Shown here: positions 1 through 64,000 of the stretch, one piece after another | How the letters are laid out: every line of letters starts with the position of its first letter | Numbering within the stretch: position 1 is the stretch's first letter | Assembly (NCBI GenBank): GCA_022072055.1 | Contig: JAJVIK010000008.1 | Coordinates: 40,111-104,110, forward strand | Source: a bacterium | GTDB lineage: Bacteria > Hinthialibacterota > Hinthialibacteria > OLB16 | Reading direction: 5' to 3' | DNA: 64,000 nucleotides | Program-made: the position numbers and the translations under genes | The notes under the pieces: generated by a model | What the model saw: only the letters and a program-made list of their open reading frames with translations | The model's database searches: none | Told to the model about the DNA's origin: nothing

Positions 1-332
1 GAGGGTGTATGTAGACTTGATGCTTGGGGTGGCCATACCAATGAGGATATGGCCATCCGAAGGTTGCTTCAAGGGGACGGACGGGATCGACGCGCTGTCC
101 GGATGCGGTGAAGGCGTTCGGTGAATCCTCCGTCTTTCTCGAAGGCGCCGGCTTGGGCGGCGAGCTGACGATCCAGAAGGGCGCGGGCGACGGAGATCAG
201 AAACAGCGGGTGGGAACAGCGCCGGTCGATCAGCGCCTGCCTGCCGGGAATGACTCCCCCCCTCCCCCGCCTCTGCCCCTCTGCTAAATTCCCGGTGTTC
301 GTTCCCACATTTGCCAGCCACAGGAGGACGCC

Positions 333-1838
333 ATGAGATTCTTCGCCGGGTTATTCGCACTCATCCTTTGTCTCCCCATGAGCGCTGTTTGGGGGATTGC
401 CGCCGCGCCGGAGGAGAGCGGCGAGGCGGGTTTCCGCAGCCTCTTCAATGGAACCGACCTCTCCGGGTGGGATGGAGACGCCCGCTTCTGGAAGGTCAAG
501 GATGGCGTGATTGACGGCGAGACCACCGCCGACAACCCCACCCAAGGCAACACCTTCCTGATATGGCGCGATGGCGAGGTGGATGACTTCGAGCTGCGCC
601 TTTCTTACCGCATGTTCTCCGGCAACTCCGGGATTCAGTACCGCTCGAAAGAAGTCTCGAAGTATGTCATCGGCGGCTATCAGGCCGACATCGACTCGGA
701 TGGGACCTACACGGGCATCCTCTATGACGAAAAGGGGCGCGGGATCCTCGCCAAGCGCGGCGAGCAGACCGAGGTCGACTCAAGCGGCAAGCCCACGGTG
801 AAAGGCTCCTTGGGTGAAGCCGCCGAGCTCTACAAGGCGGTCCGCCCGGGGGAATGGAACGAATACAAGGTCATCGCCAGCGGGCACGCCTTCACCCATG
901 TCATCAACGGGGTGACCATGAGCCAGGTGATCGACAACGACCCGAAGGACCGTGAGCGCGCCGGCCTGCTCGCGCTGCAACTCCACGCCGGACCACCGAT
1001 GCATATCCAGTTCAAGGATGTGCGGATCAGGCGCCTCAAACTGGAGGATCGGAAGAAGGTGGTTCTGGTCTCCGGGAAACCGAGTCACGGCTGGGGCGAG
1101 CATGATTTCCCTGCGGGGGTCCACGCGCTCCGCAAGTGCCTCGATCAGGTTCCCAACGTGGCGGCGGCGGACTATTACGAGGGCTGGCCGAAGGATCCGA
1201 GCGCCTTCGACAACGCCGACACGATTATGTTCTACATGGATGGCGGCTCCGGGCACCCGGCGATCCAGGGGGACCGTCTCCAGGCGCTGGACGCGCTCAT
1301 GAAGAAGGGGGTTGGGATGGCCTGTGTTCATTACGCCGTGGAGGTCCCGAAGGACAAGGGAGGTCCGGAGTTCAAGGAGTGGATCGGGGGCTATTACGAA
1401 ACCCATTACTCCATCAACCCGCACTGGGTGGCGGAGTTCAAGAACATCCCCAAGCACCCGATCACGAGCGGGGTGCAACCGTTCAAGATTCTGGATGAGT
1501 GGTATTACAACATGCGTTTCCGGGACGGGATGAAGGGGGTGACCCCGCTGCTCACCGGCTTCCCCCCGGATGAGACGCGAAAGACCGAGGACACCAAGGC
1601 GCACCCCGGGAGAGAGGAGATTGTGGCTTGGGCGGCGACGCGCGAGGATGGCGGTCGGGGCTTCGGGTTCACGGGCGGGCATTTCCACTCCAATTGGCGC
1701 GACCCGAATTTCCGGAAGCTGGTGCTCAACGCCCTGCTCTGGACCGCCGGCGCGCAGGTCCCCGAGGGAGGAGTCGAGTCGAACCCGACCGAGGAGGACC
1801 TGACGGTCAAACTCAGGCCGAAGCCGGCGGGGAGGTGA
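333..1838 (+). CDS. Secreted two-domain protein: DUF1080 (3-keto-disaccharide hydrolase-like) domain fused to ThuA-like (trehalose utilization) domain
   Basis: Signal peptide MRFFAGLFALILCLPMSAVWG. DUF1080 hallmarks SLFNGTDLSGWDGDARFWKVKDGVIDGE and LQLHAGPPMHIQFKDVRIRRL. C-terminal half KVVLVSGKPSHGWGEHDF is ThuA-like. AGGAGG RBS 6 nt before the ATG. Confidence 0.7.
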   Translation: MRFFAGLFALILCLPMSAVWGIAAAPEESGEAGFRSLFNGTDLSGWDGDARFWKVKDGVIDGETTADNPTQGNTFLIWRDGEVDDFELRLSYRMFSGNSGIQYRSKEVSKYVIGGYQADIDSDGTYTGILYDEKGRGILAKRGEQTEVDSSGKPTVKGSLGEAAELYKAVRPGEWNEYKVIASGHAFTHVINGVTMSQVIDNDPKDRERAGLLALQLHAGPPMHIQFKDVRIRRLKLEDRKKVVLVSGKPSHGWGEHDFPAGVHALRKCLDQVPNVAAADYYEGWPKDPSAFDNADTIMFYMDGGSGHPAIQGDRLQALDALMKKGVGMACVHYAVEVPKDKGGPEFKEWIGGYYETHYSINPHWVAEFKNIPKHPITSGVQPFKILDEWYYNMRFRDGMKGVTPLLTGFPPDETRKTEDTKAHPGREEIVAWAATREDGGRGFGFTGGHFHSNWRDPNFRKLVLNALLWTAGAQVPEGGVESNPTEEDLTVKLRPKPAGR

Positions 1839-1911
1839 AAGATCGGGCTTGATTCCGAGGCCCAAACCGGTTTATGATGATCTTATAGTCACCACAATGG
1901 AGGCCTGATCT

Positions 1912-2808
1912 GTGTCGCGGATTCCTTCTCCAATCGCAGTGAGAGCGGGTAAGAATGGGAACGGAACACCCCTCTTGGTGGCTCCAAAGGAGAGAAAGGT
2001 CTCGAGGCGGAACGGGAAGAAGATCGCGTTTGGATGGTACGGAGGCAAGTTCAGCCACCTTGACTGGCTCCTTCCGTTACTCCCATCCTGTCACCACTAC
2101 TGTGAACCATTTGGAGGCTCCGCCGCCGTCTTGATCAACCGCTCACCTTCCCCAGTTGAAACCTACAACGACCTCGATGGAGAGGTGGTGAATTTCTTCC
2201 GAGTCCTTCGCGCGAAAAAAGATTTGTTGATTGAGGCCATCGGCCTGACACCCTTTTCCAGGGAGGAGTTCTTCATTGCTTGCCAAGATCACCTAGGGAA
2301 GATTTCAGATCTGGAGCGCGCTCGACGGTTTTTTGTGCGCGCGCGTCAGGTCCGCACGGGACTTGCGCAAACCGCCTCGTTGGGCAGGTGGGCGAATTGC
2401 AAGAACACCAGCCGCGCGGGGATGAGTGGCGTGGTTTCCCGATGGCTCGGCAGTGTCGAGGCGCTGCCGGAAATCGCAATGCGCCTCCTCCGCGTCCAGA
2501 TCGAGAATCGTCCGGCCCTTGAATTAATCGATCTCTATGACAGCTCGGAGACCCTCTTCTACTGCGATCCGCCGTATCCCCACGAGAGTCGTGGGGATGA
2601 TAAAGCTTATGGCTTTGAACTAACTGATCACGAACACAAAATGTTGGCGATGCGGCTTATGTCCCTACAGGGCATGGCTGCGGTATCAGGATACCGCTGT
2701 GATCTGCTGGATGATCTTTATCGGGATTGGAGATGCATTGAGGCTCCGGTCAAACACTGTCATTCCATCAAGAAACCTCGCCAGGAGGCGCTTTGGGTGA
2801 ATTACTGA
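1912..2808 (+). CDS. Dam-family (D12 class) N6-adenine DNA methyltransferase
   Basis: FGWYGGK (cf. Dam LKWAGGK), CEPFGGSAAVLIN (FxGxG-like SAM motif), catalytic YCDPPY motif. GTG start with GGAGG RBS. GC visibly lower than flanks. Confidence 0.8.
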   Translation: MSRIPSPIAVRAGKNGNGTPLLVAPKERKVSRRNGKKIAFGWYGGKFSHLDWLLPLLPSCHHYCEPFGGSAAVLINRSPSPVETYNDLDGEVVNFFRVLRAKKDLLIEAIGLTPFSREEFFIACQDHLGKISDLERARRFFVRARQVRTGLAQTASLGRWANCKNTSRAGMSGVVSRWLGSVEALPEIAMRLLRVQIENRPALELIDLYDSSETLFYCDPPYPHESRGDDKAYGFELTDHEHKMLAMRLMSLQGMAAVSGYRCDLLDDLYRDWRCIEAPVKHCHSIKKPRQEALWVNY

Positions 2809-3911
2809 TGCAGGAGAAATATCCCTCTGGATTGATGCCCTCGGCTCGAGATCTACTGTTGCTCGAATGGACCCGTTGCTTGGTACCAGGGAGGACGGCT
2901 CCGAAATCCTCCATTCCGGGTGGGATTCAGGATGCCATTGAGCGATCCATAAACTCCACGACGTTGACCTATCGATATGTCCTGCCCACTCAAGTTCTCG
3001 CAAAGGCGGTTAACCCCGACCTCGACTGCAGGTCTGTCCAGGCGGGATCAGGACTGGAAGGCGCCTTCGACGCACGCAGCCTGTGCCACGATGTAATCGT
3101 TGAATTCGACCGAACGAACCACAGCGTGTTGGGGGGATCAAAGGAACCGTACTTGAACAACCCCTTGCGGATTCCCTCGATCTCGGGCGAAAACCGGAAA
3201 GCCCAGAAGAACAAAGATGGGTTTGACGACCTTTGTGTAGTCCTCGAATATGTCCAACAAAACCGAGGAGAGGCGACTGTTGTACTACGTGAAATTCTAA
3301 ACGCCATCCGGCGACGTCTCGACGCGGTCTCAATTGTCTATCCGGTGCCAAATAGGGTGAGCCTCAAGCAAGTTCAGGCGATCATGCATGAGTTCCTGAG
3401 AGATCGGACTGGTGGAAAAAGGCTTCAAATCATCACCGTTGCACTGTTTCGGTGCATCGGGAGCCGATTCAATCTGTTTCACCGGATTGTGGCCGGGAAG
3501 GTCAATGCATCAGACGCAAGCACTGGAAATGTTGCGGATCTCGAGTGTCTTGACGATATGGGGAATGTAGTCATGGGTGTGGAGGTTAAGGATCGTCAAC
3601 TTACCTTGCGCCAAATTGAGGACAAACTCCCCGGAGTCCGGAGCAAGGGCGTTCGAGAGCTGCTCTTCCTGGTTCAAGGAGGGATTTTTCCGGATGATAC
3701 CGGCCAAGTGGATGACCTCATTGAGAGAGAGTTCACGACGGGACAAAACCTGTATGTCCTCGAATTCCAGCGTTTCGTGGAATCCTGCCTGGCTCTCCTT
3801 GGCGAGACCGGCAGGCGGGGATTCTTGATCGAGGTGGGAATTGAGTTGGATCGACAAAGAGAAGATATCTCACATCGTCGGAAGTGGAAGGACCTGCTCA
3901 CTCGGCTATGA
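2808..3911 (+). CDS. Putative type II restriction endonuclease partner of the Dam-like methylase (PD-(D/E)xK-like motif); otherwise hypothetical
   Basis: ATG overlaps the methylase stop as TGATG, implying translational coupling. Candidate nuclease motif DDMGNVVMGVEVKD (D-x8-E-x-K). Same lower-GC island as the methylase. Confidence 0.45.
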   Translation: MQEKYPSGLMPSARDLLLLEWTRCLVPGRTAPKSSIPGGIQDAIERSINSTTLTYRYVLPTQVLAKAVNPDLDCRSVQAGSGLEGAFDARSLCHDVIVEFDRTNHSVLGGSKEPYLNNPLRIPSISGENRKAQKNKDGFDDLCVVLEYVQQNRGEATVVLREILNAIRRRLDAVSIVYPVPNRVSLKQVQAIMHEFLRDRTGGKRLQIITVALFRCIGSRFNLFHRIVAGKVNASDASTGNVADLECLDDMGNVVMGVEVKDRQLTLRQIEDKLPGVRSKGVRELLFLVQGGIFPDDTGQVDDLIEREFTTGQNLYVLEFQRFVESCLALLGETGRRGFLIEVGIELDRQREDISHRRKWKDLLTRL

Positions 3912-4064
3912 AACCATCATGACAGACCTCCCCATGACGCGGCTACAGGGCAGCATACATGGCATCTCCTACCACTACGACCTCCTCGATGACGTGCTGT
4001 ATATGAGGCGGAGCGAGGACCGGAATAAAGCACCCCGCGCGGAAGGAACCCACAATACCCCCCC

Positions 4065-5801
4065 TCACTCCGTCCCTTCATCCAAGATCACCGCCCGTCC
4101 CGGGTGAGCGGGGATGCGCAAGTCCTCCACCAGTCTTTGGATTTCGAGCGGGGGCGGAGGGGTGAGGCGTGAAACCAGGAAGGTCACGGCGAGATTCATG
4201 AGCATGCCCACCGCGCCGATCCCCTGCGCCGATATCCCGAAGAGCCAGGGGCGCATGCCCATGAACTGGCAGCCGATGATGTAATAGGCGGTGAAGCCGA
4301 GCCCCACGACCATCCCCGCGATAGCGCCCTCGCGATTGGCGCGCTTGTCGAAGATTCCGAGCAGAATGATCGGGAAGAAGCTGGCCGCCGCGAGCCCGAA
4401 CGCAAAGGCCACCACCTCCCCGACAAATCCAGGCGGGTTGATTCCGAAGTAGCCCGCCACGCCGATGGCCGCGACCACCATGATTCGCCCCACGAAAACG
4501 CGGTGGGCCTCATCCGCCTTGGGGTTGATCAGTCGGAAGTACACGTCATGAGCGATGGAGCTGGAGATGACCAACAGGAGGCCCGAGGCGGTGGACAGCG
4601 CCGCGGCGAGTCCACCGGCGGCGACAAGCGCGATCACCCAGGGGGCCAGGTTCGCGACCTCGGGGGTGGAGAGCACGATGATGTCGGGATCGAAATAGAC
4701 TTCGTTCCGACTTTCCGGATTGGGCTGGTCAAACAGAGGGGTCTTCCCCTTGAGCGCGAAGGCGTTCCCCGGGGCGATGGTAAGGCGACCATCCTTGTCC
4801 TTGTCGATGAACGCGAGGAGTTTCGTGGATTGCCAACTCCGCGCCCATTCAAGGGCTTGGACCTCCTCGAGGGTCTTGCCGTTCAGAGAGGAGATCAGGT
4901 TGTATCGCGCGAAGGCGGCAAGCGCGGGGGCGGTGGTGTAGAGCAAGGCGATGAACAGAAGCGCCCATCCGGCGGAATAGCGCGCGTCCCGGACCGAGGG
5001 AACCGTGTAGAAGCGCACGATCACGTGCGGCAGACCCGCGGTTCCGACCATGAGCGCCAAAGTGATGCAGAGCACATCAAGCATGGACTTGTTCGCGAAG
5101 GGCTTTGTGTATTCCGAAAAACCGAGGTCGGTCTGGATCGAGTTCAGTCGGGACACCAAGTCCGAGGTTGTGAAGGCCAGCTGAGGGACAGGATTCCCGG
5201 TGAGCATGTGGGAAATGGCGAACGCGGGAATCAGGTACGCGGTGATGAGAATGGCGTATTGGGCCACTTGTGTCCAAGTGATCCCCTTCATGCCGCCAAG
5301 AACCGCGAAGAAGGCGACGATCACCATGCCGACAATCACCCCGACCGCGATGTCCACATGCAGGAACCGGCTGAAGACAATCCCCACCCCCCGCATCTGG
5401 CCGGCGACATAAGTCAGGGATACAAAGATGGCGGCGATGGCGGCCACGATCCGAGCCGGTGTCGAATAGTAACGGTCGCCCACGAAATCCGGAACCGTGT
5501 ATTTCCCGAATTTCCTCAAGTAGGGGGCGAGGAGCAGCGCCAGGAGCACGTATCCCCCGGTCCAGCCCATCAGATAGATGGAGCCATCGTAGCCCATGGC
5601 CGAAATCAGCCCCGCCATGGAAATGAACGAGGCGGCGGACATCCAATCGGCGGCGGTGGCCGCGCCGTTGGCGAGGGGCGGAACGCCATGGCCCGCGACA
5701 TAGAATCCGGAGGATTCCCGGACGCGCGAGCGCCACCCGATGTAGAGGTAAAGCAGGAAGGTGATCGTGACGACCAGATAAGTCCAGGCTTCCGTGGTCA
5801 T
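4065..5801 (-). CDS. Sodium:solute symporter family transporter (ActP / VC_2705-like, possible acetate-cation symporter)
   Basis: 578 aa polytopic membrane protein. N-terminus MTTEAWTYLVVTITFLLYLYIGWRSR...FYVAGHGVPPLANGAATAADWMSAASF is typical of SSS/ActP. Preceded by a DUF4212 small subunit gene. Confidence 0.8.
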   Translation of the reverse strand: MTTEAWTYLVVTITFLLYLYIGWRSRVRESSGFYVAGHGVPPLANGAATAADWMSAASFISMAGLISAMGYDGSIYLMGWTGGYVLLALLLAPYLRKFGKYTVPDFVGDRYYSTPARIVAAIAAIFVSLTYVAGQMRGVGIVFSRFLHVDIAVGVIVGMVIVAFFAVLGGMKGITWTQVAQYAILITAYLIPAFAISHMLTGNPVPQLAFTTSDLVSRLNSIQTDLGFSEYTKPFANKSMLDVLCITLALMVGTAGLPHVIVRFYTVPSVRDARYSAGWALLFIALLYTTAPALAAFARYNLISSLNGKTLEEVQALEWARSWQSTKLLAFIDKDKDGRLTIAPGNAFALKGKTPLFDQPNPESRNEVYFDPDIIVLSTPEVANLAPWVIALVAAGGLAAALSTASGLLLVISSSIAHDVYFRLINPKADEAHRVFVGRIMVVAAIGVAGYFGINPPGFVGEVVAFAFGLAAASFFPIILLGIFDKRANREGAIAGMVVGLGFTAYYIIGCQFMGMRPWLFGISAQGIGAVGMLMNLAVTFLVSRLTPPPPLEIQRLVEDLRIPAHPGRAVILDEGTE

Positions 5802-5807
5802 CGCGCG

Positions 5808-6071
5808 TCACTCGTCCGCGTGGTAATCGTGATCCAATCGGTCCATGCGGCGCGCATATATAAAGATGAGCGCCACGAAAACATAGATGGCCCCCTGCTG
5901 CGCGACCCAAAACCCGAACGGGACTCCAAGGAATTTGATTCCGTTAAGCGGACCCACCAATAGGACTCCCAAGCCGAGCGAAACCAAGCCCCACACCGTG
6001 AGAAGAGCGGAGATGAGTCTCTTGTTGGCGGTCCAATAGCGGATCAGGCGATCTTCGCCTCGATAGTCCAT
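5808..6071 (-). CDS. DUF4212-type small membrane subunit associated with SSS symporters
   Basis: 87 aa, two predicted TM helices. Lies 6 nt upstream of the symporter on the same strand, the usual DUF4212 plus SSS pairing. Confidence 0.65.
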   Translation of the reverse strand: MDYRGEDRLIRYWTANKRLISALLTVWGLVSLGLGVLLVGPLNGIKFLGVPFGFWVAQQGAIYVFVALIFIYARRMDRLDHDYHADE

Positions 6072-6195
6072 AGAAGCCAGCCTCCCTGAGTTTCAAGACA
6101 GGGGACAACCCCCATTGTCTCCAAGCTGAGGGGAGACCGTAATCGAGCGGCCACCATATTGCAACAACAAATTTCCCGGAAATGCGCCAAGAGGA

Positions 6196-8586
6196 TCAGG
6201 ATGAGGAGCGCTGATCCATGTCGCTGGGGGGGGCCGATGTCGAACCGACTTGGATCTTTCCCTCTTGGATTAATCGTTCCAGTTCCTCGGGGTGGCGCTC
6301 TTCCATCGCGTGGACGGAGAGTTTCCCGGTGATCCAAGACATGTCCATCGGATATTCCTCCGGGTGGAACACGACGAAGAAGAAGTGCCAGATCAAAATC
6401 GCGAGGGTCGCGAGCCACGCCTCATAGTAATGGATCACCGCGCCGACCTCGACCCAGATTCTGGAGATTCCCAGGTGAATCGCGGCCGCCGCCGGGAACC
6501 ACATCAGCAGACCGGTGACGATCATGACCACGCCGCCCCACAGGAACGCCCAGTATTCGAGTTTTTCCGAATAATCGTAGCGGTCGAACTTGGGTTTCTC
6601 GTTGGAGAGTCCCAGGTGATAGGCCAAGTTCTTGAACAGGTCGGTGAGGTCCCGGAAGCGGAACATCAACGCCCAGAACTCGGAGCGCCCCTTCTTGGTG
6701 AAAACGATCGAACCGATATGCCACGCCAGAGTGATGATCAGGAGCACGCCCGCCGAGCGATGAACCCAGGAGCGGAGGGTCTCGCCCAGTCCCAGATATT
6801 CCTGCATCACCCGGGTGAAGATCGAGTCGGGGAAGGACAGCGAGAATCCCGTGATCACCAAGGTGATGAAGGACAGGGTCAACATCAGGTGCTGGATCAA
6901 GGCCACTTTGGGGAAGCGTTGAACATGGGGGATGTTTCTCTGGAGACGATACTTGTCGCGGATATGGCGGAAGATAATGATCAGATTGTGGAGCAGCATT
7001 CCTCCGATGGAGAAGGCGATCAGGAAGATGTAGATCTGGCGAACAAACCAGGTGGCCGTGGCGATAAAATGTTCGCGTGTGTCCGGATCGACATGGACCA
7101 TCCCGGCCACAAAGGCGGGGGTGACATTCTTGTGGCACTTTCCGCAAGTGTGGATCAGGTTGTCCGGGTGGATTTGCGAGGCCGGGTCGCTGGAGGGAAG
7201 GATGTTATGAACGCCATGACAGCTCGCGCAGTTGGCGACGGTGGTGTCTCCGAGCCGACCCGCGAGACCGTGGTAGCTTTCGAGGAAAGTCTGAACATTG
7301 TGTGATGGCAGACCGTATTTCCGATTAACCACCACCGAATCATGGCAGCGGGCGCACACCTCTTTCGCCAGGTGAGTGGAATACACGGGCGATTCGGGAT
7401 CATCATGGGCCAAGATGGTGTGTTCGCCGTGGCAATCGGTGCAGACCGGCGCCTCGCGCACCCCTTTCCTGACCGCCTGACCATGGACGCTCTTCATGTA
7501 TTCGTCGTGGATTTGCGTGTGCTGATGGCAGTTCCCGCAGGTGTCGGCGATGTGCTCGCGATTCACCGAGGAGTCGGGGTTGTTGCCGGCGAGGATCGAG
7601 TGGTGACCGTGACAATCCTGGCATGCCGCGGCGTCATCATTGACCCCGGAGAGGAGCGCGCGACCATGGACGCTCTTCCGGTACATCGTGCTGGGGGATG
7701 AGATCGGGATATCGTATTTCTTCACAATCTCCGGGTTCTCGTGACACTTGCCGCAGGTTTCGGCGATGTGCAGGCGGCTGACCGTGGAGCGGCGGTCCTC
7801 GGGCGACTGGATCTGATGCTCGCCGTGACAGTCGGTGCAGACGGGGACATCCGGGTTGCCGTCCTTGGCCAGGCTCCCGTGGACTCCCCCGTAATACTCC
7901 TCGAGCACATCCTCATGGCACTGCCCGCAGGTCTTGGCGACCTTCTGGCGGCTCACCGTGGATTCCAATGAGGTGGCGGGCTGGATGTCATGCCACCCGT
8001 GGCAATCGTTGCAGGTGGCCGCGCGCGAAGTGACATCATGGACATTCGATTGGCCATGCACGCTGATCACATAGGTCTCAATGGTCTCCCCGGAGGGGAG
8101 CGAGCGCTGTTCGATAAGGGCCTGATCCTCATGGCACTGGATACAGGTTTGCGCGAGGTTATGGTGATGAACCTTGGAGCGATCATCCGAGGACGGATAG
8201 ATCTGGTGCGAACCATGGCAGGACACGCACGAGGCGGCCTCGCCGGGGAGCCCATCCGAGCGCGCCATGCCGTGAACGCTTGCCTTGTATTTCTCCAATT
8301 CATCCTCATGGCAACCCGCGCAGTTCACCGGGGGGAGGATCTCCCCGTGTGGGAGATCCTCGATCTGGTCATGGCAATCCGTGCAGGAAAGATCGGCGTG
8401 AACCGAGCCTTCCCAGGAGGCAGGCGTGATCAGCAGGGTCGCGGAGGCCGGGACGGTCAGGTCGAACTCGGAGGGATCGCCGTGGCAAAGCAGGCAATCG
8501 GAGTCCTCGAAGGCTTTTCCCAAACAGGGACCGGCCAGCGGAAGAAGCAGTGCTCCAAGGATCCACCTCTGATTCACGCGCCTCAT
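6196..8586 (-). CDS. Multiheme c-type cytochrome (15 CXXCH) fused to C-terminal b-type cytochrome (FdnI/HydC-like) membrane domain; CbcL-like architecture
   Basis: Signal peptide MRRVNQRWILGALLLPLAGPCLG. 15 CXXCH motifs counted. C-terminal about 300 aa has multiple TM helices with conserved His (RHIRDKY, WHIGSIV, IWHFFFVVFHPEEY). GGGAGGA RBS. Confidence 0.8.
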   Translation of the reverse strand: MRRVNQRWILGALLLPLAGPCLGKAFEDSDCLLCHGDPSEFDLTVPASATLLITPASWEGSVHADLSCTDCHDQIEDLPHGEILPPVNCAGCHEDELEKYKASVHGMARSDGLPGEAASCVSCHGSHQIYPSSDDRSKVHHHNLAQTCIQCHEDQALIEQRSLPSGETIETYVISVHGQSNVHDVTSRAATCNDCHGWHDIQPATSLESTVSRQKVAKTCGQCHEDVLEEYYGGVHGSLAKDGNPDVPVCTDCHGEHQIQSPEDRRSTVSRLHIAETCGKCHENPEIVKKYDIPISSPSTMYRKSVHGRALLSGVNDDAAACQDCHGHHSILAGNNPDSSVNREHIADTCGNCHQHTQIHDEYMKSVHGQAVRKGVREAPVCTDCHGEHTILAHDDPESPVYSTHLAKEVCARCHDSVVVNRKYGLPSHNVQTFLESYHGLAGRLGDTTVANCASCHGVHNILPSSDPASQIHPDNLIHTCGKCHKNVTPAFVAGMVHVDPDTREHFIATATWFVRQIYIFLIAFSIGGMLLHNLIIIFRHIRDKYRLQRNIPHVQRFPKVALIQHLMLTLSFITLVITGFSLSFPDSIFTRVMQEYLGLGETLRSWVHRSAGVLLIITLAWHIGSIVFTKKGRSEFWALMFRFRDLTDLFKNLAYHLGLSNEKPKFDRYDYSEKLEYWAFLWGGVVMIVTGLLMWFPAAAAIHLGISRIWVEVGAVIHYYEAWLATLAILIWHFFFVVFHPEEYPMDMSWITGKLSVHAMEERHPEELERLIQEGKIQVGSTSAPPSDMDQRSSS

Positions 8587-8606
8587 GGTTGTGGGTCCTC
8601 CCGCGC

Positions 8607-11441
8607 CTATCGGTAGCCGAAGAGCATCGACCAGATGATGAACAGGGCGAGCGTCAAGCCCGTGAAAAGCGCCAGGAATCCGAAGAGTCTCGCCCAGAAG
8701 AGGAATTCCTTGCTGGGCGGCGGAACGGTCATCTCCTCAAGCTTCCCGCTTTCCTCCAGTTCCTTGTACAGATCGGGTTTATCCCTTTTCAATTCATCGG
8801 CGGGAACACAGCCGGTGAACATCACCATGTCCATGGGGAATTTATCGGGGCGGAAGTGGGTGTTGAAGAAGTGGATGGTGAAGATGAAGCCCACCGCGAG
8901 TAGCGCTTCATCGCTGTGAATGATGGTTGCCACGTTGATGATCCAACCCGGCAGGAAACGAGTGAAGAATTCCGGGAACCAGAGGATGAAGCCCGTGGAG
9001 CCGATGATGGCGATGCCCCAGAAGACCGCGAGATAGTCGAACTTCTCCCAGTAGGTCCACATGGCATAGCGCGGACGCGGCCCCATGCGCGCGAACCATT
9101 TGAGGGATTGGAAGAACTCGACCACATCCCGCCATGTGGGCGCGAGGGTGCGCGTGCCGCTGAGCATTCCCTTCCAGGTCAGTCCCTTTTCACGTTTCTT
9201 CTTGATCACATAGCCAAGGTGGAAAGCGAAGAGGATCACCATGGTGATCGCGCAGATGCGATGAATAATCCCGGCGGAGTTGAAGCCGCCCAGGAGGTTG
9301 GAAAGCCACACGGCCCACGGCATGTATGAAAACTTGAGTGTCATGCCGGTGAGGGCCAGTCCGAAGAAGGAGAGGATCATGATGAAATGGAACTGGCGCG
9401 TGACCCGGTCGAAGCGGAGAATGTATTTCTCCTCCGCCGGGCGCGGCTCCCGCTTCTTGCGGCGTTGTTCGACAAACGAGCGCGGGATCCAAGCCAGGGT
9501 GTGGATCCCGAAGAACGCGAAGGTCCCTATCAAGAGGCCGGTCATCGCCCAGAAGGTCCAGAAGAGCGCGGGGTATTTGTCGGGATCGTGGTGGGTGGCG
9601 TGGGTCAGATACCCGGCGAACTGGCGATGGGAGCCGGGATGGCACTGGGCGCAAGTTTCCACGATGTTCTCCCGGCTGAGCCTGGAGTTCGGGTCGGTCA
9701 CCGGAAGGATGTCATGCGCCCCGTGACAATTGTGGCACTTGGCGGCTCCGGCCGATCCCAGCTTGGAGACCTTGCCGTGATAGGTGTCGAAATAAGTCTC
9801 CGCCACATCGGCATGGCATTTCCCGCAGGTCTCCAGCATCCCCAATTTGAAAGCCTCGGCGTCGGTGCGTGAAATGGTGTGGGCGGTGTGGCAATCGCTG
9901 CACACGGGAAGCGGCTGCTCGGACTTGCTGACCAACGGCGAGTGGATGCTCTCATCGAAGGTCTCCTGGATGCCGTGATGGCAGGCCCCACAGGTGTTCC
10001 GAATGTTGGCCGGATTGACGCTCGATTCGGGATCGGTCTTCGGAAGGACGAGGTGGGCGGTGTGGCAGTCGGTGCAGACCGCGGTGACCAGGAGCCCGCT
10101 TTCGAGCAAGCCCTTGCCGTGGATGCTCTCGGAGTAGTTCTCAATGATCTCCGTCTGACTGCTGTGATGCCGCGCCGCGGCCTTGTGGCCTTCCTGGTGG
10201 CACTTGCCGCACAGGGTCGGCACGTTGTTGGGGAAGGTGGGTGAGGCCGGATTGGTTTGCGGAAGAGTTCCATGGGCGCTATGGCAATCGAGGCACACCG
10301 GAGCGTCGGGATCACCCTGCTTTGCCAACTGACCGTGATAGCTGCGTTCATGCTGTTGGACCTGCTCGGCGTGACAGATCGAGCAGTCCACTTTGGCGAC
10401 GACGGTCTCACAGGGTCGGTCGAGGCGCTTGTCCACGCCGGTGTGGCATTGGGCGCAGCGAACCTTGGAGTGAGTCGAACCGGCGAGGAGGTGCTGATCC
10501 ACGGAGGGGATAGGGCCATGCGCCGTTTCGATGGGCTGGGCGTGACAAGCCATGCAGTCACGGTCGCTGACCCCCTCCTCGTAATAGACCTTGCGGGCAT
10601 CATGGGGTTGGTGGCAGTCGATGCAGATCGGAATCTTATCGGGTTCTTTCTCCCAGAGCGCGCCCTCGATCACCTTGCGGTGAACTTGCTCGATCAGGGC
10701 ATGGCACTGGGTGCAGGTCTTGACCACGTTTTCCCGGTGGATGCTGGAATTGGGATCGGTGTGAGGGAGCACGTTGTGCGCGGTGTGGCAGCTGGTGCAG
10801 ACCGCGGTGACAGTCAGCCCCTTCTTGAGGACCCCCTCTCCGTGGATGCTCTCGGCGTAGTGTTGGAGGATGTCGTGTTGGGCGATGTTCCGTTCGCGCG
10901 CCACGGGAGCGTCCTCGGCGTGGCAGGCGCCGCACATTTGGGGGATGTTGATCGGATTGGTTCGGGCCTCGGGGCTGGCGCTGGGGATGATGTCATGGCC
11001 CCCGTGACAGTCCCAACAATGCGGGGCGAGCGGGTCCTTTTTCTCCACGGCCATGCCGTGCAGGCTGTGGCTGTACACGGTCTGTTCGTCATCGTGGCAG
11101 CCGGCGCAGTTGGGCGGCGGGAGCTTCTCGTCGTGGGGAAGATCCTCGATTCCGTCGTGGCAGTCGGTACAGGCGGCCTCCTGGTGGACCGAGCCTTCGA
11201 AGGACGCCGAGAGGATGAAGAGCCGGGCGGACTTGGGATCGGTGAAGTCCCAGTTGCTCGCCTCGGAGTGGCAGAGCATGCAGTCTTCGCTATCGAAGTC
11301 CTTGGCAAAAGCGGTCTCGGCGCCGAGGAACAGAAGCAGAGGAAGGCCGATCAAAAGGAAGCGCCGCGTAGGGAGCCGCGTTCTCCCGTCGGAATCGAGC
11401 GCGCGTGGAGCGCGCGTGGGGCGGTGGGGATCGTCATCCAT
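8607..11441 (-). CDS. Multiheme c-type cytochrome (19 CXXCH) fused to C-terminal b-type cytochrome membrane domain; CbcL-like paralog
   Basis: Signal peptide RRFLLIGLPLLLFLGAETAFA. 19 CXXCH motifs counted. C-terminal TM region with His-containing helices, alignable with the C-terminus of the 6196..8586 product (shared FRPDKFPMDMxxxTG motif). Confidence 0.8.
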   Translation of the reverse strand: MDDDPHRPTRAPRALDSDGRTRLPTRRFLLIGLPLLLFLGAETAFAKDFDSEDCMLCHSEASNWDFTDPKSARLFILSASFEGSVHQEAACTDCHDGIEDLPHDEKLPPPNCAGCHDDEQTVYSHSLHGMAVEKKDPLAPHCWDCHGGHDIIPSASPEARTNPINIPQMCGACHAEDAPVARERNIAQHDILQHYAESIHGEGVLKKGLTVTAVCTSCHTAHNVLPHTDPNSSIHRENVVKTCTQCHALIEQVHRKVIEGALWEKEPDKIPICIDCHQPHDARKVYYEEGVSDRDCMACHAQPIETAHGPIPSVDQHLLAGSTHSKVRCAQCHTGVDKRLDRPCETVVAKVDCSICHAEQVQQHERSYHGQLAKQGDPDAPVCLDCHSAHGTLPQTNPASPTFPNNVPTLCGKCHQEGHKAAARHHSSQTEIIENYSESIHGKGLLESGLLVTAVCTDCHTAHLVLPKTDPESSVNPANIRNTCGACHHGIQETFDESIHSPLVSKSEQPLPVCSDCHTAHTISRTDAEAFKLGMLETCGKCHADVAETYFDTYHGKVSKLGSAGAAKCHNCHGAHDILPVTDPNSRLSRENIVETCAQCHPGSHRQFAGYLTHATHHDPDKYPALFWTFWAMTGLLIGTFAFFGIHTLAWIPRSFVEQRRKKREPRPAEEKYILRFDRVTRQFHFIMILSFFGLALTGMTLKFSYMPWAVWLSNLLGGFNSAGIIHRICAITMVILFAFHLGYVIKKKREKGLTWKGMLSGTRTLAPTWRDVVEFFQSLKWFARMGPRPRYAMWTYWEKFDYLAVFWGIAIIGSTGFILWFPEFFTRFLPGWIINVATIIHSDEALLAVGFIFTIHFFNTHFRPDKFPMDMVMFTGCVPADELKRDKPDLYKELEESGKLEEMTVPPPSKEFLFWARLFGFLALFTGLTLALFIIWSMLFGYR

Positions 11442-11466
11442 GAGGGCGTTCCTTTGGGGTCAAATC

Positions 11467-13041
11467 CTAACGAGCCCGCGCGAGATCATCCGCCGGCGTC
11501 GTCCTCGCATGGGTGGCCTCGGCGCGGACCTTTGGGTAATCCGTGGGTTCGGGAGCCGCATGGCACTCCGTGCAATTCGTGGACTCGTCCAATTCCCCCA
11601 TGTCGAGCGGGTGATTGAAGGGAGCCACTTGGTAGGGGAGATCCTTCAGGAACTCGAAGCCTTCCCCCTGGCCGGTGATCACATGGCAGTTGTCGCAGGA
11701 GTGGGAAATGGCATCCCCTGTCTCCGCCTTGTGTTTGCCGTCGTGGCAACGGTAGCAGCCATCCCAGCGAAAATGTCCGGTGAACGCGGGGTGGGTGGTC
11801 CAATCGACATTCATCTCCGGGAAGAAGTTCTCCGAGTAGATCTTCTTGACCGACTCAATGGCCCTATCCACCGTGGTCGCGCGGGTCGCGTCGGAGGAGT
11901 CCGCATCCGCCAGGAGATTTTCGCGCATGCCTTTCTCGATCGTTTCCAACGCGGTTTCAGTGGTGGGATAAGCGGTCTCCAAGAGCTCCATCACGGTTCC
12001 CTTGACTCCCGGCAAGGCGACCGAAATGTCGCCATGAGAGATCGCGTCATTCACCAACTTCGTGGGATCGCGGAAGATGTGCGAGGGGCGATTGTGGCAA
12101 TCGATGCAGTCCATGGTGCGCAACTCATGGGTGGAGGAGGCAATCTCCGGCGGGCAGTCCTCCGAGGTGAAGACCGTGCTCCTGCCCTCGCGATCGGTCA
12201 TGCGCACCCAGGGGATCTTGAGGCGCTCCCGGTCGGTGGCGATGTATTCGATCTTGTAACCGCTGCTGACATGCCAGTGGATTCCGGTGGCTTTCTCCCC
12301 CTGGCCGCCGCCCACCTTAAGGAGCATGCGGATGACATAGGGGGTGTTTTCATCCGTGTTGGTGTAATGAACGATGGTCTTTTCGAGGTTCCCGCTGAAC
12401 TTGTCGGGCCAATGGCATTCCTCGCAGGTTTCGCGCGCGGGCCGCAGGTCGCGGATGGGAGTTTCGATGGGCAGATGGTAGGTCTCCAAACTGTAAGCGA
12501 ACACCTGACGAAGGCCCGAGAGCTTGCTTTTCACATACCAGTCGGCGCCCGCGCCGATGTGACATTCCACGCAGCTGACTTTGGCGTGAGGGGAATTATG
12601 GTAGGTGACATATTCCGGCTTCATGACCTGATGGCAGGTCAGTCCGCAGAACTCGGTGGATTCGGTGAAGTGGTAGCTCCGATAGGATCCGACCGCCGAG
12701 AGACAGGCGAAAACAGTCAAAAACAGCCCGAAGTACTTGATCTTGCGGGCATGCCTTGGGTCGCCGAAATTGATGACGAAGGGCTGACGGGTCTCCGGCG
12801 AGCCTTTGAGTCGCGCCCGAACGCGCAGCACCCAGGAAACCCCCACCATCGAAAGGCCGATGGAGAGAAACATCGGGGTGAGGAGATAGGTGACCACGCC
12901 GGTGTAAGGGTTGGCGTGCCCCCAAACCAGGTCATAGAAAATCAGCGAGGCCCCGACCCCCAGGGCCGAAAGGGTGAGGATCCATCCCGCCAGGCCCAAG
13001 AGGGTCCGCGCGGGGATCTTCTCGGAATTCCCGTTCGCCAT
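11467..13041 (-). CDS. Membrane-anchored heptaheme c-type cytochrome, NapC/NirT-like N-terminus (ImcH-like)
   Basis: Two N-terminal TM helices. Six CXXCH motifs plus one CGLTCHQVM (CX3CH followed by Met, resembling the NrfH/NapC heme-1 region). Start moved to the Met with AAGGAGG RBS (MANGNSEK...). Confidence 0.7.
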   Translation of the reverse strand: MANGNSEKIPARTLLGLAGWILTLSALGVGASLIFYDLVWGHANPYTGVVTYLLTPMFLSIGLSMVGVSWVLRVRARLKGSPETRQPFVINFGDPRHARKIKYFGLFLTVFACLSAVGSYRSYHFTESTEFCGLTCHQVMKPEYVTYHNSPHAKVSCVECHIGAGADWYVKSKLSGLRQVFAYSLETYHLPIETPIRDLRPARETCEECHWPDKFSGNLEKTIVHYTNTDENTPYVIRMLLKVGGGQGEKATGIHWHVSSGYKIEYIATDRERLKIPWVRMTDREGRSTVFTSEDCPPEIASSTHELRTMDCIDCHNRPSHIFRDPTKLVNDAISHGDISVALPGVKGTVMELLETAYPTTETALETIEKGMRENLLADADSSDATRATTVDRAIESVKKIYSENFFPEMNVDWTTHPAFTGHFRWDGCYRCHDGKHKAETGDAISHSCDNCHVITGQGEGFEFLKDLPYQVAPFNHPLDMGELDESTNCTECHAAPEPTDYPKVRAEATHARTTPADDLARAR

Positions 13042-13080
13042 GCCTTCCAATCCTCCTTCGCGATCAGAAACCAATACAAA

Positions 13081-14244
13081 TCATTTTCCGGGCGCGGTCG
13101 CATCCCCGACTCGCTTGCCGGGAAGCGTCTCCGGATACTGCTTGCCGTCCTCATGGCAGCCGGCGCAACCCACCGGCTTGCCGAGACCCGCCACATGGCA
13201 ATCGGCGCAGGAAGCCTCCTGGTGGAGCTCATCGAGCTCCAACCCGGTTAGCTTATGATCGAAAGCCTCCGGCATCCAGTCCGGAGCGTGGCAACTCCGG
13301 CAGTCGGGGCTGAGGCCCCCGAAGACCTTTCCGCCGACATGACAGGCGGCGCAGTCGCGCTCCGAATGGTAAGGTTTGAGCGAGAACCCGGTGCGGCGGC
13401 CATGTTCAAAACCTGCGGTCTCGCTCTGGGCGTGACAGCGGGTGCAGTTATCGGAGACATCATGGCAGGCGGAGCAATCCTCATGAGGGTCGGTTCGAAC
13501 ACGATGGTTCGGCGCGGTTCCGCCGTGGCAACGGCTGCAGTTCTCCTTGCGGTGGCACTCCACACAGGCCAGGCCGAAGAGCTGGATGTGCTCCCCATGA
13601 TGGAAGGTCACCACGCCCCCCTCGGGCATGTCCGGAGTCTTATAGACCCATTTCCCGGGCGGTTTCACATTGGGATGGAGCCGTCCCATGATGTCCGTGG
13701 CTTCGGGAGTCACCGGGATGATATGGCCGTTCTCGCGCGGCTGATGGCAGACCGCGCAATCAGTTTCATGGCTCCACTCACGGTGGCAGGAGAGGCACTG
13801 GCGGTGGTAGGCCCCTTTCAGGCCGGGCTGCCCGAGGTGTTCGGGATTTGAGGGGCCGCCGTGGCACTCCTTGCAGCCGAGGATCTTTCCGGGCGGGTTG
13901 TGGTGATGGCAGACCGCGCACCCTTGCGCCATCCCCTCCATGTCGGCGTGGAGTTTATGGGGAAAGAACACCGGTCCGTAGAGATCGCTGAGCTGATCGA
14001 GCACGAAGAAATCCGGGATATCGGCGGTCGCGGTGGCGGGGATGGGAGTGGGGGCGACCTCGTGGGGTCTGGGGCAGCCGCGGAGACACGGGGCCTCGCG
14101 AGTCGGAGCGTTACAGGCGTGACAGTCCACACAGGGGCGATTCCGCAAGTCGGCGGCCCCCTCGAACGCACACGCCGCGAGGGGCGAAAGGCACGGGAAT
14201 CCCGCGATCAGACCGGAGATGAGAATCTTGGGGAGACATGGCAT
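13081..14244 (-). CDS. Periplasmic 13-heme c-type cytochrome (cytochrome c3 superfamily, HmcA/NhcA-like), possible lipoprotein
   Basis: 13 CXXCH motifs in about 385 aa. Signal peptide with LAAC lipobox-like end. Start chosen at the third Met for RBS spacing. Confidence 0.8.
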   Translation of the reverse strand: MPCLPKILISGLIAGFPCLSPLAACAFEGAADLRNRPCVDCHACNAPTREAPCLRGCPRPHEVAPTPIPATATADIPDFFVLDQLSDLYGPVFFPHKLHADMEGMAQGCAVCHHHNPPGKILGCKECHGGPSNPEHLGQPGLKGAYHRQCLSCHREWSHETDCAVCHQPRENGHIIPVTPEATDIMGRLHPNVKPPGKWVYKTPDMPEGGVVTFHHGEHIQLFGLACVECHRKENCSRCHGGTAPNHRVRTDPHEDCSACHDVSDNCTRCHAQSETAGFEHGRRTGFSLKPYHSERDCAACHVGGKVFGGLSPDCRSCHAPDWMPEAFDHKLTGLELDELHQEASCADCHVAGLGKPVGCAGCHEDGKQYPETLPGKRVGDATAPGK

Positions 14245-14260
14245 GAGCATTCCCTCCCCT

Positions 14261-15490
14261 CTAGGCCCTTCCCGCGCGAACCGCGCGTTCTCTCGGAAGG
14301 ATCGGAAAGATGGTGACCGCGGCGCGGTAAACCAGCATCAGCGCCGCCACCATCCCCACGGTGAAGAAGATTTCCATGAGGCTGGGGAAGTAGGCCTTCT
14401 GGGCGAATGGGGGTTGATAGGCGACCAGAAACACGTTGATCCGATTGATCGCCACGCCGACAACCACGAGTGTGGAGGCCGCCAGCAGCAAATTGGGCGA
14501 ATGCCGGACGCGCTCGGAGAGCAGCATCCCCATCGGCAGCAACCCTCCGAGACAGATCTCGACCAGAAACATCCAGGATTCGAGGCTCCCCTCCAGAACA
14601 TGAACATAAGCGTCCCGGATCAGGAGATCCGCCGCCTTGGCGATCAGATAGATCCCGAGTGTGAGCACCACGAGCCGCGAGAGGGGAGTGAGCACGCTCA
14701 TCTCGGGCTTGCGGCCAAAGCTCTTGGATGCCAGGAGCGACTCGAAAATGACCATCGGGTAGCCCACCGCGATGGCGGACAAGAGAAAGAGGAACGGCAG
14801 CACGGGGGTGTACCAAAGGGGATGGACTTTGTAGGGAGCGATCAGGAGCAGACCGCCGAGGGAGGATTGATGCATGCAGGAGAGCACCACTCCCGCGATG
14901 ATGAACAGGAACATGACCTTCGAGAGGGTGCGATCAAGAAAACGCAGCAGCCGGTCCACCGGGCGATTCAACGCGGCCAGGAAGCCCGGCAGGTTCACCG
15001 CCCCGATGAAGCGCTCGCAGACCACCGGGAGGAACTCGATATAGAGGACATTCAGGTAAACCACCACGCACATGCCGACCTCGAAGAGGACCGAATTCCC
15101 TTGCCACATCGAGGGCAGCAAGGGGTGGTGCATGTTGTAATAGCGCCCCAGGTCCACGGTGAGTCCGAGGGCCACGAATGTGTAGCCCAGCATGGCGGTG
15201 AGCAGCGCGGGTCGAACCAGGACTTCGTAGCGATGCCGATGAAAGATGTGGGTGAGCGCGGCGGCGGTGGTGAATCCGCCCGCGGCCAAGGCCACTCCGG
15301 TGGCGACATCGAGCGCGATCCAGATCCCCCAGGGATGCTCTTGATCCAGGTTCGTGGTGGCGGCCAGCCCGAAAAGGAAGCGGTAGATGGCGATCCCCAC
15401 CGCAATCAGGGTGAAGGCGATCAGGAAGTAGACCCCCGGTGTCCAGAACTCGTGGCGGGCGGGCTCGGCGCGAACCGTGCTATGCGTCAT
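14261..15490 (-). CDS. NrfD/PsrC-family integral membrane quinone-interacting subunit (HmcC/NhcC-like)
   Basis: About 10 TM helices. NrfD-family sequence character (GIWIALDVATGVALAAGGF, YYNMHHPLLPSMWQGNSVLFEVG). Start at internal Met with GGAGGG RBS, overlapping the FeS gene by 11 nt. Confidence 0.75.
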   Translation of the reverse strand: MTHSTVRAEPARHEFWTPGVYFLIAFTLIAVGIAIYRFLFGLAATTNLDQEHPWGIWIALDVATGVALAAGGFTTAAALTHIFHRHRYEVLVRPALLTAMLGYTFVALGLTVDLGRYYNMHHPLLPSMWQGNSVLFEVGMCVVVYLNVLYIEFLPVVCERFIGAVNLPGFLAALNRPVDRLLRFLDRTLSKVMFLFIIAGVVLSCMHQSSLGGLLLIAPYKVHPLWYTPVLPFLFLLSAIAVGYPMVIFESLLASKSFGRKPEMSVLTPLSRLVVLTLGIYLIAKAADLLIRDAYVHVLEGSLESWMFLVEICLGGLLPMGMLLSERVRHSPNLLLAASTLVVVGVAINRINVFLVAYQPPFAQKAYFPSLMEIFFTVGMVAALMLVYRAAVTIFPILPRERAVRAGRA

Positions 15491-16406
15491 TCGTCTCGCC
15501 CTCCATGTCGTGGCTGACCGGTGGATCATCTCCATTCCGGTAAGCCCACATCATCGCGCCCAGAAGCCCATAAAGGGTCAGAGGAGGAATCCCGAACTTG
15601 AAGATGGCATGCTGGATCGGTTCGGTGAGCGAGGGCAGCGCCCCGGGACCCAACTTGAGAAACCCCAGCTCTTCAAACTCCCTTGGAGCGAGATAGAGCC
15701 AGGAGGTCCCCCCGACCTCGTGTTCGCCATAGACATGGTTGATGTACCGCTCCGGATTGTCCGCGATCTTCTTATGGGCAAGTTCGAGCAGTTCGGAGCG
15801 TTGTCCGAAGGTGAGGGCCATTGGGGGACACATCTCGGCGCAGGCTGGGATCTTGCCCTCGTGGGTCACTCGTTCGTGGCAGAAGGTGCACTTGCGGACC
15901 TGGGGTGTAAACGGTTCGTGGTACTCGTAAGTGGGCACTCCAAATGGACACGCGACCATGCAGTAGCGGCAACCGAGGCATTTCCAGGCTTCATAAACCA
16001 CCGCGCCGTTTTCCGCCACCTGGAGCGCTCCCACCAAGCAGGCCGAGGTGCAAGCCGGTCGCAGACAGTGCATGCATTGGATTTTCACCGAGATCGGCTT
16101 TTCCGGGTTGTCCGGGTTGGGGTAACGGTTGACCACCGTGAAGGAGTCCTCGTCCATTCTCCTCGGTGTGTCCAAGATCGAGAGATCCTCGAAGGCGCTG
16201 GGGGGCTGCCCCGTGAGCTCATGGGCGTGATCGCAGGCGTACTCGCACTTTCGGCAGCCGATGCATTCGGTGGTGTCCACCAGCATGCCCATGCCCTCGC
16301 CAAGCGAAGCGGAGGGGGAAGAGGCATCCGACCTGTCGGGGGAGGCCACCGCTCCAGCGGCGCCCAAACCGAGGACCTGAAAGAAACCTCTGCGGCTGAC
16401 TTTCAC
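15480..16406 (-). CDS. Tat-exported 4Fe-4S ferredoxin-type iron-sulfur subunit (HmcB/NhcB/NrfC/PsrB-like)
   Basis: Four Cys clusters (CIGCRKCEYAC, CMHCLRPACTSAC, CLGCRYCMVACP, CTFCHERV...CAEMCP). Tat motif SRRGFFQVLGLGAAGAVAS. Start reassigned to GTG at 16406 (GAGGAGG RBS 8 nt upstream), giving MKVSRRGFF. The ORF-track N-terminal extension is AT-rich promoter DNA. Confidence 0.75.
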   Translation of the reverse strand: MKVSRRGFFQVLGLGAAGAVASPDRSDASSPSASLGEGMGMLVDTTECIGCRKCEYACDHAHELTGQPPSAFEDLSILDTPRRMDEDSFTVVNRYPNPDNPEKPISVKIQCMHCLRPACTSACLVGALQVAENGAVVYEAWKCLGCRYCMVACPFGVPTYEYHEPFTPQVRKCTFCHERVTHEGKIPACAEMCPPMALTFGQRSELLELAHKKIADNPERYINHVYGEHEVGGTSWLYLAPREFEELGFLKLGPGALPSLTEPIQHAIFKFGIPPLTLYGLLGAMMWAYRNGDDPPVSHDMEGETNDA

Positions 16407-16470
16407 GGGGGCGGCCTCCTCGTCGCTGACCGGAAGGGGAGGAATCAACTTATTCCGGTACTGTATTGAT

Positions 16471-16499
16471 ATTATAGGTCTCTTAGAGTCCGCATTCAA
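16471..16499 (-). promoter_or_regulatory. Near-consensus sigma70-type promoter (TTGAAT-17 nt-TATAAT) for the cytochrome operon
   Basis: Minus strand reads cTTGAATgcggactctaagagaccTATAATatc. Lies in a locally AT-rich 60 nt stretch of GC-rich DNA, about 60 nt upstream of the reassigned GTG start. Confidence 0.5.
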
Positions 16500-16581
16500 G
16501 CGTTCCGCGCGCGCGATGCTTGAGAGACTGGCCCGAGAGGGATAGTATCGGGGTCAAGAGATGGGGTAGAGGGGGGAGTGC

Positions 16582-17505
16582 ATGCCACATCTGGTGGTGG
16601 TGGGAAGTTCCAACACCGATCTCGTCGTCCAAGCGCCGCGTTTTCCAAATCCGGGAGAGAGCCTCACCGGGGGTGTTTTTGCTCAATTCCAGGGGGGGAA
16701 GGGCGCGAATCAGGCGGTGGCCGCCGCGCGCGCCGGGGCGAAAGTCACCTTCGTGGGGCGCGTGGGGCAGGATGATTTCGGGCGAATCGCCCTGGCCGCG
16801 CTCGGAGCCGAGGGGATCGACACCCGTTTGACCATCCAGGACCCCAAGCTCGCCAGCGGCGTGGCCTTGATTGTGGTCGATGCGGGTGGGGAGAATATGA
16901 TCGTGGTGGCGATGGGGGCTAATGATGCGATCTCCCGGGAACAGGTCGATTCCGCCACGGAAGTCCTCTCCGAGGCGGACGCTGTCTTGACTCAGCTGGA
17001 GATGCCGATCGACACGGTGGCGCACCTTGCGGAAACGGTGGACCGCGTGGGGGCGACCCTGATCCTGAATCCAGCCCCCGCCCAGCCCATTCCGGATTCC
17101 GTGCTGCCGTGTGTGGATGTGCTCACTCCCAATTTGGTGGAACTCGAGACCCTCACTCACATGCCTGTAGAGAGCGTGGAGGAGGTGGAGCGGGCCGCGC
17201 GCTCCTTCCTCAAAAGGGGGGTGGGCGCGGTGGTGGTCACTCAGGGGCGCGAGGGGTGCATGGTGGTGACCCCGGAAGAGGGCTGGTGGAGCCGTGCGCT
17301 GCCCGCGGACGCCCGCGACACGGTCGGAGCGGGGGACTGTTTTTCGGGGAATCTGGCCGTGGCCCTGGCCGAGGGGAAAAGCTTGCGGGAGGCGGTGCGT
17401 TTCGCGACTGTGGCGGCCGGGATCTCGGTCACCCGTCTGGGAGCCCAGCCTTCCATGCCCCACCGTCGTGAAATCGAAGAGGTCCTCGCGGAGGTGAGCC
17501 TATGA
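16582..17505 (+). CDS. rbsK: Ribokinase / PfkB-family carbohydrate kinase
   Basis: MPHLVVVGSSNTDLVV...GGKGANQAVAAARAGA and C-terminal DTVGAGDCF motif are typical of ribokinase. Confidence 0.75.
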   Translation: MPHLVVVGSSNTDLVVQAPRFPNPGESLTGGVFAQFQGGKGANQAVAAARAGAKVTFVGRVGQDDFGRIALAALGAEGIDTRLTIQDPKLASGVALIVVDAGGENMIVVAMGANDAISREQVDSATEVLSEADAVLTQLEMPIDTVAHLAETVDRVGATLILNPAPAQPIPDSVLPCVDVLTPNLVELETLTHMPVESVEEVERAARSFLKRGVGAVVVTQGREGCMVVTPEEGWWSRALPADARDTVGAGDCFSGNLAVALAEGKSLREAVRFATVAAGISVTRLGAQPSMPHRREIEEVLAEVSL

Positions 17506-17867
17506 TGAGTATCCTGATCGGGACCCTGCTTGTCGCGATAGGAACGGGGATGGTTTACTCGGTGATCCGGTCGCTACGCCCCGAAGCGCGTGTCCGCCCT
17601 CGGATGGATCCCGCCGTGTTCGCCACCCTCGATCTGCGGGCGCCCGAATACCGCGCGAAATCCGCTCCACCGAGCCCGTTCGCCAAGCTGCGTGGAGAAG
17701 GGCGAGCAGTCGAGCCACCCCGTGAGCCACGCTCCGAGGCGTCAACGGGACTGTTCACAAGAGACCGCGAGGACCGCATCCCCCGCGAGGGGCGACCCTC
17801 TCCCGCGCTCCGAATCCATGGGATCGATCCGGATGAGGACGCGGAACAGAAGACGCTTGGCCTTTGA
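17502..17867 (+). CDS. Small hypothetical protein with one N-terminal TM helix and Pro/Arg/Glu-rich tail
   Basis: ATGATG start overlaps the ribokinase stop (ATGA). Its own stop overlaps the next gene start (ATGA). TM segment MMSILIGTLLVAIGTGMVYSVI. Confidence 0.4.
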   Translation: MMSILIGTLLVAIGTGMVYSVIRSLRPEARVRPRMDPAVFATLDLRAPEYRAKSAPPSPFAKLRGEGRAVEPPREPRSEASTGLFTRDREDRIPREGRPSPALRIHGIDPDEDAEQKTLGL

Positions 17868-19462
17868 TGTCCGCGCTTGTGGAAAGTCAGCGTTTGGCCC
17901 AATGGCGCGGCCTGCTTGCTCCGTCGACCGTGTTTGTCGTGACGGCGATCATTCTTGTGGGGACAATCCGCGATTATGGAATCACTTGGGACGAAGCGGA
18001 GATCAATTTCCCAGCCGCGCGTAACCAGGCGGACTGGTTCCGGACTTTTCTGAGCACGGGAGAAGGACTGAGCGAGCCGGGCGTTCGCCGAGGTTTTGAA
18101 ACCGAATCAGACCACCCTTCCCTGCCTCGGACTTTAATGGCGCTGCCGCGAGTGGCCCTCCCGGAAACGGTCGGCGACCGGGTGGCCTTCGCGGCCTTCA
18201 CCTCGCTGCTCGTTTCCGGGTTCACCGCGTTCTTCTTCTCGGTTCTGTGGAGACGATACGCTCTCGGCCCGGCGCTTATGGCCAGCGCGGTCCTGCTCCT
18301 GCATCCACGCTGGTTCGCCCACGCTCATTTCGCCGAATACGACATCCATATTGCCGTGGCCTGGTTTCTCGCCGCCCATGCCTTTCACAAGGCCATGCTT
18401 CGGGACCCCTCCCCCGGGGATTGGAAGGGCTCTTGGGGCGGACACCTGCTCGCGGCCGCCGTGTTTGGATACGCCCTTTCGGTAAAGCTGCACGCCTTCT
18501 TCCTGCCCTTTCCCCTGGTGGCCTGGGCGCTTGTCACAAGGCGCTGGCAGGTGTGGAAGTGGGTTATGGCGAGCGCGGTTGTGGCCCCGCTCGTTTACCT
18601 GCTCACCCAACCTTATCTTTGGTGGCACACGGTGGATCGCCTAGTCCAACGCTTCTCGGACTACAGCGCCAAAGTTCCGATGACGGTCTACTACTTGGGC
18701 GAGCAATATCCCGGAAATGTCCCCTGGCACTATCCGTGGGTGATGCTCGCGGCCACGCTTCCGCCCGGACTAGCGGTTCCTCTCGTGGCCCGCGCGCTGA
18801 GGCCTCTGCTCTCCTCCATCACGCCGCAAGAGCGGAAGGATGGGTGGCTCGGATTCGTGGCCCTCAACGCGGTCACCGTTCCGCTTCTGTTCGCATGGAA
18901 ATCCCCTTATGACGGAATTCGGTTCTTCCTGCCGAGCCTGCCCTTCCTGGCGGTCCTCGCGGCGGAAGGATACTCCTCGCTTTCACGGGTTTTCACCGAA
19001 CGGCTCGGAGAGCTTGGGGGGAGGTTGTGGTTGGGGACGGTGGCTGGCCTGCTGATCGTCTGCCAGGGCTACACCTGTTTCCGCCTGCACCCGCACCAGC
19101 TCTCCTACTACTCTTTCCTGGTCGGGGGGGTGCGCGGCGCGAACGCGCTTGGGCTTGAGACCACCTATTGGTGCGACTCCCTCTCTCCCCGTTTCCTAAG
19201 GGAATTGATCCCACTTCTTCCCGATAACGCCCGTGTGGCCACTCACGCCTTGGACGAGCATCCTCTGCTCGAACAGCAACGTGAAGGATTGCTGCCGCCG
19301 GGCTGGACATTCGTCAAGGTTCCCCCGGCGCATGCCCGCATCCTGCAGTTCCGTCAGGGCTTTTTCGGCCCCGCCGAGCAAGCGCTTGCCGAGCAGGGTG
19401 TTCCTCTGGCCGAAGTGGCGATTGACGGAATCCCCCTCGTTCGCGTGTATCGGGGCCCCTAG
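17864..19462 (+). CDS. Polytopic membrane glycosyltransferase, GT-C fold (ArnT/PMT-like, GT39/GT83-type)
   Basis: 532 aa with about 11 TM helices. Acidic DE motif in the first extracytoplasmic loop (YGITWDEAE). General ArnT/PMT-like hydropathy layout. Confidence 0.5.
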   Translation: MMSALVESQRLAQWRGLLAPSTVFVVTAIILVGTIRDYGITWDEAEINFPAARNQADWFRTFLSTGEGLSEPGVRRGFETESDHPSLPRTLMALPRVALPETVGDRVAFAAFTSLLVSGFTAFFFSVLWRRYALGPALMASAVLLLHPRWFAHAHFAEYDIHIAVAWFLAAHAFHKAMLRDPSPGDWKGSWGGHLLAAAVFGYALSVKLHAFFLPFPLVAWALVTRRWQVWKWVMASAVVAPLVYLLTQPYLWWHTVDRLVQRFSDYSAKVPMTVYYLGEQYPGNVPWHYPWVMLAATLPPGLAVPLVARALRPLLSSITPQERKDGWLGFVALNAVTVPLLFAWKSPYDGIRFFLPSLPFLAVLAAEGYSSLSRVFTERLGELGGRLWLGTVAGLLIVCQGYTCFRLHPHQLSYYSFLVGGVRGANALGLETTYWCDSLSPRFLRELIPLLPDNARVATHALDEHPLLEQQREGLLPPGWTFVKVPPAHARILQFRQGFFGPAEQALAEQGVPLAEVAIDGIPLVRVYRGP

Positions 19463-19495
19463 AGATCCCCACAATTGGGTTCAGGAGGCGCTCTT

Positions 19496-21589
19496 GTGAC
19501 CAAGATTTCCCTACTGACGGTCGTGGTGGCGGCCCTCGCTTCCAGCGCCCCCGCCAACGACACCGCGCTTGTCCTCGAGGACCACTCAGGGAAGGACCTC
19601 AGCGCGCGGGTCACCGAGGGACCCACGCTCAGGGGGGAGGGGTTTCAGGTCCGGCTTGGTCGCGCCGGGACCCTCCAGGTGGAAATCGGCACGGACTGGT
19701 ATGTCCTCGAAACCAACCTCTCCTTCCCAGGCGACCCCATCGGTTGGAACAGGCTCGGAGAAGACCCGACAACAGAGGGTTCCGAGTGGAGGGTCGATCC
19801 CCCCGTGGGTCGAGAGGATGGGATTCTCCAGGCCGCCAAAGGAAAACACCATTCCATTGAACGGAAGGCGGCCATCGCGGGGCATCGCGTGGAGGTGTCC
19901 GACACGATCACCAACCTCGCGAATCAGGATCTCGCCATCCTCTATCGCCAGGAGTGGGCGGCCCCGACCCCCTTTCAGCCGCTCCTGCTCGCGGGGCAGG
20001 AGATCGCCGGGATTCGCAAAACCTCCGAGAACCCCACTGCGTTACTGGGTCAGTCCGACAGCGGCCTGGGATGGTTGGCGGAGGATGACATCCTCCGCTT
20101 GCAGATGGAGGCGGCGGCCTCGGCGAACCTGCTACGGATCTCCGTTTCCCATTTCGCGCTTCGCCCAGGAGAGTCCCACACCTTTCGATACGCCCTCTAT
20201 CCGCGACAGAAAGGGGGCGACTACTGGTCGTTCATCAATCAAGCGAGACGAGACTGGAAGGTGAACTTCACCGTTCAAGGCCCCTTCGACTATTTCGACC
20301 TGACTCGCGACATGGACCTGGTGAGGGATCGCGAGCGCCTCAAGGCTTACCTGGAGCGAAAGAAGCTGGGCGTGGTGGCGTTTTCGCCATGGGTGGATTA
20401 CGACAACTACAATTACCGGACCGGAAGACCCACATCCCGCGAGGAACTCAAAGCGCTCGGGCGCGAAGCGCGCGATGCCTTCAAGAGTGTCGCCCCGGAG
20501 ATCCTCTGCATCGGATGTATCGAGGGGAACCTGGTTTCCCTTCCCCCCCAAGCGCAGAAAGCCCTGTGGGACAGCTCCCCCGACCGTCCCCAGAACCAGT
20601 ATCCGCTTTCCGAACCCCAGATGGAGATTCTCCGCTCGTTCGATCTGCCCTGGAACGATTGCTTATTGGTCAATGAGGACGGCCGGTGCCGGTACGAGCT
20701 CTACTATCGCGGTTCCGGGGATCGACGAATCCCGATGATCGCCATCGCGGTTTACGCCGCTCCGGGGAATGGACAACACCGGTACTGGATGGATCAGGCG
20801 CGGTTTCTCATCGAGGAGGTCGGGCTTGATGGTCTGTACATCGATCAGTTCAGTCTGGCTTTCAACGATTCCCAACGCTACTCCCATGAGAATTGGGATG
20901 GTCGGACAGTGGATGTGAATCCGAGCGCGGGAGAGATCGCTCGACGTTATACGGATGGAGCGCTGGTGGGGATCGAGGCCCGCCGCGAACTCGCGGAATA
21001 TGTCCTCGCGCGTGGAAAGTACATGTTGGCGAACACCTTTCCCGCGGTCGAACGGATGCAGTCGGTCCCGATCCATCGCTTCAACGAATCGGAATGGAGC
21101 TTCAATCTGTTCGGCTGGGAGGAGGGAGACAAGCCTCCCCTGGCGGCTTACCCGTGCGAGGGACACCTCAGCACTCCGATTTCATTGGGGGTCCGACCCG
21201 GACGCGACGGAGACAGCCGCGCCGCCGAGAACTACGCCCGCCTGATTCATAAGGCCGCCATCGCGTATCTTCGGCACGGTCTGCTGTACTACCACTACGG
21301 CACTTCCATCCCGGAGGAGGGTCCGGGGGCGGGGCAATATGGCGCGCTGAATCACATGTTCCCGATCACTCCGCTGGAGATTCGAGAAGGCGCGGTGATC
21401 GGACAAGAACGGATCGTGACCTGCGTATCCGGCGAATTCCGACTGAAGAAGCGCACGGAACCGCTGATCCGCGTGTTCGATATTCGTGGGCTGCCGGTCT
21501 CCGTGGACACTGAGATTCGGAACCAAGATGGGGAATGGTTGATCCGTCTGAGCTTGCGGGACTGGGCCGAAATCGGCGTGATCGAGTAG
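19496..21589 (+). CDS. Secreted hypothetical protein (possible TIM-barrel glycoside-hydrolase-like)
   Basis: GTG start 7 nt after AGGAGG, giving signal peptide MTKISLLTVVVAALASSAPA. No confident family. GLDGLYIDQF-type segment is weakly GH-like. Confidence 0.45.
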   Translation: MTKISLLTVVVAALASSAPANDTALVLEDHSGKDLSARVTEGPTLRGEGFQVRLGRAGTLQVEIGTDWYVLETNLSFPGDPIGWNRLGEDPTTEGSEWRVDPPVGREDGILQAAKGKHHSIERKAAIAGHRVEVSDTITNLANQDLAILYRQEWAAPTPFQPLLLAGQEIAGIRKTSENPTALLGQSDSGLGWLAEDDILRLQMEAAASANLLRISVSHFALRPGESHTFRYALYPRQKGGDYWSFINQARRDWKVNFTVQGPFDYFDLTRDMDLVRDRERLKAYLERKKLGVVAFSPWVDYDNYNYRTGRPTSREELKALGREARDAFKSVAPEILCIGCIEGNLVSLPPQAQKALWDSSPDRPQNQYPLSEPQMEILRSFDLPWNDCLLVNEDGRCRYELYYRGSGDRRIPMIAIAVYAAPGNGQHRYWMDQARFLIEEVGLDGLYIDQFSLAFNDSQRYSHENWDGRTVDVNPSAGEIARRYTDGALVGIEARRELAEYVLARGKYMLANTFPAVERMQSVPIHRFNESEWSFNLFGWEEGDKPPLAAYPCEGHLSTPISLGVRPGRDGDSRAAENYARLIHKAAIAYLRHGLLYYHYGTSIPEEGPGAGQYGALNHMFPITPLEIREGAVIGQERIVTCVSGEFRLKKRTEPLIRVFDIRGLPVSVDTEIRNQDGEWLIRLSLRDWAEIGVIE

Positions 21590-21645
21590 AACAACAACAA
21601 GAGGCGTCCTCCCGCGCGCGACGGTCCAAGCCCGCAATCCGTGTT

Positions 21646-22656
21646 CTACGGCGTGGTCGCGGGAAAAACCTCGCGGTCGTAGACAATAATGGCCGACTTC
21701 TTCAACTCCTCCAAAGCCTTGCGCTGCTCTTCAAGGGCGATTCGTCGGCGCACCAGGTTGTAGATGCTCTGCTTGCTCTTGACCTTCGCGATGCAGAACC
21801 ACCCGGTGATGCGGATGACTTGAGGATTCACCTGTCCGGCGTCCAGCTCGAAGAGCGGCGCGAATTCGGGGAACGGGTTGGTGGGGCTGATCAGATCGAG
21901 GAACCCCTTGCGACCCTTGGATTGGTCGTGCTGGGAAAACTCCTCCACCAACTGTTCGAAGGGCTCCCCCACGCGAGCGCGCGCCAGAACCTTTTCGGCC
22001 TTGCGCTGGACTGCCTCCACCGCCGCCGGATCGGATTCGTCGGGAATCCGTAGGAAGACAAACTGAACCTCCGGGGCTCCGCCTTCCTCGAGGACCCCCT
22101 TGTGCTCCTCCAGATACTTGTCGACCTGAGCCTGGGACACCGGAGTGAGGAGGTACTCATCGATCCAGGCTTGACGCGCCTGTTGAACCAGAATCTGGCG
22201 CTTTCGGTCCGCGATCATCGCCGCGCGGAACTCTTCCACGGTCTGGCTCTCTTGGGCGAGTCGCGCGCGAAATTCGGCCTCGCCGACCTGTTTGCGAAGC
22301 TGGTCGAGTTGCTCATCCACGGTCTTCTCGGCGAATCGAGCGGCGGTCTCCTCACGGAGGTCTCCCTTGAGCCGGTTGACGATGAGCTCCTCCTCGATCA
22401 GATCCTCGATCGCGCGGCGCTTCACAGCTCCTTCCGGGGGAACCTTGCCCTTGGTGGGGCTGTCGGGGCGGGCGTAAAGGCGATTCAGGTCTTGGACCTT
22501 CTGATTGAGCTCGCGAAGGGTGATGACCGAGCCATTGACCGAGGCGACCACGCGGTCGAGGGTCTGAGCAGCGGAGCTCGATGTCAGGACGCAGCTGATC
22601 GCGGCCAATCCGCGCAGGATCCGAGTCGTGCCGAACTTGTTGAATGTCATCCACAT
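21646..22656 (-). CDS. SurA-like periplasmic chaperone / parvulin-type peptidyl-prolyl cis-trans isomerase
   Basis: Signal peptide MTFNKFGTTRILRGLAAISCVLTSSSAA. SurA N-domain-like helical region followed by PpiC/parvulin-like segment (GFLDLISPTNPFPEFAPLFELDAGQV...GWFCIAKV). Confidence 0.65.
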   Translation of the reverse strand: MWMTFNKFGTTRILRGLAAISCVLTSSSAAQTLDRVVASVNGSVITLRELNQKVQDLNRLYARPDSPTKGKVPPEGAVKRRAIEDLIEEELIVNRLKGDLREETAARFAEKTVDEQLDQLRKQVGEAEFRARLAQESQTVEEFRAAMIADRKRQILVQQARQAWIDEYLLTPVSQAQVDKYLEEHKGVLEEGGAPEVQFVFLRIPDESDPAAVEAVQRKAEKVLARARVGEPFEQLVEEFSQHDQSKGRKGFLDLISPTNPFPEFAPLFELDAGQVNPQVIRITGWFCIAKVKSKQSIYNLVRRRIALEEQRKALEELKKSAIIVYDREVFPATTP

Positions 22657-22663
22657 AAGAGAG

Positions 22664-22696
22664 CGGCCCCCCGAATCATGATGACTCGGGGGGCCG
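22664..22696 (-). promoter_or_regulatory. Strong GC hairpin between the giant gene stop and the PPIase start
   Basis: cggcccccc-15 nt loop-ggggggccg, perfect 9 bp GC stem. Followed on the minus-strand transcript by a CUCUCUUAU stretch. Confidence 0.4.
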
Positions 22697-22724
22697 AATT
22701 GGGCAACCGGTTCGCTCAATGCGA

Positions 22725-25700
22725 TTACTGCTGAGGGCTGGGCCTGACGATCTCCAGGTCGCGGGCCACATCGAAGCCGAAGAAGGGCGCGTCGTGGATC
22801 TTCGGCGCTTGGCCGCCGGTGTGGACTCCCCCGAAGCCATCGAGGACATACAGGCCGATAACCGCCCCGACCTCATCGATCGAGAGCTCCAAGTCACGCG
22901 CGATGTTGAATCCGAAGAACGGCACGCCGCGGGTGGTGTCCGCGACAAAGTCGCCATCGGTGATTCCTCCGGTGACAATCTGCCCGAACTTCGAGAGCAC
23001 AAAGGCCCCCTCGACCGCCAGCGTGGACGGATTCTTCACCAGTTCGATGTCGATGAAGACATCCTCATCCGGCAGGAACGGCGGAGGCGGAACAATCGCC
23101 GGGGCCGCGCCGAGGTTGGAGACTCCGCCTCGGCCATCCAGGATGTAACCGCCCTTCACGGTCCCATCCGGCTGGTAGTAGAGCTCCAGGTCGCGCGCAA
23201 GGTCGCCGCCGAGGGCCACGCCGATCAGCGGATCGGCCCCGCCGAAGGTGTAGATGCTCCCCGCGCCATCCAGCATGTAGACCCCCACCTTCGGACCGGG
23301 CTGAGTCGGAGACACCTCGATGTCCTTGGCGTAATCGCCCGAGAACGGGGTGAACCCAGTCTGGTCGACCGGTAGGACATCACCAAGGCCCGCAATCTGG
23401 CCGGTCCCGGTCATCCGGTAGAAGCCGGTCGGGGAGGCGGTGAATTCGGGCAGGGCCGGATCGCCGACCACGAAGCCGGTGTCCAGAGCGCCATTGGCGC
23501 GATAGAAGCCCGGCTCGAGGTCACGCGCCACGCCATCCGGGAGGAAGGTCGGTTGGAGCGAATCCGCCACCCCCTCCAGGCCGTTCCGCATGGTGACCCC
23601 ACCGAAGGCGTCGAGGACCGCGTAAGTCACGATCTCCACCGAGATCGGGACAATGGCGCTCTTGTTGCCGGCGAGGTCGACGGAGCGGACATAGACCGTG
23701 TCCCGCCGATCCGGGAACAGGTATGCGCCGCTGATCACATCCGGCTGCCTGAGGAGAGGTCCGATGTTGACCGCGTCCCAGGCTCCGTTGTCATCCGAGT
23801 AGAAGTTCCCGAACACCAGGACCGCGTTCAGATCGGCGGAGACCAGAACCCGCGAATGCCCCTCCACCGCGCGGTTCATGCCGATGATGTAGGCGTCGGT
23901 TTGCGGGTTCTGGGAGACCACGTAGATCTTGGTCGGATCCGGGTTGGGAATCGCGACATCCAGCGGGAGGCGCGCGGGCTGGGATTCGTTACCGAACTCA
24001 TCCTCGGCGGTGAACCAGACTGCGGCCGTGCCCACAACCGCGGGCGGATTCACCGAGTTGTCGGCGTGATTGTCGCCGATTGAGGTCTCCGGGAAGGAGC
24101 CTGGGGTCGGCACGCTGTTGAAGCCGCCGGCCGGGACCAGGATCGGGAAGCCGGGCAGCTCGCTGTTGAGGGAAGGCTCGTTGTAAGCGTGGAGCCACAG
24201 GTCCTCCTCGCCCTGACCAACCGCGCCGCGACGCCCGCGAACGGTGTCGTTGAACGCCCGTCCGCGCTCCACCAGGACAAACTCATCCAGGTTCGGAGTG
24301 GCCGGCGGCACTCGGTCGGCGGTGTCGATTTCGACGATCTCGCTAACATTGCCGTGCTCGTCAATGGCGACCACATAGCTGATCGGAGCGCCCACGCGTC
24401 CGACATCGATGGCCTGGAACGCTCCCGACCCATCCGAGAAGGCCACGCCAAGCAGCGGAGTCCCAAGGATCGAGTTGGTGAAGTCCAGAACCGAAGTGCT
24501 GAACTGGATGGTGCAGTTCGACGGAACCGCGCCCTCGATGCCCCGGATGGTGTTGTGATTCGGGTTGTCGGCGTTGAAGAGGATCCGCTCGGCATCCGGA
24601 GTCGCGATCGAGATGTCAAAGGTGAGGCTCACCGCGGTCGACCGATTGCAGGCCGAATCCTCAGCCACCAGGTACATGCGTTCGAATCCGGCCAAGTTCG
24701 CACCGACTTGGAAGTTGAAGCCGAGGGTCGAGGCGCTCCAACCGCCGGTGGCGTTGGCGAGCTCGATCGGCGAATACCCGCCGCCGACCTCAAGCAACAG
24801 GTCGGGATCGGCGAACAGGCGCACGCGAGCGGTGTCCTCCGGATCCACCGCGCCGGGGAGGCCCTCGATCAGGTCTTCGCCCGTTCCGAGCTGGTGAAGA
24901 ACCACGTTCTGGAGGTCAACCGGCGGCGGCGGAACGAGGTCGTTGACCGACCTGCCGTTTTCGCCATCCAGTACGAGCGGCGGCCCGAAGTTGAAGGCCG
25001 CGTCGCTGCACGCGATCCACAGAACCTCATACAGGTCATCCCCGATCGAGACCGGACCGAAGGCGCCGCTGGCGTCCGCGACGGTCGTGGCCACAAGCTG
25101 GGTCAGATCGAAGTCGGAGTAAATCTCCACGGTGCAGTTCGGTTCCACCGCTCCCGGAAGACCCACAACCTGGTCATCCGAGCCGGGGCAGGCCGACAGG
25201 ACTTCCACCAGATCTCCGACCGGAGCGTCCGGCGCGAAGATGTCGTTGAAGAGGCCGAATGGGAAGCTCAGGTTACCCGCCTCATCTTCGCTGGCGAGGA
25301 CCACGAACGGGTTCTGGTTATCACCGACTCGCAGGTCATAGAAGAAGCCCAGACGATCGGTGCGGATCGCGTTGTCCTCACGGTCGATCCGGTTGTTCAG
25401 GTAGGCGTCGGCGTACGCGCGGACGACGGTGAACGGATCCGTGAACCCGTAGATCGTGTCCTCGACTCCGGGCGGATTCTGGACCACGGCCACCGCGAGG
25501 AATTGCGGGCCGACCACGTCGTTGATCGCGGAAGCGATCACGTTCGAGGTGTTCCCCGCCTTATCAACGGCGCAAGCCAGGACCTCCTGGACCTTGTTGT
25601 CGCCGATTCGGACGCCCTCGATTCGGAAATCGTCACCCGGCACTCGCTGGGCAAGGATGCGGGCGGTCGGCGGGATCTGGACTCCGACGCCCGTATCCAC

Positions 25701-28700
25701 CAGGACGCTTGAGCGGCGATTGGCCTGATACATGAGAATCGTCCCATTCTCCACCGAGGCGGTGACCAAGCGACCGTAGGTGTCGATCACCGGACCCACC
25801 ATGGTGGCGGCGGGTTCGAGGAGACTGGCCTGAGCCAGCACCAGCGCGCCGTCGGTCCCCGGACGGAGCTCGGAGACGCGCTGAGGCACGATCCGTTCGC
25901 CGAGGAAGTCGAGTCCGGTCTCGCCGAAGTGCAGGCCGCCGCGACGGTCGAGGGCGAGACCCGCGGGTTCGGCCAGGTTGACCAGGACCAGGTTCAGGGT
26001 GGAGGTGGTCAAGTCAAACGAGAACACCTGACCGCTGAACGGATTCCCCGGAGTCGCAAGCAGCGAGATATAGAGGGTGGACACGCCATCAAAGGCCAGC
26101 CCACGTCCCTGCTCGGTGATGCCCGCGAGCAGCGGGGTCAGCGTGGCGAGCGCCGTGTCGTAGGCGAACACCTGGGCGCCCGATTCCGTGATGAAATACA
26201 GGACATCGGTCGCGCCGAAGGTCATGCCCGCAACCGGGGCCGGGATTGCGAAGTCGATATCCTGGAGCACCAGGCCCGTGGTGGTCATCTCGGTCAGACG
26301 GACCTGGGATGGGCTGCCCGGATTCCGGGAAGCGACCCACAGATTGCCTTGACCGAGATTGGAGACCGCCAGCCCGGTCGGCTCCACCAGACCCGTGTGG
26401 ACCGTGTTAAAGGTTCCGAACTGATCGAGACGGTAGATCACGTCATCGGCCCCCATCGCGACGCCGTCCCAGTTGCTGAAGTAGACGGAGCTTGTGGCGT
26501 CAGCCGCGAGACCGTGGAGGTTGAAGTTCGGAGCCGTGGTGAGTGTCCCCGGAGACTCGCGGTTGAGGGTCGGAGACTCGGTGAACACCTTCACGCACAC
26601 CACTTCGTCCACCTCGGCGGAGTCGATGTCGATCTGGACATCGACCTCGTCCTCAACCCTCGGGAAGGTTCCCGGCTCTTGCGGGAACTGCTCGAAGATC
26701 GAGAGTTCGGTGATCAGCGGAGCGGTGATGTCGATGTGGGCGTGAGCGGCGCCGCTGCTGTTCCCGGCGGCGTCGCAGGCGATCACATAGACAGTGTCCA
26801 GCGAACCCGGAGTGAAGCTGTTGTTGTCGCCGATATAGATCGGTCCGACACCCGGGCCGGTGACCGGAACAAGCGCGATCAGGCTGGTGAGGGCCACATC
26901 CTCGTAGACCTTGACCAGGCTGGTGTCGGCGCTGACCCAGGCGGTGAGGGTGTCATCGACGGGCACGCGCGTGCAGCCGCTTCCGATGGTGTTGTTGTGG
27001 ACGGTCACCTGCGGCTCGCCCGGTGGGGCGGTGTCGTTGCCGATTGCCAAGTCGTCGCTCTCATTGCAGGCGGCGTCCGCGACGGTCACATAGAACGTGG
27101 AGCTCAAATTGTCGCCCAAATTGAGCGTCCAGCAACCATCCGCGGCGCCATCGTCGATATCCTCGACGGAGTCGACGACGTTGAAGAGGCTATCGTCGCG
27201 GTAGACCACCACGGTGACCGCATCCGGATCGGAGGGCTTGGCGATCAGGATGTCATCCGTTCCGGGCGGATTCGAGAGAATGGTCACTTCCGCGCTGGTG
27301 AGCGGCGCGGGCGGGACAATGTCGTTCACGACGTTCACCGACGGGCTGGTGTTGCCGGAGAAGTCGGTCACAACCACCCAGACATCCTCGTAGAGGTTCG
27401 CGCCGATGGGAACCTGGAAGAAGCCGTTGCCGACGAAATCCAGCTCCGAGCCGATCAGGTCGGTTAGACCCGGGTCGGCGAAGGCCCACGCTTGGACCAC
27501 ATCCGGATCGTTCGGATCAGGGCGGACGATCACATAGTCATCCTCGTGGAAGCAGTTGGAGTCCACGGTGACAGTCGGCGTGGCGGGCGGGGTGAAGTCG
27601 TTGGCCACCGCGAACCCATTGTTGGAGATGTCCGCGACGTTGCCCCACGGATCGACACCCAGGACGACATAGCTGTAGGGCGCGCCGCCGATGGTGTCGT
27701 TATCCAGGAAGAACGTTTGCGGATCGAAGCCTCCGCCGTTGTAGAGCGAGGTCGCGGCCTTGAAGGCGACCACCTTGATGTTGTTGAAGATGGTCGCGCC
27801 TGGGGCCCAAGCCACCGGACTTTCGTCGATGTTGCGGATGGTCAGTTGGTCTCCCGAGAGGCTGTAGTTCGGGAGGTTGACCGGATCGACGGACTCGGTG
27901 GCGGATGGGATCAACCGGTTCCGCGTGGTGTCGATCACCTTGAGGAGGTCCACGTCGATGGCCGAGGTGGCCAGCGTGAGGGTGACCGTGGCCGCGTTCG
28001 GGGCGAAGCAGATCACCGGGCAAAGCGCTTCGGAGATCTTCTCGTTGTCGAAGTGGCTGAGGAACTCGATCGGGTCCCCGCCGAGGCGACGGTAAATGTC
28101 GTAGCCGGTCACGCCGACCTGATCATAGGGCGTGGAATCCCAGAACAACCCGATATCCTCGGAGAAGGGATCGGGATGCGCCTGGAGGGTCTCGATCGGC
28201 TCGGGCGGAGTCGTGTCGAAGGCCACCGCGGTGGCGTCGCCGACCAGCACGCTGGTGGAGATCAGCGAGCGATTCCCCGCCGCGTCACGCGAAACAACCG
28301 CATAAGAATAGGAGTGGCCCGGCAGCGCGGTGTGGTCCACAAAGGTGCGGTTATCGGTGAGGTAATCCACGAGCACCACATCCGTCGGCGCGGGAAGAAC
28401 GGTTCCCGTGATATCAATGGTCTCTCCGGTGGCCGCGAGGACCTGATAGGACTCGCCGGTGGTCTTGTTGAACACACGGCTCACGGATCCCACATTGAGC
28501 GGATCCATGAAGAGCACGAGCAGGTTCGGGGTGGCCGCGCTGATCGAGGCTTTTTCGGCGACCACCTGAGTCGGCTGCGGACGAAGGGTCCCGGTCGGGG
28601 TGGTCATGTCCGGAAGGATGATGTTGACCACGGTCCCGATCAGGAGGTCCGGATCGCGCACGATGTCTCCATCCGGCTCACTGACCTCGCTCTCCGCGAT

Positions 28701-31700
28701 GGGGCCGGAGCGCTGGTCGCGGAAGATCTCCCAGACCGAGATCGCGATGTTGTCGCCGGTGGGTCGGACCGGGCCGCCGCCGACCGGAACGCTCGGGATA
28801 TCCCACGAAAGCAGGATGCCGTCATCCGGCTCGCCGGCCCGGACGCGCAGGTTGGTGACCGGGTACGGATCCACCAGGTCATTCGGGGCCGCCGCGACAA
28901 TATTCGAGATGTTCCCGGCGAGACCCACGGCAAACGGCTCGCAGGCGTCATTGGTGGCGAGCGAGTTGCCGGACCAGCCGTTTCCAGCCTGGTCAAAGGC
29001 CACGATGAAGTAGGCGTAGGTCCCCTCGGGCGGGACGCTGGTGTCAAGGAACTCGGTGATCGGCTGACCGTTGCCGTCGTAGGCGCAGATCACGCCGATC
29101 AGGTCGAAGTCGGTGAACGGATTGGCGTCGAGAACATCATCCACCGTGGTTCGGGTGCGGTAGATCTCGTAGCCGATTGTTCCCACGTTATCGATGGGGA
29201 TGTACTCCCAATCGAGGCGGACATCGGGGGTGCCGAAGAGCGCCTGGGCGGTGATGATCGTCCTAGTCGGCGGGATCACGTCCAGATTGATCAGCGGCCC
29301 GAAGACCGGATCGAGGCTGTTCCCGGCGTGGTCGCGGGTGATGGTTTTCAAGTAGAAGTAGTCATCCGAGCCGGGCGTGGTCGCGGGCAGGGAGGACACA
29401 TCCCACACAAAGGTCCCGGTGGCGCAGCGAAGCGCGCTGGCCTTGGAGAGCGGGATATAGCCGCCTCCGGTCACGTCCACTATCTCGGTGGCCACATCGA
29501 TGAAGTTGCTGAAAGCAAGGAGGGCCGGGGTGGCATCCGCCGGACCCGTCGCATAGTACAGCTCCACGCTGGCCACGCCGGAGGGCGAGAAGTCGATATC
29601 CGGCTCAATGCCCGGATTGAACTCGTCGCAGGAGGTCGCTTGCGGAATGACCGGGAAGGCCAGGGTGCCGCCCAGGATGTTGGGGAGTTCGGCCAGAGTG
29701 CCGGGGAAGGCGGTGTTGAAGGCCTCGTCCCAGGCGTCCATGTTGAACATCTCGTTGCCGGTCCACACCAACGGGTTGGTGTAGGACCACAGCAAGCCGC
29801 CGCCGGTGCCGTTGGCGATGATATCCTCGGCCGGGTAATACGGGTCGGGGTCATCGGCCAGCGGAGTCTGGTTGTCGATGATGAAGCGATCGAGAAGGAC
29901 CACGGTGGTGGCGTTGGCGCAGTTGTCGGTGGCGCTCACGACGAAGTCGATGTAGGCGCTGCCGGTGGCGGGCAGGGTGAGGTTGGCGGGCGCGAAGCTC
30001 GCGGTTCCGGTCACCACGCCATTAACCGCGGGGGCGAGACTGAGCGTGAAGGTGGCGTCCGTGGCCGAGCCACCCAGCACGCTGAACAGACCGGTGAGCG
30101 TGGGCGGATCGGTGGTGACATTCAGGCCCGTGCCGAAGTCCTCAAAGCGGACGGTAAGATCCACCGTGGCCGCCGAACCGCTTGTGGCGGCGAACGGCAG
30201 CGAGGCCAAGTACGGCACGCGCGGCGCGCGGATATCCACGGTGAAAGTGATCCCACGGATCAACATGCCGGTGGCCGATTCGACATTCGGAGTCGGAACG
30301 GCGCCGTCATAGGCTTGCGAGATCACGCGAATCTGGCCTTCGCCGTCAGGCAGAATCTGGCGCAGCGTGGCCTCGGTGATCGTGGCGCAGGCGATGGCCG
30401 CCGAGGTCGGCAGGACACTGGTGTCGGGGAAGGTCAGCAAACCACGCCGGACCAAGCCGGTGGTGATGTCGGTGGCGGTGTTCACCAAGAGCGCGCTGGC
30501 GGGTCCGACTTCCACGTCGTAGGCGAACAGATCCACCCGCGACATTGGGCAGGGGGCCGTGTCGGTCACCGCCGCCGCGAGCTTGTAGGGCAAGTCGTTC
30601 AGGCAGATGGTGCAGTCATACAGGGCCGGGGCGGCCGCGACCGCGCAGACCGTGGCGCCATCCGGAATGAAGAAGGTGTTGAGCTCAAAACCCGCGTTAA
30701 AGGCGGCCTGCTCAAAGGTGGTGGCCACCTCCCGAATCACGTTGCCCATCGGCTCGATTCGACCATGGAACAGGCGGGTCCCGCTGAAGCCCATGCCGAC
30801 CGTGCGGAAGGAGGGGAGGCCGGGCGTAATGAAGTTGGTTCCGCCGGGGAAGGATTCGAAGAACCGATCCCTCGGCGGCGGCGCTCCGGCGGGATCAAAC
30901 CGTTCGGCGAAGAAGGTTCGTCCGAAGGCCCCCGAGCCGACCGCGACCACCTCAAGCTCCGCGCCCGGCAGCGGGAAGAAGGCGGGCTGAGCGCCGAGAT
31001 ACGCGCCGGTGGCCGCATCCAGCACATAGAGCTGGTCATCGCTGGCCTGCTCGTTGATGTACAGCCGGCCGCCCTCCGCGCCCATTCCGGCCACCACGGT
31101 CACGCTCGCGGGCAGAGTTAATGTGGCGGTGAGAACGATGGAACCCGGAACGCTGACGTCATAGACAAAGATGGTGTTCGCTCCGGAGGCGGAATTGGTG
31201 TCGCCGTAATAGAGCCTGTCGTTGTCATAACCAAGCGCGCAGCCGGTGGCCGAGGAGATCTCCGCCGGGAGCATCAGGCTTCCCACGACCTCCGTGTTCA
31301 AGAGGTCGCTGTGGTCCGGATCGATCTCATACAGGATGGTGCGCGAGACCGAGGCGATCTCGGTGACCGCCGCGATGAACAGGCGCGAGCAGATCGGCTG
31401 GGATTTCGGTTCAAGCGGGTCGTAGTAGAAGGTTTCGGGTGGGGAGCCGCCGAACTCGGAGTTCACGTTGGCCAGATTGATGGCGCAATCCCCCGCGGAG
31501 ACATCGATGCCGAACCAGCCTGGCTGAAGGCCAATGGCGACCGGATCGACGAGCGACGCGAGAAGGATGCCCCCCTGGTTCGGACGATCCGGCAGGGTCC
31601 CCGTGACCGATCCGATCAGCGCGCCATTCTGGTAAATCGAGGCCGCGTAAGTGCAGATCCCGGAGTCAATCCGGTAGCCCATCAGACCCGCGTCATTGGC

Positions 31701-34700
31701 GGTGAACAGGACGCCGAATAGACCATGGAAACACTCCCCGACATACGAGTTGAAGGTGAACGGATCCACCACATTGAACAGCGCCACGGCCGGATAGGTC
31801 CGGTCGATGGCATACAGGCGATTGTCCGAGGGGCCGCGAGTGATCCCATTGCAGCCGCCGAAGGCCTTGGCGCTCACCCCAAACGGGTCGCCATCACCGC
31901 AGAACGTGGCGCTGATGGGAACGTTATACGCCCACGCTCCGGAGGCATCCAAGGGGAGTCCGACCACCTGGATGGAGGTTCCCTGGAACGCGAAAGAGGG
32001 GCCGATATCGAAGGTGTCGTTAAAGATCTCCCAGTGCGACTGATCGGAGACCGAGGCCTGTGTCGGCGCGCCGGGAAGACCCGAAAGGTTGGTTTGCGCG
32101 CGCTCAAGACCATTGGTCTGGACGCCGCCGGGGACATCCCCATAGCCGGAGATGTCTTGTCCGACCACGCCGGAGTTGATGCCCACCGCGCAGTCGAAGT
32201 AGGTCACGGCATTGGTGGAGACATAATCGAGCGCGACCGCGCCGGTGTTGTAGAGCGTGATGCTGAAGGTGTTCGTGCCGAGCGTGGAGTCATCCGGGAC
32301 TGTGTCGTAGTCGATGATGAAGCGGTCGTCGTACTGACGATAGGTTGTGGTTCCACCGCTTGCTCCGGAGCCGTCGATCCGGCTCCAAAGCCCCATGATC
32401 TTGGGTGTCACCGCGTTGACCAGGGCCTGGGTCGGGACACCCGTGGAGATCGTTCCGGTTCCAAACTCGACCAGACCGCGCGCGGAGATGAACACCGAGT
32501 TCCAGCAACGGCCATAGAAGGGGAACTCGAAGCCGTTGGTGAACGGAACCTCCACGATGCTGCTGGCGTTGTGGATCATCGGGTTGAAGACATCCACCGG
32601 CGAAACCGCAGCCTCGGTGGTGGCGTCAAGCGGGGGAAGCACACTCCCACCCGGTCCGGGGTACCACAGGTCCACGCTGTCCGCGGTGGTAACCCCATCG
32701 GCGCGCAGGAAGACCACGGTTTCGTCGGTCAAGTCGTGGATCACGCTGTAGGCCTCGAACAATCCGTTGAAGACCATGTCGAATGGCCCGCCGGTGTTGA
32801 TGTCCGGCTGAATCGCGGGCGCGCCGCCGCCGGGGGAGACGCCCACGAGGAAGCCGGTCAAAGTCAGATTGCCATATTCAATGACGATGGCGCCGTTCAC
32901 ATAAAGGGTCGCGGTGGCGCTGTTGGCCCCGAAGCTAAAGAACTCTGGAACGGATTCATAACGCACAACTGCCGCGCCCGAATACAAGTCCACGGAGACA
33001 GTCCCACCGGCGCCGGGGTTGAGGTCATCCCAGAACAAGGCAATGCGTGGGAGGCCATCCTCAAACTCCACCGGCGTTTCGCTGAAATCAGCGTCTCCGC
33101 CGCCGAAGGTGATGTACCCGTTGGACCCGACATACATGTCGGAATAGGTCCCGGAGTAGAACGGGAAGTTGAACGGCAGGTTGACCTGCGTGAAGGTATC
33201 ATCACTGAGCGACAAGGCTGATGTGGAGATAAACGCGCCCAGGCTTCCCGGAACCGCCGCCGCGCCGGTGGCGTAGATCACGGATCCCGCCAACCCGGTG
33301 ATGTCCACATCGCCGTTCACGATGGCTTCGTCGTGGTCCGCGATCTGAACGGGCGGGCCATTGAGATCCACGGTCACCTGGATCGCGTCGCACTGGGTCC
33401 CGTTGCCGACTTGGTCGGTGGCAAAGGCGATAATGTCATAGACGCCATCGCCAAGCGCGGCGAAATTGACCGAGAAGGCCACGGTTTCCACCATCGCGGA
33501 CACGGCCGAAGTGCCGGAAGCGACCACACCGCCGCCGAGGTTGCGGACTTCATAGCCGACCTGGCCCGGGCAACCGCCGGTGTCCGTGGTGGTGATGATG
33601 ATGTCGGTCGCGCCGAGAACGGTGTTGGCGTAGCTGATGCACGCGCCATCCGAGGGCGCGAGAAGGGCGCACTCCGGCACGGTCGGATCCAGGACATAGA
33701 TCTCCGGAACGGCGCCGGGGTAGGTTTCGGTGACATTCGCCACATCCCGCGCGCAGTCGCGCACGACCATATTCAGGCCGAAGGGAACCAGCGAGACGAC
33801 GTTCAGGGTCACATTGCTGACAGTGGCGCTGTAGAACAGGGGACCATCATCGGGACCCCAAGGGAGGATGTCGGAGAGCGGCATCACCCCCACATAAATG
33901 TCCTCGGGGCCGATCGCGGCGACCTGCACTCCGCCCTGCCACACCTCCAGCTCCACATCGCAGATCCCGGAGTCGATCCGCCAGCCGGGAACTCCCACAT
34001 CGCTCAGGATGCCGTCGAGCTCCAGGGTCAGGTCGGAGCACCCTCCTGGAGTGACGTCCACATTCATGGTGACCGTCGGGTCGGTGACATCAAGGACATA
34101 CACCTTGTTGGTCGCGGGGCCGCGGGTGTTGGCCGTGCAGCCGCCGAATCCGAGCGCGCAAACGCTGAACGGATCGCCATCCGAACAGAAGGTCGGGCTG
34201 ATGACCAGGTTGGCCGACCAAGCGCCGGTGATCGGGTTAAAGGACCCCGGCGCGGTGAAGATCGTGCTACCCTGGAAGCCGATGACCGGGGTGACATCCA
34301 GGACGTTGGTGGCGTTGAAGACCTCATACTGGACCTTGTCGAGAACCGCGAACTGAGTGGCGGCGCCGGGAAGGCCGGAGATATCGATCGGATTCCTCAG
34401 CACCCCGTTGGTTACCAGCGGGATGGACTCATACCCATCCACCGGCTGGCCGGAAACGCCCCCAGCGACGCCGATGCCCACATTCGTGTCGGCGGCGGTG
34501 GAGAAATAGGTGATTGTGCCGTACTCGAATTGGACCGCGCCGGTGTTGTAGAGGGTGATGGTGATGTCGTTGATGTTCCCCGGCGCCCCGAGTGTTTCGG
34601 GAACGCTGTCGTAGATGACCTGGAAGCGATCATCAAACTGGCGATAGAAGGTTCCGCCGCCGAGGTGCCCGCCGATATCGGCGAAGAAGCCCATCACCTT

Positions 34701-37700
34701 GGGGGTCGGGCCGTTGACATTGGCGGGAGTGGGGGCGAAGACGCTGAGCGCGGCGGTGGTGTTCTGGCCGAACTCGAGAAACCCGTGGTTGCTGACCACC
34801 ACGGAGTTCCAGCACTTGCCGAAGAAGGGGAACTCAAAACCGTTGGTGAAGGCGATTTCGATCCCTTGATCCGGTCCGCCGAGCGGATTGAATCCGACCG
34901 AAACCGGAGCCACGGCCGCTTCGACAGCCGGGGGCAGCGGGGGCAGCACATCGCCGTTGGGGCCCGGGTACCCGATGAGAACCGAGGTCGCGCCGGAGGT
35001 CCCAACCAGGTCGTTCTGTGGGAGGAAGGCAATCGACAGGTTGTCCAGATCGGCGGGGTTGCCGAGCGTCGTGAAGATTTCATAGCTGCCGGTGGCGCTC
35101 ATGGTGACCGGGCTGGCGGCGCTGATGTCCACCGCGCTCACCGGACCCCCGAAGCCGGGGGCCACTCCGGCAAGGCCATCCGTGCTGTTCATCCCCTCGT
35201 ACTCGAACAGGATCGCGCCGGTGGAATACAGGGTCACTCGGAAGGTGTTCTGGTCCATGATCCCAAACTGCGGGACATTGATCCAGCGGATGATGAGCCT
35301 ATCGGCTTGTTGTTCGGAGGTGATGGAGCCCGCCGCGGCCGGGTTGAAGTCGTCCCAGAAGGGCGCGATGCGCGGAACTCCGTTGGTGAACTCCGCCACG
35401 GACTCGGTCGGGTCGGGGTCGCCGTTCTGGAAGGTCAGGTTGCCGTTCGAGTTGACCCACACGCTGTCATAGAGCACGCCGAAGAACGGGAAGGCGAACG
35501 AGCCGCTGAAGTTGACCTCGACCGAATCGTCATCCCCCGGCGTGAGGGCCGACTGACCGGCCGGAGTCCCCGGTCCCGGAAGCCCGGAGCTCCCGGAGGA
35601 GAAGGTCGGGACCGTGGAGAAGCCGTTGACCGAGAGGTTGTCGTTCACAATCGCTCGGAACGGATTGTTGATGGTGGTGAGCGGGCCGGTGGTGCGAACC
35701 GTGAAGGTGATCTGGTCGCACTGGCCGCCGTTGCCGACTTCGTCCGTGGCCTGGGAGATGAGGGTGTAGGTTCCATCGCCCAATCCGACCACGTTTTCGC
35801 TGAAGGTGAAGGTCGCGCTGGTCCCGGAAACGCCGACCGTGGCTGAGGCCACCACCGCGTTCAGGCTGTTGAGGATCCGGTAGCCGATCGCCGCGAGGCC
35901 GGAGCCGAGATCGGTGGCCGAGATGGTGATGTCGGTGGCCCCGAGCACGGTGTTATCGAAGCTGAAGCAGACTCCATCCTCGGGGGCATCGATCGAACAG
36001 GTCGGGGCGGTGAGGTCCACGATGACCTCGAAGGTCACGCAGCAGATGTTGGCGGTTCCGGTGGCGCCATCCACCAGGCAGACATTGATGTCGGACACAT
36101 CTCCATCCCCGAGGCCGTAGGCCGTCGGGTCGAAAGGCGAATTGATCGGAGTGCTCCCGAGCGCGGGCGGATCGGAGGTGAAGAGAACATCCGTGGCTCC
36201 GGTCAGCAAGGCCGTGGCGTTGGCGGCGGTCACCCCCGTGTCGAAGGATGAGGAGGCGTCGTCATCCCCCAAGGTCGCGGAAAGAACCAATCCGGCGGCC
36301 CCCACAAAGACACTGGAGCCCGCGGTCGGGAATCCGAGAACCGCGCACGAGGAAGTGTCGTCCACAAAATAGTTTTCGGTGTCGCTGCCCTGCAGGTTGG
36401 CGGCATCCACCGCGTAAGCGGTAACCGAAAAAATCTCGTCATCCGAAAGCAGCGGATCGACCGGGATCACGGCGCTCCAATTCACATTGAACGCGCCGGG
36501 GTTGTCCACGGTCGCCACCACGACCGAGGTTCCGCTGTCGGTGGTGTATTCCACGGTCACCGCCTGAACCCCGGAGCCGAGGTCGGAGGCGGTCCCCGAA
36601 AGCAGGAAGCTCACGTTCACTCCCACATTGGGCGGAAGCGGGCTGGTGATGTCCACCACGGGCGGAACGGTGTCCACTCGGACCACGACGGAATCGCAGA
36701 CCGTGGCGTTCCCGACCGTGTCCGTGGAGCTCATGATCAAGGTGTACAAGCCATCCGCGCCCGGATTGACCAAACCGGTGACCTGGGTCACCCCGCAGAT
36801 GGTGGTCACTCCGACCACTTCCACGCAGGATTCCAGGACACCCGCCGCGCCCACATCCGTGGCTTGGCCGATAATCGAGATGGCGGTGACCACATCCCCG
36901 GAGGCGGGAGAGATCAGGCTGCAAATCGGCGGCTCATAGTCCGCGGTGACCGTGGCCGAGGCCCCGAAACACTCGTTACCCACGTCAACCGCCCCGTCTC
37001 GAGCCTCGATCGTGATAATCGATGTTTCCCCGTGGTTCAGATTGAAGTCCAGGGTGGGGAGGATATGGATACCACCCAAGGCGGGCGGAGGACCGGATGT
37101 GTAAACCTCAGTCGCCCCGTTCAATAGAGCGGTCAAAGTGACTTGGTTGATCCCGGCGTTGCAGGCCCCGAGGAAATCATCATCGTCGGCGGAAACGATG
37201 AAGGCGCCGCCCCCGGGACCGAAAACCGAGGGCGCGCTGATGAAGGCGATCGGGCACAAGTTGTCCACGCAGAAGCAGGATGTGGCGACTCCGACCAGGC
37301 CACAGTCATCCAGCGCCTCCACGGTCACGTACAAAATTTCATCGTCCGCGAAGAGCGGATCCACCGGAACAACGCCGGTCCAAGCCGAGGTTCCCGAGGC
37401 CAGAACAAAACCGGACCCCGTGCTGGTGGAATAGTTGACCGTCACGCTCACGATGGTGGCGTTGGCGTCCACTGCGGTTCCCGACAGGGCGAACTGGACG
37501 TTCACGGGCGTGTTCTTGGTGGGAGAGTCCACCGTCACCGTGGCGGGAGTGTTATCGATCCGAATGGTGAAATCGGGCCCCGCGCCCGGGTCTCCGGATC
37601 CGGTTTCCAGGCTGTTGCCGTTATAGTCGGCGGCGGTCGCGGAGTAAGTGTACAGCCCATCCGGCAAGGTGGTTGTGTCGAACGAGACTTGAGCCGTTCC

Positions 37701-39107
37701 GGTGCCGGGGCCGACGGTCACGTTGGAGGCGACCCCGATGGTGTTTCCATTGAGTTCAAAGGTCACGGTCTGAATCCCGCCGCCGGCGGGGGAATCATCC
37801 GAGACTGTCGCGCTGAAGATGACCGTGCCGTTGACCTTGGCCCCATCGGCCGGCGTCGCCAGCTCGATCAGGTCGGGCGGCAGGATGTCCGTGGTGAGGA
37901 GCGAGACCGAGTTCGAGACGCACGAGGTCCGGTTGTTGTCGGTGACCAGGACGATGCCGTAGGTGTAGGTCACGTTGTTGAGACGTGGAAGGGTCGGATT
38001 GGAGGGGGTGTGGTAATAGATGATCGTGTCGTTCGAGGTTCCCGAGGAGTAATTGATCGAATCAATCAGGAAAGAAGACCCCAGGTTCGAGGAGTCGATC
38101 AGCGCGCCGTCATCGCGCGCGTACACGCGAACCACGGCGGGGGTGACATCGCCGGGGTCGCTGACCAGCGACAGGGTGTTCATGGTGAAGCTCACGCAAT
38201 TCACGGGGACCCCCGCGAGGAGGAGTTGCGCGGCGGCCACGTCATCCGGCGGGGTGACCGCCGAGGCGCGCTGGTTTGAGGAAAGGGGCGAACCGCCGCT
38301 CTGATTCCCCACCGTGTCCTGGATGCGGATGCCGTACGCAAGGGCCGTCCCGGCGGGCGCCGGGTCGGTGTAGGTCGTGGAGTTATCCCGGTCGTAGGGG
38401 AAGATCTCCTGGGTGGTGACGATGTTCCCGGGGACCGGGTCGGAGGTCAGGTCGAAGGCTTCGGATTGGGCCACTCGGTAGAGGATGAAATCGAAGCGAT
38501 AGTTGGCGCTGGGAGAGGCGAACTGGCGAACCGGGTGGAGGACCGGGTTCGAACCAGAGTCGCCGACTTCATCGTTCGGATTGACAAAGGCGACATCGAC
38601 ATTGCCGGTCCCATCGCTGCAAGTCAGCGTGAACTGGTTGATTCCCATCGTGGAGGGCGGGTTGGCGTCCGCCACCGCCCCTTGGATGCTGGAGGGAACA
38701 TCGCCGCCGATCCCGACCTCCTTGGCCCGGACCAGGTACCAGTATTCGCCCGCGCTGACCGTGGTCGTGCCCGCGTTGAATCCATTGGCCACGTTGGTGG
38801 CCTCAAGTCCCGTATTCACCAGGGTCGTGGGAGCGCCGTCGTTCACAGGGATATTGGAACCGATCAGCGTTCCCGCGGTGAAGGCTCCGATGACCGGCAT
38901 CACGGAGGAGCTGATCCGATACACATCCACTGAGAGCGCGCCCGCGGCTGTGTTGGAGACCGTGAAATTCAAGCTCACGATCCCCCCCGGCCCCGGCACG
39001 GTCGTGAGGTCGGTGTTGAAGACCACCGCGGAGGCGCGCGGCGCGCACACTCCCGCGAGGATGGTGAAGATCGCACCAAGGGTAAACGCTGAACGCAGCC
39101 GGGACAT
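22725..39107 (-). CDS. Giant secreted multidomain repeat protein (5460 aa): Ig-like, FN3-like, beta-propeller and NIDO-like domains, C-terminal repeat array
   Basis: Single uninterrupted 16.4 kb ORF. Start assigned to the ATG preceded by AAAGGAGG (6 nt spacer), giving signal peptide MSRLRSAFTLGAIFTILAGVCAPRASA. Thr/Gly/Asp/Val-rich and Lys-poor. Confidence 0.85.
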   Translation of the reverse strand: MSRLRSAFTLGAIFTILAGVCAPRASAVVFNTDLTTVPGPGGIVSLNFTVSNTAAGALSVDVYRISSSVMPVIGAFTAGTLIGSNIPVNDGAPTTLVNTGLEATNVANGFNAGTTTVSAGEYWYLVRAKEVGIGGDVPSSIQGAVADANPPSTMGINQFTLTCSDGTGNVDVAFVNPNDEVGDSGSNPVLHPVRQFASPSANYRFDFILYRVAQSEAFDLTSDPVPGNIVTTQEIFPYDRDNSTTYTDPAPAGTALAYGIRIQDTVGNQSGGSPLSSNQRASAVTPPDDVAAAQLLLAGVPVNCVSFTMNTLSLVSDPGDVTPAVVRVYARDDGALIDSSNLGSSFLIDSINYSSGTSNDTIIYYHTPSNPTLPRLNNVTYTYGIVLVTDNNRTSCVSNSVSLLTTDILPPDLIELATPADGAKVNGTVIFSATVSDDSPAGGGIQTVTFELNGNTIGVASNVTVGPGTGTAQVSFDTTTLPDGLYTYSATAADYNGNSLETGSGDPGAGPDFTIRIDNTPATVTVDSPTKNTPVNVQFALSGTAVDANATIVSVTVNYSTSTGSGFVLASGTSAWTGVVPVDPLFADDEILYVTVEALDDCGLVGVATSCFCVDNLCPIAFISAPSVFGPGGGAFIVSADDDDFLGACNAGINQVTLTALLNGATEVYTSGPPPALGGIHILPTLDFNLNHGETSIITIEARDGAVDVGNECFGASATVTADYEPPICSLISPASGDVVTAISIIGQATDVGAAGVLESCVEVVGVTTICGVTQVTGLVNPGADGLYTLIMSSTDTVGNATVCDSVVVRVDTVPPVVDITSPLPPNVGVNVSFLLSGTASDLGSGVQAVTVEYTTDSGTSVVVATVDNPGAFNVNWSAVIPVDPLLSDDEIFSVTAYAVDAANLQGSDTENYFVDDTSSCAVLGFPTAGSSVFVGAAGLVLSATLGDDDASSSFDTGVTAANATALLTGATDVLFTSDPPALGSTPINSPFDPTAYGLGDGDVSDINVCLVDGATGTANICCVTFEVIVDLTAPTCSIDAPEDGVCFSFDNTVLGATDITISATDLGSGLAAIGYRILNSLNAVVASATVGVSGTSATFTFSENVVGLGDGTYTLISQATDEVGNGGQCDQITFTVRTTGPLTTINNPFRAIVNDNLSVNGFSTVPTFSSGSSGLPGPGTPAGQSALTPGDDDSVEVNFSGSFAFPFFGVLYDSVWVNSNGNLTFQNGDPDPTESVAEFTNGVPRIAPFWDDFNPAAAGSITSEQQADRLIIRWINVPQFGIMDQNTFRVTLYSTGAILFEYEGMNSTDGLAGVAPGFGGPVSAVDISAASPVTMSATGSYEIFTTLGNPADLDNLSIAFLPQNDLVGTSGATSVLIGYPGPNGDVLPPLPPAVEAAVAPVSVGFNPLGGPDQGIEIAFTNGFEFPFFGKCWNSVVVSNHGFLEFGQNTTAALSVFAPTPANVNGPTPKVMGFFADIGGHLGGGTFYRQFDDRFQVIYDSVPETLGAPGNINDITITLYNTGAVQFEYGTITYFSTAADTNVGIGVAGGVSGQPVDGYESIPLVTNGVLRNPIDISGLPGAATQFAVLDKVQYEVFNATNVLDVTPVIGFQGSTIFTAPGSFNPITGAWSANLVISPTFCSDGDPFSVCALGFGGCTANTRGPATNKVYVLDVTDPTVTMNVDVTPGGCSDLTLELDGILSDVGVPGWRIDSGICDVELEVWQGGVQVAAIGPEDIYVGVMPLSDILPWGPDDGPLFYSATVSNVTLNVVSLVPFGLNMVVRDCARDVANVTETYPGAVPEIYVLDPTVPECALLAPSDGACISYANTVLGATDIIITTTDTGGCPGQVGYEVRNLGGGVVASGTSAVSAMVETVAFSVNFAALGDGVYDIIAFATDQVGNGTQCDAIQVTVDLNGPPVQIADHDEAIVNGDVDITGLAGSVIYATGAAAVPGSLGAFISTSALSLSDDTFTQVNLPFNFPFYSGTYSDMYVGSNGYITFGGGDADFSETPVEFEDGLPRIALFWDDLNPGAGGTVSVDLYSGAAVVRYESVPEFFSFGANSATATLYVNGAIVIEYGNLTLTGFLVGVSPGGGAPAIQPDINTGGPFDMVFNGLFEAYSVIHDLTDETVVFLRADGVTTADSVDLWYPGPGGSVLPPLDATTEAAVSPVDVFNPMIHNASSIVEVPFTNGFEFPFYGRCWNSVFISARGLVEFGTGTISTGVPTQALVNAVTPKIMGLWSRIDGSGASGGTTTYRQYDDRFIIDYDTVPDDSTLGTNTFSITLYNTGAVALDYVSTNAVTYFDCAVGINSGVVGQDISGYGDVPGGVQTNGLERAQTNLSGLPGAPTQASVSDQSHWEIFNDTFDIGPSFAFQGTSIQVVGLPLDASGAWAYNVPISATFCGDGDPFGVSAKAFGGCNGITRGPSDNRLYAIDRTYPAVALFNVVDPFTFNSYVGECFHGLFGVLFTANDAGLMGYRIDSGICTYAASIYQNGALIGSVTGTLPDRPNQGGILLASLVDPVAIGLQPGWFGIDVSAGDCAINLANVNSEFGGSPPETFYYDPLEPKSQPICSRLFIAAVTEIASVSRTILYEIDPDHSDLLNTEVVGSLMLPAEISSATGCALGYDNDRLYYGDTNSASGANTIFVYDVSVPGSIVLTATLTLPASVTVVAGMGAEGGRLYINEQASDDQLYVLDAATGAYLGAQPAFFPLPGAELEVVAVGSGAFGRTFFAERFDPAGAPPPRDRFFESFPGGTNFITPGLPSFRTVGMGFSGTRLFHGRIEPMGNVIREVATTFEQAAFNAGFELNTFFIPDGATVCAVAAAPALYDCTICLNDLPYKLAAAVTDTAPCPMSRVDLFAYDVEVGPASALLVNTATDITTGLVRRGLLTFPDTSVLPTSAAIACATITEATLRQILPDGEGQIRVISQAYDGAVPTPNVESATGMLIRGITFTVDIRAPRVPYLASLPFAATSGSAATVDLTVRFEDFGTGLNVTTDPPTLTGLFSVLGGSATDATFTLSLAPAVNGVVTGTASFAPANLTLPATGSAYIDFVVSATDNCANATTVVLLDRFIIDNQTPLADDPDPYYPAEDIIANGTGGGLLWSYTNPLVWTGNEMFNMDAWDEAFNTAFPGTLAELPNILGGTLAFPVIPQATSCDEFNPGIEPDIDFSPSGVASVELYYATGPADATPALLAFSNFIDVATEIVDVTGGGYIPLSKASALRCATGTFVWDVSSLPATTPGSDDYFYLKTITRDHAGNSLDPVFGPLINLDVIPPTRTIITAQALFGTPDVRLDWEYIPIDNVGTIGYEIYRTRTTVDDVLDANPFTDFDLIGVICAYDGNGQPITEFLDTSVPPEGTYAYFIVAFDQAGNGWSGNSLATNDACEPFAVGLAGNISNIVAAAPNDLVDPYPVTNLRVRAGEPDDGILLSWDIPSVPVGGGPVRPTGDNIAISVWEIFRDQRSGPIAESEVSEPDGDIVRDPDLLIGTVVNIILPDMTTPTGTLRPQPTQVVAEKASISAATPNLLVLFMDPLNVGSVSRVFNKTTGESYQVLAATGETIDITGTVLPAPTDVVLVDYLTDNRTFVDHTALPGHSYSYAVVSRDAAGNRSLISTSVLVGDATAVAFDTTPPEPIETLQAHPDPFSEDIGLFWDSTPYDQVGVTGYDIYRRLGGDPIEFLSHFDNEKISEALCPVICFAPNAATVTLTLATSAIDVDLLKVIDTTRNRLIPSATESVDPVNLPNYSLSGDQLTIRNIDESPVAWAPGATIFNNIKVVAFKAATSLYNGGGFDPQTFFLDNDTIGGAPYSYVVLGVDPWGNVADISNNGFAVANDFTPPATPTVTVDSNCFHEDDYVIVRPDPNDPDVVQAWAFADPGLTDLIGSELDFVGNGFFQVPIGANLYEDVWVVVTDFSGNTSPSVNVVNDIVPPAPLTSAEVTILSNPPGTDDILIAKPSDPDAVTVVVYRDDSLFNVVDSVEDIDDGAADGCWTLNLGDNLSSTFYVTVADAACNESDDLAIGNDTAPPGEPQVTVHNNTIGSGCTRVPVDDTLTAWVSADTSLVKVYEDVALTSLIALVPVTGPGVGPIYIGDNNSFTPGSLDTVYVIACDAAGNSSGAAHAHIDITAPLITELSIFEQFPQEPGTFPRVEDEVDVQIDIDSAEVDEVVCVKVFTESPTLNRESPGTLTTAPNFNLHGLAADATSSVYFSNWDGVAMGADDVIYRLDQFGTFNTVHTGLVEPTGLAVSNLGQGNLWVASRNPGSPSQVRLTEMTTTGLVLQDIDFAIPAPVAGMTFGATDVLYFITESGAQVFAYDTALATLTPLLAGITEQGRGLAFDGVSTLYISLLATPGNPFSGQVFSFDLTTSTLNLVLVNLAEPAGLALDRRGGLHFGETGLDFLGERIVPQRVSELRPGTDGALVLAQASLLEPAATMVGPVIDTYGRLVTASVENGTILMYQANRRSSVLVDTGVGVQIPPTARILAQRVPGDDFRIEGVRIGDNKVQEVLACAVDKAGNTSNVIASAINDVVGPQFLAVAVVQNPPGVEDTIYGFTDPFTVVRAYADAYLNNRIDREDNAIRTDRLGFFYDLRVGDNQNPFVVLASEDEAGNLSFPFGLFNDIFAPDAPVGDLVEVLSACPGSDDQVVGLPGAVEPNCTVEIYSDFDLTQLVATTVADASGAFGPVSIGDDLYEVLWIACSDAAFNFGPPLVLDGENGRSVNDLVPPPPVDLQNVVLHQLGTGEDLIEGLPGAVDPEDTARVRLFADPDLLLEVGGGYSPIELANATGGWSASTLGFNFQVGANLAGFERMYLVAEDSACNRSTAVSLTFDISIATPDAERILFNADNPNHNTIRGIEGAVPSNCTIQFSTSVLDFTNSILGTPLLGVAFSDGSGAFQAIDVGRVGAPISYVVAIDEHGNVSEIVEIDTADRVPPATPNLDEFVLVERGRAFNDTVRGRRGAVGQGEEDLWLHAYNEPSLNSELPGFPILVPAGGFNSVPTPGSFPETSIGDNHADNSVNPPAVVGTAAVWFTAEDEFGNESQPARLPLDVAIPNPDPTKIYVVSQNPQTDAYIIGMNRAVEGHSRVLVSADLNAVLVFGNFYSDDNGAWDAVNIGPLLRQPDVISGAYLFPDRRDTVYVRSVDLAGNKSAIVPISVEIVTYAVLDAFGGVTMRNGLEGVADSLQPTFLPDGVARDLEPGFYRANGALDTGFVVGDPALPEFTASPTGFYRMTGTGQIAGLGDVLPVDQTGFTPFSGDYAKDIEVSPTQPGPKVGVYMLDGAGSIYTFGGADPLIGVALGGDLARDLELYYQPDGTVKGGYILDGRGGVSNLGAAPAIVPPPPFLPDEDVFIDIELVKNPSTLAVEGAFVLSKFGQIVTGGITDGDFVADTTRGVPFFGFNIARDLELSIDEVGAVIGLYVLDGFGGVHTGGQAPKIHDAPFFGFDVARDLEIVRPSPQQ
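22728..23640 (-). repeat. C-terminal array of about 6 degenerate 45-65 aa repeats (motif A-R-D-L-E-L ... G-x-Y-V-LDG-x-G-G-V) ending the giant protein
   Basis: Repeated ARDLELYYQPDGTVKGGYILDGRGGV, ARDLELSIDEVGAVIGLYVLDGFGGVHTGG, AKDIEVSPTQPGPKVGVYMLDGAGSIYTFGG. Protein ends inside a truncated unit FFGFDVARDLEIVRPSPQQ. Confidence 0.55.
30880..35560 (-). repeat. Diverged tandem duplication (2 x about 2.3 kb, about 770 aa each) inside the giant gene, each copy carrying two NIDO-like domains
   Basis: Copy 1: FAFPFFGVLYDSVWVNSNGNLTFQNG (about 35500) and FTNGFEFPFFGKCWNSVVVSNHGFLEF (about 34850). Copy 2: FNFPFYSGTYSDMYVGSNGYITFGGG (about 33170) and FTNGFEFPFYGRCWNSVFISARGLVEF (about 32545). Period about 2305-2330 nt. 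Confidence 0.7.
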
Positions 39108-39304
39108 GGCTTGCCTCCTTTGACTCATGTTCGGACCGCTTGAGTTATTCACAGGGGGTGTTGAAAACAAGGTGGGCGCGGCAATACAACAGTGACCAGA
39201 CACAGCTCGTCTCCTTCGATTCGAACCAAATCCCTCTTCCTCGCATTGACGCGCGGAAGAACCCCATCCCAGAACAACGGCAAAGAAAGGACACTGATCA
39301 GCGC

Positions 39305-39337
39305 GATGCTACGCCAAGCCCCCTCGGTGTGTCAACG
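39305..39337 (-). promoter_or_regulatory. Candidate sigma70-like promoter for the giant gene (TTGACA-18 nt-TAGCAT)
   Basis: Minus strand gTTGACAcaccgagggggcttggcgTAGCATcg, about 200 nt upstream of the start, inside a 520 nt intergenic region with AT-rich patches. Confidence 0.3.
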
Positions 39338-39725
39338 GTTAGATACCGGGCCTCAGTCGAAAAAACCGAAAGAACACATGGAAGTGCGAATCCTGATGGG
39401 AGGCTCTTTTCTGACATTGTTGCGCACGCTTTCACCGGCCACGGATCTCCATTTGGGCTTATCGGCGTGGGGCCTGAACGACTGAAGTGAGAATTCAGAA
39501 TGGGCGGAAAGGGGAAAAAACTTGTCATTTTGCGGACTAAATCTGCAAGAACCATCATGTCTGGCACGCTTTCTGCTAAAAACGGCCCCCTTTTTCCTAT
39601 TGACAGGCTTGAGGCTGGGACGGAAACTTCCGGGTCGCCATGGGGTGGCCGCCGGGGAGAGCTGGGTCCTCTCGGATGGGGACCCGCCGGGGGTCAAGAA
39701 GGGCGGCTGAGAGGAGGAGGCTGGA

Positions 39726-40361
39726 ATGAGTTTGAGGGTGAAGATTTGCGGGATCACGCGACGCGAGGACGCCGAGGCGGCGCTCGCCGGCGGCGCGGAT
39801 GCCATCGGCTTCGTTTTCCATCCGGAATCAAAGCGCTATATTGATGTTCAGGCGGCCCGGGAGATCACGGCGGGGCTTCCCCCCTTTGGTCTGCGGGTCG
39901 GGGTGTTTGTCGAACCGACCTTCCAGGCAGTGATCGAGGCCGCCAAGGCCATCCATCTGGACACCATCCAGCTCCATGGGGCGGAGCCTCCCGAGATCGC
40001 CGAGGACCTCCGCGCCGAGGGGTTGCGGGTTTGGAAGGCGGTTCGCGTCGACGGCCGGGAGTCGCTCCGGGTCTATGAGGATTACCCCTGTGACGCTTTG
40101 GTCCTGGATGCCTTCGACCCCGCCCGTCCGGGCGGGACCGGTCAGACCTTCGATTGGGGCGTCGTGGCGGGCTGGAGTCCCCCGGTTCCCTGGATCCTTT
40201 CGGGGGGCTTGACCGCGGACAACCTGGGGGAGGCGCTCCAGATGCTTACCCCCTGCGGAGTGGATGTCTCCAGCGGCGTGGAATCGAGTCCCGGAGTCAA
40301 GGATCACGACCTGGTCCGGGCTTTCCTTCAGCGAGCGAAGCAGGAACTGGTGCCCGCATAG
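39726..40361 (+). CDS. trpF: Phosphoribosylanthranilate isomerase
   Basis: MSLRVKICGITRREDAEAALAGGADAIGFVF... is a canonical TrpF N-terminus. 211 aa. GAGGAGG RBS. Confidence 0.85.
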   Translation: MSLRVKICGITRREDAEAALAGGADAIGFVFHPESKRYIDVQAAREITAGLPPFGLRVGVFVEPTFQAVIEAAKAIHLDTIQLHGAEPPEIAEDLRAEGLRVWKAVRVDGRESLRVYEDYPCDALVLDAFDPARPGGTGQTFDWGVVAGWSPPVPWILSGGLTADNLGEALQMLTPCGVDVSSGVESSPGVKDHDLVRAFLQRAKQELVPA

Positions 40362-40380
40362 AAATCTGGTAAGATGGGAG

Positions 40381-40401
40381 GGTTGAGGTTTGGTCTCAAC
40401 C
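40381..40401 (+). promoter_or_regulatory. Stem-loop between trpF and the radical SAM gene
   Basis: ggttgag-gtttggt-ctcaacc, perfect 7 bp stem, 20 nt before the downstream ATG. No U-tract. Confidence 0.3.
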
Positions 40402-40421
40402 CGGATGGAAAGGTTGGCTTA

Positions 40422-42068
40422 ATGGAAGATATCCGTATCTTGTTTACGATGACGCCGAAGCCCTATCGTCCGCTGGTGGATTACGCCCACCCCTTCGACC
40501 TGTTCGGCGGACGCCTCAGCGCCTTCCAAGGTCTCTTCACAATGCACTCGATCAACCGCCCGGTGGCCCTGCACCTGCTCGCGCAGAATGTTCCCTTCCC
40601 CTCCAAGGTCATCGAGTTTCCCTCTGTCGAGGAGATCCAGGCCGAGATCCGCAAGGAATACGAATACATCGCGATCCAGGTTCATTCGAACATGGAGTTC
40701 CCCACGGTGATGGAGATGTGCCGGTGGATCCGGGACTGGTCGCCCGAAACCAAGATCATCCTGGGCGGGCACGGGGTCACCTGCTACACCGAGGAGTTCC
40801 TCAAGCGCGAGGAGATTGAGGGCCTGGCCGACCATGTCTGCTGGGGCGAGGGGGTGGAGTTCATCCGGGAGCTGTTCGGGACCGAGGAGCCGGTCGACCC
40901 GATCCTCCCGCCGATGGAGTTCTTCCTGGAGATGATGCCGGAGAAGGTGAACCGCGCCGGGGTGATTGTCCCAGGGGTGGGCTGCACCAACCGTTGCTCC
41001 TTCTGCGCCACGGGCCATTTCTTCGGGGGACGGTTCATTCCGCTGCAGAACGCGGCGGGGATGTACCGGGTGATGGAAAAGACGCGGCTGTTCGACCGCT
41101 CGGTGGATCGATTCGCCCTTTTTGACGAGCTCTTCCTGTCCAGACCGGATGAGGTCCGCGAGCTTGGGGAGCTGCTGTACCACGGCGGGGAGACCAACCT
41201 CTCCAACGCGGGGTATTTCACCTTCTCGGATTTCCGGAGCATTGTCCAATACGATCCGGACGACCTCTTGCGCTGGGGTGTGTCGCGGGTCTTCCTTGGG
41301 GTAGAGTCCACGACCCGTCCCCTGGCCAAGACGCGCGGGATCGACCTCAAGGGGGTGGTGGACCGCCTGCACGCGCATGGGATCGAAACCATCCTTTCCA
41401 TGATCTTCGGGCTGGCGCATCACGACCGGGAAAACATCCGGACGGAGCAGGAGAACTTTATCGCGCTCGATGGAGTGTATAACCAGATCACCCTGGAAAG
41501 CCCGATCGTGGGGACCCCCAACTGGAAGGTTTTCAAGCTCCAAGGGCGGATTGACAACTCCTTCGACATCCAAGATCTGCATGGATACTCCAAGGCGTAC
41601 TCCCATCCGAACTTCGAGAAGGGGGAGACCCTGGAAATCGCCAAGGCTTTTCAGAAACGGATTTACCGTGAGAAGGGACCGGGAATCCTCAAGGCCATCG
41701 AGGTGGAGCTCAACGGGTTCGAGCGCTGCGCGCGCCACCCGGATGCGGTCCTGCGAAACCACAAAGCATCCTATTTCGCGCGGAGCCTGCGGAACCAGGC
41801 GCCGATCCTGTGCGTCATCCGGGAGCGCGCTGAGGAGCCGGCTGTGCGCGAGCGCGCGGTCGGGGTTATCGACCGCTACCTCGGACGGTTTGGCGCGGAG
41901 GACCCGCACTTCAAGCGCAAGGGCGAGCGGCTTGTCCGCAGGTACGATAAGGAATTGGCCAAGCGCACCGGGCCAAATGGCCTTAAGGCCCCCTATTTCG
42001 CGATGGACACCGTGGAGACCTATTACGAGGGGGTTCAAAGCGGGTGTCTTGAGCCGGTGTGCGTTTGA
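40422..42068 (+). CDS. B12-binding domain / radical SAM domain protein (class B radical SAM family)
   Basis: N-terminal Rossmann-like B12-binding-type region (IRILFTMTP...KIILGGHGVT). Radical SAM cluster motif GCTNRCSFCAT (CxxxCxxC). Start at ATG with GGAAAGG RBS. Confidence 0.65.
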   Translation: MEDIRILFTMTPKPYRPLVDYAHPFDLFGGRLSAFQGLFTMHSINRPVALHLLAQNVPFPSKVIEFPSVEEIQAEIRKEYEYIAIQVHSNMEFPTVMEMCRWIRDWSPETKIILGGHGVTCYTEEFLKREEIEGLADHVCWGEGVEFIRELFGTEEPVDPILPPMEFFLEMMPEKVNRAGVIVPGVGCTNRCSFCATGHFFGGRFIPLQNAAGMYRVMEKTRLFDRSVDRFALFDELFLSRPDEVRELGELLYHGGETNLSNAGYFTFSDFRSIVQYDPDDLLRWGVSRVFLGVESTTRPLAKTRGIDLKGVVDRLHAHGIETILSMIFGLAHHDRENIRTEQENFIALDGVYNQITLESPIVGTPNWKVFKLQGRIDNSFDIQDLHGYSKAYSHPNFEKGETLEIAKAFQKRIYREKGPGILKAIEVELNGFERCARHPDAVLRNHKASYFARSLRNQAPILCVIRERAEEPAVRERAVGVIDRYLGRFGAEDPHFKRKGERLVRRYDKELAKRTGPNGLKAPYFAMDTVETYYEGVQSGCLEPVCV

Positions 42069-42092
42069 GGGGCCTCCCTTCCCCGTTTTTCC
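42069..42092 (+). terminator. Weak intrinsic terminator candidate after the radical SAM gene
   Basis: GGGG-cctccctt-CCCC then gTTTTT. Only a 4 bp GC stem, but followed by a T5 run. Confidence 0.3.
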
Positions 42093-42123
42093 GCAAATGC
42101 CGTTGGAGGAGGGGGGGGCGTTC

Positions 42124-42480
42124 TTATGTGAAGAGATCCAGGTTCAAATCCAGCGCGGCGAGGATTCCGGCGAATCCCAGTGTGAAGAGGATCAGGATCG
42201 GTTTCCACGCCTGACGGAGCGCGCTGAAGAGGATCAGCGCCGCCACCCAGGGGACCACCACCCAGGGAACGAAATCATTCCAGAATGAAGGCCCGAAGCT
42301 CAGCGTGAAGACGCTCTTGGCCAGGTTGGAAAGGCAGAGGTTCACATCGCTTTGGCCGAGCAGGAAATTCTCCAAGACCGCCGCGAGGATCCAACCCCCG
42401 AAAAACGCCGAGGCGGCCAACTGGGCGGCCCCCGGCTCCCACGCGGACTTGAGCGGATCGAGAGGTTTGCCTTCACTCAT
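42124..42480 (-). CDS. Small hypothetical membrane protein (3-4 TM helices)
   Basis: 118 aa from MSEGKPL. Hydrophobic segments GGWILAAVLENFLL, VPWVVVPWVAALILFSAL, ILILFTLGFAGILAAL. No family assignment. Weak RBS. Confidence 0.35.
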   Translation of the reverse strand: MSEGKPLDPLKSAWEPGAAQLAASAFFGGWILAAVLENFLLGQSDVNLCLSNLAKSVFTLSFGPSFWNDFVPWVVVPWVAALILFSALRQAWKPILILFTLGFAGILAALDLNLDLFT

Positions 42481-42521
42481 GGGTTGCAATCGCCACCGAG
42501 TCCTTCCACGATGGCGACACC

Positions 42522-43406
42522 ATGTTCGCTCCACATAGGCCGCGTTTCAACCTCCTTTTTCTCGCGCTCACTGTTTTTGAGGTTCCGATCCAGGCCTCGG
42601 TGGCCGAAGGCCCCGCCGGAAGAACGGAGCGCGTGCTGCTCCTCGGCGACAGTTGGGTGCATGTCATGTGGCTCGCGAAATCGCTCGGCACGGTCTTCGC
42701 GGAGGAGGGTTTTCCGGAGATCATCGAACGGGGAGACAACACCGCCGTGGGCGGGACCCGCGCCGATCAGTGGCGCAAGCCGGAGCGACTCGCGATTCTG
42801 ACTCGGGAACTCGCGGAGCATCCCACCATCGACATCGTTCATGTCAGTCTCGGCGGGAACGACTTCTTCAACTCCTGGAAGGTGTCGCTTTCGGATGAGG
42901 AGGAGGCGCGGGTCTTGGACCTGATTGCCTCGAATCTTGAGGTGGTCGTGAACCACATTCTCGCCCAGCGTGAGAACCTGACAGTCCTGCTTTGCGGATA
43001 CGCGTATCTGAACTTCGAGGAGCCACGCGCCTCCGGAGCGGTTCCGTGGTGCGCCGAAGAGGGCGACCTGTCGATTTATTCCAAACTTGGAAAGCCCACT
43101 CCCTCCGAGCTCAATGAGGGGCTGCGCAAGCTTGAAGACCGCAAGGCGGCGCTGGCCGAAAAGAACCCGCGTGTGGCGTATGTCAACAACCTGGGGCTGA
43201 TGCAATACGAATACGGGTACTCGTCGAAGGGGATCGCGCCCAAGACAGTCCCGCTGCCCGAGGGAGACCCCAGCCTTCCCTCCCCGCCCGAAGCGCTCAA
43301 TCTCGGTCAGGACTGCGCGCACCTTTCCCCGGAGGGCTACAAGGCGCTCGCACGGAACTGCTTTGAGAAGTTCTATCGGGAAAGGTTTGATGACACTTCC
43401 CGGTAG
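42522..43406 (+). CDS. Secreted SGNH/GDSL-family hydrolase (esterase/lipase-like)
   Basis: Signal-peptide-like N-terminus. Block I LLLGDSWVH (GDS), block III SLGGNDF, C-terminal DCAHLSPEGY (catalytic D-x-x-H-like). Confidence 0.7.
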   Translation: MFAPHRPRFNLLFLALTVFEVPIQASVAEGPAGRTERVLLLGDSWVHVMWLAKSLGTVFAEEGFPEIIERGDNTAVGGTRADQWRKPERLAILTRELAEHPTIDIVHVSLGGNDFFNSWKVSLSDEEEARVLDLIASNLEVVVNHILAQRENLTVLLCGYAYLNFEEPRASGAVPWCAEEGDLSIYSKLGKPTPSELNEGLRKLEDRKAALAEKNPRVAYVNNLGLMQYEYGYSSKGIAPKTVPLPEGDPSLPSPPEALNLGQDCAHLSPEGYKALARNCFEKFYRERFDDTSR

Positions 43407-43502
43407 GGGAGGTTGATGCGGAGAGCCGGGTTTTGCCGGGCCGAGAATCCTTTCTCGGCCCCAGCGGCGCGAGAACGGATTCACGCGCCAGGCAGTTGGG
43501 TT

Positions 43503-44471
43503 CTACCGCCTCACGCCGCCGCCATTCCCCGCAGCGACCTCCAGCATCTCGGTCCGGTTGATCAACGCCAAATCGCCTGGAATGGAATACTTCAGCGCGC
43601 AGGTGGCCGCGCCGTGGAGCAGCCCCGTGGCAAAGTCCTTCTCAATCAAGCCCGCGAGAAAACCGGCGGTGAACGCATCTCCGGCCCCGATCCGGTCCAC
43701 CACGCTGATCGGGAAACGCTCGAAGGAGAGCTCATGGTGACTGCCCTCGTGGTCGAACCCCACCGCGCCCTGGCTGCCGCAGGTAATCAGGATCCGCCGG
43801 GCCCCGAACTTGCGACGCACGCGCTCCGCGAGCACCAGCCCCTCCCCCTTCATGCCAAACACGCGCTTGACATCCTCCGCGCTTGAGATGATCAGGTCCA
43901 CTCCGGGGATGACCTTGAGCAGGGTGCTCCGGCATTGCGCCAGGGTCCAGAGCTTCTCGCGATAGTTGATCTCGAAAGACACCAGAGTCTTGCCCCGGTG
44001 CGCCTCCTCGATCCCGCGAAGAACGGTGGCCAGGCAGCTCCGTGAAAGCGCGCAGGTGATTCCGGTGGTGTGAAACCAACTCGCCGCGCGGACATAATTC
44101 CAATCCACCTCCTCGGGGCGAAGGGTGGAAGCGGCGCTGTTCGCCCGATCATACAGAACATGGGTTGCCCGAGGGGGGCTGCCGAACTCGATGTAAAAAG
44201 TCCCCACCCGCCCCTGGTCGGTCCAAACGACATGGGAGGTGTCCACCCCATGCACGCGGATTTCGCGCTCGATCTTTTCACCCAACGGGTTTCGCGCGAG
44301 TTTGCTGATCCATCCGCATCGCAGCCCCAACCGGCTCGCGGCGATGGCCACGTTCGATTCCGCGCCCGCGATCCCGAAACCGAGGTCCGCGCTCTGTTCG
44401 AGGCGCTGCTGACCGCGCGTGTAATGCCGAATCAGGGTCTCGCCGAGGGTGATCAAATCGAAGTTTTTCAT
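43503..44471 (-). CDS. PfkB-family sugar kinase, 2-dehydro-3-deoxygluconokinase-like
   Basis: Start reassigned to MKNFDLITLGETLIR. GAGDAF motif (VDRIGAGDAFTAGFLAGL). Typical KdgK-like length (322 aa). Confidence 0.7.
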   Translation of the reverse strand: MKNFDLITLGETLIRHYTRGQQRLEQSADLGFGIAGAESNVAIAASRLGLRCGWISKLARNPLGEKIEREIRVHGVDTSHVVWTDQGRVGTFYIEFGSPPRATHVLYDRANSAASTLRPEEVDWNYVRAASWFHTTGITCALSRSCLATVLRGIEEAHRGKTLVSFEINYREKLWTLAQCRSTLLKVIPGVDLIISSAEDVKRVFGMKGEGLVLAERVRRKFGARRILITCGSQGAVGFDHEGSHHELSFERFPISVVDRIGAGDAFTAGFLAGLIEKDFATGLLHGAATCALKYSIPGDLALINRTEMLEVAAGNGGGVRR

Positions 44472-44506
44472 GGCCTTCTTCCTGGTCCCGCCCAGCGGGC
44501 AGGTTT

Positions 44507-45466
44507 CTATGGCGCCCATGTCACAAACTCGGCGAACGCCTCCGCCACCTTCCCGTCGGCTGCATCGCCGCGGTGAACATAGAGGCGATACTTGAGTTCC
44601 ACCGCCTCTCCCGGAGCCATCCGGTGCGGCCTGTCGCAGGGCCAGGAGGCCCCGATGGTGCCGTAGTGACGAAGCAACCAGCCCTCGTGCGGATAGCCGG
44701 GGTTCCCCGGATGCTGGAAGATGGCCGCGCCGGAGAAAGGACCACCCGGGCTGATCGGCGCGGAAAGATCGGCCCAAGGGCTCTTGGCGCGCATGTCGTC
44801 GGCGGGGAGGACCCCCTCCGCAGTGGCGATCACGCGCGGCTCGCGGGAGGCATCGATGCGGTACATAAAGCCGCCATAACCCTTGACCTTCCCCGTGCCG
44901 CTGTCGATGTCATGGGTTCCCTCCAGGGTCACCTCCCGGTCGGCCACATTGGTGAAGCGCAATGCGAAATCAATCGCGCGTCCCAGGTCGCTTGCCGGGT
45001 GGACCCTTATCGAAACCTCCTCGCGCACCACGGTCTCGCCGGTGGGATCGAGGATCCAGCGGCTCACCACCTGGAGAGTGGCGCACTTTTCGTCCGCGCG
45101 CTTGTCGATCCACTTCTCGAACTCGCTGTGAACCCCGACCAGCGCCCAGAGATCAAAGCGTCTCCCACCGACCGCGGAGTATGGCCACGCCCAATAGACC
45201 CCACGGTGGTGGAAATGGTCATCCGGGTAATCGTCCGTGAGGATTTCCCTGTCCAGGCCATACAGCGGATGGATGTACCCCTGCCTCGGCCCGGTTTTCT
45301 GAGCTACCGCCTCCGGAACCTCCACAAAGGCGTAGTTGTAGACCAGGACCGGCTTGTCGTTCTCCAGGATGGTGATGTGTTTGCCGTCATCCTGGAGGGA
45401 AAAGCCGCCCGCATGCACGGCGTTCGCGAAGATCATCAGGAAGAAGCACCTCGTGATCGATTTCAC
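44507..45466 (-). CDS. Secreted DUF6807 / PmoA-like family protein
   Basis: GTG start overlapping the upstream stop (GTGA) gives signal peptide MKSITRCFFLMIFANAVHA. HFHHRGVYWAW and other Trp/His-rich blocks are typical of the PmoA-like DUF family. Alternative ATG start at 45436 lacks a signal peptide. Confidence 0.55.
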   Translation of the reverse strand: MKSITRCFFLMIFANAVHAGGFSLQDDGKHITILENDKPVLVYNYAFVEVPEAVAQKTGPRQGYIHPLYGLDREILTDDYPDDHFHHRGVYWAWPYSAVGGRRFDLWALVGVHSEFEKWIDKRADEKCATLQVVSRWILDPTGETVVREEVSIRVHPASDLGRAIDFALRFTNVADREVTLEGTHDIDSGTGKVKGYGGFMYRIDASREPRVIATAEGVLPADDMRAKSPWADLSAPISPGGPFSGAAIFQHPGNPGYPHEGWLLRHYGTIGASWPCDRPHRMAPGEAVELKYRLYVHRGDAADGKVAEAFAEFVTWAP

Positions 45467-46710
45467 CAGTCCGCCACCCCCCCATCCTTGTGCCAGAGGC
45501 GAGGAGTTTCCCAATCTTTCCACTCGGCGCGCAGCTGGGCGAGACGCTCCTCGTCGATCTCGACCCCCATGCCCGGCCCGGTGGGAACCTCGATATACCC
45601 ATCCTTGACCACGAACGGCTCCTTGAGCAGCCCATCGCCAAGATTGCCCTGCTCCTGGATCAGGAAATTCGGGCTGCAAGCATCGATCTGAAGGCAGGCG
45701 GCGGTGGAGAGGGCTTGCAGTGGATTGTGTGGCGCGACCCCGACATAGTACGCCTCCGCCATCGCGGCGATCTTCTTCACCTCGGTGATCCCGCCGGCGT
45801 GACAGCAGTCCGGTTGAACCACCGCCACTGCTTGTTTCTCCAACAGCTCGCGGAACTCAAACTTGGTGTAGATCCGCTCTCCGGTCGCGATGGGCGCCTT
45901 GACCGCGTGCGCCACCCGGACCAGGGCATCCACATTCTCAGGGAGGATCGGCTCCTCGACAAAGAAGGGGCGCAGCTCGGTGATTGCGTCAATCACGCTG
46001 ATCGCCATCGCGGGGGCGAGCTTCCCATGAAAATCAATCAGGATGTCGAAATCATCCGGGGCGGCCTCGCGCAGCCACTTGACCTGATTGTAGACTGACT
46101 TGATGACCTCCATCCCATCCAGGATTTCCGCCGTTTCGGGCATCCCCATCTTGCCCGCGCGAAACCCCCTCGAAAGCGCGCTCTGGATACTCTCCTTGGC
46201 GGATTCCGGGGAGCCACCGCCGATTCCGCAATAGACCTTGATCCGATCCCGCGCGCGCCCGCCGAGCAGTTGATGGACCGGTTGCCCCAGCGCCTTTCCC
46301 AAAAGGTCCCACAACGCCTGGTCGATCCCGGAGATGGCGCTGGTGAGCACCGGCCCGCCATGATAGAAATCCCCTCGATACATCGCCTGCCAGTGACGTT
46401 CGATCTCGAAGGGGTTCTTCCCGATCAGGTAGCGCCTGTACTCCTCAATCGCGGTCACCTGGGTGGCCGCGCGCCCCTCCAGGCTCCCCTCGCCCCAACC
46501 CACCAGTCCCCCATCCGTTTCGATCCGGACAAACACCGATCGCGGGGGAACCTGGAAGGCTTCGAGCTGGACGATGCGGTGTTCCTTGCCACCCGGAAGG
46601 TTGGGCGTGGAGGGCGCGGCAAAGGCGGAGAGGATTGTCCCCCCATGAAGAGTTCCCGCGCCGAACGCCGCGCCTGCGACCCCGAGGAAACCTCTCCGGG
46701 AAAGCGTCAT
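45463..46710 (-). CDS. Enolase-superfamily (mandelate racemase/muconate lactonizing enzyme family) sugar-acid dehydratase, galactonate dehydratase-like, with Tat signal peptide
   Basis: N-terminus MTLSRRGFLGVAGAAFGAG (twin-arginine motif). MR/MLE-like core (KVYCGIGGG, DILIDFHG, EEP, ATGERIY, QPDCCHAGGITE). Confidence 0.7.
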   Translation of the reverse strand: MTLSRRGFLGVAGAAFGAGTLHGGTILSAFAAPSTPNLPGGKEHRIVQLEAFQVPPRSVFVRIETDGGLVGWGEGSLEGRAATQVTAIEEYRRYLIGKNPFEIERHWQAMYRGDFYHGGPVLTSAISGIDQALWDLLGKALGQPVHQLLGGRARDRIKVYCGIGGGSPESAKESIQSALSRGFRAGKMGMPETAEILDGMEVIKSVYNQVKWLREAAPDDFDILIDFHGKLAPAMAISVIDAITELRPFFVEEPILPENVDALVRVAHAVKAPIATGERIYTKFEFRELLEKQAVAVVQPDCCHAGGITEVKKIAAMAEAYYVGVAPHNPLQALSTAACLQIDACSPNFLIQEQGNLGDGLLKEPFVVKDGYIEVPTGPGMGVEIDEERLAQLRAEWKDWETPRLWHKDGGVADW

Positions 46711-46715
46711 TGTCC

Positions 46716-47558
46716 TCAGCCTCCGTTCGGACCGTAATAGTCAAAGTAGCTCCGGCTGGTCTCCCACAGGCGCAAACGGTGGAGCTCCGCCGGGGCAAAT
46801 CGGCCCTCGAGGATTCCCCAGAACACGATCGCCATGTTCTCCGCGCTAGGGTTGATGTCCCGGAACTCCTCGGTGTCCAGGTTCAGATAGACATGGTCAA
46901 ACGGTTCGAGAATCTGCTCCTTGAGGACCGCGTCCATCCGATCCACCTGGATGACACAGTCGGTCTTGGGGTCCGGCTCGCCGCGCACGGTCACCTCCAG
47001 GATATAATCGTGCCCGTGGCCATGGAGGTTGTTGCACTTGCCGAAAATCTGACGGTTCTCTTCATCCGAGAGATTCTTGTTGTGCAATCGATGCGCCGCC
47101 GCGAAGCGGTAGATACGGGTGAGATACACCATCTGACCCTCTCCTCGGTAATCGAGATAGAAATCGGGGGTTTCAAAGATCTGGACTTCATGGAGCCTGC
47201 CCACCGGTAGGCGCGGAGCCATCTCCTCCCAGATGAACGGGGCGAGAACCTCCAAGGTCGGCCAGCGGTCGCGGAGTTTCTCGACCTCGATGTTCATGTG
47301 GTGGTGGTCGAGCTGCTCATCAATCACCTCGCGCATCACCCGGTCGAGGTCCTTGATGTTGACCACCCAATCGCCGCGCGGGTCGATGGGACCGGCGAGG
47401 GTCACACGGACCTCGTAGTTGTGGCCGTGGGAGTGGGTGGCCGCGCTCTTGCCGAAGGCCGCGATCCGCTCCTCCGGGGAAAGGCGGTCGAGGACATAGG
47501 AATGCGAGGCCGCGATTTCCAGGGTTCGTGTGAGATGGACCTCGCCGGTGGCCCGCAT
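46716..47558 (-). CDS. Tandem two-domain 6-pyruvoyl-tetrahydropterin synthase / QueD-like protein
   Basis: Two PTPS-like halves, each with the His triad context (AASHSY...HSHGHNYEV and AAAHRLHNKN...HGHGHDYILEV). Start at Met with GGGAG RBS, 5 nt after the upstream stop. Confidence 0.65.
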   Translation of the reverse strand: MRATGEVHLTRTLEIAASHSYVLDRLSPEERIAAFGKSAATHSHGHNYEVRVTLAGPIDPRGDWVVNIKDLDRVMREVIDEQLDHHHMNIEVEKLRDRWPTLEVLAPFIWEEMAPRLPVGRLHEVQIFETPDFYLDYRGEGQMVYLTRIYRFAAAHRLHNKNLSDEENRQIFGKCNNLHGHGHDYILEVTVRGEPDPKTDCVIQVDRMDAVLKEQILEPFDHVYLNLDTEEFRDINPSAENMAIVFWGILEGRFAPAELHRLRLWETSRSYFDYYGPNGG

Positions 47559-47563
47559 GCGCG

Positions 47564-48490
47564 CTACTCCCGATGGTAATGCTGTCCGATGGCCCGGGGC
47601 GAGCGGGAAGTCCCCAAGGCCGCCGCGAGCACCAGTAAGGTTAACAGATATGGCAGCATCTGGAGATAGGGGTAGTTGGCCGAAAGCCAAACAATGTTTG
47701 AGGCCTGAAGCAGCAGCTGCAAGGCGGTGGCCGCGCCGAAGAACAGCGCCCCACCCAAGACTCCGAGCGGGTTCCAGCGCCCGAAGATCACAATCGCGAG
47801 CGCGATGAACCCGCGCCCGTTGCTCATCCCCTCATTGAAGGTGTTGGAGAGCGAAAGCGAAAGCGAGGCGCCCGCAAGCCCTCCGAGGAGCCCTTCGATC
47901 AGGATCGCGCACCAGCGCACTCCGTTCACCGGAATGCCGGCGGCATCCGCCGCGCGTGGGTGTTCCCCCACGGCGGCAAGATGGAAACCCAGGCGGGTCC
48001 TCGTGTGTAGAAACGCGAACAGGAGGGCGATCCAGATCGCCAGATAGGTCAGGATGGTCTGAGAGAAGAGCGCGGGTCCCACCAAGGGAATGTTTTCCAG
48101 ACTGAAGAGGTTCCATTCCGCGAACGGGGCCACTGTGGCGGCGCTCCCGGTTTGCCCATAGAGGAGTTGATAGCCCATCCCGGTTCCGCCGAGGGCCAGG
48201 AAATTGAGCGCCGCTCCGGTCACAATCTGATCGTTGCGCAGCGCGATGCAAAAGACCCCGAAGAGAACCGCGAGGGCAAGCCCGGCGAGCATCGCGGCGA
48301 GCACTCCCGCCCAGAGGGAACCGGTGGAGGCGGCCACGACAAAGGCCGCGAAGGCCCCCGCGAGGAGTTTCCCCTCGATCCCGATGTTGATCAGGCCGGC
48401 TTTTTCCGCGAGCAGTTCCCCAAGCGCGGCAAGGAGTAGCGGGGTGGCGATTCGGACCCCGGATTGGAGGAAGATCTCGAACGGCTCCAT
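47564..48490 (-). CDS. ABC transporter permease (BPD_transp_2 / RbsC-LivH-type fold), no adjacent ATPase or binding protein
   Basis: 308 aa, about 9 TM helices. NIGIEGKLLAGAF segment is typical of this permease family. Confidence 0.65.
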   Translation of the reverse strand: MEPFEIFLQSGVRIATPLLLAALGELLAEKAGLINIGIEGKLLAGAFAAFVVAASTGSLWAGVLAAMLAGLALAVLFGVFCIALRNDQIVTGAALNFLALGGTGMGYQLLYGQTGSAATVAPFAEWNLFSLENIPLVGPALFSQTILTYLAIWIALLFAFLHTRTRLGFHLAAVGEHPRAADAAGIPVNGVRWCAILIEGLLGGLAGASLSLSLSNTFNEGMSNGRGFIALAIVIFGRWNPLGVLGGALFFGAATALQLLLQASNIVWLSANYPYLQMLPYLLTLLVLAAALGTSRSPRAIGQHYHRE

Positions 48491-48514
48491 GCGGGGATGC
48501 TAGCAGTTTGTGGG

Positions 48515-49318
48515 TTAGTCTTCAGCAAGGGGACCGACAGTCGCCATGTGGACCACGAACTCCTCCTCACCGTCCAGGCCGAGCAGGGCGTCCATGCGGG
48601 GCTGGTCATATCCGCCGATGGAGCAGACCCCGACCCCGAGCGCCTCCGCCGCGAGGTAGAGGTTCTGGCAGATGCATCCGAGGTCGATCAGCATCGGCTT
48701 GTGCGCGGCCATGTTGTAGCGCCATTCGGCGCGGCGCGGGATGCAGGTCCAGGCGAACACCAGCGCGCCTCGTCCGACATGCTCCTGACCCAACCCGCCC
48801 GCGCGTAGGCTGGCCTCCAAGTCGGAAATGGGGCGAAGAAATTGAACCTCATGGGAAAGGGGAAGATACCTCCAGAGACCGCGTTCCAGCCCTTCGACGC
48901 GGGGCGTGAAGAAATAGGTCTCATAAGGATGTCGCGCGCCGCTGGAGGCCACGGTCCGGTGGGTGGAGCGCCCACCGTCGATCACCTCCAGCACCCCATG
49001 TGAAGCCCAGAGTAGAAAGGACAACGAAGGAAGTGAAATTGGAGCATGGGAAAAATCCCTGCGGCTGCGACGGTTCCTCAGGCAGGTTTCAATATCTCGC
49101 TCAAGGAGACGCGTTCCGCGAGGATTGGGAAGCGCGCGGGTGACCTTCCCTTCCTCCGCCGGTTTTGCAAGGGGAGGCGCGGTCACTCCACGCTGCTCAT
49201 CGGAGGTCATCTCGGGGTATTCCGCGAAGGGGGTCTTCAGAAAGTCTCGATACAACCGGCAGCGGTCCTCGAAGAAGGATTGGGGACGGCGCCAGAAGGG
49301 CTTAATCCTCATCGCCAT
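48515..49318 (-). CDS. SagB-type dehydrogenase / nitroreductase-family protein
   Basis: RSRRDF...SLSFLLWASHG...RTVASSGARHPYETYF...KPMLIDLGCICQNLYLAAEALGVGVCSIGGY is typical of the SagB/ThcOx nitroreductase-like family. 5-prime end overlaps the upstream gene stop by about 17 nt. Confidence 0.65.
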   Translation of the reverse strand: MAMRIKPFWRRPQSFFEDRCRLYRDFLKTPFAEYPEMTSDEQRGVTAPPLAKPAEEGKVTRALPNPRGTRLLERDIETCLRNRRSRRDFSHAPISLPSLSFLLWASHGVLEVIDGGRSTHRTVASSGARHPYETYFFTPRVEGLERGLWRYLPLSHEVQFLRPISDLEASLRAGGLGQEHVGRGALVFAWTCIPRRAEWRYNMAAHKPMLIDLGCICQNLYLAAEALGVGVCSIGGYDQPRMDALLGLDGEEEFVVHMATVGPLAED

Positions 49319-52300
49319 CGTCGTCGCGACCTTCGCCGGTCAATTCCCGTAGTGCGCCTTGGATGGCGCGAAGATCTTTGTTCCTGATTCCCCAAATCTC
49401 CGCCGCGATCTTGTCTATCTCCCGTTCATGCGCCGCAACAAGGTCATGGTCACCCCGGTCCCGCGCCGAATGGCACAGGCGTGAGAGTTGTGAAAGTCGC
49501 GCGTGGAGGTCAGAAGATGGTTGGTACATCGGAACACGAACGTTCTCCAATACATGCGTCGACGTGGAGATGGACACCACGTATGAATGGACCGCGAGCA
49601 AGCTCGTGGAGGAATTCAGCATCCCCGCGAGGTAATGGACCTCTCGCGAGGACTTGCAGGGAACGAGCATCAATTTGTGATCCGGAAGGATCGGTAGGTT
49701 CCGGTCTCCATCAATCGCCGAGGCTTGGAAAAGGGCTGTCTGTTCGCGCCACACAACCTTCCATTTGCTCATTGTGTACGGCCCCACGTTATACATCGAA
49801 TAGAACGGGTCGGTCGGCTTGAAATACTTTCGATATCCCGACCTACCGCGCAGGGCGCCGTGCTCCGGGTTCTTCGGGTCCCCCTCGAATTGCTTGAAAT
49901 AGGAGAAGGTCTTCGGATACTTCAGCACCATCACGGATTCCGGGATCCCACGACGGGTCTTGGGGTCTTGCGCGAGGATGATGTAGGCCGAAGGTTCGGC
50001 GCGCCAACGATGCACATCCCGACCGCGGAGAAGGGGGTAAACCAGATCCGGCTCAATCACCCACTCCACCTTCTTGATGGCTATTTTCCCGACATCGTGT
50101 AGGTTTTCGATCACGAGGTTTCCGTTGGGAAGCGTCGCGAGAATCCTTATCCAGAAGACCCCATTCAACCATGTGCAGCAGCCGGCGTGCGCTTGATAAG
50201 GACTCTTTCCCAGGACCTTTTGGATTCCGGAAAGGGCGCTCTTGGGCGCGGTCATCCAGGGGGAGCTGGACTTCTTGGGGTTCACCGGCAGGGCGGCGAG
50301 AGTCATGGGCTTGGCCAGTTGTTTGGCCTCCGCGAGGTCAACCTCCTGAGAGATTCGCGACGCGCCGCGCCAGACCGTGTATTTGACGGGATAAGAGAAG
50401 GAACGCTTGCTCTTTTCACAGATGAAGACCGCCGTTCGGTTGGTGGCGCCCTCGAAGACTTGCATGGCGCTCAGGTCATGAACCTCCAGCGGTCTGATAC
50501 GGACAGTCTTCCCTCGCTTGTGGTATTCGAGATGTCGAAAACCATCCCCCGCTCCCTTGGTCTTGAACACACTCTCGGTGATGACAAAGCCAAGCTTGCC
50601 GCCCTCCTCAAGGTAATTGTCCACCGCGGAATAGACAAACAACATGGAGAGGTCTTTCTTCCCGCCGCCCAATCTTCCCGCCGAGCCCGAGAGGGTGAAG
50701 AGCCCGTACTCCTGCCAAAGGGGCTTCATGGCGTCCCGGTAGGCATCGGGCAGACTTTCCCAATTGACCCAAGGGGGATTCCCCGCGACCAGGTCCACCT
50801 TGCCCACGAACAACGGCGCGAAGGCGTTCTTGATGTTCCGCGCCCAGACCCCATTCTTGTTGGCGGCGGCGAGTTCTTGGAGCTGGACATAGAGGCCCCT
50901 GTGAAGGTCCTTCTCAGCGGTGGGGATGGCCTCGACATCGCAGCGCTTGAGGAAATCATCGGGGGAGAGACCGGTCCGAACACAGAATTCCAGGGTCTCG
51001 GTGTATCGTCCGATCTGATGGGGGTTCTCCGCGATCTCGTTGGGAATGATGAATTCCGTCTCGCTGGTTCGGAGTCGCCGGGTTTTGCCGTGACCACCGG
51101 TGAACAGGTCGCCGTACTGGGACGGTGTCAGGATGGAATCGCACAGGTAGACCGGAAGATCCACTCCCGCCGAACGCGGAAGCAGATCCCGAAGGGCCAT
51201 CAGGTAGTTGGTGCGAGCAGCCATCACCGCGAGCGGATTGAGATCAAACCCAATCAGATTGCGCAAAATCTTCTTGAAGAGCTCGTCTTCCCGGAATGTG
51301 CAGTCGTGACGGTGCTCCGAGAACCAAGCCTTGACCCGATTGAGCGCCATGACCAGGAAGGTCCCGGACCCGCAGGCGGGATCGAGCAGTCTCGTGTCCG
51401 GGTTCCCGTCGTAGCCCAATTCGTCGAGAACCAGGTCCGCGAGCCAATCGGGCGTATAGTATTCGCCGAGGTCATGCCGGATCGAGCGCGGGAAGAGCTG
51501 CTGGTAGAGCTGTTTCAAAAGGTCTCGGGACTCGGCGGCCTCCACGGCCAGAGTGGTGGGGTCGAAATCGTCGAGCGCACGGACCATCTCGCGAACGGCC
51601 GACTCGCAACGCTCGTCCCAAGCGTCAAGATACCAGGCGAAGAGATCCCCCTCCAGCAGATTGAGAATGCCAACCTGCGACCAGATGCCGCCTTGCTCGA
51701 GATTCAGCAGCTCGCCGTGAAGCTTTTCAGAGGTCGGCGCCTCAATGAGGCGTTTGAGCGGGGAAGGCCCGAATTGCAGCAAGGGGGAAACGATTTCAGC
51801 CGCCACGAGCTTGATCAGGATCGCGTAATAAGAGTGAACGGCAAAAAGAAGCTCGGCGGGTCTCGGGTTCTTGACCGAGTAGTGATCGGCGAGTCTTCTC
51901 ACTCTTGAGGTTTGGGCATGGATATCGTATCCGCACACCTCGCCGAAGAGGACCTGCCACTGCCGAAAGAAGGTTTGGGCCTTGGGGTTGTCCGTGGAGC
52001 AGATCAGGTCATGGAGGCTTCGGATGCTTTCCCTGGCGCTGCTGCTTTCCGATCCGAATTTCAGCGCGAGATTATCGGGAGTGAATGAAAGCCCGCGCGC
52101 GCCCACCGAGACCAGCGCCCGAAGCCAGCGCTCGACCGTTAGCGGTGTGACCGGCAGAGGGTTCTCGGCCTCGAACGCCCCGGCCCGGGCGCGGACAAAC
52201 ACCACCATGCGTCCATCGCACCCGACCCCGAAGATGCGCTCCAGTTCAACATTCTCCTCCGACCGGAGATCGAGGAAGCGCTGTTGGACTTGCTCCACGA

Positions 52301-52589
52301 CGGCCTTGGAGCCGGGAGCCTCCCTGCTTTCGCCAATCCTCCCGATCCCCTTGGGGAACTTGTATTCGATCACCACGCCGCCATACTTGGAGTCCACTCT
52401 CCCGCCCGCGAGTCCGTACTCGTGACGGCCCTTGATCGACAACCCCGCGCGGGTCACGAACTCATCCAGGAGCTTGTTGCATTCGTGGCGGATGTCTTCT
52501 TCCGAAGCGGCGGTCTCGGCGGCGCGAAGCATCCGCGCGGCCATTTCCTCGGAGAACTCCTTGATCAGCGTTTCGATGTCCCCGCTCAC
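49302..52589 (-). CDS. Type IIG/IIL restriction-modification fusion enzyme (MmeI-like: N-terminal PD-ExK nuclease, central gamma-class N6-adenine methyltransferase, C-terminal target recognition region)
   Basis: N-terminal RVDSKYGGVVIEYKF (D-x8-E-x-K; MmeI has D-x9-E-x-K). SAM motif LLDPACGSGTFL. Catalytic DLVAGNPPW. About 500 aa C-terminal region. No BREX or helicase neighbours. GTG start with GGAGGA RBS. Confidence 0.55.
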   Translation of the reverse strand: MSGDIETLIKEFSEEMAARMLRAAETAASEEDIRHECNKLLDEFVTRAGLSIKGRHEYGLAGGRVDSKYGGVVIEYKFPKGIGRIGESREAPGSKAVVEQVQQRFLDLRSEENVELERIFGVGCDGRMVVFVRARAGAFEAENPLPVTPLTVERWLRALVSVGARGLSFTPDNLALKFGSESSSARESIRSLHDLICSTDNPKAQTFFRQWQVLFGEVCGYDIHAQTSRVRRLADHYSVKNPRPAELLFAVHSYYAILIKLVAAEIVSPLLQFGPSPLKRLIEAPTSEKLHGELLNLEQGGIWSQVGILNLLEGDLFAWYLDAWDERCESAVREMVRALDDFDPTTLAVEAAESRDLLKQLYQQLFPRSIRHDLGEYYTPDWLADLVLDELGYDGNPDTRLLDPACGSGTFLVMALNRVKAWFSEHRHDCTFREDELFKKILRNLIGFDLNPLAVMAARTNYLMALRDLLPRSAGVDLPVYLCDSILTPSQYGDLFTGGHGKTRRLRTSETEFIIPNEIAENPHQIGRYTETLEFCVRTGLSPDDFLKRCDVEAIPTAEKDLHRGLYVQLQELAAANKNGVWARNIKNAFAPLFVGKVDLVAGNPPWVNWESLPDAYRDAMKPLWQEYGLFTLSGSAGRLGGGKKDLSMLFVYSAVDNYLEEGGKLGFVITESVFKTKGAGDGFRHLEYHKRGKTVRIRPLEVHDLSAMQVFEGATNRTAVFICEKSKRSFSYPVKYTVWRGASRISQEVDLAEAKQLAKPMTLAALPVNPKKSSSPWMTAPKSALSGIQKVLGKSPYQAHAGCCTWLNGVFWIRILATLPNGNLVIENLHDVGKIAIKKVEWVIEPDLVYPLLRGRDVHRWRAEPSAYIILAQDPKTRRGIPESVMVLKYPKTFSYFKQFEGDPKNPEHGALRGRSGYRKYFKPTDPFYSMYNVGPYTMSKWKVVWREQTALFQASAIDGDRNLPILPDHKLMLVPCKSSREVHYLAGMLNSSTSLLAVHSYVVSISTSTHVLENVRVPMYQPSSDLHARLSQLSRLCHSARDRGDHDLVAAHEREIDKIAAEIWGIRNKDLRAIQGALRELTGEGRDDDGDED

Positions 52590-52648
52590 CGCGAATCAGT
52601 CCTCCGCATTCCGGACTCTCCCGGCCCCATCGGGCTTCGCGATCCTTC

Positions 52649-54958
52649 TCATTGGACCACCACCTTGCAGGGAGCGGCCCCCATCACGGAAACCTCGCCG
52701 TCTTCGTAAGCCACTTGCACATCCCCCAAGGGGGTCTCGATGATCGCGGTTTTCGGCGCGCCCTTGGTTTCCAGGAGGATGCGGTTGGGCGCGAGGCGGA
52801 GCGCGCCGTTGACCCAAACGGGGTTCCAGGCCATGGCGTCAAACCGGAGCGCCCCGCAGATCCAAGTGAACGCCTTGGCCCCGCTATGACGGGTGGGGAG
52901 CTCGAACTCCTCGTTCCACTTGGCCAGCAGACCCGACCACTCCTCGCGCTCCTCCGGGAAGCGCTCCATCAGCGCGGCCATCACCCGATACTGAAGCGCC
53001 ATGCGGTAAGGAATCCAATCCTTAAGGACTCCCCCCTTGTCGCGGGTGAGCTCCACCATGAAGCGGATGAAGCGCCACATCTCGTGCGCCTCCTCCTCCG
53101 GCAGTGTCTCCGCCGGGAAGCGCGCCATCTCCTCCAGGAAATCGACATGAATACCCGCGAGGACCATGGGGATATAATCGTACTGGTCGCGCCGCGCGAC
53201 TCCGTTCGAGCCGCATCCGGACTGATGACCGGGCCAATAAGCGTCGGTCTGGCTGTAAGTCGCGCGGGCCTCGGCGAGAATTTTGCGCACACGGTTCAAA
53301 TAAAACTTCTCGCCGGTGGTTTGGTGCATGGCGATCAGGTCGAACACGGGGAGCGTGTCGCGTCCCACGAAACGGTGAGGGCGATTGGTCCAGAAGAAGC
53401 GGTAGTAGGAATCCGCCGCGAATTGAGAGGTCTCCAGCAAATACGGATCCCCGGTCTCCCAATACCCCGCCAGCGCCCCCAGCCACACGCTGTACGGCTG
53501 CACGATCCACTGCCACCCGAAGTAGGGAATCTCACGGATCTTGAAGTCCACATGGTGGGTGGGGATATCCGCGCGCCAGTACGCGGGGGCCAGCGCTTCC
53601 CGGCAGTAGTCTGTGCGTGAGAGAGCGCTGCCCAGGGCGAGCATCGCCGCCGCGAGTGTCCCATCTCCATCGGCGGATCGACGGCCATGCTCAAAGGGTC
53701 CGGTGAGGGTCTGTTGCGCGAACCAGCTCGCCTCTCCCGCCACAAGCGCCTGGGGGACCGCCCACCACCTTACCGGGAGGAGGTTTCCCAGAGGCAGCGC
53801 CGCGGTTTGAGCATGCCACCACCCCGGCGCTTGAAGGCGCACCACCTCGGCGGACGCCGCGCCGACGGAAAAAGTGAACGGAACGCTCCGGGCCACCCCG
53901 CTGGGGAGGAGTTTGTCCCCCACGGTCACAACGTAAAACTGATCCGCTTGCCCCAAGTTATCCTTGGAGGCCAGCGCCGCGGTCGCACCGTCGTGACGGA
54001 GAATACGATGCTCAGGGATGCCGGTGGGATCGACCAGGTTCCCGCCGAAGATCTGTTGGTCCAACCACGGCTGCCAGACCACGATACCGTCCTCGGCCTT
54101 GAGTGATCCGGGGCGTTCGCCGTCCGCGTAATGGGTGGAAAGGCCGAGGTTCAGTTTGGCCCCGCCGAGATCAAAATGGGATTCCTTACCGGTGAGGGCC
54201 ACATCCATCTTCGGCGAATGGGGAACATCGAAGGCGATCACCGGAACGCCGCGCACATCCAGCCCCTCGCCCTCGCGCATGTGGGTTGCGAAATGGGCGC
54301 AGGCCTCAATCACGCCGTTCGCGTAAAGGACAAGGTAGAGGTCGGCCTGGAGGGTGGTTTCCTCGTTGTAGATCGGCCCCCCCGCGCGCAGGACATCAAA
54401 GACAGGCCCCCTTTGGAGGAACTCGGCGCGGACAAACTGCCACCAGTAGATTCGATTGTTGTGACGTAGGCCCAGGCGCACCCCCACCCGGCTCTTGAGC
54501 CGGTGGAGATTGAGCTGATACATCTCATACTCGGTCTTTTGGAGGGGAATGTCTCGGAGCCCCATGATCCAATTGCGCTCGCCGGTGTTGCCTTCGACCA
54601 TCCGGTATGTGAAATGCCAACCGGCGTCGCTGGGCCCGCCGGGATCCGGCGCGAGGTTTCCCTCAAGCGCCTCGCGGTTCATCCTTCCTGTCCAGCGCAC
54701 CAGGACTCGCCGTGGGGATTCCTCATCGCCCCAGTAGGCCACGGTTTGGGCCTGAACCCGTTTACCCGCGAACGAAACCTCCCCGCGCTCCAGCGCGTCG
54801 GAATACTCCCGGGGCCAGTCCCGCGGCAGCGGAACGGAGGCGGCGCCCGCCTCGGCCGAGAGGTCGCCGGACTGGTGGAAGAGAGGCGGAAGAATCGGCT
54901 CGGCCTGGAGTTGAAGCGGGAAAAGAGCGATGAGGATCAGCCGGATGGGGCGAAACAT
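52649..54958 (-). CDS. Secreted hypothetical protein (769 aa), Trp-rich, possible polysaccharide-active alpha/alpha-toroid-like enzyme
   Basis: Start at Met with AAGGAG RBS gives signal peptide MFRPIRLILIALFPLQLQA. No confident family. Confidence 0.45.
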   Translation of the reverse strand: MFRPIRLILIALFPLQLQAEPILPPLFHQSGDLSAEAGAASVPLPRDWPREYSDALERGEVSFAGKRVQAQTVAYWGDEESPRRVLVRWTGRMNREALEGNLAPDPGGPSDAGWHFTYRMVEGNTGERNWIMGLRDIPLQKTEYEMYQLNLHRLKSRVGVRLGLRHNNRIYWWQFVRAEFLQRGPVFDVLRAGGPIYNEETTLQADLYLVLYANGVIEACAHFATHMREGEGLDVRGVPVIAFDVPHSPKMDVALTGKESHFDLGGAKLNLGLSTHYADGERPGSLKAEDGIVVWQPWLDQQIFGGNLVDPTGIPEHRILRHDGATAALASKDNLGQADQFYVVTVGDKLLPSGVARSVPFTFSVGAASAEVVRLQAPGWWHAQTAALPLGNLLPVRWWAVPQALVAGEASWFAQQTLTGPFEHGRRSADGDGTLAAAMLALGSALSRTDYCREALAPAYWRADIPTHHVDFKIREIPYFGWQWIVQPYSVWLGALAGYWETGDPYLLETSQFAADSYYRFFWTNRPHRFVGRDTLPVFDLIAMHQTTGEKFYLNRVRKILAEARATYSQTDAYWPGHQSGCGSNGVARRDQYDYIPMVLAGIHVDFLEEMARFPAETLPEEEAHEMWRFIRFMVELTRDKGGVLKDWIPYRMALQYRVMAALMERFPEEREEWSGLLAKWNEEFELPTRHSGAKAFTWICGALRFDAMAWNPVWVNGALRLAPNRILLETKGAPKTAIIETPLGDVQVAYEDGEVSVMGAAPCKVVVQ

Positions 54959-55068
54959 GACAGGCTCCTTTTTCTTATTCTGGAGAAGCCGACATCGGAC
55001 AGGCATCCCGCCTGCCCGGATCGTGCTGGGATTCCACGCGAGAGCGCACGATCCGCGCGGTCACGAGC

Positions 55069-56115
55069 TCAGATCGTCACGACGGCCTCACTCCCCTCCC
55101 CCCGTGCGCGCACCTCGCCGATCACCCATGCCTCGACCCCTGAATCGGCGACGGCTCGGCGGACCTCCTCGGCCTGATCGAAGGAAACCACCGCGATCAT
55201 CCCCACCCCCATGTTGAGGGCCCGATAGAGCTCCGCCCGGGGGGCGCGGCTCTTTTCCCCGATCAGCTCAAACAAGGGAGGGACATTCCAGGATCGGGTC
55301 TCCACGCGGGCCGAGAGACGCGCGGGGATCACGCGGGAGAGGTTGCCGGGGATGCCGCCTCCGGTGATGTGCGCGAGGGCGTGGATCTTGCCTTGCTCAA
55401 GGAGGGGCCAGAGCATCTTGAAATAGCTCCGATGTGGAGCGAGCAATGCAGCTCCCAATGACTCGCCAAGCGTTGGAGGAGACTCCCGGAGCAGCTCCGG
55501 CCTGTCTCCGTAAAGCGCCTTCCGCGCCAAGGTGTATCCGTTGGTGTGCAAACCGTTCGAGGCAAGCCCGATCAGTGCATCTCCCTCCACCACGCGTGAA
55601 CCATTCAGGATCTTGTTCCGGTCCACCACGCCGATGATGGTTCCCACCAGGTCGATGTCGCCGGGACCATACACATCGGGCATCTCGGCGGTTTCGCCGC
55701 CAATCAAGGCGCAGCCATGCTCGACACAGGCCTCGGAGACCCCCCTGACAACCTCCGCGACCTGCTCGGGAATCACCTTGTTCGCGCCGATGTAATCGAG
55801 GAAGAAGAGCGGGCGCGCGCCTTGGACCAGGATGTCGTTGGCGCAATGGTTGACAATGTCGTGTCCCACGCTCCCGTACCGGCCGAGCGCCGACGCGACT
55901 TTCATTTTGGTTCCGACCCCATCGATGCTGGAGACCAGGACCGGGTCGGCTTCCGGACAACCCGCAAGGTGGAAGAGCCCCCCAAAGCCGCCGACCTCGG
56001 ACAGAACCTGAGGGGTTCGAGTCTTGGAGACCCAGGCTTTAAGGCGGCGCGTGGCCTCCTCGCCGGCCTCAATATCCACTCCCGCATCCTTGTAGGTGAG
56101 CGGGGCTTCCATCAT
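55069..56115 (-). CDS. purM: Phosphoribosylformylglycinamidine cyclo-ligase (AIR synthetase)
   Basis: MMEAPLTYKDAGVDIEAGEEATRRLK...GGFGGLF is a canonical PurM N-terminus. Start overlaps the purF stop (ATGA). Confidence 0.85.
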   Translation of the reverse strand: MMEAPLTYKDAGVDIEAGEEATRRLKAWVSKTRTPQVLSEVGGFGGLFHLAGCPEADPVLVSSIDGVGTKMKVASALGRYGSVGHDIVNHCANDILVQGARPLFFLDYIGANKVIPEQVAEVVRGVSEACVEHGCALIGGETAEMPDVYGPGDIDLVGTIIGVVDRNKILNGSRVVEGDALIGLASNGLHTNGYTLARKALYGDRPELLRESPPTLGESLGAALLAPHRSYFKMLWPLLEQGKIHALAHITGGGIPGNLSRVIPARLSARVETRSWNVPPLFELIGEKSRAPRAELYRALNMGVGMIAVVSFDQAEEVRRAVADSGVEAWVIGEVRARGEGSEAVVTI

Positions 56116-57521
56116 ACGGTGACCAGCGGGCGGCGCTCGAAGGCGAACTTGGTTTCGTCGAGCTGGGAGAAATCTATCGCATAGCGCCCGCTGAAACAGG
56201 CGGTGCAGTAGGTGTCCATCGTTCCGCGGCAGGCTTCGAGCAGGCCCTCGACCGACAAATAGTGAAGCGAATCGACGCGGATGTGGCGGCGGATTTCCTC
56301 GGGCGAGTGGGTGCTGGCGATCAGTTCGGAGGTGGTGGGCATGTCGATGCCGTAAAAGCAGGCATGACGGATCGGCGGAGAGGCGATCCGGAGGTGGACC
56401 TCCGCGGCCCCGGCCTTGCGAATCATTTTGACAATCTTGCGGACCGTGGTTCCGCGCACGATGCTGTCATCCACCACGACCACTCGCTGGCCGCGCAGGG
56501 TGCTCCGGAGCGGGCTGTATTTGATCTTGGCCCCGAAGTCGCGAATGCTCTGCTCCGGCTCGATGAAAGTGCGTCCCACATAGTGGTTCCGCATCAGACC
56601 GATTTCAAACGGGATCCCCGATTCCTGCGAGAACCCAAGCGCCACCAAGTTGGAGGAGTCCGGAACGGCAAACACCAGGTCGGCGTCGACATGCGACTCA
56701 ATCGCGAGTTGTCTCCCGAGACGCTTGCGGACCTCGTTGACATCCCGCTCAAAAACAATGCTGTCGGGACGGGCGAAGTAAACCAACTCGAAGATGCACG
56801 GTTGCGCCTCCACCGGTTCGAAGGGGAAAAAGGACTCCAGGCCCGAATCGGTGATGCGCAACACCTCGCCGGGGCGCAGGTCACGGACATACTCCCCATC
56901 CACGATATCGAAGGCGCAGGACTCGGAGGCCACCATCCAGGCCGCGCCCAGCTTCCCCAGACACAAGGGGCGAAACCCATGCGGGTCACGGACCGCGAGG
57001 ACCTCGTGCTGGTTCATGAACAGCGCGCTGTAAGCGCCTTGACAGTGTCTGAGCGCGTTGGCCACTCGGTCCAGCAGGCTCTCCTCATGCTGCCGCGCGA
57101 CCAGATGGACAATCACCTCGCCATCCGAGCTCCCCTGGAAGATGCTCCCCGCCTCTTCCAGGCCATGTCTCAGCTCCTGGGCGTTGACAATGTTGCCGTT
57201 GAAGCAGAACGCGATCTGGCCGCGAGCGTAATTGCGGACAATCGGCTGGGCGTTGCAAATCTGACTGGAGCCGGTGGTCGAATAGCGGACATGGCCGATG
57301 GCCCTTCCGCCCACCAGGCGCGAGATGTTGTCCTCGTTGAAAACCTCGTGGACCAGGCCCATGTCCACATGGGAGTAAATGACCCCCTCGTCGGAGATGG
57401 TGGAGATTCCGGCGCTCTCCTGCCCGCGGTGTTGCTGGCTGTATAGCCCGAGATATACAAGCCGCGCGGCTTCCGGGTGATCCCAAATGCCGAAAACTCC
57501 GCACTCTTCCTTGAGCGGCAT
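56112..57521 (-). CDS. purF: Amidophosphoribosyltransferase
   Basis: MPLKEECGVFGI N-terminal nucleophile region, glutamine amidotransferase class II and PRTase motifs (VVVVDDSIVRGTT). 469 aa. Confidence 0.85.
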   Translation of the reverse strand: MPLKEECGVFGIWDHPEAARLVYLGLYSQQHRGQESAGISTISDEGVIYSHVDMGLVHEVFNEDNISRLVGGRAIGHVRYSTTGSSQICNAQPIVRNYARGQIAFCFNGNIVNAQELRHGLEEAGSIFQGSSDGEVIVHLVARQHEESLLDRVANALRHCQGAYSALFMNQHEVLAVRDPHGFRPLCLGKLGAAWMVASESCAFDIVDGEYVRDLRPGEVLRITDSGLESFFPFEPVEAQPCIFELVYFARPDSIVFERDVNEVRKRLGRQLAIESHVDADLVFAVPDSSNLVALGFSQESGIPFEIGLMRNHYVGRTFIEPEQSIRDFGAKIKYSPLRSTLRGQRVVVVDDSIVRGTTVRKIVKMIRKAGAAEVHLRIASPPIRHACFYGIDMPTTSELIASTHSPEEIRRHIRVDSLHYLSVEGLLEACRGTMDTYCTACFSGRYAIDFSQLDETKFAFERRPLVTV

Positions 57522-57551
57522 GGCTGACTTTCTCCCCTCGTGACCGAGCTC

Positions 57552-58460
57552 TTAGGTTAACTCGGAACCGGTGATTCTACGATAGGCTTCAAGATACCGC
57601 TCGCGGGTGTTCGAGACCACCTCTTCCGGCAATTCGGGCGCGGGGGGGGTCCGGTTCCACTGAATTGAGTCCAGCCAATCCCGGAGATATTGCTTGTCCA
57701 GATTGACCACCGACTGGCCAGGCTTGTAGTCCTCCACCAGGCAGTAACGCGAACTGTCGGGAGTGAGAAGTTCGTCAATCAGCACAATCTCGCTGTTCAG
57801 TCGGCCAAATTCAAACTTGGTGTCAAAGAGGATCACCCCGCGCTCGCGCGCGATTCGGGCCGCCTCGCGGTAAACTTCCAGAGTGAAGTCCCGGATCTTG
57901 GCCGCGGCGGTCTCGCCGATCATCTCGACTGTTTGCTCGTAGGTGATGTTCTCATCGTGACCCACCTCGGCCTTGGTGGCGGGTGTGTAGATCGGGCCGG
58001 CTGGGATTTCCTGGCTTTCAACAAGCCCTTCCGGCAGGGGGACTCCGCAGACAGTTCGGGACTTGACGTACTCCTTCCATCCCGACCCCGCGAGATGGCC
58101 GCGCGCCACGCACTCCACCGGGAGGGGCTGGGTTTTGCGGACCACCATCGAGCGTGGGAGGAGTTCGGCCTTGCGGTGGGCGATGGCCGCCGGCCATTCG
58201 GCCGCCTCGTCCGCCACCAGGTGATTGGGCACCCGTAACCGGAAATGCTCGAACCACCAGCGCGACATGGCGGTCAGGATCCGCCCTTTGTCCGGCACCG
58301 GGGTGGGCATGATCACATCAAACGCCGAGATGCGGTCGGTGGCGACAAACAGGAGCTTGTCGCCCAGGTCATAGACATCCCGCACCTTCCCGCGCTTGAG
58401 GAGCGGGATTTCCGGGATGTTCGACTCAAGAATACCGGTTGAACGTGCGGCCTCTGTCAT
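57552..58460 (-). CDS. purC: Phosphoribosylaminoimidazole-succinocarboxamide synthase (SAICAR synthetase)
   Basis: LLKRGKVRDVYDLGDKLLFVATDRISAFDVIM is canonical PurC. Start at internal Met 5 nt after the purB stop. Confidence 0.8.
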   Translation of the reverse strand: MTEAARSTGILESNIPEIPLLKRGKVRDVYDLGDKLLFVATDRISAFDVIMPTPVPDKGRILTAMSRWWFEHFRLRVPNHLVADEAAEWPAAIAHRKAELLPRSMVVRKTQPLPVECVARGHLAGSGWKEYVKSRTVCGVPLPEGLVESQEIPAGPIYTPATKAEVGHDENITYEQTVEMIGETAAAKIRDFTLEVYREAARIARERGVILFDTKFEFGRLNSEIVLIDELLTPDSSRYCLVEDYKPGQSVVNLDKQYLRDWLDSIQWNRTPPAPELPEEVVSNTRERYLEAYRRITGSELT

Positions 58461-58465
58461 TTCAC

Positions 58466-59764
58466 TTACTCCTCCAGTCCCGCCCGTTGGAACAGGTGGG
58501 TCACGCTCTTGAAATAAAAATCCTGGCTGAAGCACTCCTTGAGTTTCGCCGGGGGCACACAGCGCTTCACCTCCGGATTCTTGCGGATCAGCTCGCGGAA
58601 ATCGACCTTTTCTCTCCAGGCCCGCATCGCGGATTCCTGGACAATCTTGTACGCCTTCTCGCGAACGAGGCCGCTGTCGGTGAGCGCGAGCAGCACGCGC
58701 TGGGAGTAGATCAGCCCCAGCGTCTTGTCGATGTTGGCCTGCATGTTCCCCGGATACACCAGGAGTTTCTCGACGAGCTGCGTGGTCTTGGCCAGCATGT
58801 AATCGAGCAAGATGCAGGAGTCGGGCAGGATGACCCGTTCAACCGAGGAATGAGTGATGTCCCGCTCGTGCCAGAGCGCCACGTTCTCCAGCGCGGCGAG
58901 CGAGTTGGCGCGCACCACGCGAGCCAGCCCGGTCATCTGCTCGGCGGTGACCGGATTGCGCTTATGGGGCATCGCCGAGGAGCCCTTCTGATGGACATCG
59001 AAAAACTCCTCCGCCTCCAGAATCTCGGTCCGCTGGAGGTTGCGAATCTCGGTGGTGATCTTTTCGATCGTGGCGGCGACCGTGGCAAGGGTTGTCAGGA
59101 GGAAAGCGTGACGGTCCCGCTGGATGACCTGCGTGCTGACCGGGTCAACGCCAAGCCCGAGGAGCGCCAAGGCCTCCTCCTCGATCGAAGGCGGAAGGTG
59201 CGAGCAGGTCCCAACCGCCCCACTGATCTGGCCGACCGATATGTGCCTTCGGGCAAGTTCGAGCCGCTCCAGGGCGCGCCCCATCTCGCAATACCACACC
59301 GCGAGCTTGAGCCCGAAGGTGGTCGGCTCCGCGTGCACGCCATGCGACCGCCCGATGCAGGGGGTAAACTTGTGCAAGCGGGCCTGATGGCCGATTGCCG
59401 CTCGAAGCCGCTCGGCGCCGGCGATGAGCAAGTCCGACGCTTCTTTGAGCGCAAGGGCCAGCGCGGTGTCGAGCACATCGCTGGAGGTCATCCCGACATG
59501 GATATGGCGCGATGCGGGTCCCACCTTTTCCGCCACCGAGGTGAGAAACGCAATCACATCGTGCTTGACTTCCGCCTCGATCTCGGCGATTCGCCTGGAG
59601 GAAAAAGAGGCCTTCTTGCGGATCTGATCCCAATCTTGCGGCGGGATCTCCCCTCGTCGGAACCTGGCCTCACAAACCGCGAGCTCCACGCGAAGCCAGG
59701 TCTTGAACTTGTGCTCGTCCGTCCAGAGCTTCGCCATCTCCGGACGGCTGTACCTTGGAATCAT
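58466..59764 (-). CDS. purB: Adenylosuccinate lyase
   Basis: MIPRYSRPEMAKLWTDEHKFKTWLRVELAV...GMTSSDVLDTA is canonical PurB. 432 aa. Confidence 0.85.
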   Translation of the reverse strand: MIPRYSRPEMAKLWTDEHKFKTWLRVELAVCEARFRRGEIPPQDWDQIRKKASFSSRRIAEIEAEVKHDVIAFLTSVAEKVGPASRHIHVGMTSSDVLDTALALALKEASDLLIAGAERLRAAIGHQARLHKFTPCIGRSHGVHAEPTTFGLKLAVWYCEMGRALERLELARRHISVGQISGAVGTCSHLPPSIEEEALALLGLGVDPVSTQVIQRDRHAFLLTTLATVAATIEKITTEIRNLQRTEILEAEEFFDVHQKGSSAMPHKRNPVTAEQMTGLARVVRANSLAALENVALWHERDITHSSVERVILPDSCILLDYMLAKTTQLVEKLLVYPGNMQANIDKTLGLIYSQRVLLALTDSGLVREKAYKIVQESAMRAWREKVDFRELIRKNPEVKRCVPPAKLKECFSQDFYFKSVTHLFQRAGLEE

Positions 59765-59902
59765 CCCCTAGCCCACCTGCAGTCAATATCAGGACCCGCT
59801 TCACGTCACGCGTTCCCCTCAGAACACGAAGCGGGAGGCTGTACTTTAGAGTCGGTCCCCCGATTGTCAACCGGAAGTGAGAACGCCCGGAATCGAATCC
59901 GG

Positions 59903-60922
59903 ATGACCTTCTTGGAAGCCCGGTTCCTGTCGGGTACAGTTCCTCGCGCAATGCCCTCCGAGTCTCCCCGCGAACTTCTTCAAACCGCGCTGGCGCTGGC
60001 CCGGGAGGGGGACTATCCCGCCGCGCGGGAGCGCCTGCTCGTTCTTTCGCGCGAGATTCCCGATTTCCCCGATGTGCATTTCTACCTGGGATTGGTGTTG
60101 GACCAGTCCGGCGATTCTGTTTCGGCGCGGGCCGCGTTCGAGCAATGCCTGGCGCTCGACCCCTTCCACGATGAAGCGCGCCGTCACCTCCGGGAATTGC
60201 CCGCGCCCGACGCCGCTACGGGAACATTTGCGCCGCCCCTCGCGGCTTCCCTCGGGCGGGCCACGGTCTCACCCCCTCCCCCTCCCCCTCCCCAGGATGC
60301 CGGGTCCGTCGGGATGGAACCGCCTTTTGAGCGCTACCGGGTCCGCCCGGCGGGTTTCTGGATCCGAACAGTCGCCGTGTTGGTGGACCTGATCCTACTC
60401 TCTTTCGCGGTGGGACCCTTTGTGATGGTGGCGATGGCCCCCTTCGAGTCTTCCCTCGTCGAGATCGCGCCCATGGATCCCGAGGAGCTGATGGAGCTGG
60501 TCCTGCAGGGCGACGAAGAGATCCTTTGGGCGCTCTTGCTGGCCTTCCTGGTGGAGACCACGGTGGTTTTTCTTCTCCACTCCTTGGCCTTTTCCTTCTA
60601 CCATTATGTCAGCGGCCAAACTCCCGGAAAGCGGATCGTGGGGGTGCGCGTGGTCGATCAGGGAACGCTTGGGTACCTTTCACTGGGCCAGTCCGTGGGC
60701 CGTTACGCCGGATCCCAGATCAGCGGCTGCCTGTGCGGGGTGGGCTATCTGATGGCCGCCTTCAACCCGGAGAAGAAGGCGCTGCACGACTACATCGCGG
60801 GGACTCGGGTGGTCTATTCGGAGCCCGTGCCGATGTCCGCGCTTGAGATGGGAGCGACCGCGCTCCTAGCGCTCATCGCCCTGGGTTATGCCCTGCTGAG
60901 GCTCCTGGATTTGCTGCTCTAA
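59903..60922 (+). CDS. RDD-family membrane protein with N-terminal TPR-like region and poly-Pro linker
   Basis: C-terminal RDD domain features (FWIRTVAVLVDLILL...GQTPGKRIVGVRVV...HDYIAGTRVV). PPPPPPP linker. N-terminal helical TPR-like segment. The ORF-track N-terminal 480 aa is antisense to purB. Start could alternatively be 59951. Confidence 0.55.
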   Translation: MTFLEARFLSGTVPRAMPSESPRELLQTALALAREGDYPAARERLLVLSREIPDFPDVHFYLGLVLDQSGDSVSARAAFEQCLALDPFHDEARRHLRELPAPDAATGTFAPPLAASLGRATVSPPPPPPPQDAGSVGMEPPFERYRVRPAGFWIRTVAVLVDLILLSFAVGPFVMVAMAPFESSLVEIAPMDPEELMELVLQGDEEILWALLLAFLVETTVVFLLHSLAFSFYHYVSGQTPGKRIVGVRVVDQGTLGYLSLGQSVGRYAGSQISGCLCGVGYLMAAFNPEKKALHDYIAGTRVVYSEPVPMSALEMGATALLALIALGYALLRLLDLLL

Positions 60923-60952
60923 CGCGGGTTTCCGTTGGCTGTAGCACCTGGA

Positions 60953-60992
60953 GGGACACGCGCTGTCGTGTCCCGGCGCGAGGGACCGCGCC
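60953..60992. terminator. Two adjacent perfect GC hairpins between convergent genes (possible bidirectional terminator without U-tract)
   Basis: gggacacg-cgctgt-cgtgtccc (8 bp stem) immediately followed by ggcgcg-agggac-cgcgcc (6 bp stem), in the 122 nt gap between the RDD gene and the minus-strand Zn-ribbon/HTH gene. Confidence 0.35.
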
Positions 60993-61044
60993 TCTCCAAG
61001 AACAAACGCCGCATCCAAACGAGAAGGGATCTAACGGAGTCTTC

Positions 61045-61515
61045 TTACACCTCGCCCGTTTGGTCATCCATCAGCGAGAAGTAGCGGCGCACCGTGCCCC
61101 GGTTCAGCCCCAGGCGCTTCGCGGTTTGACGGATCGATTCACCGCGGCGGAAGCTCTCCTGAAGAGTCTCGACCACCTCTTCCGGCAGGCGACTCTTGAA
61201 AAACACCCCGCATCGCCGTGATGAAAAGGTCCGCGAACAGGTCTTGCATCGCAGAATGTCTCCCCGGCTTCCACCATAGTGCTGATGCACCACCACCTTG
61301 CACCCTCCGGCATGCGCGAATTCGGCGCAATCCGGGAACGGAGAGATGCCCTCCTCCAAGGGGGGGAATGGGCAAGCCTTCTTCTTGGGGAGCATCAGCG
61401 GGGGCGGCTCCACCATCTTCAGCGGATTTGTCCGGACCCGTGGGGGCCGATAGTCAAACGCGGATTCCCCGTCCGGGTCGGGCAAGACGAAAGCGAATTG
61501 AGAGGAAGGGGGCAT
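61045..61515 (-). CDS. Small Zn-ribbon plus HTH protein, InsA-like (possible IS transposase N-terminal remnant or standalone regulator)
   Basis: Cys cluster CPFPP..DCAEF...GGCKVV...RCKTCSRTF followed by HTH-like ESIRQTAKRLGLNRGTVRRYF. Pro-rich N-terminus. No transposase catalytic ORF or inverted repeats found nearby. Confidence 0.3.
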   Translation of the reverse strand: MPPSSQFAFVLPDPDGESAFDYRPPRVRTNPLKMVEPPPLMLPKKKACPFPPLEEGISPFPDCAEFAHAGGCKVVVHQHYGGSRGDILRCKTCSRTFSSRRCGVFFKSRLPEEVVETLQESFRRGESIRQTAKRLGLNRGTVRRYFSLMDDQTGEV

Positions 61516-61762
61516 GGCTCGCCGGTTCCTTTCTTCAGAGCGTAACCCCCCGCTCGGAGGGGAGGTCCACGCCGCTGAACCCTGGTTTCCCCATCCAGGA
61601 GAATCAGGTTTTTTGCCAACATGTCCGCCGCGCTCGACCTAATTCGTAACCGGAACGATTCAAGGAGGTTATGGAACGCGAGGAGAGGAAATATGCTTCT
61701 AGAAGGGGGGTTTTAAGGCGGTGACCTTTGAGCTTCTTGGAACGATCGAGGTCGGTGCTTGT

Positions 61763-62923
61763 TCAGTTTTCAACAAGCGCGGTTCGATAGGCCTTCTCCA
61801 GGCTATCCACAACCGCCGGCCAAGTGAACGCCTCGGCGAAGCGGGTGCGGGCGAGTCTCCCAAGACGGGATGCGAGCGACGGGTCATCCAGGACTTGACG
61901 GAGTGCGCTCCTCCAATTCTCAGCGGCAAGACCTTCCACCAGGACTCCGCCATCGCCCAACAGAAACGGGACCTCGCCCACCGAGGAAGCCACGATCGGA
62001 AGACCATGCGCCATGGCCTCGACCACCACCAAGGGGGACTTGCAGCGGCTCATGAGGTCATCCCCCAGCGGAAACAGGAACAGCGAGGCGTTTGCGAGGA
62101 TGGCATGGACCTCCTCGCGCGCAACATACCCGGTGAATAGGGAGCGGTTTCCCAATCCGAGGCGCTCGGATTCCACTTCCAGGGCGCGGCGCGAGCTTCC
62201 ATCCCCAACCACCAAAAGGATCAGGTCGGGCGAGTCCTTGGCCGCCTCCGCGACCCCCGCGAGAACCGAGACCGGGAAATCCTCGGACTCCAGTTGACCC
62301 ACCAAGACCACGGCCCGATGGCCGCGCAATCGCTCCCTCCAGCGCTTCAGGGACTCAGGGACCTCCGGGGGCTGCACAGAACCCACCGGACCCTCGAAAA
62401 CTCGCTCCCCGGGAAAGCCCCACCGCAGGCACATCTCGCGGATGGCCGCGCTTGCCACGGTGACCGTGTCCACCCACTCCAGGATCTCGCGTTCCCAGAA
62501 CGCAACCAGGCTTCCAGCCGCCTTTGAGCCGGTCAGCCGGAACGCGACTCCCTCCGGCCCACCCTCCAGATCATCCCAGTCGTAGTGGAGCGGACGAGGC
62601 TCATGTCGCAAGGCATGGAGCAAGGGAAGGGCCGTGTCCGGGTATGGCTTCCAGAGATGCACCAGGTCCGAATCGCGGAGCCGCTCGCGGAGCTTTCCGA
62701 AGTTCCCCGGCATGGCCACCGCGCGACGGTCGAGGTTCAGGACTTCGACCCCGCGGGGCGCATCCGGGCGCAGGATGGGGAGCCTCGCGCGCCGTTCCGG
62801 GTGCGGGTAATTCACCAGGGTGACCGCATGACCCCGCCGATGGAGTTCCTCGGCCTGGCGCCAGATCCGTTCGGCGCAGCCCACATTGGCGATGTCAAAA
62901 CGCTGAACCATCAGGATCTTCAT
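61763..62923 (-). CDS. GT4-family glycosyltransferase (GT-B fold)
   Basis: MKILMVQRF start typical of GT4. C-terminal E-x7-E-like region (LVVVEAMAHGLPIVASSVGEVPFLL). Confidence 0.7.
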   Translation of the reverse strand: MKILMVQRFDIANVGCAERIWRQAEELHRRGHAVTLVNYPHPERRARLPILRPDAPRGVEVLNLDRRAVAMPGNFGKLRERLRDSDLVHLWKPYPDTALPLLHALRHEPRPLHYDWDDLEGGPEGVAFRLTGSKAAGSLVAFWEREILEWVDTVTVASAAIREMCLRWGFPGERVFEGPVGSVQPPEVPESLKRWRERLRGHRAVVLVGQLESEDFPVSVLAGVAEAAKDSPDLILLVVGDGSSRRALEVESERLGLGNRSLFTGYVAREEVHAILANASLFLFPLGDDLMSRCKSPLVVVEAMAHGLPIVASSVGEVPFLLGDGGVLVEGLAAENWRSALRQVLDDPSLASRLGRLARTRFAEAFTWPAVVDSLEKAYRTALVEN

Positions 62924-63039
62924 CGCGGCAGGATAGGGAAGCCCGGGATCGCCTGGCAAGGTGATTTTCCAAGCCTTTGGGAGTATCCTTCAATCGCTAT
63001 CGTGATAAATTGGGAAACGAGTGGGAAGTGGCTTGAACA

Positions 63040-64000
63040 ATGATGAAAAGAATCCTCGGAAACGGACTGGCTTTTGTGCTCCTGTGCATCGGGGGCGCCT
63101 CGGGGGAGGTGGTGCATCTCAAGAGCGGAGACACCATCGAGGGGGAGATCCTCGACCAAAGCGAAAAGGCGGTCTCGGTCCGTCTGCCGAAGGGCATTAC
63201 GGTCAGCATCGCGCGCGAGGATATCGAGTCGATCGAAAAGGAGGCTCCTCCCCTTGAGACCAACGAGGCGCCGGGAACCGAGGTGGAGGGTTCGATCGGG
63301 TTTTCTTTGGGAGAAGGGGAGCCGACCCCGACCCCCCTTCCGATTGTCCCGATTTCGATCAGGTTCAAACGGGTCGAGTTCACCAAGAAGGATCGCGCCA
63401 TCATTTCCGGGGGCGCGGTGTCGGAGGCCAGCGACGAGGCGGCGAGCTATCCGGACTCGAGTAGAGAGATCGCCGGGTTGGGGGATGAGTATGGGACGGC
63501 GCGGAGCTACGCGGACGGCAACAAGTATCGCCCCTTCCGCGGAACCTGGCTCGCGCTTCGCGGAAACCAACGGCTGTATGTCGGCGACACCCTCAATCCG
63601 CTCGCGGGTCCGGTGGAGCTACTCCAAAAGGACAAGGCCAAGGTGGGGCTTTACCAGGGTGGCATGGCTCACCTTCGTTTGAACGGAGTTTTCGTGGAGC
63701 GTGGGCGAACCTGGGTGGAGAACCGGGGCGAGTATCCCTTCGTGGTCGATCTGCTCAGCGTTCATATCACCTTGTTCACGGGGTTATTGCAGATTGAGTT
63801 TCTTCGCTCGGGAGTGAAGATTGTGCTTCTCGAAGGCCAGGGCCAAATCCTCAAGGAGCCTGAGCATGATGTTTTGCTGGAGCGAGTCCACGCGCCCGCC
63901 TCCCTGCTGATCGGGTCGGATCGGCGAGTGGTCAAGCAGGACACCCCGGTCGAAACCGCGCGCAAGGAGTGGGAGAAATGGAACGCGGCGATGGCGGCCG
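63040..64000 (+). CDS. Secreted FecR-domain-containing protein, 3-prime partial (runs off window end)
   Basis: Not in the ORF track because no stop occurs before the window end. ATGATG start at 63040. Signal peptide MMKRILGNGLAFVLLCIGGASG. Later LRGNQRLYVGDTLNPLAGPVELLQKDKAKVGLYQGG...GVKIVLLEGQGQI resembles the FecR domain. Confidence 0.55.
   Translation, partial: MMKRILGNGLAFVLLCIGGASGEVVHLKSGDTIEGEILDQSEKAVSVRLPKGITVSIAREDIESIEKEAPPLETNEAPGTEVEGSIGFSLGEGEPTPTPLPIVPISIRFKRVEFTKKDRAIISGGAVSEASDEAASYPDSSREIAGLGDEYGTARSYADGNKYRPFRGTWLALRGNQRLYVGDTLNPLAGPVELLQKDKAKVGLYQGGMAHLRLNGVFVERGRTWVENRGEYPFVVDLLSVHITLFTGLLQIEFLRSGVKIVLLEGQGQILKEPEHDVLLERVHAPASLLIGSDRRVVKQDTPVETARKEWEKWNAAMAA

Follow-up and report, generated by a model that had tools for sequence, protein, structure and literature searches.

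A probable two-gene type II restriction-modification operon, composed of a D12-class adenine methylase and a SacI/EcoT38I-family endonuclease, in a lower-GC chromosomal island

Introduction

The restriction endonuclease SacI, which is the prototype of the family PF09566, cuts GAGCT^C, and EcoT38I of Escherichia coli TH38 cuts GRGCY^C. The genes of the EcoT38I system reportedly lie head-to-head and are accompanied by a C protein, and its methylase, M.EcoT38I, is said to modify cytosine. EcoT38I has been crystallised with DNA (7edb), and C.EcoT38I is included in a previous publication (PMC2632904). The methylation of GAGCTC by M.Sgr13350I is m5C (PMC11954522). The SacI family has been placed in the PD-(D/E)XK superfamily of nucleases (PMC2441816; PMC3424549).

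Here we describe a pair of genes found in a 64-kb stretch of bacterial DNA (64,000 nucleotides, referred to as the window), which encode a D12-class N6-adenine methylase and an endonuclease of the SacI/EcoT38I family. We propose, with a probability of about 85%, that the locus is an intact and functional two-gene type II restriction-modification (R-M) operon that was acquired horizontally; the subtype is most likely IIP.

Organization of the locus

The two genes are located in a lower-GC island (1839–4064, GC of 0.543 against 0.621 for the window), which comprises the pair and its intergenic spacers, of 73 bp on the 5′ side and 153 bp on the 3′ side. The upstream neighbour is a ThuA/3-keto-disaccharide-hydrolase gene (333–1838, + strand), and the downstream neighbour is a sodium:solute symporter gene (4065–5801, − strand), both assigned with Pfam.

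The first gene of the pair, M (1912–2808, + strand), encodes a methylase of 298 aa, with a GTG start codon at 1912 and a TGA stop codon at 2806–2808. A Shine-Dalgarno-like GGAGG was read from the sequence at 1899–1903 (+ strand), separated by 8 nt from the GTG. The spacer 5′ of the gene also includes a promoter-like site, TTGATT-18 nt-TATGAT (1849–1878, + strand), which was found in a consensus scan; it presents 9 of 12 consensus matches and should be read as a consensus match only, as chance alone would give 1.1 sites of this quality in the region scanned.

The second gene, R (2808–3911, + strand), encodes a nuclease of 367 aa, and its ATG at 2808 shares one base with the TGA of M (TGATG), exactly as the first-pass annotation had described. 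An alternative in-frame TTG at 2793, preceded by AGGAGG at 2783–2788, four bases before it, would give a nuclease of 372 aa. The form deposited at NCBI has this length and is named ‘hypothetical protein GHCLOJNM_01872 [bacterium]’, on a MAG contig of 368,911 bp. The ORF has no frameshift or internal stop, and the protein is full length, since its relatives have 365–371 aa.

No C-protein gene was found in the locus, where the upstream spacer is short and M and R overlap. The only small ORF downstream of R (3919–4107, 62 aa) was considered as a third gene, either a toxin-antitoxin remnant or a controller, and was rejected: it matches no Pfam family, and none of the 80 related loci described below has an equivalent ORF.

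The methylase

The product of M is assigned to the D12-class (alpha-group) N6-adenine DNA methyltransferases by Pfam, PADLOC and its motifs. It matches PF02086 with E=1.6e-18 and 67.8 bits (cut-off 22) and the PADLOC model MTase_II PDLC03244 with E=2.1e-53. The three motifs that had been pointed out in the first-pass annotation are all present: FGWYGGK starts at aa 40 (nt 2029–2049); CEPFGGS, at aa 64 (nt 2101–2121), contains the AdoMet motif I, EPFGGS (aa 65–70); and YCDPPY, at aa 217, contains the catalytic motif IV, DPPY (aa 219–222, nt 2566–2577). The order of these motifs is that of the alpha group, with motif I (FxGxG) N-terminal to motif IV (DPPY). The best 120 homologues present 68–99% identity, and those that are named are all called ‘DNA adenine methylase’.

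The description of this protein as a member of the Dam family is valid in the broad D12 sense and fails in the sense of a Dam orthologue. The methylase shares with Dam and DpnM, which are D12-class GATC methyltransferases, the Pfam family and the alpha-group motif order, but it scores below the curated Dam cut-offs (67.2 bits for TIGR00571, which requires 114.85, and 26.3 bits for NF008152, which requires 441). Its match to the E. coli Dam structures spans only about 70 N-terminal residues, and the best solved relative, DpnM (DpnII methylase 1; PDB 2dpm, E=3.6e-7), is distant. The protein is Dam-like in class only, and a GATC target should not be assumed.

Family and fold of the endonuclease

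R encodes a type II restriction endonuclease of the SacI/EcoT38I family, as indicated by Pfam and by homology to EcoT38I. The match to PF09566 (RE_SacI) exceeds the gathering threshold by a wide margin (E=8.8e-39, 134.5 bits, cut-off 19.3) and covers model positions 32–274 of 276; PADLOC REase_II is matched with E=1.1e-22. EcoT38I (7e8r; DNA complex 7edb) is the only PDB relative found by sequence, with homology over residues 44–330 of the window nuclease (phmmer, E=3.4e-21). The family is well populated: an exhaustive HMMER search of 1.84 billion cluster representatives gave 760 relatives of the nuclease with E≤0.001, of which 137 reach E≤1e-30.

An AlphaFold (AF2) model built on 27 relatives (pLDDT 89.5, pTM 0.75) presents an alpha-beta-beta-beta-alpha-beta core at residues 204–289. 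The Foldseek search with this model returned EcoT38I (7e8r, 7edb) first, with E=1e-15 and a probability of 1.0, followed by weaker matches to the PD-(D/E)XK enzymes MspJI, Ecl18kI and EndoMS. The earlier suggestion of a PD-(D/E)XK nuclease is thus supported by the core fold of the model, by the invariance of the catalytic residues and by the classification of PF09566 in that superfamily.

The same annotation had seen no other recognisable family features in the 367-aa protein and had raised the idea of a new endonuclease family, or of a non-classical effector associated with the methylase. The lack of any match in the NCBIfam search and the deposited name ‘hypothetical protein’ would favour this idea, which is nevertheless refuted and keeps almost no probability: the PF09566 match extends over 243 of the 276 model positions, EcoT38I is homologous in both sequence and fold, and relatives at about 55% identity carry the NCBI name ‘restriction endonuclease, SacI family’. 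Both readings, the new family and the other type of effector, are therefore discarded for this protein.

Catalytic motif

The predicted catalytic residues of the nuclease are D244 (nt 3537–3539), E259 (nt 3582–3584) and K261 (nt 3588–3590). D244, in ADLEC, and E259 and K261, in VEVKD, are among the 42 invariant columns of an alignment of 27 sequences of the nuclease and its relatives; all three align with the same residues of EcoT38I, and in the model they are placed on consecutive strands (residues 241–248 and 254–261).

A different assignment had been made previously, with a D-x8-E-x-K motif in the string DDMGNVVMGVEVKD. The string is indeed present, at aa 249–262, but the aspartate on which that motif depends, D250, is variable in the 27-sequence alignment and was ruled out as the catalytic aspartate. 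Since D244 is conserved and D250 is not, the motif should be written D-x14-E-x-K.

Linkage and distribution of the gene pair

For the analysis of related loci, one genome per species was scanned, which gave 112 nuclease relatives, of which 80 loci were kept. An orthologous D12 methylase, searched by tblastn with the methylase of the window, lies directly upstream and on the same strand in 78 of these 80 loci, and 63 of 74 M-R junctions present an overlap or a gap of at most 20 nt. The pair is found in more than 10 phyla, with hosts from Planctomycetota, Nitrospirota, Chloroflexota and Dehalococcoidia, Acidobacteriota and Bacteroidota, among others, as well as Zixibacteria, WOR-3, Armatimonadota, Kiritimatiellia and a Bathyarchaeia archaeon. 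In type II R-M systems, R and M are separate genes that lie side by side and remain linked among relatives. With this pattern, the matches to the PADLOC type II models and the scores above the family thresholds, the locus deserves the status of candidate type II R-M system that the first inspection had given it.

The state of conservation of the pair also bears on the possibility of an R-M system in decay, in which the methylase would be active as an orphan, with an epigenetic or protective role, and the endonuclease would be dead by point mutations that are invisible at the motif level. In R-M systems gained by horizontal transfer, the R gene is often the first to be lost, and the methylase is much better conserved than the nuclease among the related loci (mean identity of 69.6% against 47.6%). 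Moreover, the two exceptions to the linkage, both from Tepidisphaeraceae, keep only a 5′-truncated remnant of the endonuclease, with no methylase within 6 kb. In the window, on the other hand, the R ORF is full length and uninterrupted, the tight M-R junction is intact, and the nuclease retains all 42 invariant columns of the 27-sequence alignment (by definition, as it is one of the aligned sequences), the catalytic D244, E259 and K261 included. We consider a decaying system unlikely and an intact R-M operon the better description of this locus.

Composition and origin of the island

The segment 1850–3911, which contains both genes, has a GC of 0.539 against 0.621 for the whole window, and it is the stretch of 2062 bp with the lowest GC in the 64 kb (sd of 0.020 among such stretches). 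The deficit is also seen in codon usage: the two R-M genes have a GC3 of 0.625 and 0.59, while their flanking neighbours reach 0.83 and 0.81. The windowed GC and codon-usage analysis that had been recommended as a check thus agrees with the foreign composition proposed earlier. The deficit in relation to the flanks stands; the value does not, as the island has about 54% GC and the estimate made by eye was about 50%.

This composition could have another origin: the low GC would reflect the codon and amino-acid needs of the two genes, and the pair would be ancestral to the lineage. In 66 of 70 related loci the GC of the pair is below that of the flanks, whatever the host (mean difference of −6.9 points), so that it could be an intrinsic property of the genes. 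However, GC3, on which the protein sequence imposes little constraint, is about 20 points lower than in both flanking genes. The scatter of the pair over more than 10 phyla and one archaeon, with identities of 42–61% for the nuclease and 60–79% for the methylase, also argues against ancestry, as does the patchy distribution of PF09566, with multiple transfers (PMC3424549). In addition, 24 metagenome loci in which the upstream ThuA-like gene, the only flank tested, has a relative (identity of 63% or less) showed no synteny with the window: neither the R-M pair nor the other window genes tested adjoin the relative in any of the 24. An ancestral pair with an intrinsically low GC is, for these reasons, very unlikely.

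Horizontal acquisition, which had been suggested from the GC difference, now has good support from the drop in GC3, from the scatter across phyla and from the lack of shared synteny. No integrase or transposase gene adjoins the R-M pair, no tRNA was found in the window, and the direct or inverted repeats at the borders of the island are none beyond 10–13-mers, a size expected by chance; an empty-site comparator that could date the insertion was not found either.

Proposed mechanism

In a functional operon, the D12 methyltransferase would use AdoMet to methylate an adenine at N6 within a short site, probably a palindrome, and this modification would protect the host chromosome. The PD-(D/E)XK endonuclease would probably act as a homodimer, like other enzymes that cut palindromes; D244, E259 and K261 are predicted to bind Mg2+, and the nuclease would cut both strands of the same site whenever it is unmethylated, as may be the case in phage or plasmid DNA that enters the cell.

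The order of the genes, with M before R, and the overlap of stop and start codons suggest that the synthesis of the nuclease may be coupled to the prior synthesis of the methylase. Such translational coupling would make a separate C protein unnecessary and would take the place of the C-protein control of the EcoT38I type.

Recognition sequence

As a first guess, based on the cleavage of GAGCT^C and GRGCY^C by the characterised relatives SacI and EcoT38I, the site might resemble the hexamer GAGCTC, with the m6A on its second base. The window contains 31 copies of GAGCTC, where 36.2 would be expected (ratio of 0.86). Over 783 kb of pooled host loci its frequency is 0.72 of the expectation, against 0.86 in controls. 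GAGCTC is therefore undepleted in the window and only mildly depleted in the host loci, and the guessed specificity receives no support from these counts. The lowest pooled ratios among palindromes in the host loci were those of CAGCTG (0.47) and CTCGAG (0.48), but the controls presented a similar general avoidance of palindromes, so no site can be assigned from avoidance.

The recognition sequence must contain an adenine. As other members of the SacI family pair with cytosine methylases, the target of the clade paired with adenine methylases may differ. It is possible, although we hold it as somewhat less than an even chance, that this clade of the SacI/EcoT38I fold reads a site other than GAGCTC or GRGCYC. 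If so, the restriction specificity would be one not yet catalogued, and the clade, in which identity is 58–79% for the methylase and falls to 24% for the nuclease, would offer a series of diverged nucleases for one target. An enzyme with a new recognition sequence could be a useful reagent, as a routine discovery of the REBASE type and not as a conceptual advance.

Comparison with described systems

As a defence module, the locus is ordinary: the nuclease is a member of the known SacI/EcoT38I family and not a new kind of enzyme. The gain is mainly one of annotation, as the ‘hypothetical protein’ becomes a ‘restriction endonuclease, SacI family’ and its partner becomes a type II N6-adenine methyltransferase, and the significance beyond that is small. 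The locus nonetheless shows a minimal R-M module in a clean form, with just two genes set among housekeeping genes and no mobility gene alongside.

In relation to EcoT38I, the D...E-V-K-D catalytic block lines up residue by residue with that of the window nuclease, but the two proteins share only about 22% identity. Their whole-chain TM of 0.41–0.43 suggests that the domains are oriented differently. Unlike EcoT38I, the window pair has an adenine methylase as partner and co-oriented, overlapping genes, with no C gene.

Two plasmid-borne pairs, from Agrobacterium tumefaciens (pAtCFBP6626a) and Halorussus caseinilyticus, present the gene order, strand and families of the window pair. Identities to the window proteins are 72% and 58%, respectively, for the methylase, and 24% and 30% for the endonuclease. 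These pairs adjoin transposase and integrase genes, whereas the window copy is chromosomal. Both are annotated as ‘DNA adenine methylase’ and ‘restriction endonuclease, SacI family’, so the architecture was already on record in public annotation.

Evtepia phages, in turn, carry a SacI-family nuclease (PF09566, 192 bits) that is nearer to the Pfam model than the window nuclease and is paired with a C5-cytosine methylase, in place of the D12 adenine methylase of the window. The SacI family therefore has two kinds of partner methylase, and the window pair belongs with those in which the partner is an adenine methylase.

Genes surrounding the restriction-modification pair

The 153-bp spacer 3′ of the SacI-family nuclease gene holds an ORF of 62 aa (3919–4107, + strand), which overlaps the 3′ end of the sodium:solute symporter gene (4065–5801, − strand). 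The search of this ORF against Pfam gave no match and no counterpart was found in the related loci; the ORF is therefore probably not a gene. The symporter gene and a DUF4212 protein gene (5808–6071, − strand) are located downstream of two tandem paralogues encoding multihaem cytochrome c proteins (6196–8586 and 8607–11441), and all four genes share the − strand. Both paralogues present c7, c3 and paired-CXXCH motifs, and a C-terminal fusion to a cytochrome b561-type membrane domain.

A single ORF of 5492 aa (22725–39203, − strand) presents the bacterial Ig-like domains Big_3_3 and Big_13 in the 2500 N-terminal residues covered by the scan; these domains point to a giant surface protein or adhesin as its probable product.

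The window has a second restriction-modification gene besides the SacI-family pair. This gene (49302–52589, − strand) encodes a fused type IIG endonuclease-methyltransferase of 1095 aa, which matched the PADLOC model REase_MTase_IIG (PDLC03630, E=0) and includes the Pfam domains Eco57I and N6_Mtase. It is located in the second lower-GC dip of the window (49–52 kb, GC ~0.58); the adjoining ORFs had no PADLOC matches.

Comparison with related loci

The nuclease is much less conserved than its partner methylase in the pair of Agrobacterium plasmid pAtCFBP6626a (L082, 2972–4999; 24% against 72% identity), in locus L081, and in the 74 usable pairs among loci L001–L080. For these 74 pairs, mean identity was 69.6% for the methylase and 47.6% for the nuclease, and the two values were almost uncorrelated (r=0.20). 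The difference reflects either a much faster-evolving nuclease or re-assortment of the two genes among members of the family.

In two Tepidisphaeraceae MAGs (L075, 6022–6804, and likewise L079), the nuclease is a 5′-truncated remnant of 260 aa, which starts at GGSAEPY and keeps the ADLEC...VEVKD block. Since no D12 methylase was found within 6 kb of it, this remnant appears to have arisen by decay of the restriction-modification module that the window pair represents.

In Evtepia phage NatCom_42594 (PV036445.1; L083, 3785–6009), the genes for a SacI-family nuclease (PF09566, E=1.9e-56) and a C5-cytosine methyltransferase (PF00145, E=1.2e-64) are convergent, and each product is annotated as a hypothetical protein. 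This arrangement shows that the SacI nuclease family pairs with m5C methylases as well as with m6A methylases.

Follow-up and report, generated by a model that had tools for sequence, protein, structure and literature searches.

A six-gene operon of an uncultured Omnitrophota bacterium combines Hmc-like, ImcH-family and CbcL-type multihaem cytochrome modules

The locus consists of six intact, closely spaced genes, g1 to g6, that form one operon on the minus strand of DNA from an uncultured Omnitrophota bacterium (Table 1). The window, i.e. the whole stretch of DNA that was analysed, is 64 kb long. An initial annotation made from the nucleotide sequence had described a six-gene minus-strand operon with about 54 c-type haems and had raised the possibility that the haem-rich reading frames are frameshift artefacts. 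All six reading frames are free of frameshifts and internal stops, and g3–g6 contain 54 c-haem motifs (13 + 7 + 19 + 15). Each domain assignment in g1–g6 was borne out by profile searches of Pfam and NCBIfam. The genes are as tightly packed as that description implied; the gaps, however, given there as 6–25 nt or overlaps, become −11, 16, 39, 25 and 20 nt from g1 to g6 after correction of start codons. The operon is flanked by a divergent pfkB kinase gene on the g1 side, and also by DUF4212 and SSF symporter genes. Apart from g1–g6, the window contains no CXXCH-bearing reading frame of at least 100 residues, and hydrogenase or formate dehydrogenase genes are found neither inside the operon nor beside it.

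Table 1. Features of the operon (positions within the 64-kb window).
Feature	Position	Strand	Basis
Candidate sigma-70-like promoter, TTGAAT-17 nt-TATAAT	16471..16499	-	10/12 matches; inferred
g1, Tat-exported ferredoxin-like subunit, four [4Fe-4S]	15480..16406	-	Fer4_11, HmcB/HybA/FdnH matches
g2, NrfD-family polytopic membrane subunit (HybB/HmcC-like)	14261..15490	-	Pfam NrfD, hydropathy
g3, periplasmic 13-haem cytochrome c, 387 aa	13081..14244	-	13 CXXCH, HmcA match
g4, ImcH-family inner-membrane cytochrome, 524 aa	11467..13041	-	motifs, TM helices, Cytochrom_NNT
g5, long CbcL/MtrH/MtoC-type fusion, 944 aa	8607..11441	-	19 CXXCH, Ni_hydr_CYTB, FdnI match
g6, shorter CbcL-type paralogue, 796 aa	6196..8586	-	15 CXXCH, Ni_hydr_CYTB, TIGR01583

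The candidate promoter sits in the divergent intergenic region upstream of g1, adjoining the pfkB gene. Position 16499, the upper limit given earlier for the operon, is the first base of its −35 hexamer and not a start codon. The near-consensus match itself stands; however, promoter-like sites in the region are no commoner than chance (three seen, 2.5 expected), and the sigma consensus may not be that of Omnitrophota. The promoter is therefore not demonstrated, and the claim of a statistically supported one was dropped, although a single promoter at 16499–16471 is plausible. No convincing terminator was detected 3′ of g6, where only a weak pattern match occurs; an intrinsic terminator was rejected at this site, the spacer folding no better than shuffled sequence (z = −0.18). 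The six genes are probably transcribed together.

The first gene starts at a GTG (16406) preceded by a GAGGAGG ribosome-binding site, and its 308-residue product is identical to GenBank entries MCG3197394.1 and NUN96571.1, which confirms this start. The protein has 16 cysteines in four ferredoxin-type motifs, an RRGFF Tat signal and a hydrophobic C-terminal tail. It matches Pfam Fer4_11 (E 3.5e-16), its closest PDB match is FdnH (1kqf_B, E 4e-33), and its NCBIfam scores are 325 bits for HmcB (cut-off 420) and 237 bits for HybA (cut-off 263). The start of g2 is most likely the ATG at 15490, as judged from alignment to the orthologue in a related metagenome contig (L083), which gives an 11-nt overlap with g1. 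Its product of about 409 residues has about 10 hydrophobic segments by hydropathy, matches Pfam NrfD (E 1.1e-20) and scores best against HybB in NCBIfam (350 bits, cut-off 450), with 279 bits for HmcC (cut-off 550). It is presumed to carry a quinone/quinol site. Close solved structures were found neither for g2 and g4 nor for the haem domains.

The g3 product (start 14244; 387 residues) equals MCG3197392.1 and carries a signal peptide. A LAAC motif is present, but its cysteine is missing from orthologues, and a lipoprotein anchor was discarded. The protein is composed of one c3-type tetrahaem domain (HmcA/NhcA-like) and c7-type repeats, and each of its 13 CXXCH motifs is invariant in 48 homologues. 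It matches HmcA in the PDB (2e84, E 4e-17), and Foldseek aligned NhcA and HmcA across about 116 residues with 30% identity; the NCBIfam scores are 41.7 bits for HmcA (NF045713, cut-off 400) and 31.8 bits for NhcA (NF045784, cut-off 640). A second g3 paralogue was found on a contig that ends at the gene, and its genomic context is uninformative. Exact-sequence look-up of g6 and of the g3 paralogue P0127 returned no contig on record.

The earlier description of g1–g3 as Nhc/Hmc-like holds for the domains, which resemble HmcB, HmcC and HmcA/NhcA, but not for the haem number, the scores or the gene content, as HmcD/E/F-type genes are absent from the operon. In relatives, a g3-type gene always comes after the FeS and NrfD genes, and in a Zixibacteria MAG (L086) the trio stands alone, without a nearby conduit. 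Because of this solitary occurrence, the sequences indicate that the FeS–NrfD–13-haem trio is an independent conserved module, as yet unnamed.

With its start at ATG 13041, g4 encodes 524 residues, the length of MCG3197391.1. Hydropathy peaks at residues 17–35, 48–66 and 101–119 correspond to three N-terminal transmembrane helices, and one CX3CH and six CXXCH motifs follow (at 143 and at 168, 217, 323, 440, 460 and 501, respectively, in a 535-residue numbering), all invariant among 21 homologues. Residues 117–200 match Pfam Cytochrom_NNT (PF03264, E 3.1e-8), and the protein also matches TIGR03153 NrfH (E 1.7e-13) and the PDB structure of NrfH (2j7a_C). More than 7,800 homologues share about 45% identity with it across phyla, and ImcH of an Oryzomonas (Geobacterales) MAG (L069) shares 39% over 497 residues. 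The published hallmarks of ImcH are three transmembrane helices, a CX3CH motif beside the membrane domain, six CXXCH motifs and homology to NapC/NirT (PMC6295460). All of these are present in g4, which is thus assigned by sequence to the ImcH family, in agreement with its annotation as an ImcH-like heptahaem protein. On the functional side, the family is defined by a need for ImcH in respiring high-potential extracellular acceptors.

The last two genes encode fusions of a multihaem domain with a membrane-embedded cytochrome b. A Sec signal, a periplasmic domain with 19 CXXCH motifs and an FdnI-like dihaem cytochrome b, with six helices by hydropathy and in the AlphaFold2 model, make up g5, while g6 has a signal peptide, 15 CXXCH motifs and an FdnI/HydC-like cytochrome b with five to six hydrophobic segments. 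Ni_hydr_CYTB (PF01292) is found in both (E 8.9e-16 in g6), and g6 also matches TIGR01583 (E 5e-13). In the AlphaFold2 model of g5, the membrane part has a pLDDT of 85–90, and its only Foldseek match is FdnI (1kqf_C, probability 1.00, target TM-score 0.78). Four histidines of g5 (H684, H726, H841 and H856), invariant in 57 sequences, align with H18, H57, H155 and H169 of FdnI; the equivalents in g6, read from the sequence, are H566, H610, H718 and H733. The membrane domains had been proposed to be b-type cytochromes; Pfam supports this for both proteins, and the model match and the four haem-b histidines identify the C-terminal domain of g5 as a genuine FdnI-type cytochrome b. The 19-haem domain of g5 contains 18 invariant non-motif histidines, about one per haem, and its haems therefore appear to be bis-His ligated and of the electron-transfer type.

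Identities of 55–81% relate g5 to proteins of about 920 residues from Hydrogenedentes, Zixibacteria and others, and g6 is 63–75% identical to its orthologues at four loci (L001, L083, L084 and L091); g5 and g6 share 28–35%. Growth of the CbcL family by tetrahaem duplication, expressed as a “3+4n haems” rule, was considered and dropped, since some family members carry 9, 13 or 21 motifs and BLAST detected no internal repeats in g5 or g6. Nor are 19 and 15 haems exceptional, as had been supposed. CbcL homologues span 3–23 CXXCH motifs and 416–1034 residues, and 19-haem proteins with the same motif spacing were tabulated in 2018 in a list to which Omnitrophica contribute three homologues each of CbcL and ImcH (Zhong & Shi 2018, PMC6295460).

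A neighbourhood survey of ImcH loci from many phyla showed that a CbcL-like gene is directly adjacent in 42 of the 54 evaluable loci, often as two paralogues, as in g5–g6. Adjacency of imcH and cbcL, initially regarded as unusual, is thus the majority arrangement outside Geobacter. Further multihaem genes lie within 10 kb in 42/87 loci. The complete six-gene order recurs in L083, with proteins 61–80% identical. In L084, the order is FeS–NrfD–13-haem–ImcH–15-haem CbcL, directly preceded by genes for a 10-haem MtrC/MtrF-domain protein, a 456-residue protein without a Pfam match that ends in GQAF, a 13-haem lipoprotein and a 4-haem c554. All three module types are found in L089 around a Pcc-like trio (a 6-haem lipoprotein, a 530-residue protein ending in IRF and a 14-haem lipoprotein), and L088 is arranged similarly. 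The putative porins in these relatives were called only from their position, the absence of a Pfam match and a C-terminal Phe. A metagenome scan with g6 returned only five loci, none with the full operon. In the portions of the literature accessible to us, neither imcH–cbcL adjacency nor this Omnitrophota operon was found beyond the 2018 catalogue (PMC6295460). The statement that no operon with all three module types had been described agrees with this, but the arrangement is not confined to the present contig, given its recurrence in L083. What is new is the particular six-gene combination of modules; the parts are known and widespread.

The survey also bears on the proposal that the six products form one obligate, periplasm-facing supercomplex. 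The close packing and probable co-transcription of the genes and the repetition of their order in L083 are in its favour, and the frequent adjacency of ImcH and CbcL makes it conceivable that these two are coupled in some way, physically or functionally. However, each module type is also found without the others: the trio alone in L086, ImcH alone in L002, the g6 orthologue alone in L091, and the trio with ImcH but without CbcL in L085. Lineages differ freely in the order and copy number of the genes, and in Geobacter, ImcH and CbcL are independent, single mutants having separate phenotypes (PMC5322298). As genomes combine the modules in different ways, an obligate supercomplex is improbable.

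In Geobacter, ImcH and CbcL oxidise menaquinol for the respiration of extracellular acceptors (PMC4251993, PMC5322298), and relatives of the present operon place its modules beside MtrC-like and porin–cytochrome genes; these links argue for a role in extracellular electron transfer. We consider it somewhat probable that an electron-transfer chain that is extracellular, or at the least periplasmic, has its cytoplasmic-membrane end encoded in this operon, with modules working in parallel and electrons flowing outward. The operon would supply four separate, co-transcribed modules between the quinone pool and the periplasm: g1–g2–g3, g4, g5 and g6. In the first, the NrfD-type g2 would exchange electrons with menaquinol, and the four-cluster g1 would relay them to the 13-haem g3. 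At the periplasmic face, g4 would oxidise menaquinol through a NapC/NirT-like site and pass electrons along its seven c-haems. The FdnI-like dihaem cytochrome b of g5 would link a quinone site near the cytoplasmic face to the attached 19-haem wire by moving electrons through the membrane, and g6, with 15 haems in its wire, would act as a second such fusion. Most likely, the modules serve as alternative gears, each with its own operating potential and energy yield, as do ImcH and CbcL in Geobacter. There, ImcH frees its protons at the P-side; for CbcL, quinol oxidation at the N-side has been proposed (bioRxiv 10.1101/2023.05.03.539133). Expression of CbcL is described as constitutive, with gating by potential acting on the protein itself (bioRxiv 10.1101/2022.08.31.506072); its co-transcription with ImcH is therefore not paradoxical.

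An outer-membrane conduit of the Mtr/Pcc type (porin plus periplasmic and extracellular multihaem cytochromes) is not encoded within the 64-kb window, as the initial annotation had stated, and the recipients of the electrons would be cytochromes of the periplasm or outer membrane whose genes lie elsewhere in the genome. Alternatively, no conduit would be needed if the multihaem domains were themselves terminal reductases, acting on soluble compounds able to enter the periplasm, for instance chelated metals, humic/quinone analogues or sulfur and selenium species. The conduit-free window is consistent with this, as are the Zixibacteria trio and several ImcH loci that have no conduit nearby, and Geobacter ImcH is needed for soluble Fe(III) citrate (bioRxiv 10.1101/2023.05.03.539133). 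Nevertheless, the invariant non-motif histidines of g5 suggest six-coordinate transfer haems rather than open catalytic sites, and relatives are repeatedly linked to porin–cytochrome-like trios and MtrC-like proteins. This alternative is accordingly given little credence, and the acceptors are probably extracellular, either minerals or partners.

Sequence does not show which way the electrons flow. Both Fe(II) oxidisers and reducers possess the CbcL relatives MtoC and MtrH (PMC6295460), and Hmc/Nhc-type modules of sulfate reducers are tied to hydrogen use (PMC4215793). The modules might instead act as quinone reductases fed from the periplasm, by Fe(II) or minerals via a conduit, by a partner or host cell, or by a periplasmic hydrogenase or formate dehydrogenase via the cytochrome pool; the FdnI-type cytochrome b would then reduce menaquinone at the cytoplasmic face in a proton-motive redox loop, as in E. 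coli Fdn-N. The presence of MtoC/MtrH in Fe(II)-oxidising bacteria (PMC6295460) and the full FdnI ligand set retained in g5 fit such uptake, as do the best-matching families of g1 and g2 (HybA/HybB and HmcB/HmcC), Nhc-type complexes being implicated in hydrogen utilisation (PMC4215793); a related Zixibacteria cluster has been read as iron oxidation (PMC3903129). On the other hand, ImcH homologues have hitherto been found only in reducers of extracellular acceptors (PMC6295460), the MtrC/MtrF-domain extracellular cytochromes adjoining the cluster in relatives are typical of reducers, and neither a hydrogenase nor a formate dehydrogenase is encoded in or beside the operon. Uptake is thus rather unlikely, though less so than either a supercomplex or soluble acceptors, and we infer outward flow.

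The operon is further genomic evidence for a possible exchange of electrons between members of the uncultured phylum Omnitrophota and minerals or partner cells. It leaves known mechanisms unchanged and supplies concrete candidates for heterologous tests. The survey is of greater use: in lineages other than Geobacter, imcH- and cbcL-type genes are mostly direct neighbours, often with two cbcL copies, and beside outer-membrane conduits. As this adjacency is usual elsewhere, it suggests an older gene set, inherited together, from which the separate potential-specific pathways of G. sulfurreducens would be derived. A bolder and rather doubtful extension is that imcH and cbcL, instead of being two independent pathways as in the Geobacter model, are an ancient co-inherited functional unit (at least 10 phyla), fused with the Hmc-like trio in Omnitrophota/Hydrogenedentes-like lineages into a quinol-oxidase hub of three types. 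If so, the wires, with their 15–19 haems, would span much of the periplasm and replace soluble shuttles, and ultra-small Omnitrophota might use them to exchange electrons with a host or partner cell.

Among known systems, the Hmc and Nhc complexes of Desulfovibrio share with g1–g3 a multihaem periplasmic cytochrome, a four-cluster periplasmic FeS subunit and an NrfD-type membrane subunit. HmcB and HmcC are among the matches of g1 and g2, which are clearly related to them but score below the curated cut-offs, and one g3 domain matches the c3-type domain of HmcA/NhcA; as in Nhc, FeS and NrfD subunits are present and HmcE/F-type genes absent. In contrast, g3 has 13 haems (16 in HmcA, nine in NhcA), the gene order is FeS–NrfD–cytochrome rather than cytochrome first, all NCBIfam scores of g1–g3 are under the equivalog cut-offs, and the host is not a sulfate reducer. 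Cbc4 of G. sulfurreducens (CbcSTU, GSU0068-0070), an inner-membrane candidate quinol:cytochrome c oxidoreductase (bioRxiv 10.1101/2025.04.14.648717), likewise combines a cytochrome c, a four-[4Fe-4S] protein and an integral membrane subunit; however, CbcS is a membrane-anchored tetrahaem protein of the NapC/NirT type, whereas g3 is a 13-haem c3/c7-type protein with a signal peptide only. In E. coli, FdnH/FdnI (1KQF) and HybA/HybB are the counterparts, with g1 nearest FdnH, g2 scoring best against HybB and the membrane domain of g5 corresponding to FdnI, but molybdopterin or [NiFe] catalytic subunits are lacking nearby and multihaem cytochromes are found instead.

Compared with ImcH of G. sulfurreducens (GSU3259; PMC4251993, PMC6295460), g4 carries the family signature in about 500 residues, and its motif positions in 524-residue numbering (132/157/206/312/429/449/490) are close to those of Omnitrophica ImcH (135/159/208/317/434/454/494; PMC6295460). 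It is about 39–45% identical to homologues from other phyla, and this placement comes from sequence. Whereas imcH lies apart from cbcL in G. sulfurreducens, g4 shares its operon with CbcL-type and NrfCD-type modules. Like CbcL (GSU0274), MtrH and MtoC, g5 and g6 have an N-terminal multihaem domain fused to a six-helix HydC/FdnI-like dihaem cytochrome b with conserved histidines, and the g5-like form of about 930 residues was among those catalogued in 2018 (PMC6295460). Within this family, g5 falls into a long subfamily that is strongly conserved, and g6 into a short subfamily of greater divergence. Geobacter CbcL has nine haems, in contrast to the 19 and 15 of the two tandem paralogues here.

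Translation of the region showed six intact ORFs on the minus strand (g1 to g6: an FeS subunit, an NrfD subunit, a 13-haem cytochrome, an ImcH-like protein and two CbcL-type fusions), which allays the concern that the haem-rich frames are frameshift artefacts. The translations contain 13 CXXCH motifs in g3, six CXXCH and one CX3CH in g4, 19 CXXCH in g5 and 15 CXXCH in g6, and these 54 c-haem sites bear out the initial annotation; no CXXCH was found in any further ORF of at least 100 aa in the window. Its domain assignments are likewise upheld for all six genes, with Pfam and NCBIfam concurring on Fer4_11 (g1), NrfD (g2), Cytochrome_C7 (g3), Cytochrom_NNT (g4), and multihaem families plus Ni_hydr_CYTB (g5 and g6). 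Additionally, g1 carries a twin-arginine signal (RRGFF) and 16 cysteines arranged as four ferredoxin-type motifs.

The operon itself stands, but its gene starts required revision. The TTG at 16499 belongs to the -35 hexamer in a promoter-like TTGAAT-17-TATAAT, and g1 starts at a GTG (16406) preceded by GAGGAGG; its 308-aa product is exactly identical to GenBank MCG3197394.1 and NUN96571.1. Comparison with orthologues and GenBank lengths placed the starts of g2, g3 and g4 at 15490, 14244 and 13041, leaving an 11-nt overlap or gaps of 16–39 nt between genes. The operon proteins are identical to NUN96571 and NUN96865-7 of a 'Candidatus Omnitrophica/Omnitrophota bacterium' MAG, and identical or nearly so to GHCLOJNM_01875-80 of a second MAG; matching database entries are annotated generically or as 'hypothetical protein'. 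TTGAAT-17-TATAAT is plausible as the operon promoter by virtue of its position, but statistical support for it is lacking, with three promoter-like sites found against 2.5 expected. No terminator is evident 3' of g6, and none that is convincing separates it from a DUF4212/symporter gene pair on the same strand, into which transcription of the operon may continue. L083 (below) does not share this arrangement.

The architecture of g5 and g6 is that of CbcL/MtrH/MtoC. An AlphaFold2 model of g5, built from an alignment of 57 homologues, has a mean pLDDT of 76 (85–90 in the membrane domain), and in the PDB it matches significantly only FdnI, from the formate dehydrogenase-N of E. coli (target TM-score 0.78, E 2e-4). 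In the sequence alignment, H684, H726, H841 and H856 of g5 align with the four FdnI haem ligands, and none of the four varies in the family. The membrane domains therefore pass as b-type cytochromes, as had been proposed. FdnI conducts electrons through the membrane, linking a donor in the periplasm to a menaquinone site on the cytoplasmic side. Eighteen additional invariant histidines in the haem domain of g5 fit bis-His transfer haems. Other CbcL-type proteins, of 1,566 and 1,636 aa (P0294 and P0299), are far longer than g5 and g6.

Judged by its sequence, g4 has the features published as the signature of ImcH (PMC6295460): three TM helices, the CX3CH adjoining the membrane domain, the six CXXCH motifs and NapC/NirT homology. 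Thousands of proteins of about 500 aa are homologous to it, at around 45% identity between phyla. A second ImcH paralogue (48% identity), which neighbours an ECF sigma factor gene, is encoded in the same organism (L002 and L090, GCA_013360775.1), as is a second 13-haem g3 paralogue on a different contig (P0127, GHCLOJNM_00035; 62% identity); therefore, the genome carries more such modules than the window shows.

The g1-g2-g3 trio is an independent module, found on its own in a Zixibacteria MAG (L086); it is also present in a Hydrogenedentes MAG, whose contig stops directly after it (L087). The best NCBIfam scores are to HmcB/HybA for g1 and HybB/HmcC for g2, all under curated cut-offs, and the nearest solved relative of g1 is FdnH. 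The likeness of g3 to HmcA and NhcA is confined to one c3-type domain (phmmer E 4e-17; about 116 aa aligned at 30% identity by Foldseek), and its family consists of 13-haem proteins of about 380 aa, with 176 cluster representatives at E ≤1e-30. In cytochromes of 1,000–2,300 aa (P0373, P0375 and P0376), the C-terminal 60–70-aa unit of g3 is repeated up to 32 times. In locus L085 the public annotation has a 381-aa ORF on the minus strand that matches nothing in Pfam; a 13-haem homologue of g3 (56% identity) lies on the plus strand, and the gene call is probably a strand mis-call.

The full six-gene order is kept in L083 at 61–80% identity. Other relatives retain five of the six genes (L084, g5 missing), two FeS-NrfD pairs followed by the 13-haem cytochrome and ImcH (L085), ImcH with the 15-haem CbcL-type protein (L001), or a lone g6 orthologue (L091). 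Immediately upstream of the L084 cluster are genes for a 10-haem protein with an MtrC/MtrF domain, a protein of 456 aa that has no Pfam match and, like outer-membrane barrels, an aromatic last residue (Phe), a lipoprotein with 13 haems, and a tetrahaem cytochrome resembling c554. In L088 and L089, imcH and two cbcL genes are separated by a trio that encodes a lipoprotein with 6 haems, a protein of 522 or 530 aa that terminates in RF and has no Pfam match, and a lipoprotein with 14 haems; an MtrC/MtrF-domain cytochrome is close by in L088, as in L084. These three sets are probable porin-cytochrome conduits, the porin assignment being inferred. L089 also has FeS-NrfD-13-haem genes upstream, so that in another lineage a single island unites the three module types with a probable conduit. 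Extra multihaem genes lie within 10 kb at 42 of 87 loci. A putative role in extracellular electron transfer is assigned to the operon chiefly because the clusters of its relatives adjoin such conduit-like genes.

Candidate conduits beside homologous clusters, and features of the window outside the operon
Feature	Sequence	Position	Strand	Remark
Candidate porin-cytochrome conduit	L084	882-6466		adjoins homologous cluster
Candidate porin-cytochrome conduit	L088	6257-9688		adjoins homologous cluster
Candidate porin-cytochrome conduit	L089	6135-9642		adjoins homologous cluster
Probable strand mis-call	L085	8202-9404	-	g3 homologue on plus strand
D12-class adenine methyltransferase and SacI-like endonuclease	window	1912-3911	+	restriction-modification
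DUF4212 and sodium:solute symporter genes	window	4065-6071	-	124 nt downstream of g6
SurA-like PPIase gene	window	21646-22719	-	directly past stop codon of giant ORF
Giant ORF, 5,492 aa	window	22725-39203	-	weak Ig-like Pfam matches only (Big_13, Big_3_3)
Eco57I/MmeI-like fused methylase-endonuclease, 1,095 aa	window	49302-52589	-	restriction-modification

Giant surface proteins are reported for Omnitrophota, and the giant ORF may encode one, consistent with the phylum.

In Geobacter, ImcH is reported to oxidize menaquinol with release of protons to the periplasm, and CbcL is proposed to oxidize it at the N side, so that membrane potential is spent and lower-potential acceptors can be reduced (bioRxiv 10.1101/2023.05.03.539133; PMC5322298). 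CbcL is described as constitutively made, with its gating by potential exerted on the protein (bioRxiv 10.1101/2022.08.31.506072); transcription of ImcH-type and CbcL-type genes together thus fits a model in which the products of one transcript would act as parallel 'gears' differing in operating potential and energy yield. Such gears would suffice without the single periplasm-facing supercomplex suggested initially, and an obligate one is unlikely given how the modules are shuffled from genome to genome. Electrons may flow inward instead of outward: MtoC/MtrH relatives are present in iron oxidizers (PMC6295460), Nhc-type modules are linked to hydrogen use (PMC4215793), and the published interpretation of a Zixibacteria cluster containing related genes is iron oxidation (PMC3903129).

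The haem counts of 19 and 15 are not exceptional, since CbcL homologues with 3–23 haems and 416–1034 aa were catalogued by Zhong & Shi 2018 (PMC6295460), including 19-haem proteins with the motif spacing of g5, and Omnitrophica homologues comprising three CbcL and three ImcH. Haem counts of this size were thus already on record, as was the occurrence of both families in Omnitrophota. A search of the literature as text (the 2018 figures may show some neighbourhoods) found no description of the six-gene fusion, no named complex corresponding to the 13-haem trio and no account of the prevalence of imcH-cbcL adjacency.

An ImcH alignment searched against one genome per GTDB species returned 80 loci (L003–L082), among them loci from Acidobacteriota, Verrucomicrobiota, Kiritimatiellales, Bacteroidota, Ignavibacteriota, Calditrichota, Latescibacteria, KSB1, Sumerlaeota, Binatia, Omnitrophota and Syntrophus. 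With at least 3 kb flanking imcH on each side, 54 loci were evaluable; a CbcL-like gene lies on the same strand within 600 bp of imcH in 42 of them, and within 10 kb in 48. Paralogues of both the g5 and g6 types are found beside imcH in at least a dozen loci (e.g. L004, L040, L044, L052, L060 and L067). The predominant order is cbcL (11 haems) then imcH in Acidobacteriota, and imcH, cbcL (11), cbcL (9) in Verrucomicrobiota. This survey is the most useful by-product of the operon study: outside Geobacter, imcH usually adjoins one or two cbcL-like genes.

Follow-up and report, generated by a model that had tools for sequence, protein, structure and literature searches.

Genomic organization of the locus

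The window, i.e. the whole 64-kb stretch of DNA that was analyzed, contains a single unbroken ORF of 16.4 kb (39107..22725) encoding a giant protein of 5,460 amino acids (aa). The uninterrupted ORF and the strong ribosome-binding site preceding it agree with the original prediction, which had not stated that the gene lies on the minus strand. Its NCBI counterpart, MCG3197400.1 ("hypothetical protein"), consists of exactly the same 5,460 aa with the same ATG start, whereas the longest form of the same ORF (22725..39203, minus strand) starts at a GTG and would encode 5,492 aa. The gene and its surroundings contain the following features.

39306..39335, minus strand: candidate sigma-70-like promoter TTGACA-18-TAGCAT, located ~200 nt 5' of the ATG
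39114..39121, minus strand: ribosome-binding site AAAGGAGG, read from the sequence, six bases 5' of the ATG at 39107
22725..22727, minus strand: stop codon of the giant-protein gene
22664..22696, minus strand: GC-rich 15-bp hairpin with a T-rich tail, candidate terminator/attenuator, just past the stop codon
21646..22656, minus strand: SurA-like PPIase/chaperone, directly downstream, with SurA_N and rotamase domains (Pfam) and its own signal peptide
17864..19462, plus strand: membrane glycosyltransferase of the PMT_2 (GT-C) type, oriented convergently to the giant gene and syntenic at all orthologous loci

An ORF of this length could in principle be an assembly artefact, a decaying pseudogene or a chance product of GC-rich DNA, in which long spurious ORFs do occur on other strands, and only one assembly backs the central part of the gene (aa 1218-2146). 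However, a stop-free frame of 16.4 kb far exceeds chance, and both ends of the gene were recovered in a second MAG (GCA_013360775.1). Residues 1-1217 are found in that assembly at 100% identity, and a different contig of it encodes a 433-aa protein fragment that clusters with the giant protein at at least 90% and lies beside a SurA-like gene. No DNA tandem repeats, and no direct repeats longer than 83 nt at 73% identity, were found in the gene, which makes repeat collapse unlikely. Moreover, four related genomes have orthologues (L005, L007, L006, and L083) that are collinear over residues 2147-5460 with 52-66% identity, and at about 52% across up to 3,300 aa, indicating that the gene is coding and conserved. 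Because of these collinear orthologues, the ends recovered in the second MAG and the lack of long repeats, together with genuine domain homologies, we rejected an artefactual origin, which we consider extremely improbable. The giant gene is real and intact.

The promoter candidate, which is a consensus match only, agrees with the consensus at 10 of 12 positions (0.1 such sites expected in shuffles). The hairpin beyond the stop codon (dG -38.6 kcal/mol, z -3.7) is kept at all four orthologous loci, with near-identical stems in L005, L006, and L083, and a stem of different sequence followed by TTTTCTTTTC in L007. Bounded by a promoter-like site and this terminator-like hairpin, the 16.4-kb giant gene is predicted to be a self-contained transcription unit. 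The SurA-like gene, named 'Chaperone SurA' by NCBI, adjoins the giant gene at all five loci (this one, L005, L006, L007, and L083), and its product is possibly a folding helper of the giant protein. That the two genes form a tight operon is a weakened reading, since the conserved hairpin that separates them argues against obligatory co-transcription. A functional link between the PMT_2 enzyme and the giant protein is speculative, and the shared synteny of SurA, PMT_2, and PfkB may just reflect the close kinship of the five genomes. Upstream, the neighbors of the giant gene are trpF and a radical-SAM gene. No T2SS, T5SS or T9SS elements, or other secretion-system genes, were found within the 64-kb window, which contains respiratory multihaem cytochromes and biosynthetic genes and does not obviously come from a reduced symbiont genome.

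Signal peptide and anchoring signals

The predicted Sec signal peptide is canonical and of the SPase I type. It is the sole strongly hydrophobic, TM-like stretch in the 5,460 aa and has no canonical lipobox; no second membrane segment was detected beyond it. The protein is strongly acidic, with 627 Asp and Glu for 181 Lys and Arg.

39027..39107, minus strand: Sec signal peptide, aa 1-27, MSRLRSAFTLGAIFTILAGVCAPRASA, predicted to be cleaved after ASA, with VVF following the site

Likewise as predicted, signals of the known anchoring and secretion routes were not found, at the sensitivity of the Pfam, NCBIfam, and regular-expression searches used. The C terminus (...ARDLEIVRPSPQQ) has no hydrophobic stretch, so there is no C-terminal LPXTG followed by a hydrophobic segment and basic tail, and the single LPxTG in the protein is internal (aa 3045). 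A motif search of the whole protein found zero GGxGxD (RTX) repeats. No tile matched a membrane barrel, T9SS CTD or PEP-CTERM model at E<=0.1 (Pfam, NCBIfam), and the weak OmpL47-type 'barrel' matches correspond to soluble Ig-like barrels rather than membrane barrels. Pfam detected neither a SecA domain nor SLH domains, and without the latter we rejected SLH-type S-layer anchoring; the suggestion that the protein is S-layer-associated was thus not upheld.

These absences bear on whether the giant protein could be a giant adhesin of a classical kind that takes a known route (T1SS RTX, T5SS autotransporter/intimin, T9SS, LPXTG or PEP-CTERM) and whose signal was missed. Its size and Ig-rich composition do recall LapA, SiiE, and Bap-type proteins, and there is a weak Ca_tandemer match (E 0.078). 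Nevertheless, each of these routes was rejected because its defining signals are missing, the N-terminal Sec signal is a feature that T1SS substrates do not have, and a predicted propeller (see below) takes up the entire C terminus. This reading is largely refuted, and we judge it very unlikely.

Domain architecture of the giant protein

Behind the signal peptide, the 5,460-aa chain is almost entirely β-stranded and consists mostly of divergent β-sandwich (Ig/FN3-like) units, interspersed with NIDO domains and propeller-like blocks. From the N terminus to the C terminus, we distinguish the following regions.

37848..39026, minus strand: N-terminal region, aa 28-420, no family match, motifs such as Y.Y.V.A.D..GN
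35541..37847, minus strand: Ig-like array, aa 421-1189, Big_3_3 and Big_13 (Pfam), internal repeats
31398..36089, minus strand: duplicated ~770-aa module, aa 1007-1800 and 1778-2570 (self-BLAST, E down to 1e-40)
34977..35540, minus strand: NIDO domain 1, aa 1190-1377 (E 1e-65, HMM from bacterial NIDO homologues)
34464..34877, minus strand: NIDO domain 2, aa 1411-1548 (E 4e-19, same HMM)
32685..33203, minus strand: NIDO domain 3, aa 1969-2141 (E 3e-50, same HMM)
32157..32555, minus strand: NIDO domain 4, aa 2185-2317 (E 3e-23, same HMM)
30438..31385, minus strand: conserved block, aa 2575-2890, YWTD-like propeller candidate, sequence motifs such as GCALGYDNDRLYYGD
29238..30437, minus strand: putative Ig-like region, aa 2891-3290, inter-domain D.x.PP motifs
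27603..29237, minus strand: FN3-like region, aa 3291-3835, four to five units, GYEIYR / GYDIYR motifs
26586..27602, minus strand: Big_6-like Ig array, aa 3836-4174, ~95-aa repeats, about four units (self-BLAST)
25563..26585, minus strand: propeller-like block, aa 4175-4515, six ~48-aa units, L.EP.GLA.D..G.LY-type motif, NHL/ScyE-like
23634..25562, minus strand: Big_6-like Ig array, aa 4516-5158, ~95-aa repeats, about seven units (self-BLAST, Pfam, orthologues)
22728..23633, minus strand: C-terminal repeat array, aa 5159-5460, ~45-aa units, consensus YVLDGxGGxH...PYFGxDIARDLE

The Ig-like units that had been proposed are borne out at a weak or threshold level. In a 2,800-aa tile, Big_3_3 and Big_13 score 31.9 and 32.4 bits for a Pfam cut-off of 27, whereas Big_6 scores 21.7 bits in the giant protein, below its cut-off of 27.6, which it exceeds only in orthologues (28.2 and 30.7 bits). 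The first array also has a weak OmpL47-type match (NCBIfam) and contains a ~300-aa super-repeat in which aa 470-770 resemble aa 772-1070 (self-BLAST). Most Ig-like units are too divergent to score on any model. No Pfam family matches aa 2891-3290, and aa 28-420 match neither a Pfam family nor a PDB sequence, although motifs in this N-terminal region suggest β-sandwich (FN3/Ig-like) units. The FN3-like units fared similarly. The motifs, an internal repeat (z = 5.0) and a match of aa 3585-3673 to positions 751-838 of the NCBIfam CbhB model (E 7e-8, far below the model cut-off), positions that we take to be its FN3 repeats, make an FN3-like fold of aa 3291-3835 plausible, but Pfam fn3 did not match this region at E<=5 and a PDB profile search with it found nothing.

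In contrast to these partial matches, the four NIDO-like domains of the original prediction were fully recovered. The Pfam NIDO model (PF06119) matches unit 1 at 24.7 bits (cut-off 25, E 2.7e-5), with just its positions 1-54 aligned, and has no direct match to units 2-4. However, unit 1 finds >100 bacterial proteins, assigned to PF06119 by Pfam match, at 40-50% identity, and a custom HMM built from these proteins identifies all four units (E 1e-65 to 4e-19). The domains lie in the two copies of the duplicated ~770-aa module, which are 40-50% identical to each other and share the order Ig-like, NIDO, NIDO, Cys-containing tail.

Two conserved blocks of ~320 aa may be propellers. The first (aa 2575-2890), which is 42% identical to its counterpart in L005, may be a YWTD-like β-propeller, as suggested by its motifs and a faint match to LRP6 YWTD (E 0.16); its internal repeat signal is not significant (z = 1.6). 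The second (aa 4175-4515) corresponds to a β-propeller-like block that had been placed at 25600..26600, for which we obtained mixed results. It matches NCBIfam ScyD/ScyE (E 5e-6, 26 bits for a cut-off of 80) and TIGR03118 (E 0.007), shows a modest internal repeat signal (z = 3.4) and is 42-44% identical in L005 and L007, but its single-sequence AlphaFold model is uninformative (pLDDT 34). A joined query of both blocks found no homologue in a 5.8-billion-protein set, and PDB profile searches with the two blocks gave nothing significant. The same is true when each half of the protein is searched against PDB sequences. Most of the chain is dark to Pfam, and HMM searches did not assign its domains to unrelated families.

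The C-terminal array belongs to a widespread family of predicted propellers

The C-terminal array is confirmed by its internal repeats (z = 16), and a homology search with it retrieved 168 homologues (E down to 3e-57). We defined the family by tandem units of ~42-46 aa carrying the motif together with significant profile similarity, all of which are found in the giant protein. It comprises about 3,000 protein clusters, and its alignment shows invariant L-D-G-x-G-G, D and A columns. The array had been described as novel, which is true in that it has no match in Pfam, NCBIfam or PDB sequences, including by profile search, but the size of the family shows that it is not unique. A literature search for the motif, or for propeller-type wall-binding domains, found nothing relevant; its single match for the motif, in Gardnerella, was discarded as a GGGS-linker artefact.

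As assessed by structural modeling, the array is confidently predicted to fold into a six-bladed β-propeller closed by its last strand. Foldseek returned only generic propeller likeness, with fucose-binding lectin propellers among the top structural matches. The module occurs mainly in Actinomycetota, Dormibacterota, and Chloroflexota, but also in Acidobacteriota and Omnitrophota. Many of the 168 homologues contain glucosaminidase, Amidase_2, CHAP, M23, C39_2, polysaccharide deacetylase or CAP domains, and the partners among 64 genome-derived ORFs include glucosaminidase (six), Amidase_2, GH18, and C39_2 (three each), and M23 (one). The module also has non-wall partners (CAP, FG-GAP, PQQ_2, and proteases). 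In most of 75 loci it ends within ~50 aa of the stop codon. Because of the hydrolase fusions and this C-terminal position, we propose that the module binds the cell wall non-covalently, and that the C-terminal propeller of the giant protein is probably a wall-binding anchor.

A broader proposal, which we make tentatively and consider possible rather than probable, is that the array represents an undescribed, widespread six-bladed propeller with affinity for peptidoglycan or for wall polymers containing GlcNAc. It would define a class of non-covalent wall-anchoring or targeting modules that is new, and that autolysin-type hydrolases (Actinomycetota, Dormibacterota, and Chloroflexota) share with the Omnitrophota giants, in which it may attach the cell to a partner's or prey's wall.

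Proposed role of the giant protein

We propose that the giant protein is a fibrillar adhesin, exported by Sec and held at the wall by its C-terminal propeller, a reading to which we give an even chance of being correct and which retains the adhesin half of the original prediction. The protein would be exported by Sec, lose its signal peptide and fold outside the cytoplasm, possibly aided by the SurA-like chaperone. The propeller would then grip a glycan of the cell wall, either peptidoglycan or a polymer containing GlcNAc, without a covalent bond, retaining the protein at the envelope, while ~40 β-sandwich domains would form a stalk of the order of 100-150 nm that displays its NIDO and propeller-like modules so that they can bind surfaces or partner cells. 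If the C terminus is the anchor, aa 28-420 would be the distal tip. Such an anchor partly answers the question of the anchoring route, which had been called unclear. The window offers no T2SS, T5SS or T9SS element, which speaks against the adhesin model.

Omnitrophota encode outer-membrane secretin components (PMC10066038), and a peptidoglycan-bound giant protein would accordingly be periplasmic unless exported further. The protein might then be an envelope-internal scaffold of a diderm cell, periplasmic or outer-membrane-associated and tethered to peptidoglycan by its propeller, instead of an exposed adhesin. A Sec signal with no recognisable device for outer-membrane translocation would fit such a scaffold, as would the SurA-type periplasmic chaperone encoded next door and the many module copies in Acidobacteriota, which are diderm. 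Yet 5,460 aa with ~40 tandem β-sandwiches and NIDO domains are typical of extracellular fibers and would fit the periplasm poorly, and the high acidity and domain types are those of surface adhesins. We therefore consider a scaffold improbable.

Alternatively, the polarity could be reversed, with the propeller acting as a lectin-like targeting end on the wall of a host or prey, or on an environmental polysaccharide, and the protein being released or held otherwise. Cell-wall-binding domains act in this way in lysins, and the module is also found on secreted lytic enzymes, where it could target the substrate wall, although these hydrolases are equally likely to be autolysins acting on their own wall. 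The fucose-binding lectins among the structural neighbors would agree with targeting. So would the lifestyle, episymbiotic or predatory, that has been proposed for Omnitrophota, whose giant proteins have been proposed to mediate adhesion to prey (10.1101/2023.11.21.568195; PMC10066038). However, carriers of the module are mostly free-living Actinomycetota and Dormibacterota, the gene content of the window is not obviously that of a reduced symbiont, and no other self-anchor is detectable in the protein (Pfam, NCBIfam, hydrophobicity). Reversed polarity thus appears unlikely, while deserving more weight than an internal scaffold, and a wall-held fibrillar adhesin is our preferred reading.

Comparison with known systems

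Non-covalent cell-wall-binding modules at the C terminus of secreted proteins include SLH, CWB2, LysM, GW, choline-binding repeats, and SH3b. Like these, the array described here is repeated, usually C-terminal, and common to wall hydrolases and large surface proteins. Unlike them, it is predicted to be a six-bladed propeller and not a solenoid, SH3 or LysM fold, with no sequence kinship detected (Pfam, NCBIfam). Its identity to YWTD, NHL, and lectin six-bladed propellers (LDLR/LRP6, nidogen G3, Ralstonia RSL-like lectin, and PknD sensor) is 5-12%, and it matches none of them in Pfam or PDB sequence searches.

NIDO domains are mostly known from animal matrix proteins, which makes their bacterial versions a second, minor point of interest. 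Bacterial PF06119 proteins of Gammaproteobacteria and Acidobacteriota, which are ~880 aa long and contain PPC and in some cases M10 peptidase domains, have paired NIDO domains 40-50% identical to the four units here. In the giant protein, by contrast, the pairs lie in a duplicated 770-aa module of a giant Ig-rich chain that lacks detectable PPC and M10 domains.

Giant fibrillar adhesins of tandem Ig-like domains include Bap, Ebh, SiiE, LapA, and MpIBP. The giant protein shares with them a length of several thousand residues, acidity, long arrays of divergent β-sandwiches with few specialised binding modules, and a presumed role in adhesion. It differs in having a Sec signal, in lacking LPXTG, an RTX/T1SS signal, a retention module, and a barrel, and in combining NIDO domains with a proposed anchor that is an undescribed C-terminal propeller.

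Giant ORFs of Omnitrophota have been described by West-Roberts et al. 2023 (10.1101/2023.11.21.568195), Seymour et al. 2023 (PMC10066038), and Nielsen & Lui 2026 (10.64898/2026.06.07.730766). Their products are 10-147 kaa long with many TM helices, and often have SecA-DEAD, dockerin or enzyme domains, and T2SS/Tad-like loci precede them (10.1101/2023.11.21.568195; PMC10066038; 10.64898/2026.06.07.730766). The protein studied here carries the same phylum label (NCBI record names), is also mostly Pfam-dark, has a proposed role in adhesion and a PPIase gene nearby. In contrast, it has 5.46 kaa, a single signal peptide, no TM helices and no SecA, with trpF upstream and no secretion-system genes within the window. 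Membership of the membrane-spanning class of West-Roberts et al. was rejected because the protein is too short and has no TM helices, SecA or T2SS-like locus; the nearby PPIase is the single element in common with the criteria and loci of that class.

Ig-rich surface proteins of giant size are common, and Omnitrophota are already recognised for their giant ORFs, so the protein is one more, architecturally simpler, example. The useful by-product is its C-terminal module, which stands for a ~3,000-cluster family with no Pfam, NCBIfam or PDB representative, recurrently fused to peptidoglycan/chitin enzymes. If this module is indeed a wall-binding propeller, it would provide an annotation for thousands of hypothetical proteins, explain how the giant protein is retained, and give a handle on the attachment targets of Omnitrophota-type cells. 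Among giant surface proteins, this one is fairly ordinary, its C-terminal repeats excepted.

The giant gene, its start and its flanking signals

In the ORF listing of the window, the giant gene is a single minus-strand frame, 39203 to 22725, with a GTG start and 5,492 aa. Biologically, the ATG at 39107 makes more sense as the start, and it gives a product of 5,460 aa. It is preceded, 6 bases 5', by AAAGGAGG, and the product begins with MSRLRSAFTLGAIFTILAGVCAPRASA/VVF, where residues 1-27 form a signal peptide whose n-region is positively charged and precedes a hydrophobic core and an ASA motif for cleavage. NCBI already lists the sequence publicly under the name "hypothetical protein": the gene call MCG3197400.1, on a 368,911-bp contig, is the exact 5,460-aa sequence. 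Because the features of the start site and this gene call agree, the coordinates, length, ribosome-binding site and signal peptide in the original prediction, which gave no strand, were correct; the gene is on the minus strand.

A sigma-70-like site lies ~200 nt upstream of the giant gene and a conserved hairpin follows its stop codon; the gene therefore looks like a transcription unit of its own.

Hairpin between the giant gene and the SurA-like gene, with approximate counterparts in orthologous loci
22664-22696, minus strand: 15-bp GC-rich hairpin with a T-rich tail
L005, 10275-10307: counterpart
L006, 1933-1965: counterpart
L007, 7973-8006: counterpart
L083, 9377-9409: counterpart

The hairpin is kept in all four orthologous loci (5/5 including the window), with stems of 14-16 bp and the pattern GGCCCCCCGAxTC...GAxTCGGGGGGCC before a T-rich tail, except that L007 has a stem of other sequence, followed by the canonical T tract TTTTCTTTTC. 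Its probable role is that of an intrinsic terminator or attenuator setting the ratio of giant-gene to SurA-like transcript.

Repeat collapse during assembly is unlikely, because no tandem DNA repeats were found in the giant gene and its longest direct repeat is 83 nt at 73% identity. Residues 1-1217 are matched at 100% identity, up to the contig end, in another MAG that bears the label Candidatus Omnitrophica (GCA_013360775.1; locus L001). This MAG also encodes a 433-aa partial protein, on the same contig as its SurA-like gene, that clusters with the giant protein at ≥90%. Orthologous ORFs, every one cut off by a contig end, were found in the genome collection (L005, L006 and L007, the last labelled Omnitrophota) and in the metagenome collection (L083). 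They are 52-66% identical to the giant protein and align collinearly with residues 2147-5460 (L005), 4841-5460 (L006), 2901-5460 (L007) and 2359-5459 (L083). Support from a single assembly is limited to residues 1218-2146.

Domain anatomy of the giant protein

The giant protein is enriched in Gly, Val, Ala, Thr and Asp, and is strongly acidic (627 Asp + Glu, 181 Lys + Arg, 0.6% Lys). Over its whole length, no hydrophobic segment of transmembrane character was found beyond the signal peptide. Pfam and NCBIfam matches are very sparse, and the orthologues are equally dark. We combined family matches with self-comparison of the protein.

Domain map of the giant protein (residues; all encoded on the minus strand)
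1-27: signal peptide (sequence reading)
28-420: no family match, probably β-sandwich
421-1189: Ig-like array (Big_3_3, 31.9 bits; Big_13, 32.4 bits; cut-off 27)
1007-1800 and 1778-2570: two copies, 40-50% identical, of a ~770-aa module with two NIDO domains each (self-comparison)
2575-2890: conserved block with YWTD-like motifs (faint LRP6 match)
2891-3290: Ig-like (motifs alone)
3291-3835: FN3-like units (motifs, internal repetition, sub-cut-off CbhB match)
3836-4174 and 4516-5158: ~11 repeats of ~95 aa (Big_6 above threshold in orthologues)
4175-4515: putative propeller-like block (motif units, sub-cut-off ScyD/ScyE match)
5159-5460: C-terminal repeat array (homologue family, consensus units)

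The four NIDO-like domains originally proposed were borne out. Pfam NIDO reaches 24.7 bits (cut-off 25), in the first unit alone. The region is 40-50% identical to >100 bacterial proteins of ~880 aa assigned PF06119 by Pfam, and an HMM built from these relatives finds NIDO at residues 1190-1377, 1411-1548, 1969-2141 and 2185-2317 (E values 1e-65 to 4e-19).

The FN3 and propeller assignments are tentative. FN3-like units are suggested by motifs, an internal repeat (z = 5) and an NCBIfam CbhB match (E = 7e-8, well short of the cut-off for that model) in what we take to be the FN3 repeats of CbhB, but the giant protein has no Pfam fn3 match and a PDB profile search with this region returned nothing. 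Similarly, residues 4175-4515, read originally as a propeller, comprise six ~48-aa units of the type L.EP.GLA.D..G.LY with an internal repeat (z = 3.4). Scanned alone, they match ScyD/ScyE (E = 5e-6; 26 bits, cut-off 80) and TIGR03118, but homologue and PDB profile searches found no relatives and a single-sequence AlphaFold model has a pLDDT of 34. A β-propeller is thus plausible but unproven here.

The block at residues 2575-2890, absent from the original prediction, has YWTD-like motifs, a faint LRP6 match (E = 0.16) and a non-significant internal repeat (z = 1.6). Across residues 1007-2890 (window 30438-36089), NIDO domains followed by this putative YWTD block loosely echo the order in animal nidogen (NIDO ... 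YWTD propeller), which is probably a coincidence.

A widespread C-terminal repeat family

Residues 5150-5460 matched 168 proteins (E values down to 3e-57), which share tandem units of ~42-46 aa with the consensus YVLDGxGGxH-x(8-12)-PYFGxDIARDLE. None of 40 members checked has a Pfam model over the repeat, no NCBIfam model matches it in the window protein, the family profile matched no PDB sequence, and searches of the available papers turned up no account of it. When 1.84 billion cluster representatives were searched exhaustively with the profile, 3,090 qualified at E ≤ 1e-3 and 971 of these at E ≤ 1e-30; the genome collection contains at least 526 matching stretches. Among the matches listed, most carriers belong to Acidimicrobiia, other Actinomycetota, Dormibacterota or Chloroflexota; two Acidobacteriota genomes are rich in paralogues, and a few matches lie in Omnitrophota and Auribacterota.

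Paralogue expansion is marked in the complete Acidobacteriota genome OZ244217.1 (5.87 Mb), where at least nine separate genes end in this repeat (L008, L014, L019, L030, L037, L055, L074, L075 and L082). A second Acidobacteriota MAG, CAYSHI01, is alike.

Across 75 genome loci, the distance from the end of the module to the stop codon is mostly ≤50 aa. Fusion partners, surveyed in homologues and 64 genome-derived ORFs, include glucosaminidase, Amidase_2, CHAP, M23, C39_2, GH18 and polysaccharide deacetylase domains, as well as CAP, TIG, FG-GAP, PQQ-type propellers and proteases. Because it is repeated, usually C-terminal and found both on secreted enzymes that act on walls and on large surface proteins, the module resembles domains for non-covalent wall binding or wall targeting and may act as one. 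That it represents a new, widespread propeller-type wall-binding domain is a tentative idea, about which we are more doubtful than confident. The main rival to anchoring at the producer's own envelope reverses the polarity, with the predicted C-terminal propeller gripping the wall of a partner or prey, which fits ideas on Omnitrophota lifestyles (10.1101/2023.11.21.568195; PMC10066038).

Genomic neighborhood

Features of the window around the giant gene
333-1838, plus strand: ThuA/3-keto-disaccharide hydrolase fusion
1912-3911, plus strand: restriction-modification locus
6196-16499, minus strand: multihaem cytochrome cluster, very large c-type cytochromes fused to cytochrome b561-type membrane domains
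19475-21589, plus strand: 704-aa ORF, signal-peptide-like N terminus, no Pfam match, between the PMT_2 and SurA-like genes
directly downstream of the giant gene, minus strand: SurA_N + rotamase protein, which carries a signal peptide (NCBI name "Chaperone SurA")
44507-45679, minus strand: DUF6807 protein
49302-55006, minus strand: restriction-modification locus

Proteins encoded near the giant gene have identical NCBI entries, labelled Candidatus Omnitrophica/Omnitrophota bacterium or simply "bacterium". Beyond the SurA-like gene come a convergent PMT_2 (GT-C) glycosyltransferase gene and then ribokinase, an order kept in L005, L006, L007 and L083. The 704-aa ORF is missing from the corresponding position in all four, so it is an insertion in the window genome. 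The five genomes are fairly closely related (50-70% protein identity), and the conserved hairpin separates the giant and SurA-like genes; conservation is therefore only suggestive of functional coupling. A dockerin type I protein (~1,213 aa, with FN3-like parts) is encoded on the plus strand in L005 (14426-18067) and L006 (6143-9781), a few genes away from the giant one; the matching part of the window showed no equivalent.

The cytochrome cluster comprises multihaem/cytochrome b561-type fusions of 796 and 944 aa, more multihaem proteins, a membrane subunit resembling NrfD and a 4Fe-4S protein. It has the look of a module for respiration or extracellular electron transfer. One restriction-modification locus pairs a SacI-type endonuclease with a D12 adenine methylase; the other encodes a 1,095-aa Eco57I/MmeI-like methylase fusion and then a 785-aa ORF without a Pfam match. 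Purine and tryptophan biosynthesis genes are also present. The ThuA/3-keto-disaccharide hydrolase and DUF6807 proteins belong to families characteristic of Planctomycetota and Verrucomicrobiota-type genomes; together with 62% GC and the respiratory cluster, they suggest an organism other than a typical reduced-genome Omnitrophota.

A model for export and display, and comparison with known systems

In the best-supported model, the giant protein would be exported by Sec and fold outside the cytoplasm, possibly aided by the SurA-like chaperone, and would be kept at the envelope through its predicted C-terminal propeller. Its ~40 β-sandwich domains could form a stalk of ~100-150 nm (estimated from typical domain size) displaying the NIDO and propeller-like modules for adhesion. 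That it is instead a periplasmic scaffold is less likely. No secretion-system genes occur within the window. Pfam, NCBIfam and motif searches of the giant protein found none of the signals defining T1SS, T5SS, T9SS, LPXTG or PEP-CTERM routes, as originally predicted for LPXTG, PEP-CTERM, T9SS and autotransporters.

Fibrillar Ig-repeat adhesins are known from many bacteria, and the giant protein would work alike, although it is outside every named anchoring class. West-Roberts et al. (10.1101/2023.11.21.568195) describe a conserved PPIase near Omnitrophota giant genes, inside a T2SS-like locus; here a PPIase is also nearby, but the T2SS-like locus is missing. Whereas published Omnitrophota giant proteins have 10-147 kaa, many transmembrane helices, and SecA-DEAD, dockerin or enzyme modules (10.1101/2023.11.21.568195; PMC10066038; 10.64898/2026.06.07.730766), the window protein is smaller, has a signal peptide alone and is purely β-rich.

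Follow-up and report, generated by a model that had tools for sequence, protein, structure and literature searches.

Remote relatives of the animal NIDO domain in a tandemly duplicated cassette of a giant bacterial protein

The giant gene and the closest described systems

The NIDO domain of animals, of the type present in nidogen-1/2, alpha-tectorin, MUC4 and SNED1, occurs in an extracellular context, where it is flanked by AMOP, VWD or EGF domains. On the bacterial side, very long surface proteins are known from the adhesins of the SiiE, LapA and MpIBP class, which are Big-domain or Ca-tandemer fibres, and from the giant proteins of Omnitrophota, with sizes of >30-147 kaa (10.1101/2023.11.21.568195; 10.64898/2026.06.07.730766). 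Neither of the two Omnitrophota reports mentions NIDO. In the window analysed here, a whole stretch of 64,000 nucleotides from an uncultured bacterium whose near-identical MAG bears the label Candidatus Omnitrophica, we found four NIDO-like domains, likewise in an extracellular context but flanked by bacterial Ig-like modules, in a protein of 5.5 kaa, far below the size of the Omnitrophota giants. This protein resembles the adhesins and giants in its predicted Sec signal, its thousands of beta-sandwich residues (nearly all of its modules are beta-sandwiches), its highly acidic composition, its internal tandem duplications and a copy number that changes between orthologs. Unlike the giant adhesins, it carries no RTX/T1SS signal, LPXTG or other anchor or sorting signal recognised by Pfam or NCBIfam, and its Ca_tandemer match stays below threshold (16.6 bits vs 50). 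NCBIfam returned only sub-threshold Ig-like or OmpL47-type matches, and Pfam gave no match for aa 2600-4000 or for the C-terminal 325 aa.

The longest open reading frame (22725-39203, 5,492 codons) extends to a GTG at 39203. The likely start codon is the ATG at 39107, judging from the AAGGAGG located 7 nt upstream and from the alignment of orthologs, whose N-termini begin to align at this Met. The putative signal peptide behind it has a basic N-region, a hydrophobic core and an A-x-A site, and is conserved in L005p and P0089. Several plus-strand ORFs overlap the region (e.g. 27492-31121 and 33333-35846); since every sign of homology and every domain match is on the minus strand, we dismissed them as spurious antisense frames of a GC-rich coding sequence. 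Operon coupling of the giant gene with a SurA-like gene was also considered, but a hairpin resembling a terminator separates the two genes, which makes such coupling less likely.

Table 1 Coordinates of the giant gene, its duplicated cassette and the modules within it.
Feature	Position (nt)	Strand	Residues (aa)	Evidence or remark
Giant gene, secreted protein (predicted)	22725..39107	-	~5,460 in total	single unbroken ORF
Predicted Sec signal peptide MSRLRSAFTLGAIFTILAGVCAPRASA	39027..39107	-	33-59 of long ORF	read by eye from sequence
Supermodule copy 1, Big1-A1-B1-C1	33777..36089	-	1039-1809	self-BLAST diagonal, global alignment
Big1, Ig-like	35562..36089	-	1039-1214	Pfam Big_13 sub-threshold, 25.1 bits vs cut-off 27, aa 1128-1169
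A1, canonical-type NIDO-like	35019..35558	-	1216-1395	family HMM, BLASTP, AF2 model
B1, divergent NIDO-like	34332..34895	-	1437-1624	family HMM, BLASTP
C1, unannotated Cys-containing all-beta region	33777..34328	-	1626-1809	39% identity to C2
Supermodule copy 2, Big2-A2-B2-C2	31401..33776	-	1810-2601	self-BLAST diagonal, global alignment
Big2, Ig-like	33237..33776	-	1810-1989	weak Big_13 and Big_3_3 matches
A2, canonical-type NIDO-like	32703..33227	-	1993-2167	family HMM, BLASTP
B2, divergent NIDO-like	32025..32591	-	2205-2393	family HMM; BLASTP marginal
C2, counterpart of C1	31401..32018	-	2396-2601	similarity to C1

Duplication of the cassette and its modules

Several independent internal duplications were revealed in the giant protein by self-BLAST on chunks; the whole protein as query gave the identity match only. 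The cassette appeared as one collinear diagonal, aa 1039-1845 against 1810-2601, with E values from 1e-13 to 8e-50 and offsets of 762-776 aa across 800 aa. In a global alignment, the two copies (771/792 aa) shared 44.3% identity over 731 aligned positions, with a score of 1386 compared with 28 +/- 10 for shuffled sequences (z about 135), while the DNA identity across aligned codons was 55.8%, and 47.6% at third positions. The motif starting with FAFPFFG at aa 1236 in A1 (35430-35498) has its counterparts at aa 1456 in B1 (34770-34838), aa 2011 in A2 (33105-33173) and aa 2225 in B2 (32463-32531), and corresponding motifs of the two copies are offset by 775, 775, 775 and 769 aa, that is, by 2325 and 2307 nt. 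The blocks are thus adjacent, collinear and significantly similar at a near-constant offset, supporting a diverged tandem duplication of a supermodule of about 770 aa as the origin of the A-B-A-B order.

These measurements agree largely with the initial annotation, which had proposed a duplicated and diverged supermodule of this size with a period of 2305-2330 nt and had named self-comparison as the check. The eight motifs it quoted are all present exactly and in a single frame inside the longest ORF; the strand, which it left unstated, is minus. Its by-eye identity of 45-50% was essentially right if slightly high, and its extent of 30880-35560 fell on the right region, although the duplicated block really spans 31401-36089, a shift of about 500 nt.

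Within the cassette, the A and B segments are homologous (29-35% identity; hhalign 99.2%, E 2.9e-19). B1 and B2 share 53% identity, and in the B-type copies the SNG and APFWDD motifs are degraded. The A segments cluster with NIDO-like domains found in unrelated proteins of bacteria, and the B segments form a clade confined to the giant-protein family; neither type is a recent copy of the other. Only in this ortholog group does a canonical A alternate with a divergent B inside a larger duplicated cassette. The AF2 model of A1 is a beta-sandwich with a pLDDT of 91.6. Big1 and Big2 are 42% identical. The C1 region, with the conserved motifs FCxDGDPF and RIDSGIC, is also kept in L005 and P0089; it had no match in Pfam or NCBIfam, and an alignment of 4 sequences gave an AF2 model for the C region too poor to be used (pLDDT 46.5).

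P0089 is a full-length ortholog (53-55% identity) that shows A-B-A-B and, in addition, a fifth, A-type copy. In the other ortholog, L005, a single B-type domain is present, probably what an internal deletion left. Since A-B-A-B is common to P0089 and a single domain is present in L005, the duplication is old and the number of NIDO-like domains (1, 4 and 5 across orthologs) is variable; by this comparison of architectures, the cassette had already been duplicated when the lineage of P0089 split off.

Relationship to animal and bacterial NIDO domains

The animal and bacterial domains have one motif order in common, GDD...FxFPF[FY]G...VxxNG.[IL].F...[IV]APFWxDx...G.VYY...W..V...NTFQ..L...G...F.Y. 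The bacterial form is shorter (about 150-165 aa vs 186 profile positions); animal NIDO has about 25 additional residues, inserted between the G.VYY and ..TW strands, that bacterial copies do not have. The Pfam check proposed in the initial annotation was borderline for the A copies and failed for the B copies. A1 scored 23.1 bits (E 8.5e-5), A2 17.3 bits (E 0.0049) and an 851-aa piece 22.7 bits against the NIDO profile (PF06119; gathering cut-off 25 bits), and B1 and B2 had no match at E <= 10. The HMMER match covers only positions 1-55 of the 186 in the profile, short of the whole model; hhalign widens it to 106-138 columns. The point at which the Pfam match breaks up coincides with the animal-specific insert.

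For direct comparison we used animal NIDO sequences that were confirmed by Pfam at 205.6 and 224.4 bits. With hhalign, the bacterial family profile reached 98.8% against alpha-tectorin NIDO (E 1.2e-16) and 95.9% against an alignment of vertebrate nidogens (E 5.4e-9), and the register was the same in both. BLASTP against alpha-tectorin NIDO gave E values of 8e-9 for A1, 7.7e-8 for B1, 2.9e-7 for A2 and a marginal 1.8e-4 for B2; the A1 alignment extends over 170 columns at about 25% identity and scores 39.7 bits, compared with 26.2 for the best of 500 shuffles. A1 had no significant BLASTP match to nidogen-1 NIDO (E 0.6), and profiles built from the window alone reached only E 0.003 and 0.006 against nidogen. 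Nidogen NIDO itself is without the FPFFG motif, and the informative comparator is the alpha-tectorin type. Profile-profile and pairwise comparisons thus agree in a consistent register, and, as the initial annotation had suggested from motifs, A1, B1, A2 and B2 are supported by these alignments as homologues of NIDO, as a remote relationship only.

The same domains belong to a very large bacterial and archaeal family. The family HMM scored A1 at 155.4, A2 at 143.1, B1 at 103.2 and B2 at 101.9 bits over about positions 3-159, values that are inflated because all four segments sit in the profile; as an independent check, an HMM made from the segments only found 13 outside proteins at 52-136 bits. 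Pfam NIDO was matched by 39 of 47 family members, and no other Pfam family was. With an E-value limit of 1e-3 the family profile retrieved 47,868 cluster representatives, and with a limit of 1e-10 it retrieved 35,303; nine of ten sampled representatives exceeded the Pfam NIDO cut-off and had bacterial partner domains. NIDO-like loci were present in MAGs of at least 8 bacterial phyla and in an archaeon, so the picture in the initial annotation of an essentially metazoan domain with rare bacterial occurrences does not hold. Given how very common these domains are among bacteria, the window case is fairly ordinary. The nearest relatives of the A-type domains are bacterial (40-51% identity). Scans of metagenome contigs yielded no relative. 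Proteins among the top matches are very large and secreted, with 3-25 NIDO-like copies each. Many family members carry T9SS, PEP-CTERM or dockerin modules as bacterial sorting signals, whereas the giant protein does not. In the RemA-type gliding adhesin of Flavobacterium johnsoniae (sequence of PDB 8gl6 chain D), residues 52-192 match the family (E 2.4e-23), placing a NIDO-like domain at the exposed N-terminus of this homologue. The resolved part of the substrate in 8gl6 is the C-terminal domain only (PMC10994853), and there is therefore no experimental structure of a bacterial NIDO-like domain. The initial annotation rightly called bacterial NIDO poorly characterised: our literature search found no relevant paper, and the family clusters (50% identity) are unnamed in the source annotations.

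Could the likeness to NIDO be coincidental or convergent, the segments being an unrelated bacterial beta-sandwich family? The partial, sub-threshold Pfam matches, the silence of B1 and B2 and the weak nidogen values would fit such an account, which is nevertheless largely refuted, and in our judgement very improbable, given the matches to two animal NIDO types in one register, the A1-alpha-tectorin alignment well above its shuffles and the exclusive Pfam assignment of the relatives. Even less credible is that this bacterium acquired the domains recently from an animal by horizontal transfer. The canonical A type does share FPFFG, NSNG and APFWDD with alpha-tectorin-type NIDO; however, the low identity to animal NIDO, the bacterial nearest relatives, the missing insert and the nesting of the A type in a huge prokaryotic family spread over phyla all speak against it.

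Proposed role and significance

From their context, the NIDO-like domains likely serve for binding or as spacers in a giant adhesin at the cell surface. Taken jointly, we consider it quite probable that the protein is a Sec-exported surface protein with a duplicated cassette, in which the NIDO-homologous A and B domains act as binding modules. The protein would leave the cell by Sec and be displayed as a long surface fibre, in which the NIDO-like domains would bind a ligand, probably a glycan or a surface, and the Ig-like modules would serve as spacers between them. Duplication of the cassette may then have added reach and avidity, and gain and loss of domains may tune binding.

The cassette and its NIDO-like domains might instead be purely architectural, acting as rigid beta-sandwich spacers within a fibre, a sheath or a surface layer; they would bind no ligand themselves, and duplication would only add length. 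A chain of beta-sandwiches with repeated internal duplications, a copy number free to vary among orthologs and B-type domains that lost the canonical motifs would all suit this explanation. We regard it as rather unlikely, because GDD, SNG and APFWDD are strongly conserved over tens of thousands of members, suggesting a conserved site, and because of the exposed position of the domain in the RemA-type homologue. It is more doubtful still that the domains serve in glycan degradation, whether as non-catalytic accessories to a degrading machine or as catalysts in their own right; this would be in line with the cell-wall-degrading role proposed for Omnitrophota giant proteins, and we give it little credence beside the reading as binding modules of a surface protein.

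Taken alone, the window locus is of small weight, adding a further giant, modular and probably surface-displayed protein with an internal duplication. What it corrects is the idea of NIDO as a rarity among bacteria: a NIDO-related domain occurs in great numbers among the secreted proteins of prokaryotes, largely at or under the Pfam threshold. As a tentative idea, which we hold to be possible more than probable, the compact prokaryotic domain may be the ancestor of animal matrix NIDO and/or a module for adhesion or glycan binding that is widespread but has gone unrecognised, with the B type, undetected by Pfam and observed only in the giant-protein ortholog group, as a specialised partner in an obligate A-B pair. 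A solved structure and an identified ligand for a single bacterial member could shed light on what NIDO does in nidogen, alpha-tectorin and MUC4, and on how the animal matrix domain arose.

The giant protein and its repeats

The minus-strand gene carrying the NIDO-like domains probably encodes a product of ~5,460 aa, shorter than the long reading frame, since the ATG at 39107 has an AAGGAGG Shine-Dalgarno sequence 7 nt upstream and the N-termini of two orthologs align starting at its Met. Read straight off the sequence, the N-terminus is a typical Sec signal peptide (MSRLRSAFTLGAIFTILAGVCAPRASA); in the mature protein V, G, A, T and D are abundant and K is very scarce (0.6 %). Pfam found bacterial Ig-like domains (Big_3_3 at 28.4 bits, Big_13 and Big_6) and sub-threshold NIDO, with no other Pfam family in the protein, while the NCBIfam scan returned sub-threshold Ig-like and OmpL47-type matches only. 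Long plus-strand ORFs over the same DNA had no supporting evidence and were rejected as antisense artefacts of a 63 % GC gene.

The initial annotation had proposed a tandem duplication of NIDO-like domains in the order A-B-A-B, and this arrangement was borne out. The eight peptides it quoted all occur verbatim in the window, and corresponding motifs are spaced by 775 or 769 aa (2325 or 2307 nt), matching its period. When 200-aa chunks were compared with the whole protein by BLAST, aa 1039-1845 fell onto 1810-2601 as a single unbroken diagonal (offsets 762-776 aa, E-values down to 8e-50). The duplicated cassette consists of an Ig-like module (Big), a canonical (A) and a divergent (B) NIDO-like domain, and a Cys-containing region (C), with 42 %, 39 %, 53 % and 39 % identity between copies, respectively. 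Global alignment of the two copies gave 44.3 % identity across 731 positions and a score of 1386, versus 28 ± 10 after shuffling; at the DNA level, aligned codons were 55.8 % identical, with third positions near saturation (47.6 %). We therefore consider the duplication real and old, not an assembly artefact. The A and B domains are also homologous to each other (29-35 % identity; hhalign 99.2 %, E 2.9e-19). Both C regions contain conserved Cys and the motifs FCxDGDPF, FGGC..TRGP and RIDSGIC, common to all orthologs; they matched nothing in any domain library searched, and an AF2 model from four sequences had low confidence (pLDDT 46.5).

Further repeats were observed in the same protein. A second, older internal duplication comprises ~305-aa modules (offsets 301-316 aa, 33-37 % identity, E down to 9e-25), whose Ig-like ends resemble the Big part of the cassette. 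Diverged repeats of ~90-100 aa, offset by about multiples of 90-105 aa and 24-32 % identical (E 1e-6 to 1e-10), include one Big_6 match, which suggests an array of Ig-like domains. At the C-terminus, five to six repeats of ~45-50 aa show the signature Y.LDG.GG[VI]...G followed by [AV][RK]D[LI]E (e.g. LDGFGGV ... ARDLE). These had no Pfam match, are kept in the full-length ortholog P0089, and could form an anchoring or cell-wall-binding module, otherwise missing from the giant protein.

Coordinates of the giant gene, its repeats and neighbouring features
Feature	Window position	Strand	Residues
Multiheme cytochrome cluster	6196-15535	-	
SurA-like PPIase gene, start ATG	22656	-	
GC-rich hairpin	22664-22696	-	
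Giant ORF (5,492 codons from first GTG)	22725-39203	-	
C-terminal repeats	22728-23636	-	~5190-5492
~90-100 aa repeats	23643-27653	-	3851-5187
Site of the fifth A-type domain of P0089	~27957-28000	-	between 3735 and 3749
C2 region	31401-32018	-	
C1 region	33777-34328	-	
Cassette copy 2			1810-2601
Cassette copy 1			1039-1809
~305-aa modules	35631-37898	-	436-1191
Stretch matching GCA_013360775.1	36726-43361		
1,095-aa ORF	49302-52589	-	
785-aa ORF	52649-55006		

Upstream of the giant gene and divergent from it are trpF and a B12/radical-SAM gene; an NCBI protein from a MAG labelled 'Candidatus Omnitrophica bacterium' matches the trpF product exactly. On the downstream side, the gene for a SurA-like periplasmic PPIase, which carries a signal peptide of its own, has the same orientation as the giant gene. 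Immediately after the stop codon of the giant gene and before the PPIase gene, a GC-rich hairpin of 15 bp, its T-rich tail weak, may act as terminator or attenuator, so co-transcription of the two genes is uncertain. The remaining window resembles ordinary chromosome: besides purF, it encodes a sugar kinase, a type IIG restriction-modification enzyme and a cluster of multiheme cytochromes. In this cluster, large multiheme cytochrome c proteins (796, 944 and 535 aa) are fused to membrane domains of the cytochrome b561 type and accompanied by a cytochrome c7-like protein and an NrfD-type membrane subunit, which suggests an extracellular or periplasmic electron-transfer module. The 1,095-aa ORF, with Eco57I, N6_Mtase and MmeI-type methyltransferase domains, is probably the type IIG enzyme; the adjoining 785-aa ORF had no Pfam match. 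Part of the window is 99.91 % identical to contig JABWAZ010000232.1 of GCA_013360775.1, which breaks off within the giant gene near the first NIDO-like domain (~1,217 aa present), so that assembly shows neither the complete gene nor its duplication.

Homology to NIDO and abundance in prokaryotes

Against Pfam NIDO, A1 and A2 reached 23.1 and 17.3 bits versus a cut-off of 25, over profile positions 1-55 of 186 only, and B1 and B2 had no match; formally, the domains thus fall outside Pfam NIDO. Despite these scores, homology to NIDO is well supported by four lines of evidence from sequence comparison. In the databases, the A1-B1 unit has as relatives bacterial proteins from metagenomes, and several exceed the cut-off (P0001 46.1, P0002 from Halobacillus 32.4, P0006 27.9 and P0010 27.8 bits); in the family alignment, 39 of 47 domain sequences matched NIDO at E <= 0.01, the sole family matched. 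As animal queries we used the NIDO regions of human nidogen-1 and human alpha-tectorin, only once they had been validated by Pfam NIDO (205.6 bits over profile positions 2-186 and 224.4 bits over 2-185, respectively); the nidogen-1 query also found genuine database proteins, among them Myotis Nidogen-1 and a sequence of 98 % identity. The bacterial family profile aligned with an alignment of vertebrate nidogen NIDO domains at 95.9 % probability (E 5.4e-9) and with alpha-tectorin NIDO at 98.8 % (E 1.2e-16, 121 columns). In pairwise BLASTP against alpha-tectorin NIDO, A1 scored 39.7 bits (E 7.5e-9, 170 columns), B1 36.6 (E 7.7e-8), A2 35.0 (E 2.9e-7) and B2 26.6 (E 1.8e-4). B2 alone is marginal, because the top score among 500 shuffles was 26.2 bits; it is 53 % identical to the better-scoring B1. 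In the alignments, animal NIDO carries a ~25-residue insert between the G.VYY and ..TW strands that the bacterial domains lack, which probably explains the fragmentary HMMER matches. At the superfamily level, the proposed NIDO assignment is correct.

The accompanying statement that NIDO is rare in bacteria proved wrong. Among 1.84 billion cluster representatives, the family profile matched 47,868 proteins at E <= 1e-3 (35,303 at E <= 1e-10; 6,935 at E <= 1e-30), eukaryotic and prokaryotic matches counted together. The best matches are proteins of 0.5-5.6 kaa with 3-25 domain copies apiece. Nine of ten sampled representatives exceeded the Pfam NIDO cut-off (28-86 bits) and carry bacterial partners, e.g. 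a T9SS sorting tail, CarboxypepD_reg or He_PIG; other relatives carry PEP-CTERM, dockerin, PKD, PPC, TIG or RTX-type repeats. Loci from the genome scan bear the MAG labels Planctomycetota, Proteobacteria, Cyclobacteriaceae, Anaerolineae, Eisenbacteria, Gracilibacteria, Rickettsiales and Fimbriimonadales, and one relative comes from a Lokiarchaeota MAG. The domains are indeed poorly characterised, as had been stated, since the relatives are labelled 'hypothetical protein' in source annotations and a literature search for bacterial NIDO found no paper. The sole solved structure matched by sequence is 8gl6 (N-terminal residues 52-192, E 2.4e-23), a gliding-adhesin homologue from Flavobacterium johnsoniae deposited under the name RemA; of the substrate, the entry resolves the C-terminal domain only (PMC10994853).

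Orthologs and history of the duplication

Two whole-protein orthologs were found. P0089 (5,642 aa) aligns collinearly with the window protein (53-55 % identity) and has A-B-A-B at corresponding positions, together with a fifth A-type domain (aa 3722-3893) inserted where the window protein lacks one. The other, L005, from an uncultured-bacterium MAG, is 44-49 % identical; its one NIDO-like domain is of the B type, with 51 % identity to B2, 45 % to B1 and 37-40 % to A1 and A2. In a neighbour-joining tree, A1 and B1 each pair with their P0089 counterpart (bootstrap 100), as does B2 (92), and thus the cassette duplication is older than the split between the two organisms. The A clade joins, at bootstrap 100, NIDO-like domains from unrelated bacterial proteins, whereas the B clade is exclusive to the giant-protein family (bootstrap 100), so neither A nor B is a recent copy of the other.

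In L005, the Ig-like module is nearer Big1 while the B and C parts are nearer B2 and C2, and in the tree its B domain and the B2 clade are sisters (bootstrap 70). This pattern fits one internal deletion removing A1-B1-C1-Big2-A2, and unequal evolutionary rates could also produce it. The window A2 is 57 % identical to the extra P0089 copy versus 45 % to its positional counterpart, which suggests domain shuffling or gene conversion. Within the ortholog group the NIDO-like copy number is therefore 1, 4 or 5, and such variation is usual in large modular surface proteins.

A putative surface fibre or adhesin

By its sequence, the giant protein is a predicted Sec-exported, acidic, all-beta, modular protein with two tandem Big-A-B-C cassettes, whose A and B modules are assigned to the NIDO superfamily. 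We give roughly an even chance to its being a surface fibre or adhesin, in which the NIDO-like modules would be ligand-binding elements and their duplication, gain or loss would tune reach and avidity. The family-wide conservation of the GDD, SNG and APFWDD motifs, the NIDO-like domain at the tip of the RemA-type adhesin homologue, and the secretion and anchoring signals among the family's partner domains argue for this reading. That the modules are purely architectural seems unlikely to us, and any other reading highly improbable.

The finding had seemed remarkable through the premise of a metazoan domain rare in bacteria, and that premise is wrong. With this locus, an abundant, unstudied prokaryotic NIDO-like family gains a new, divergent member, and its host protein is an ordinary kind of giant modular surface protein.
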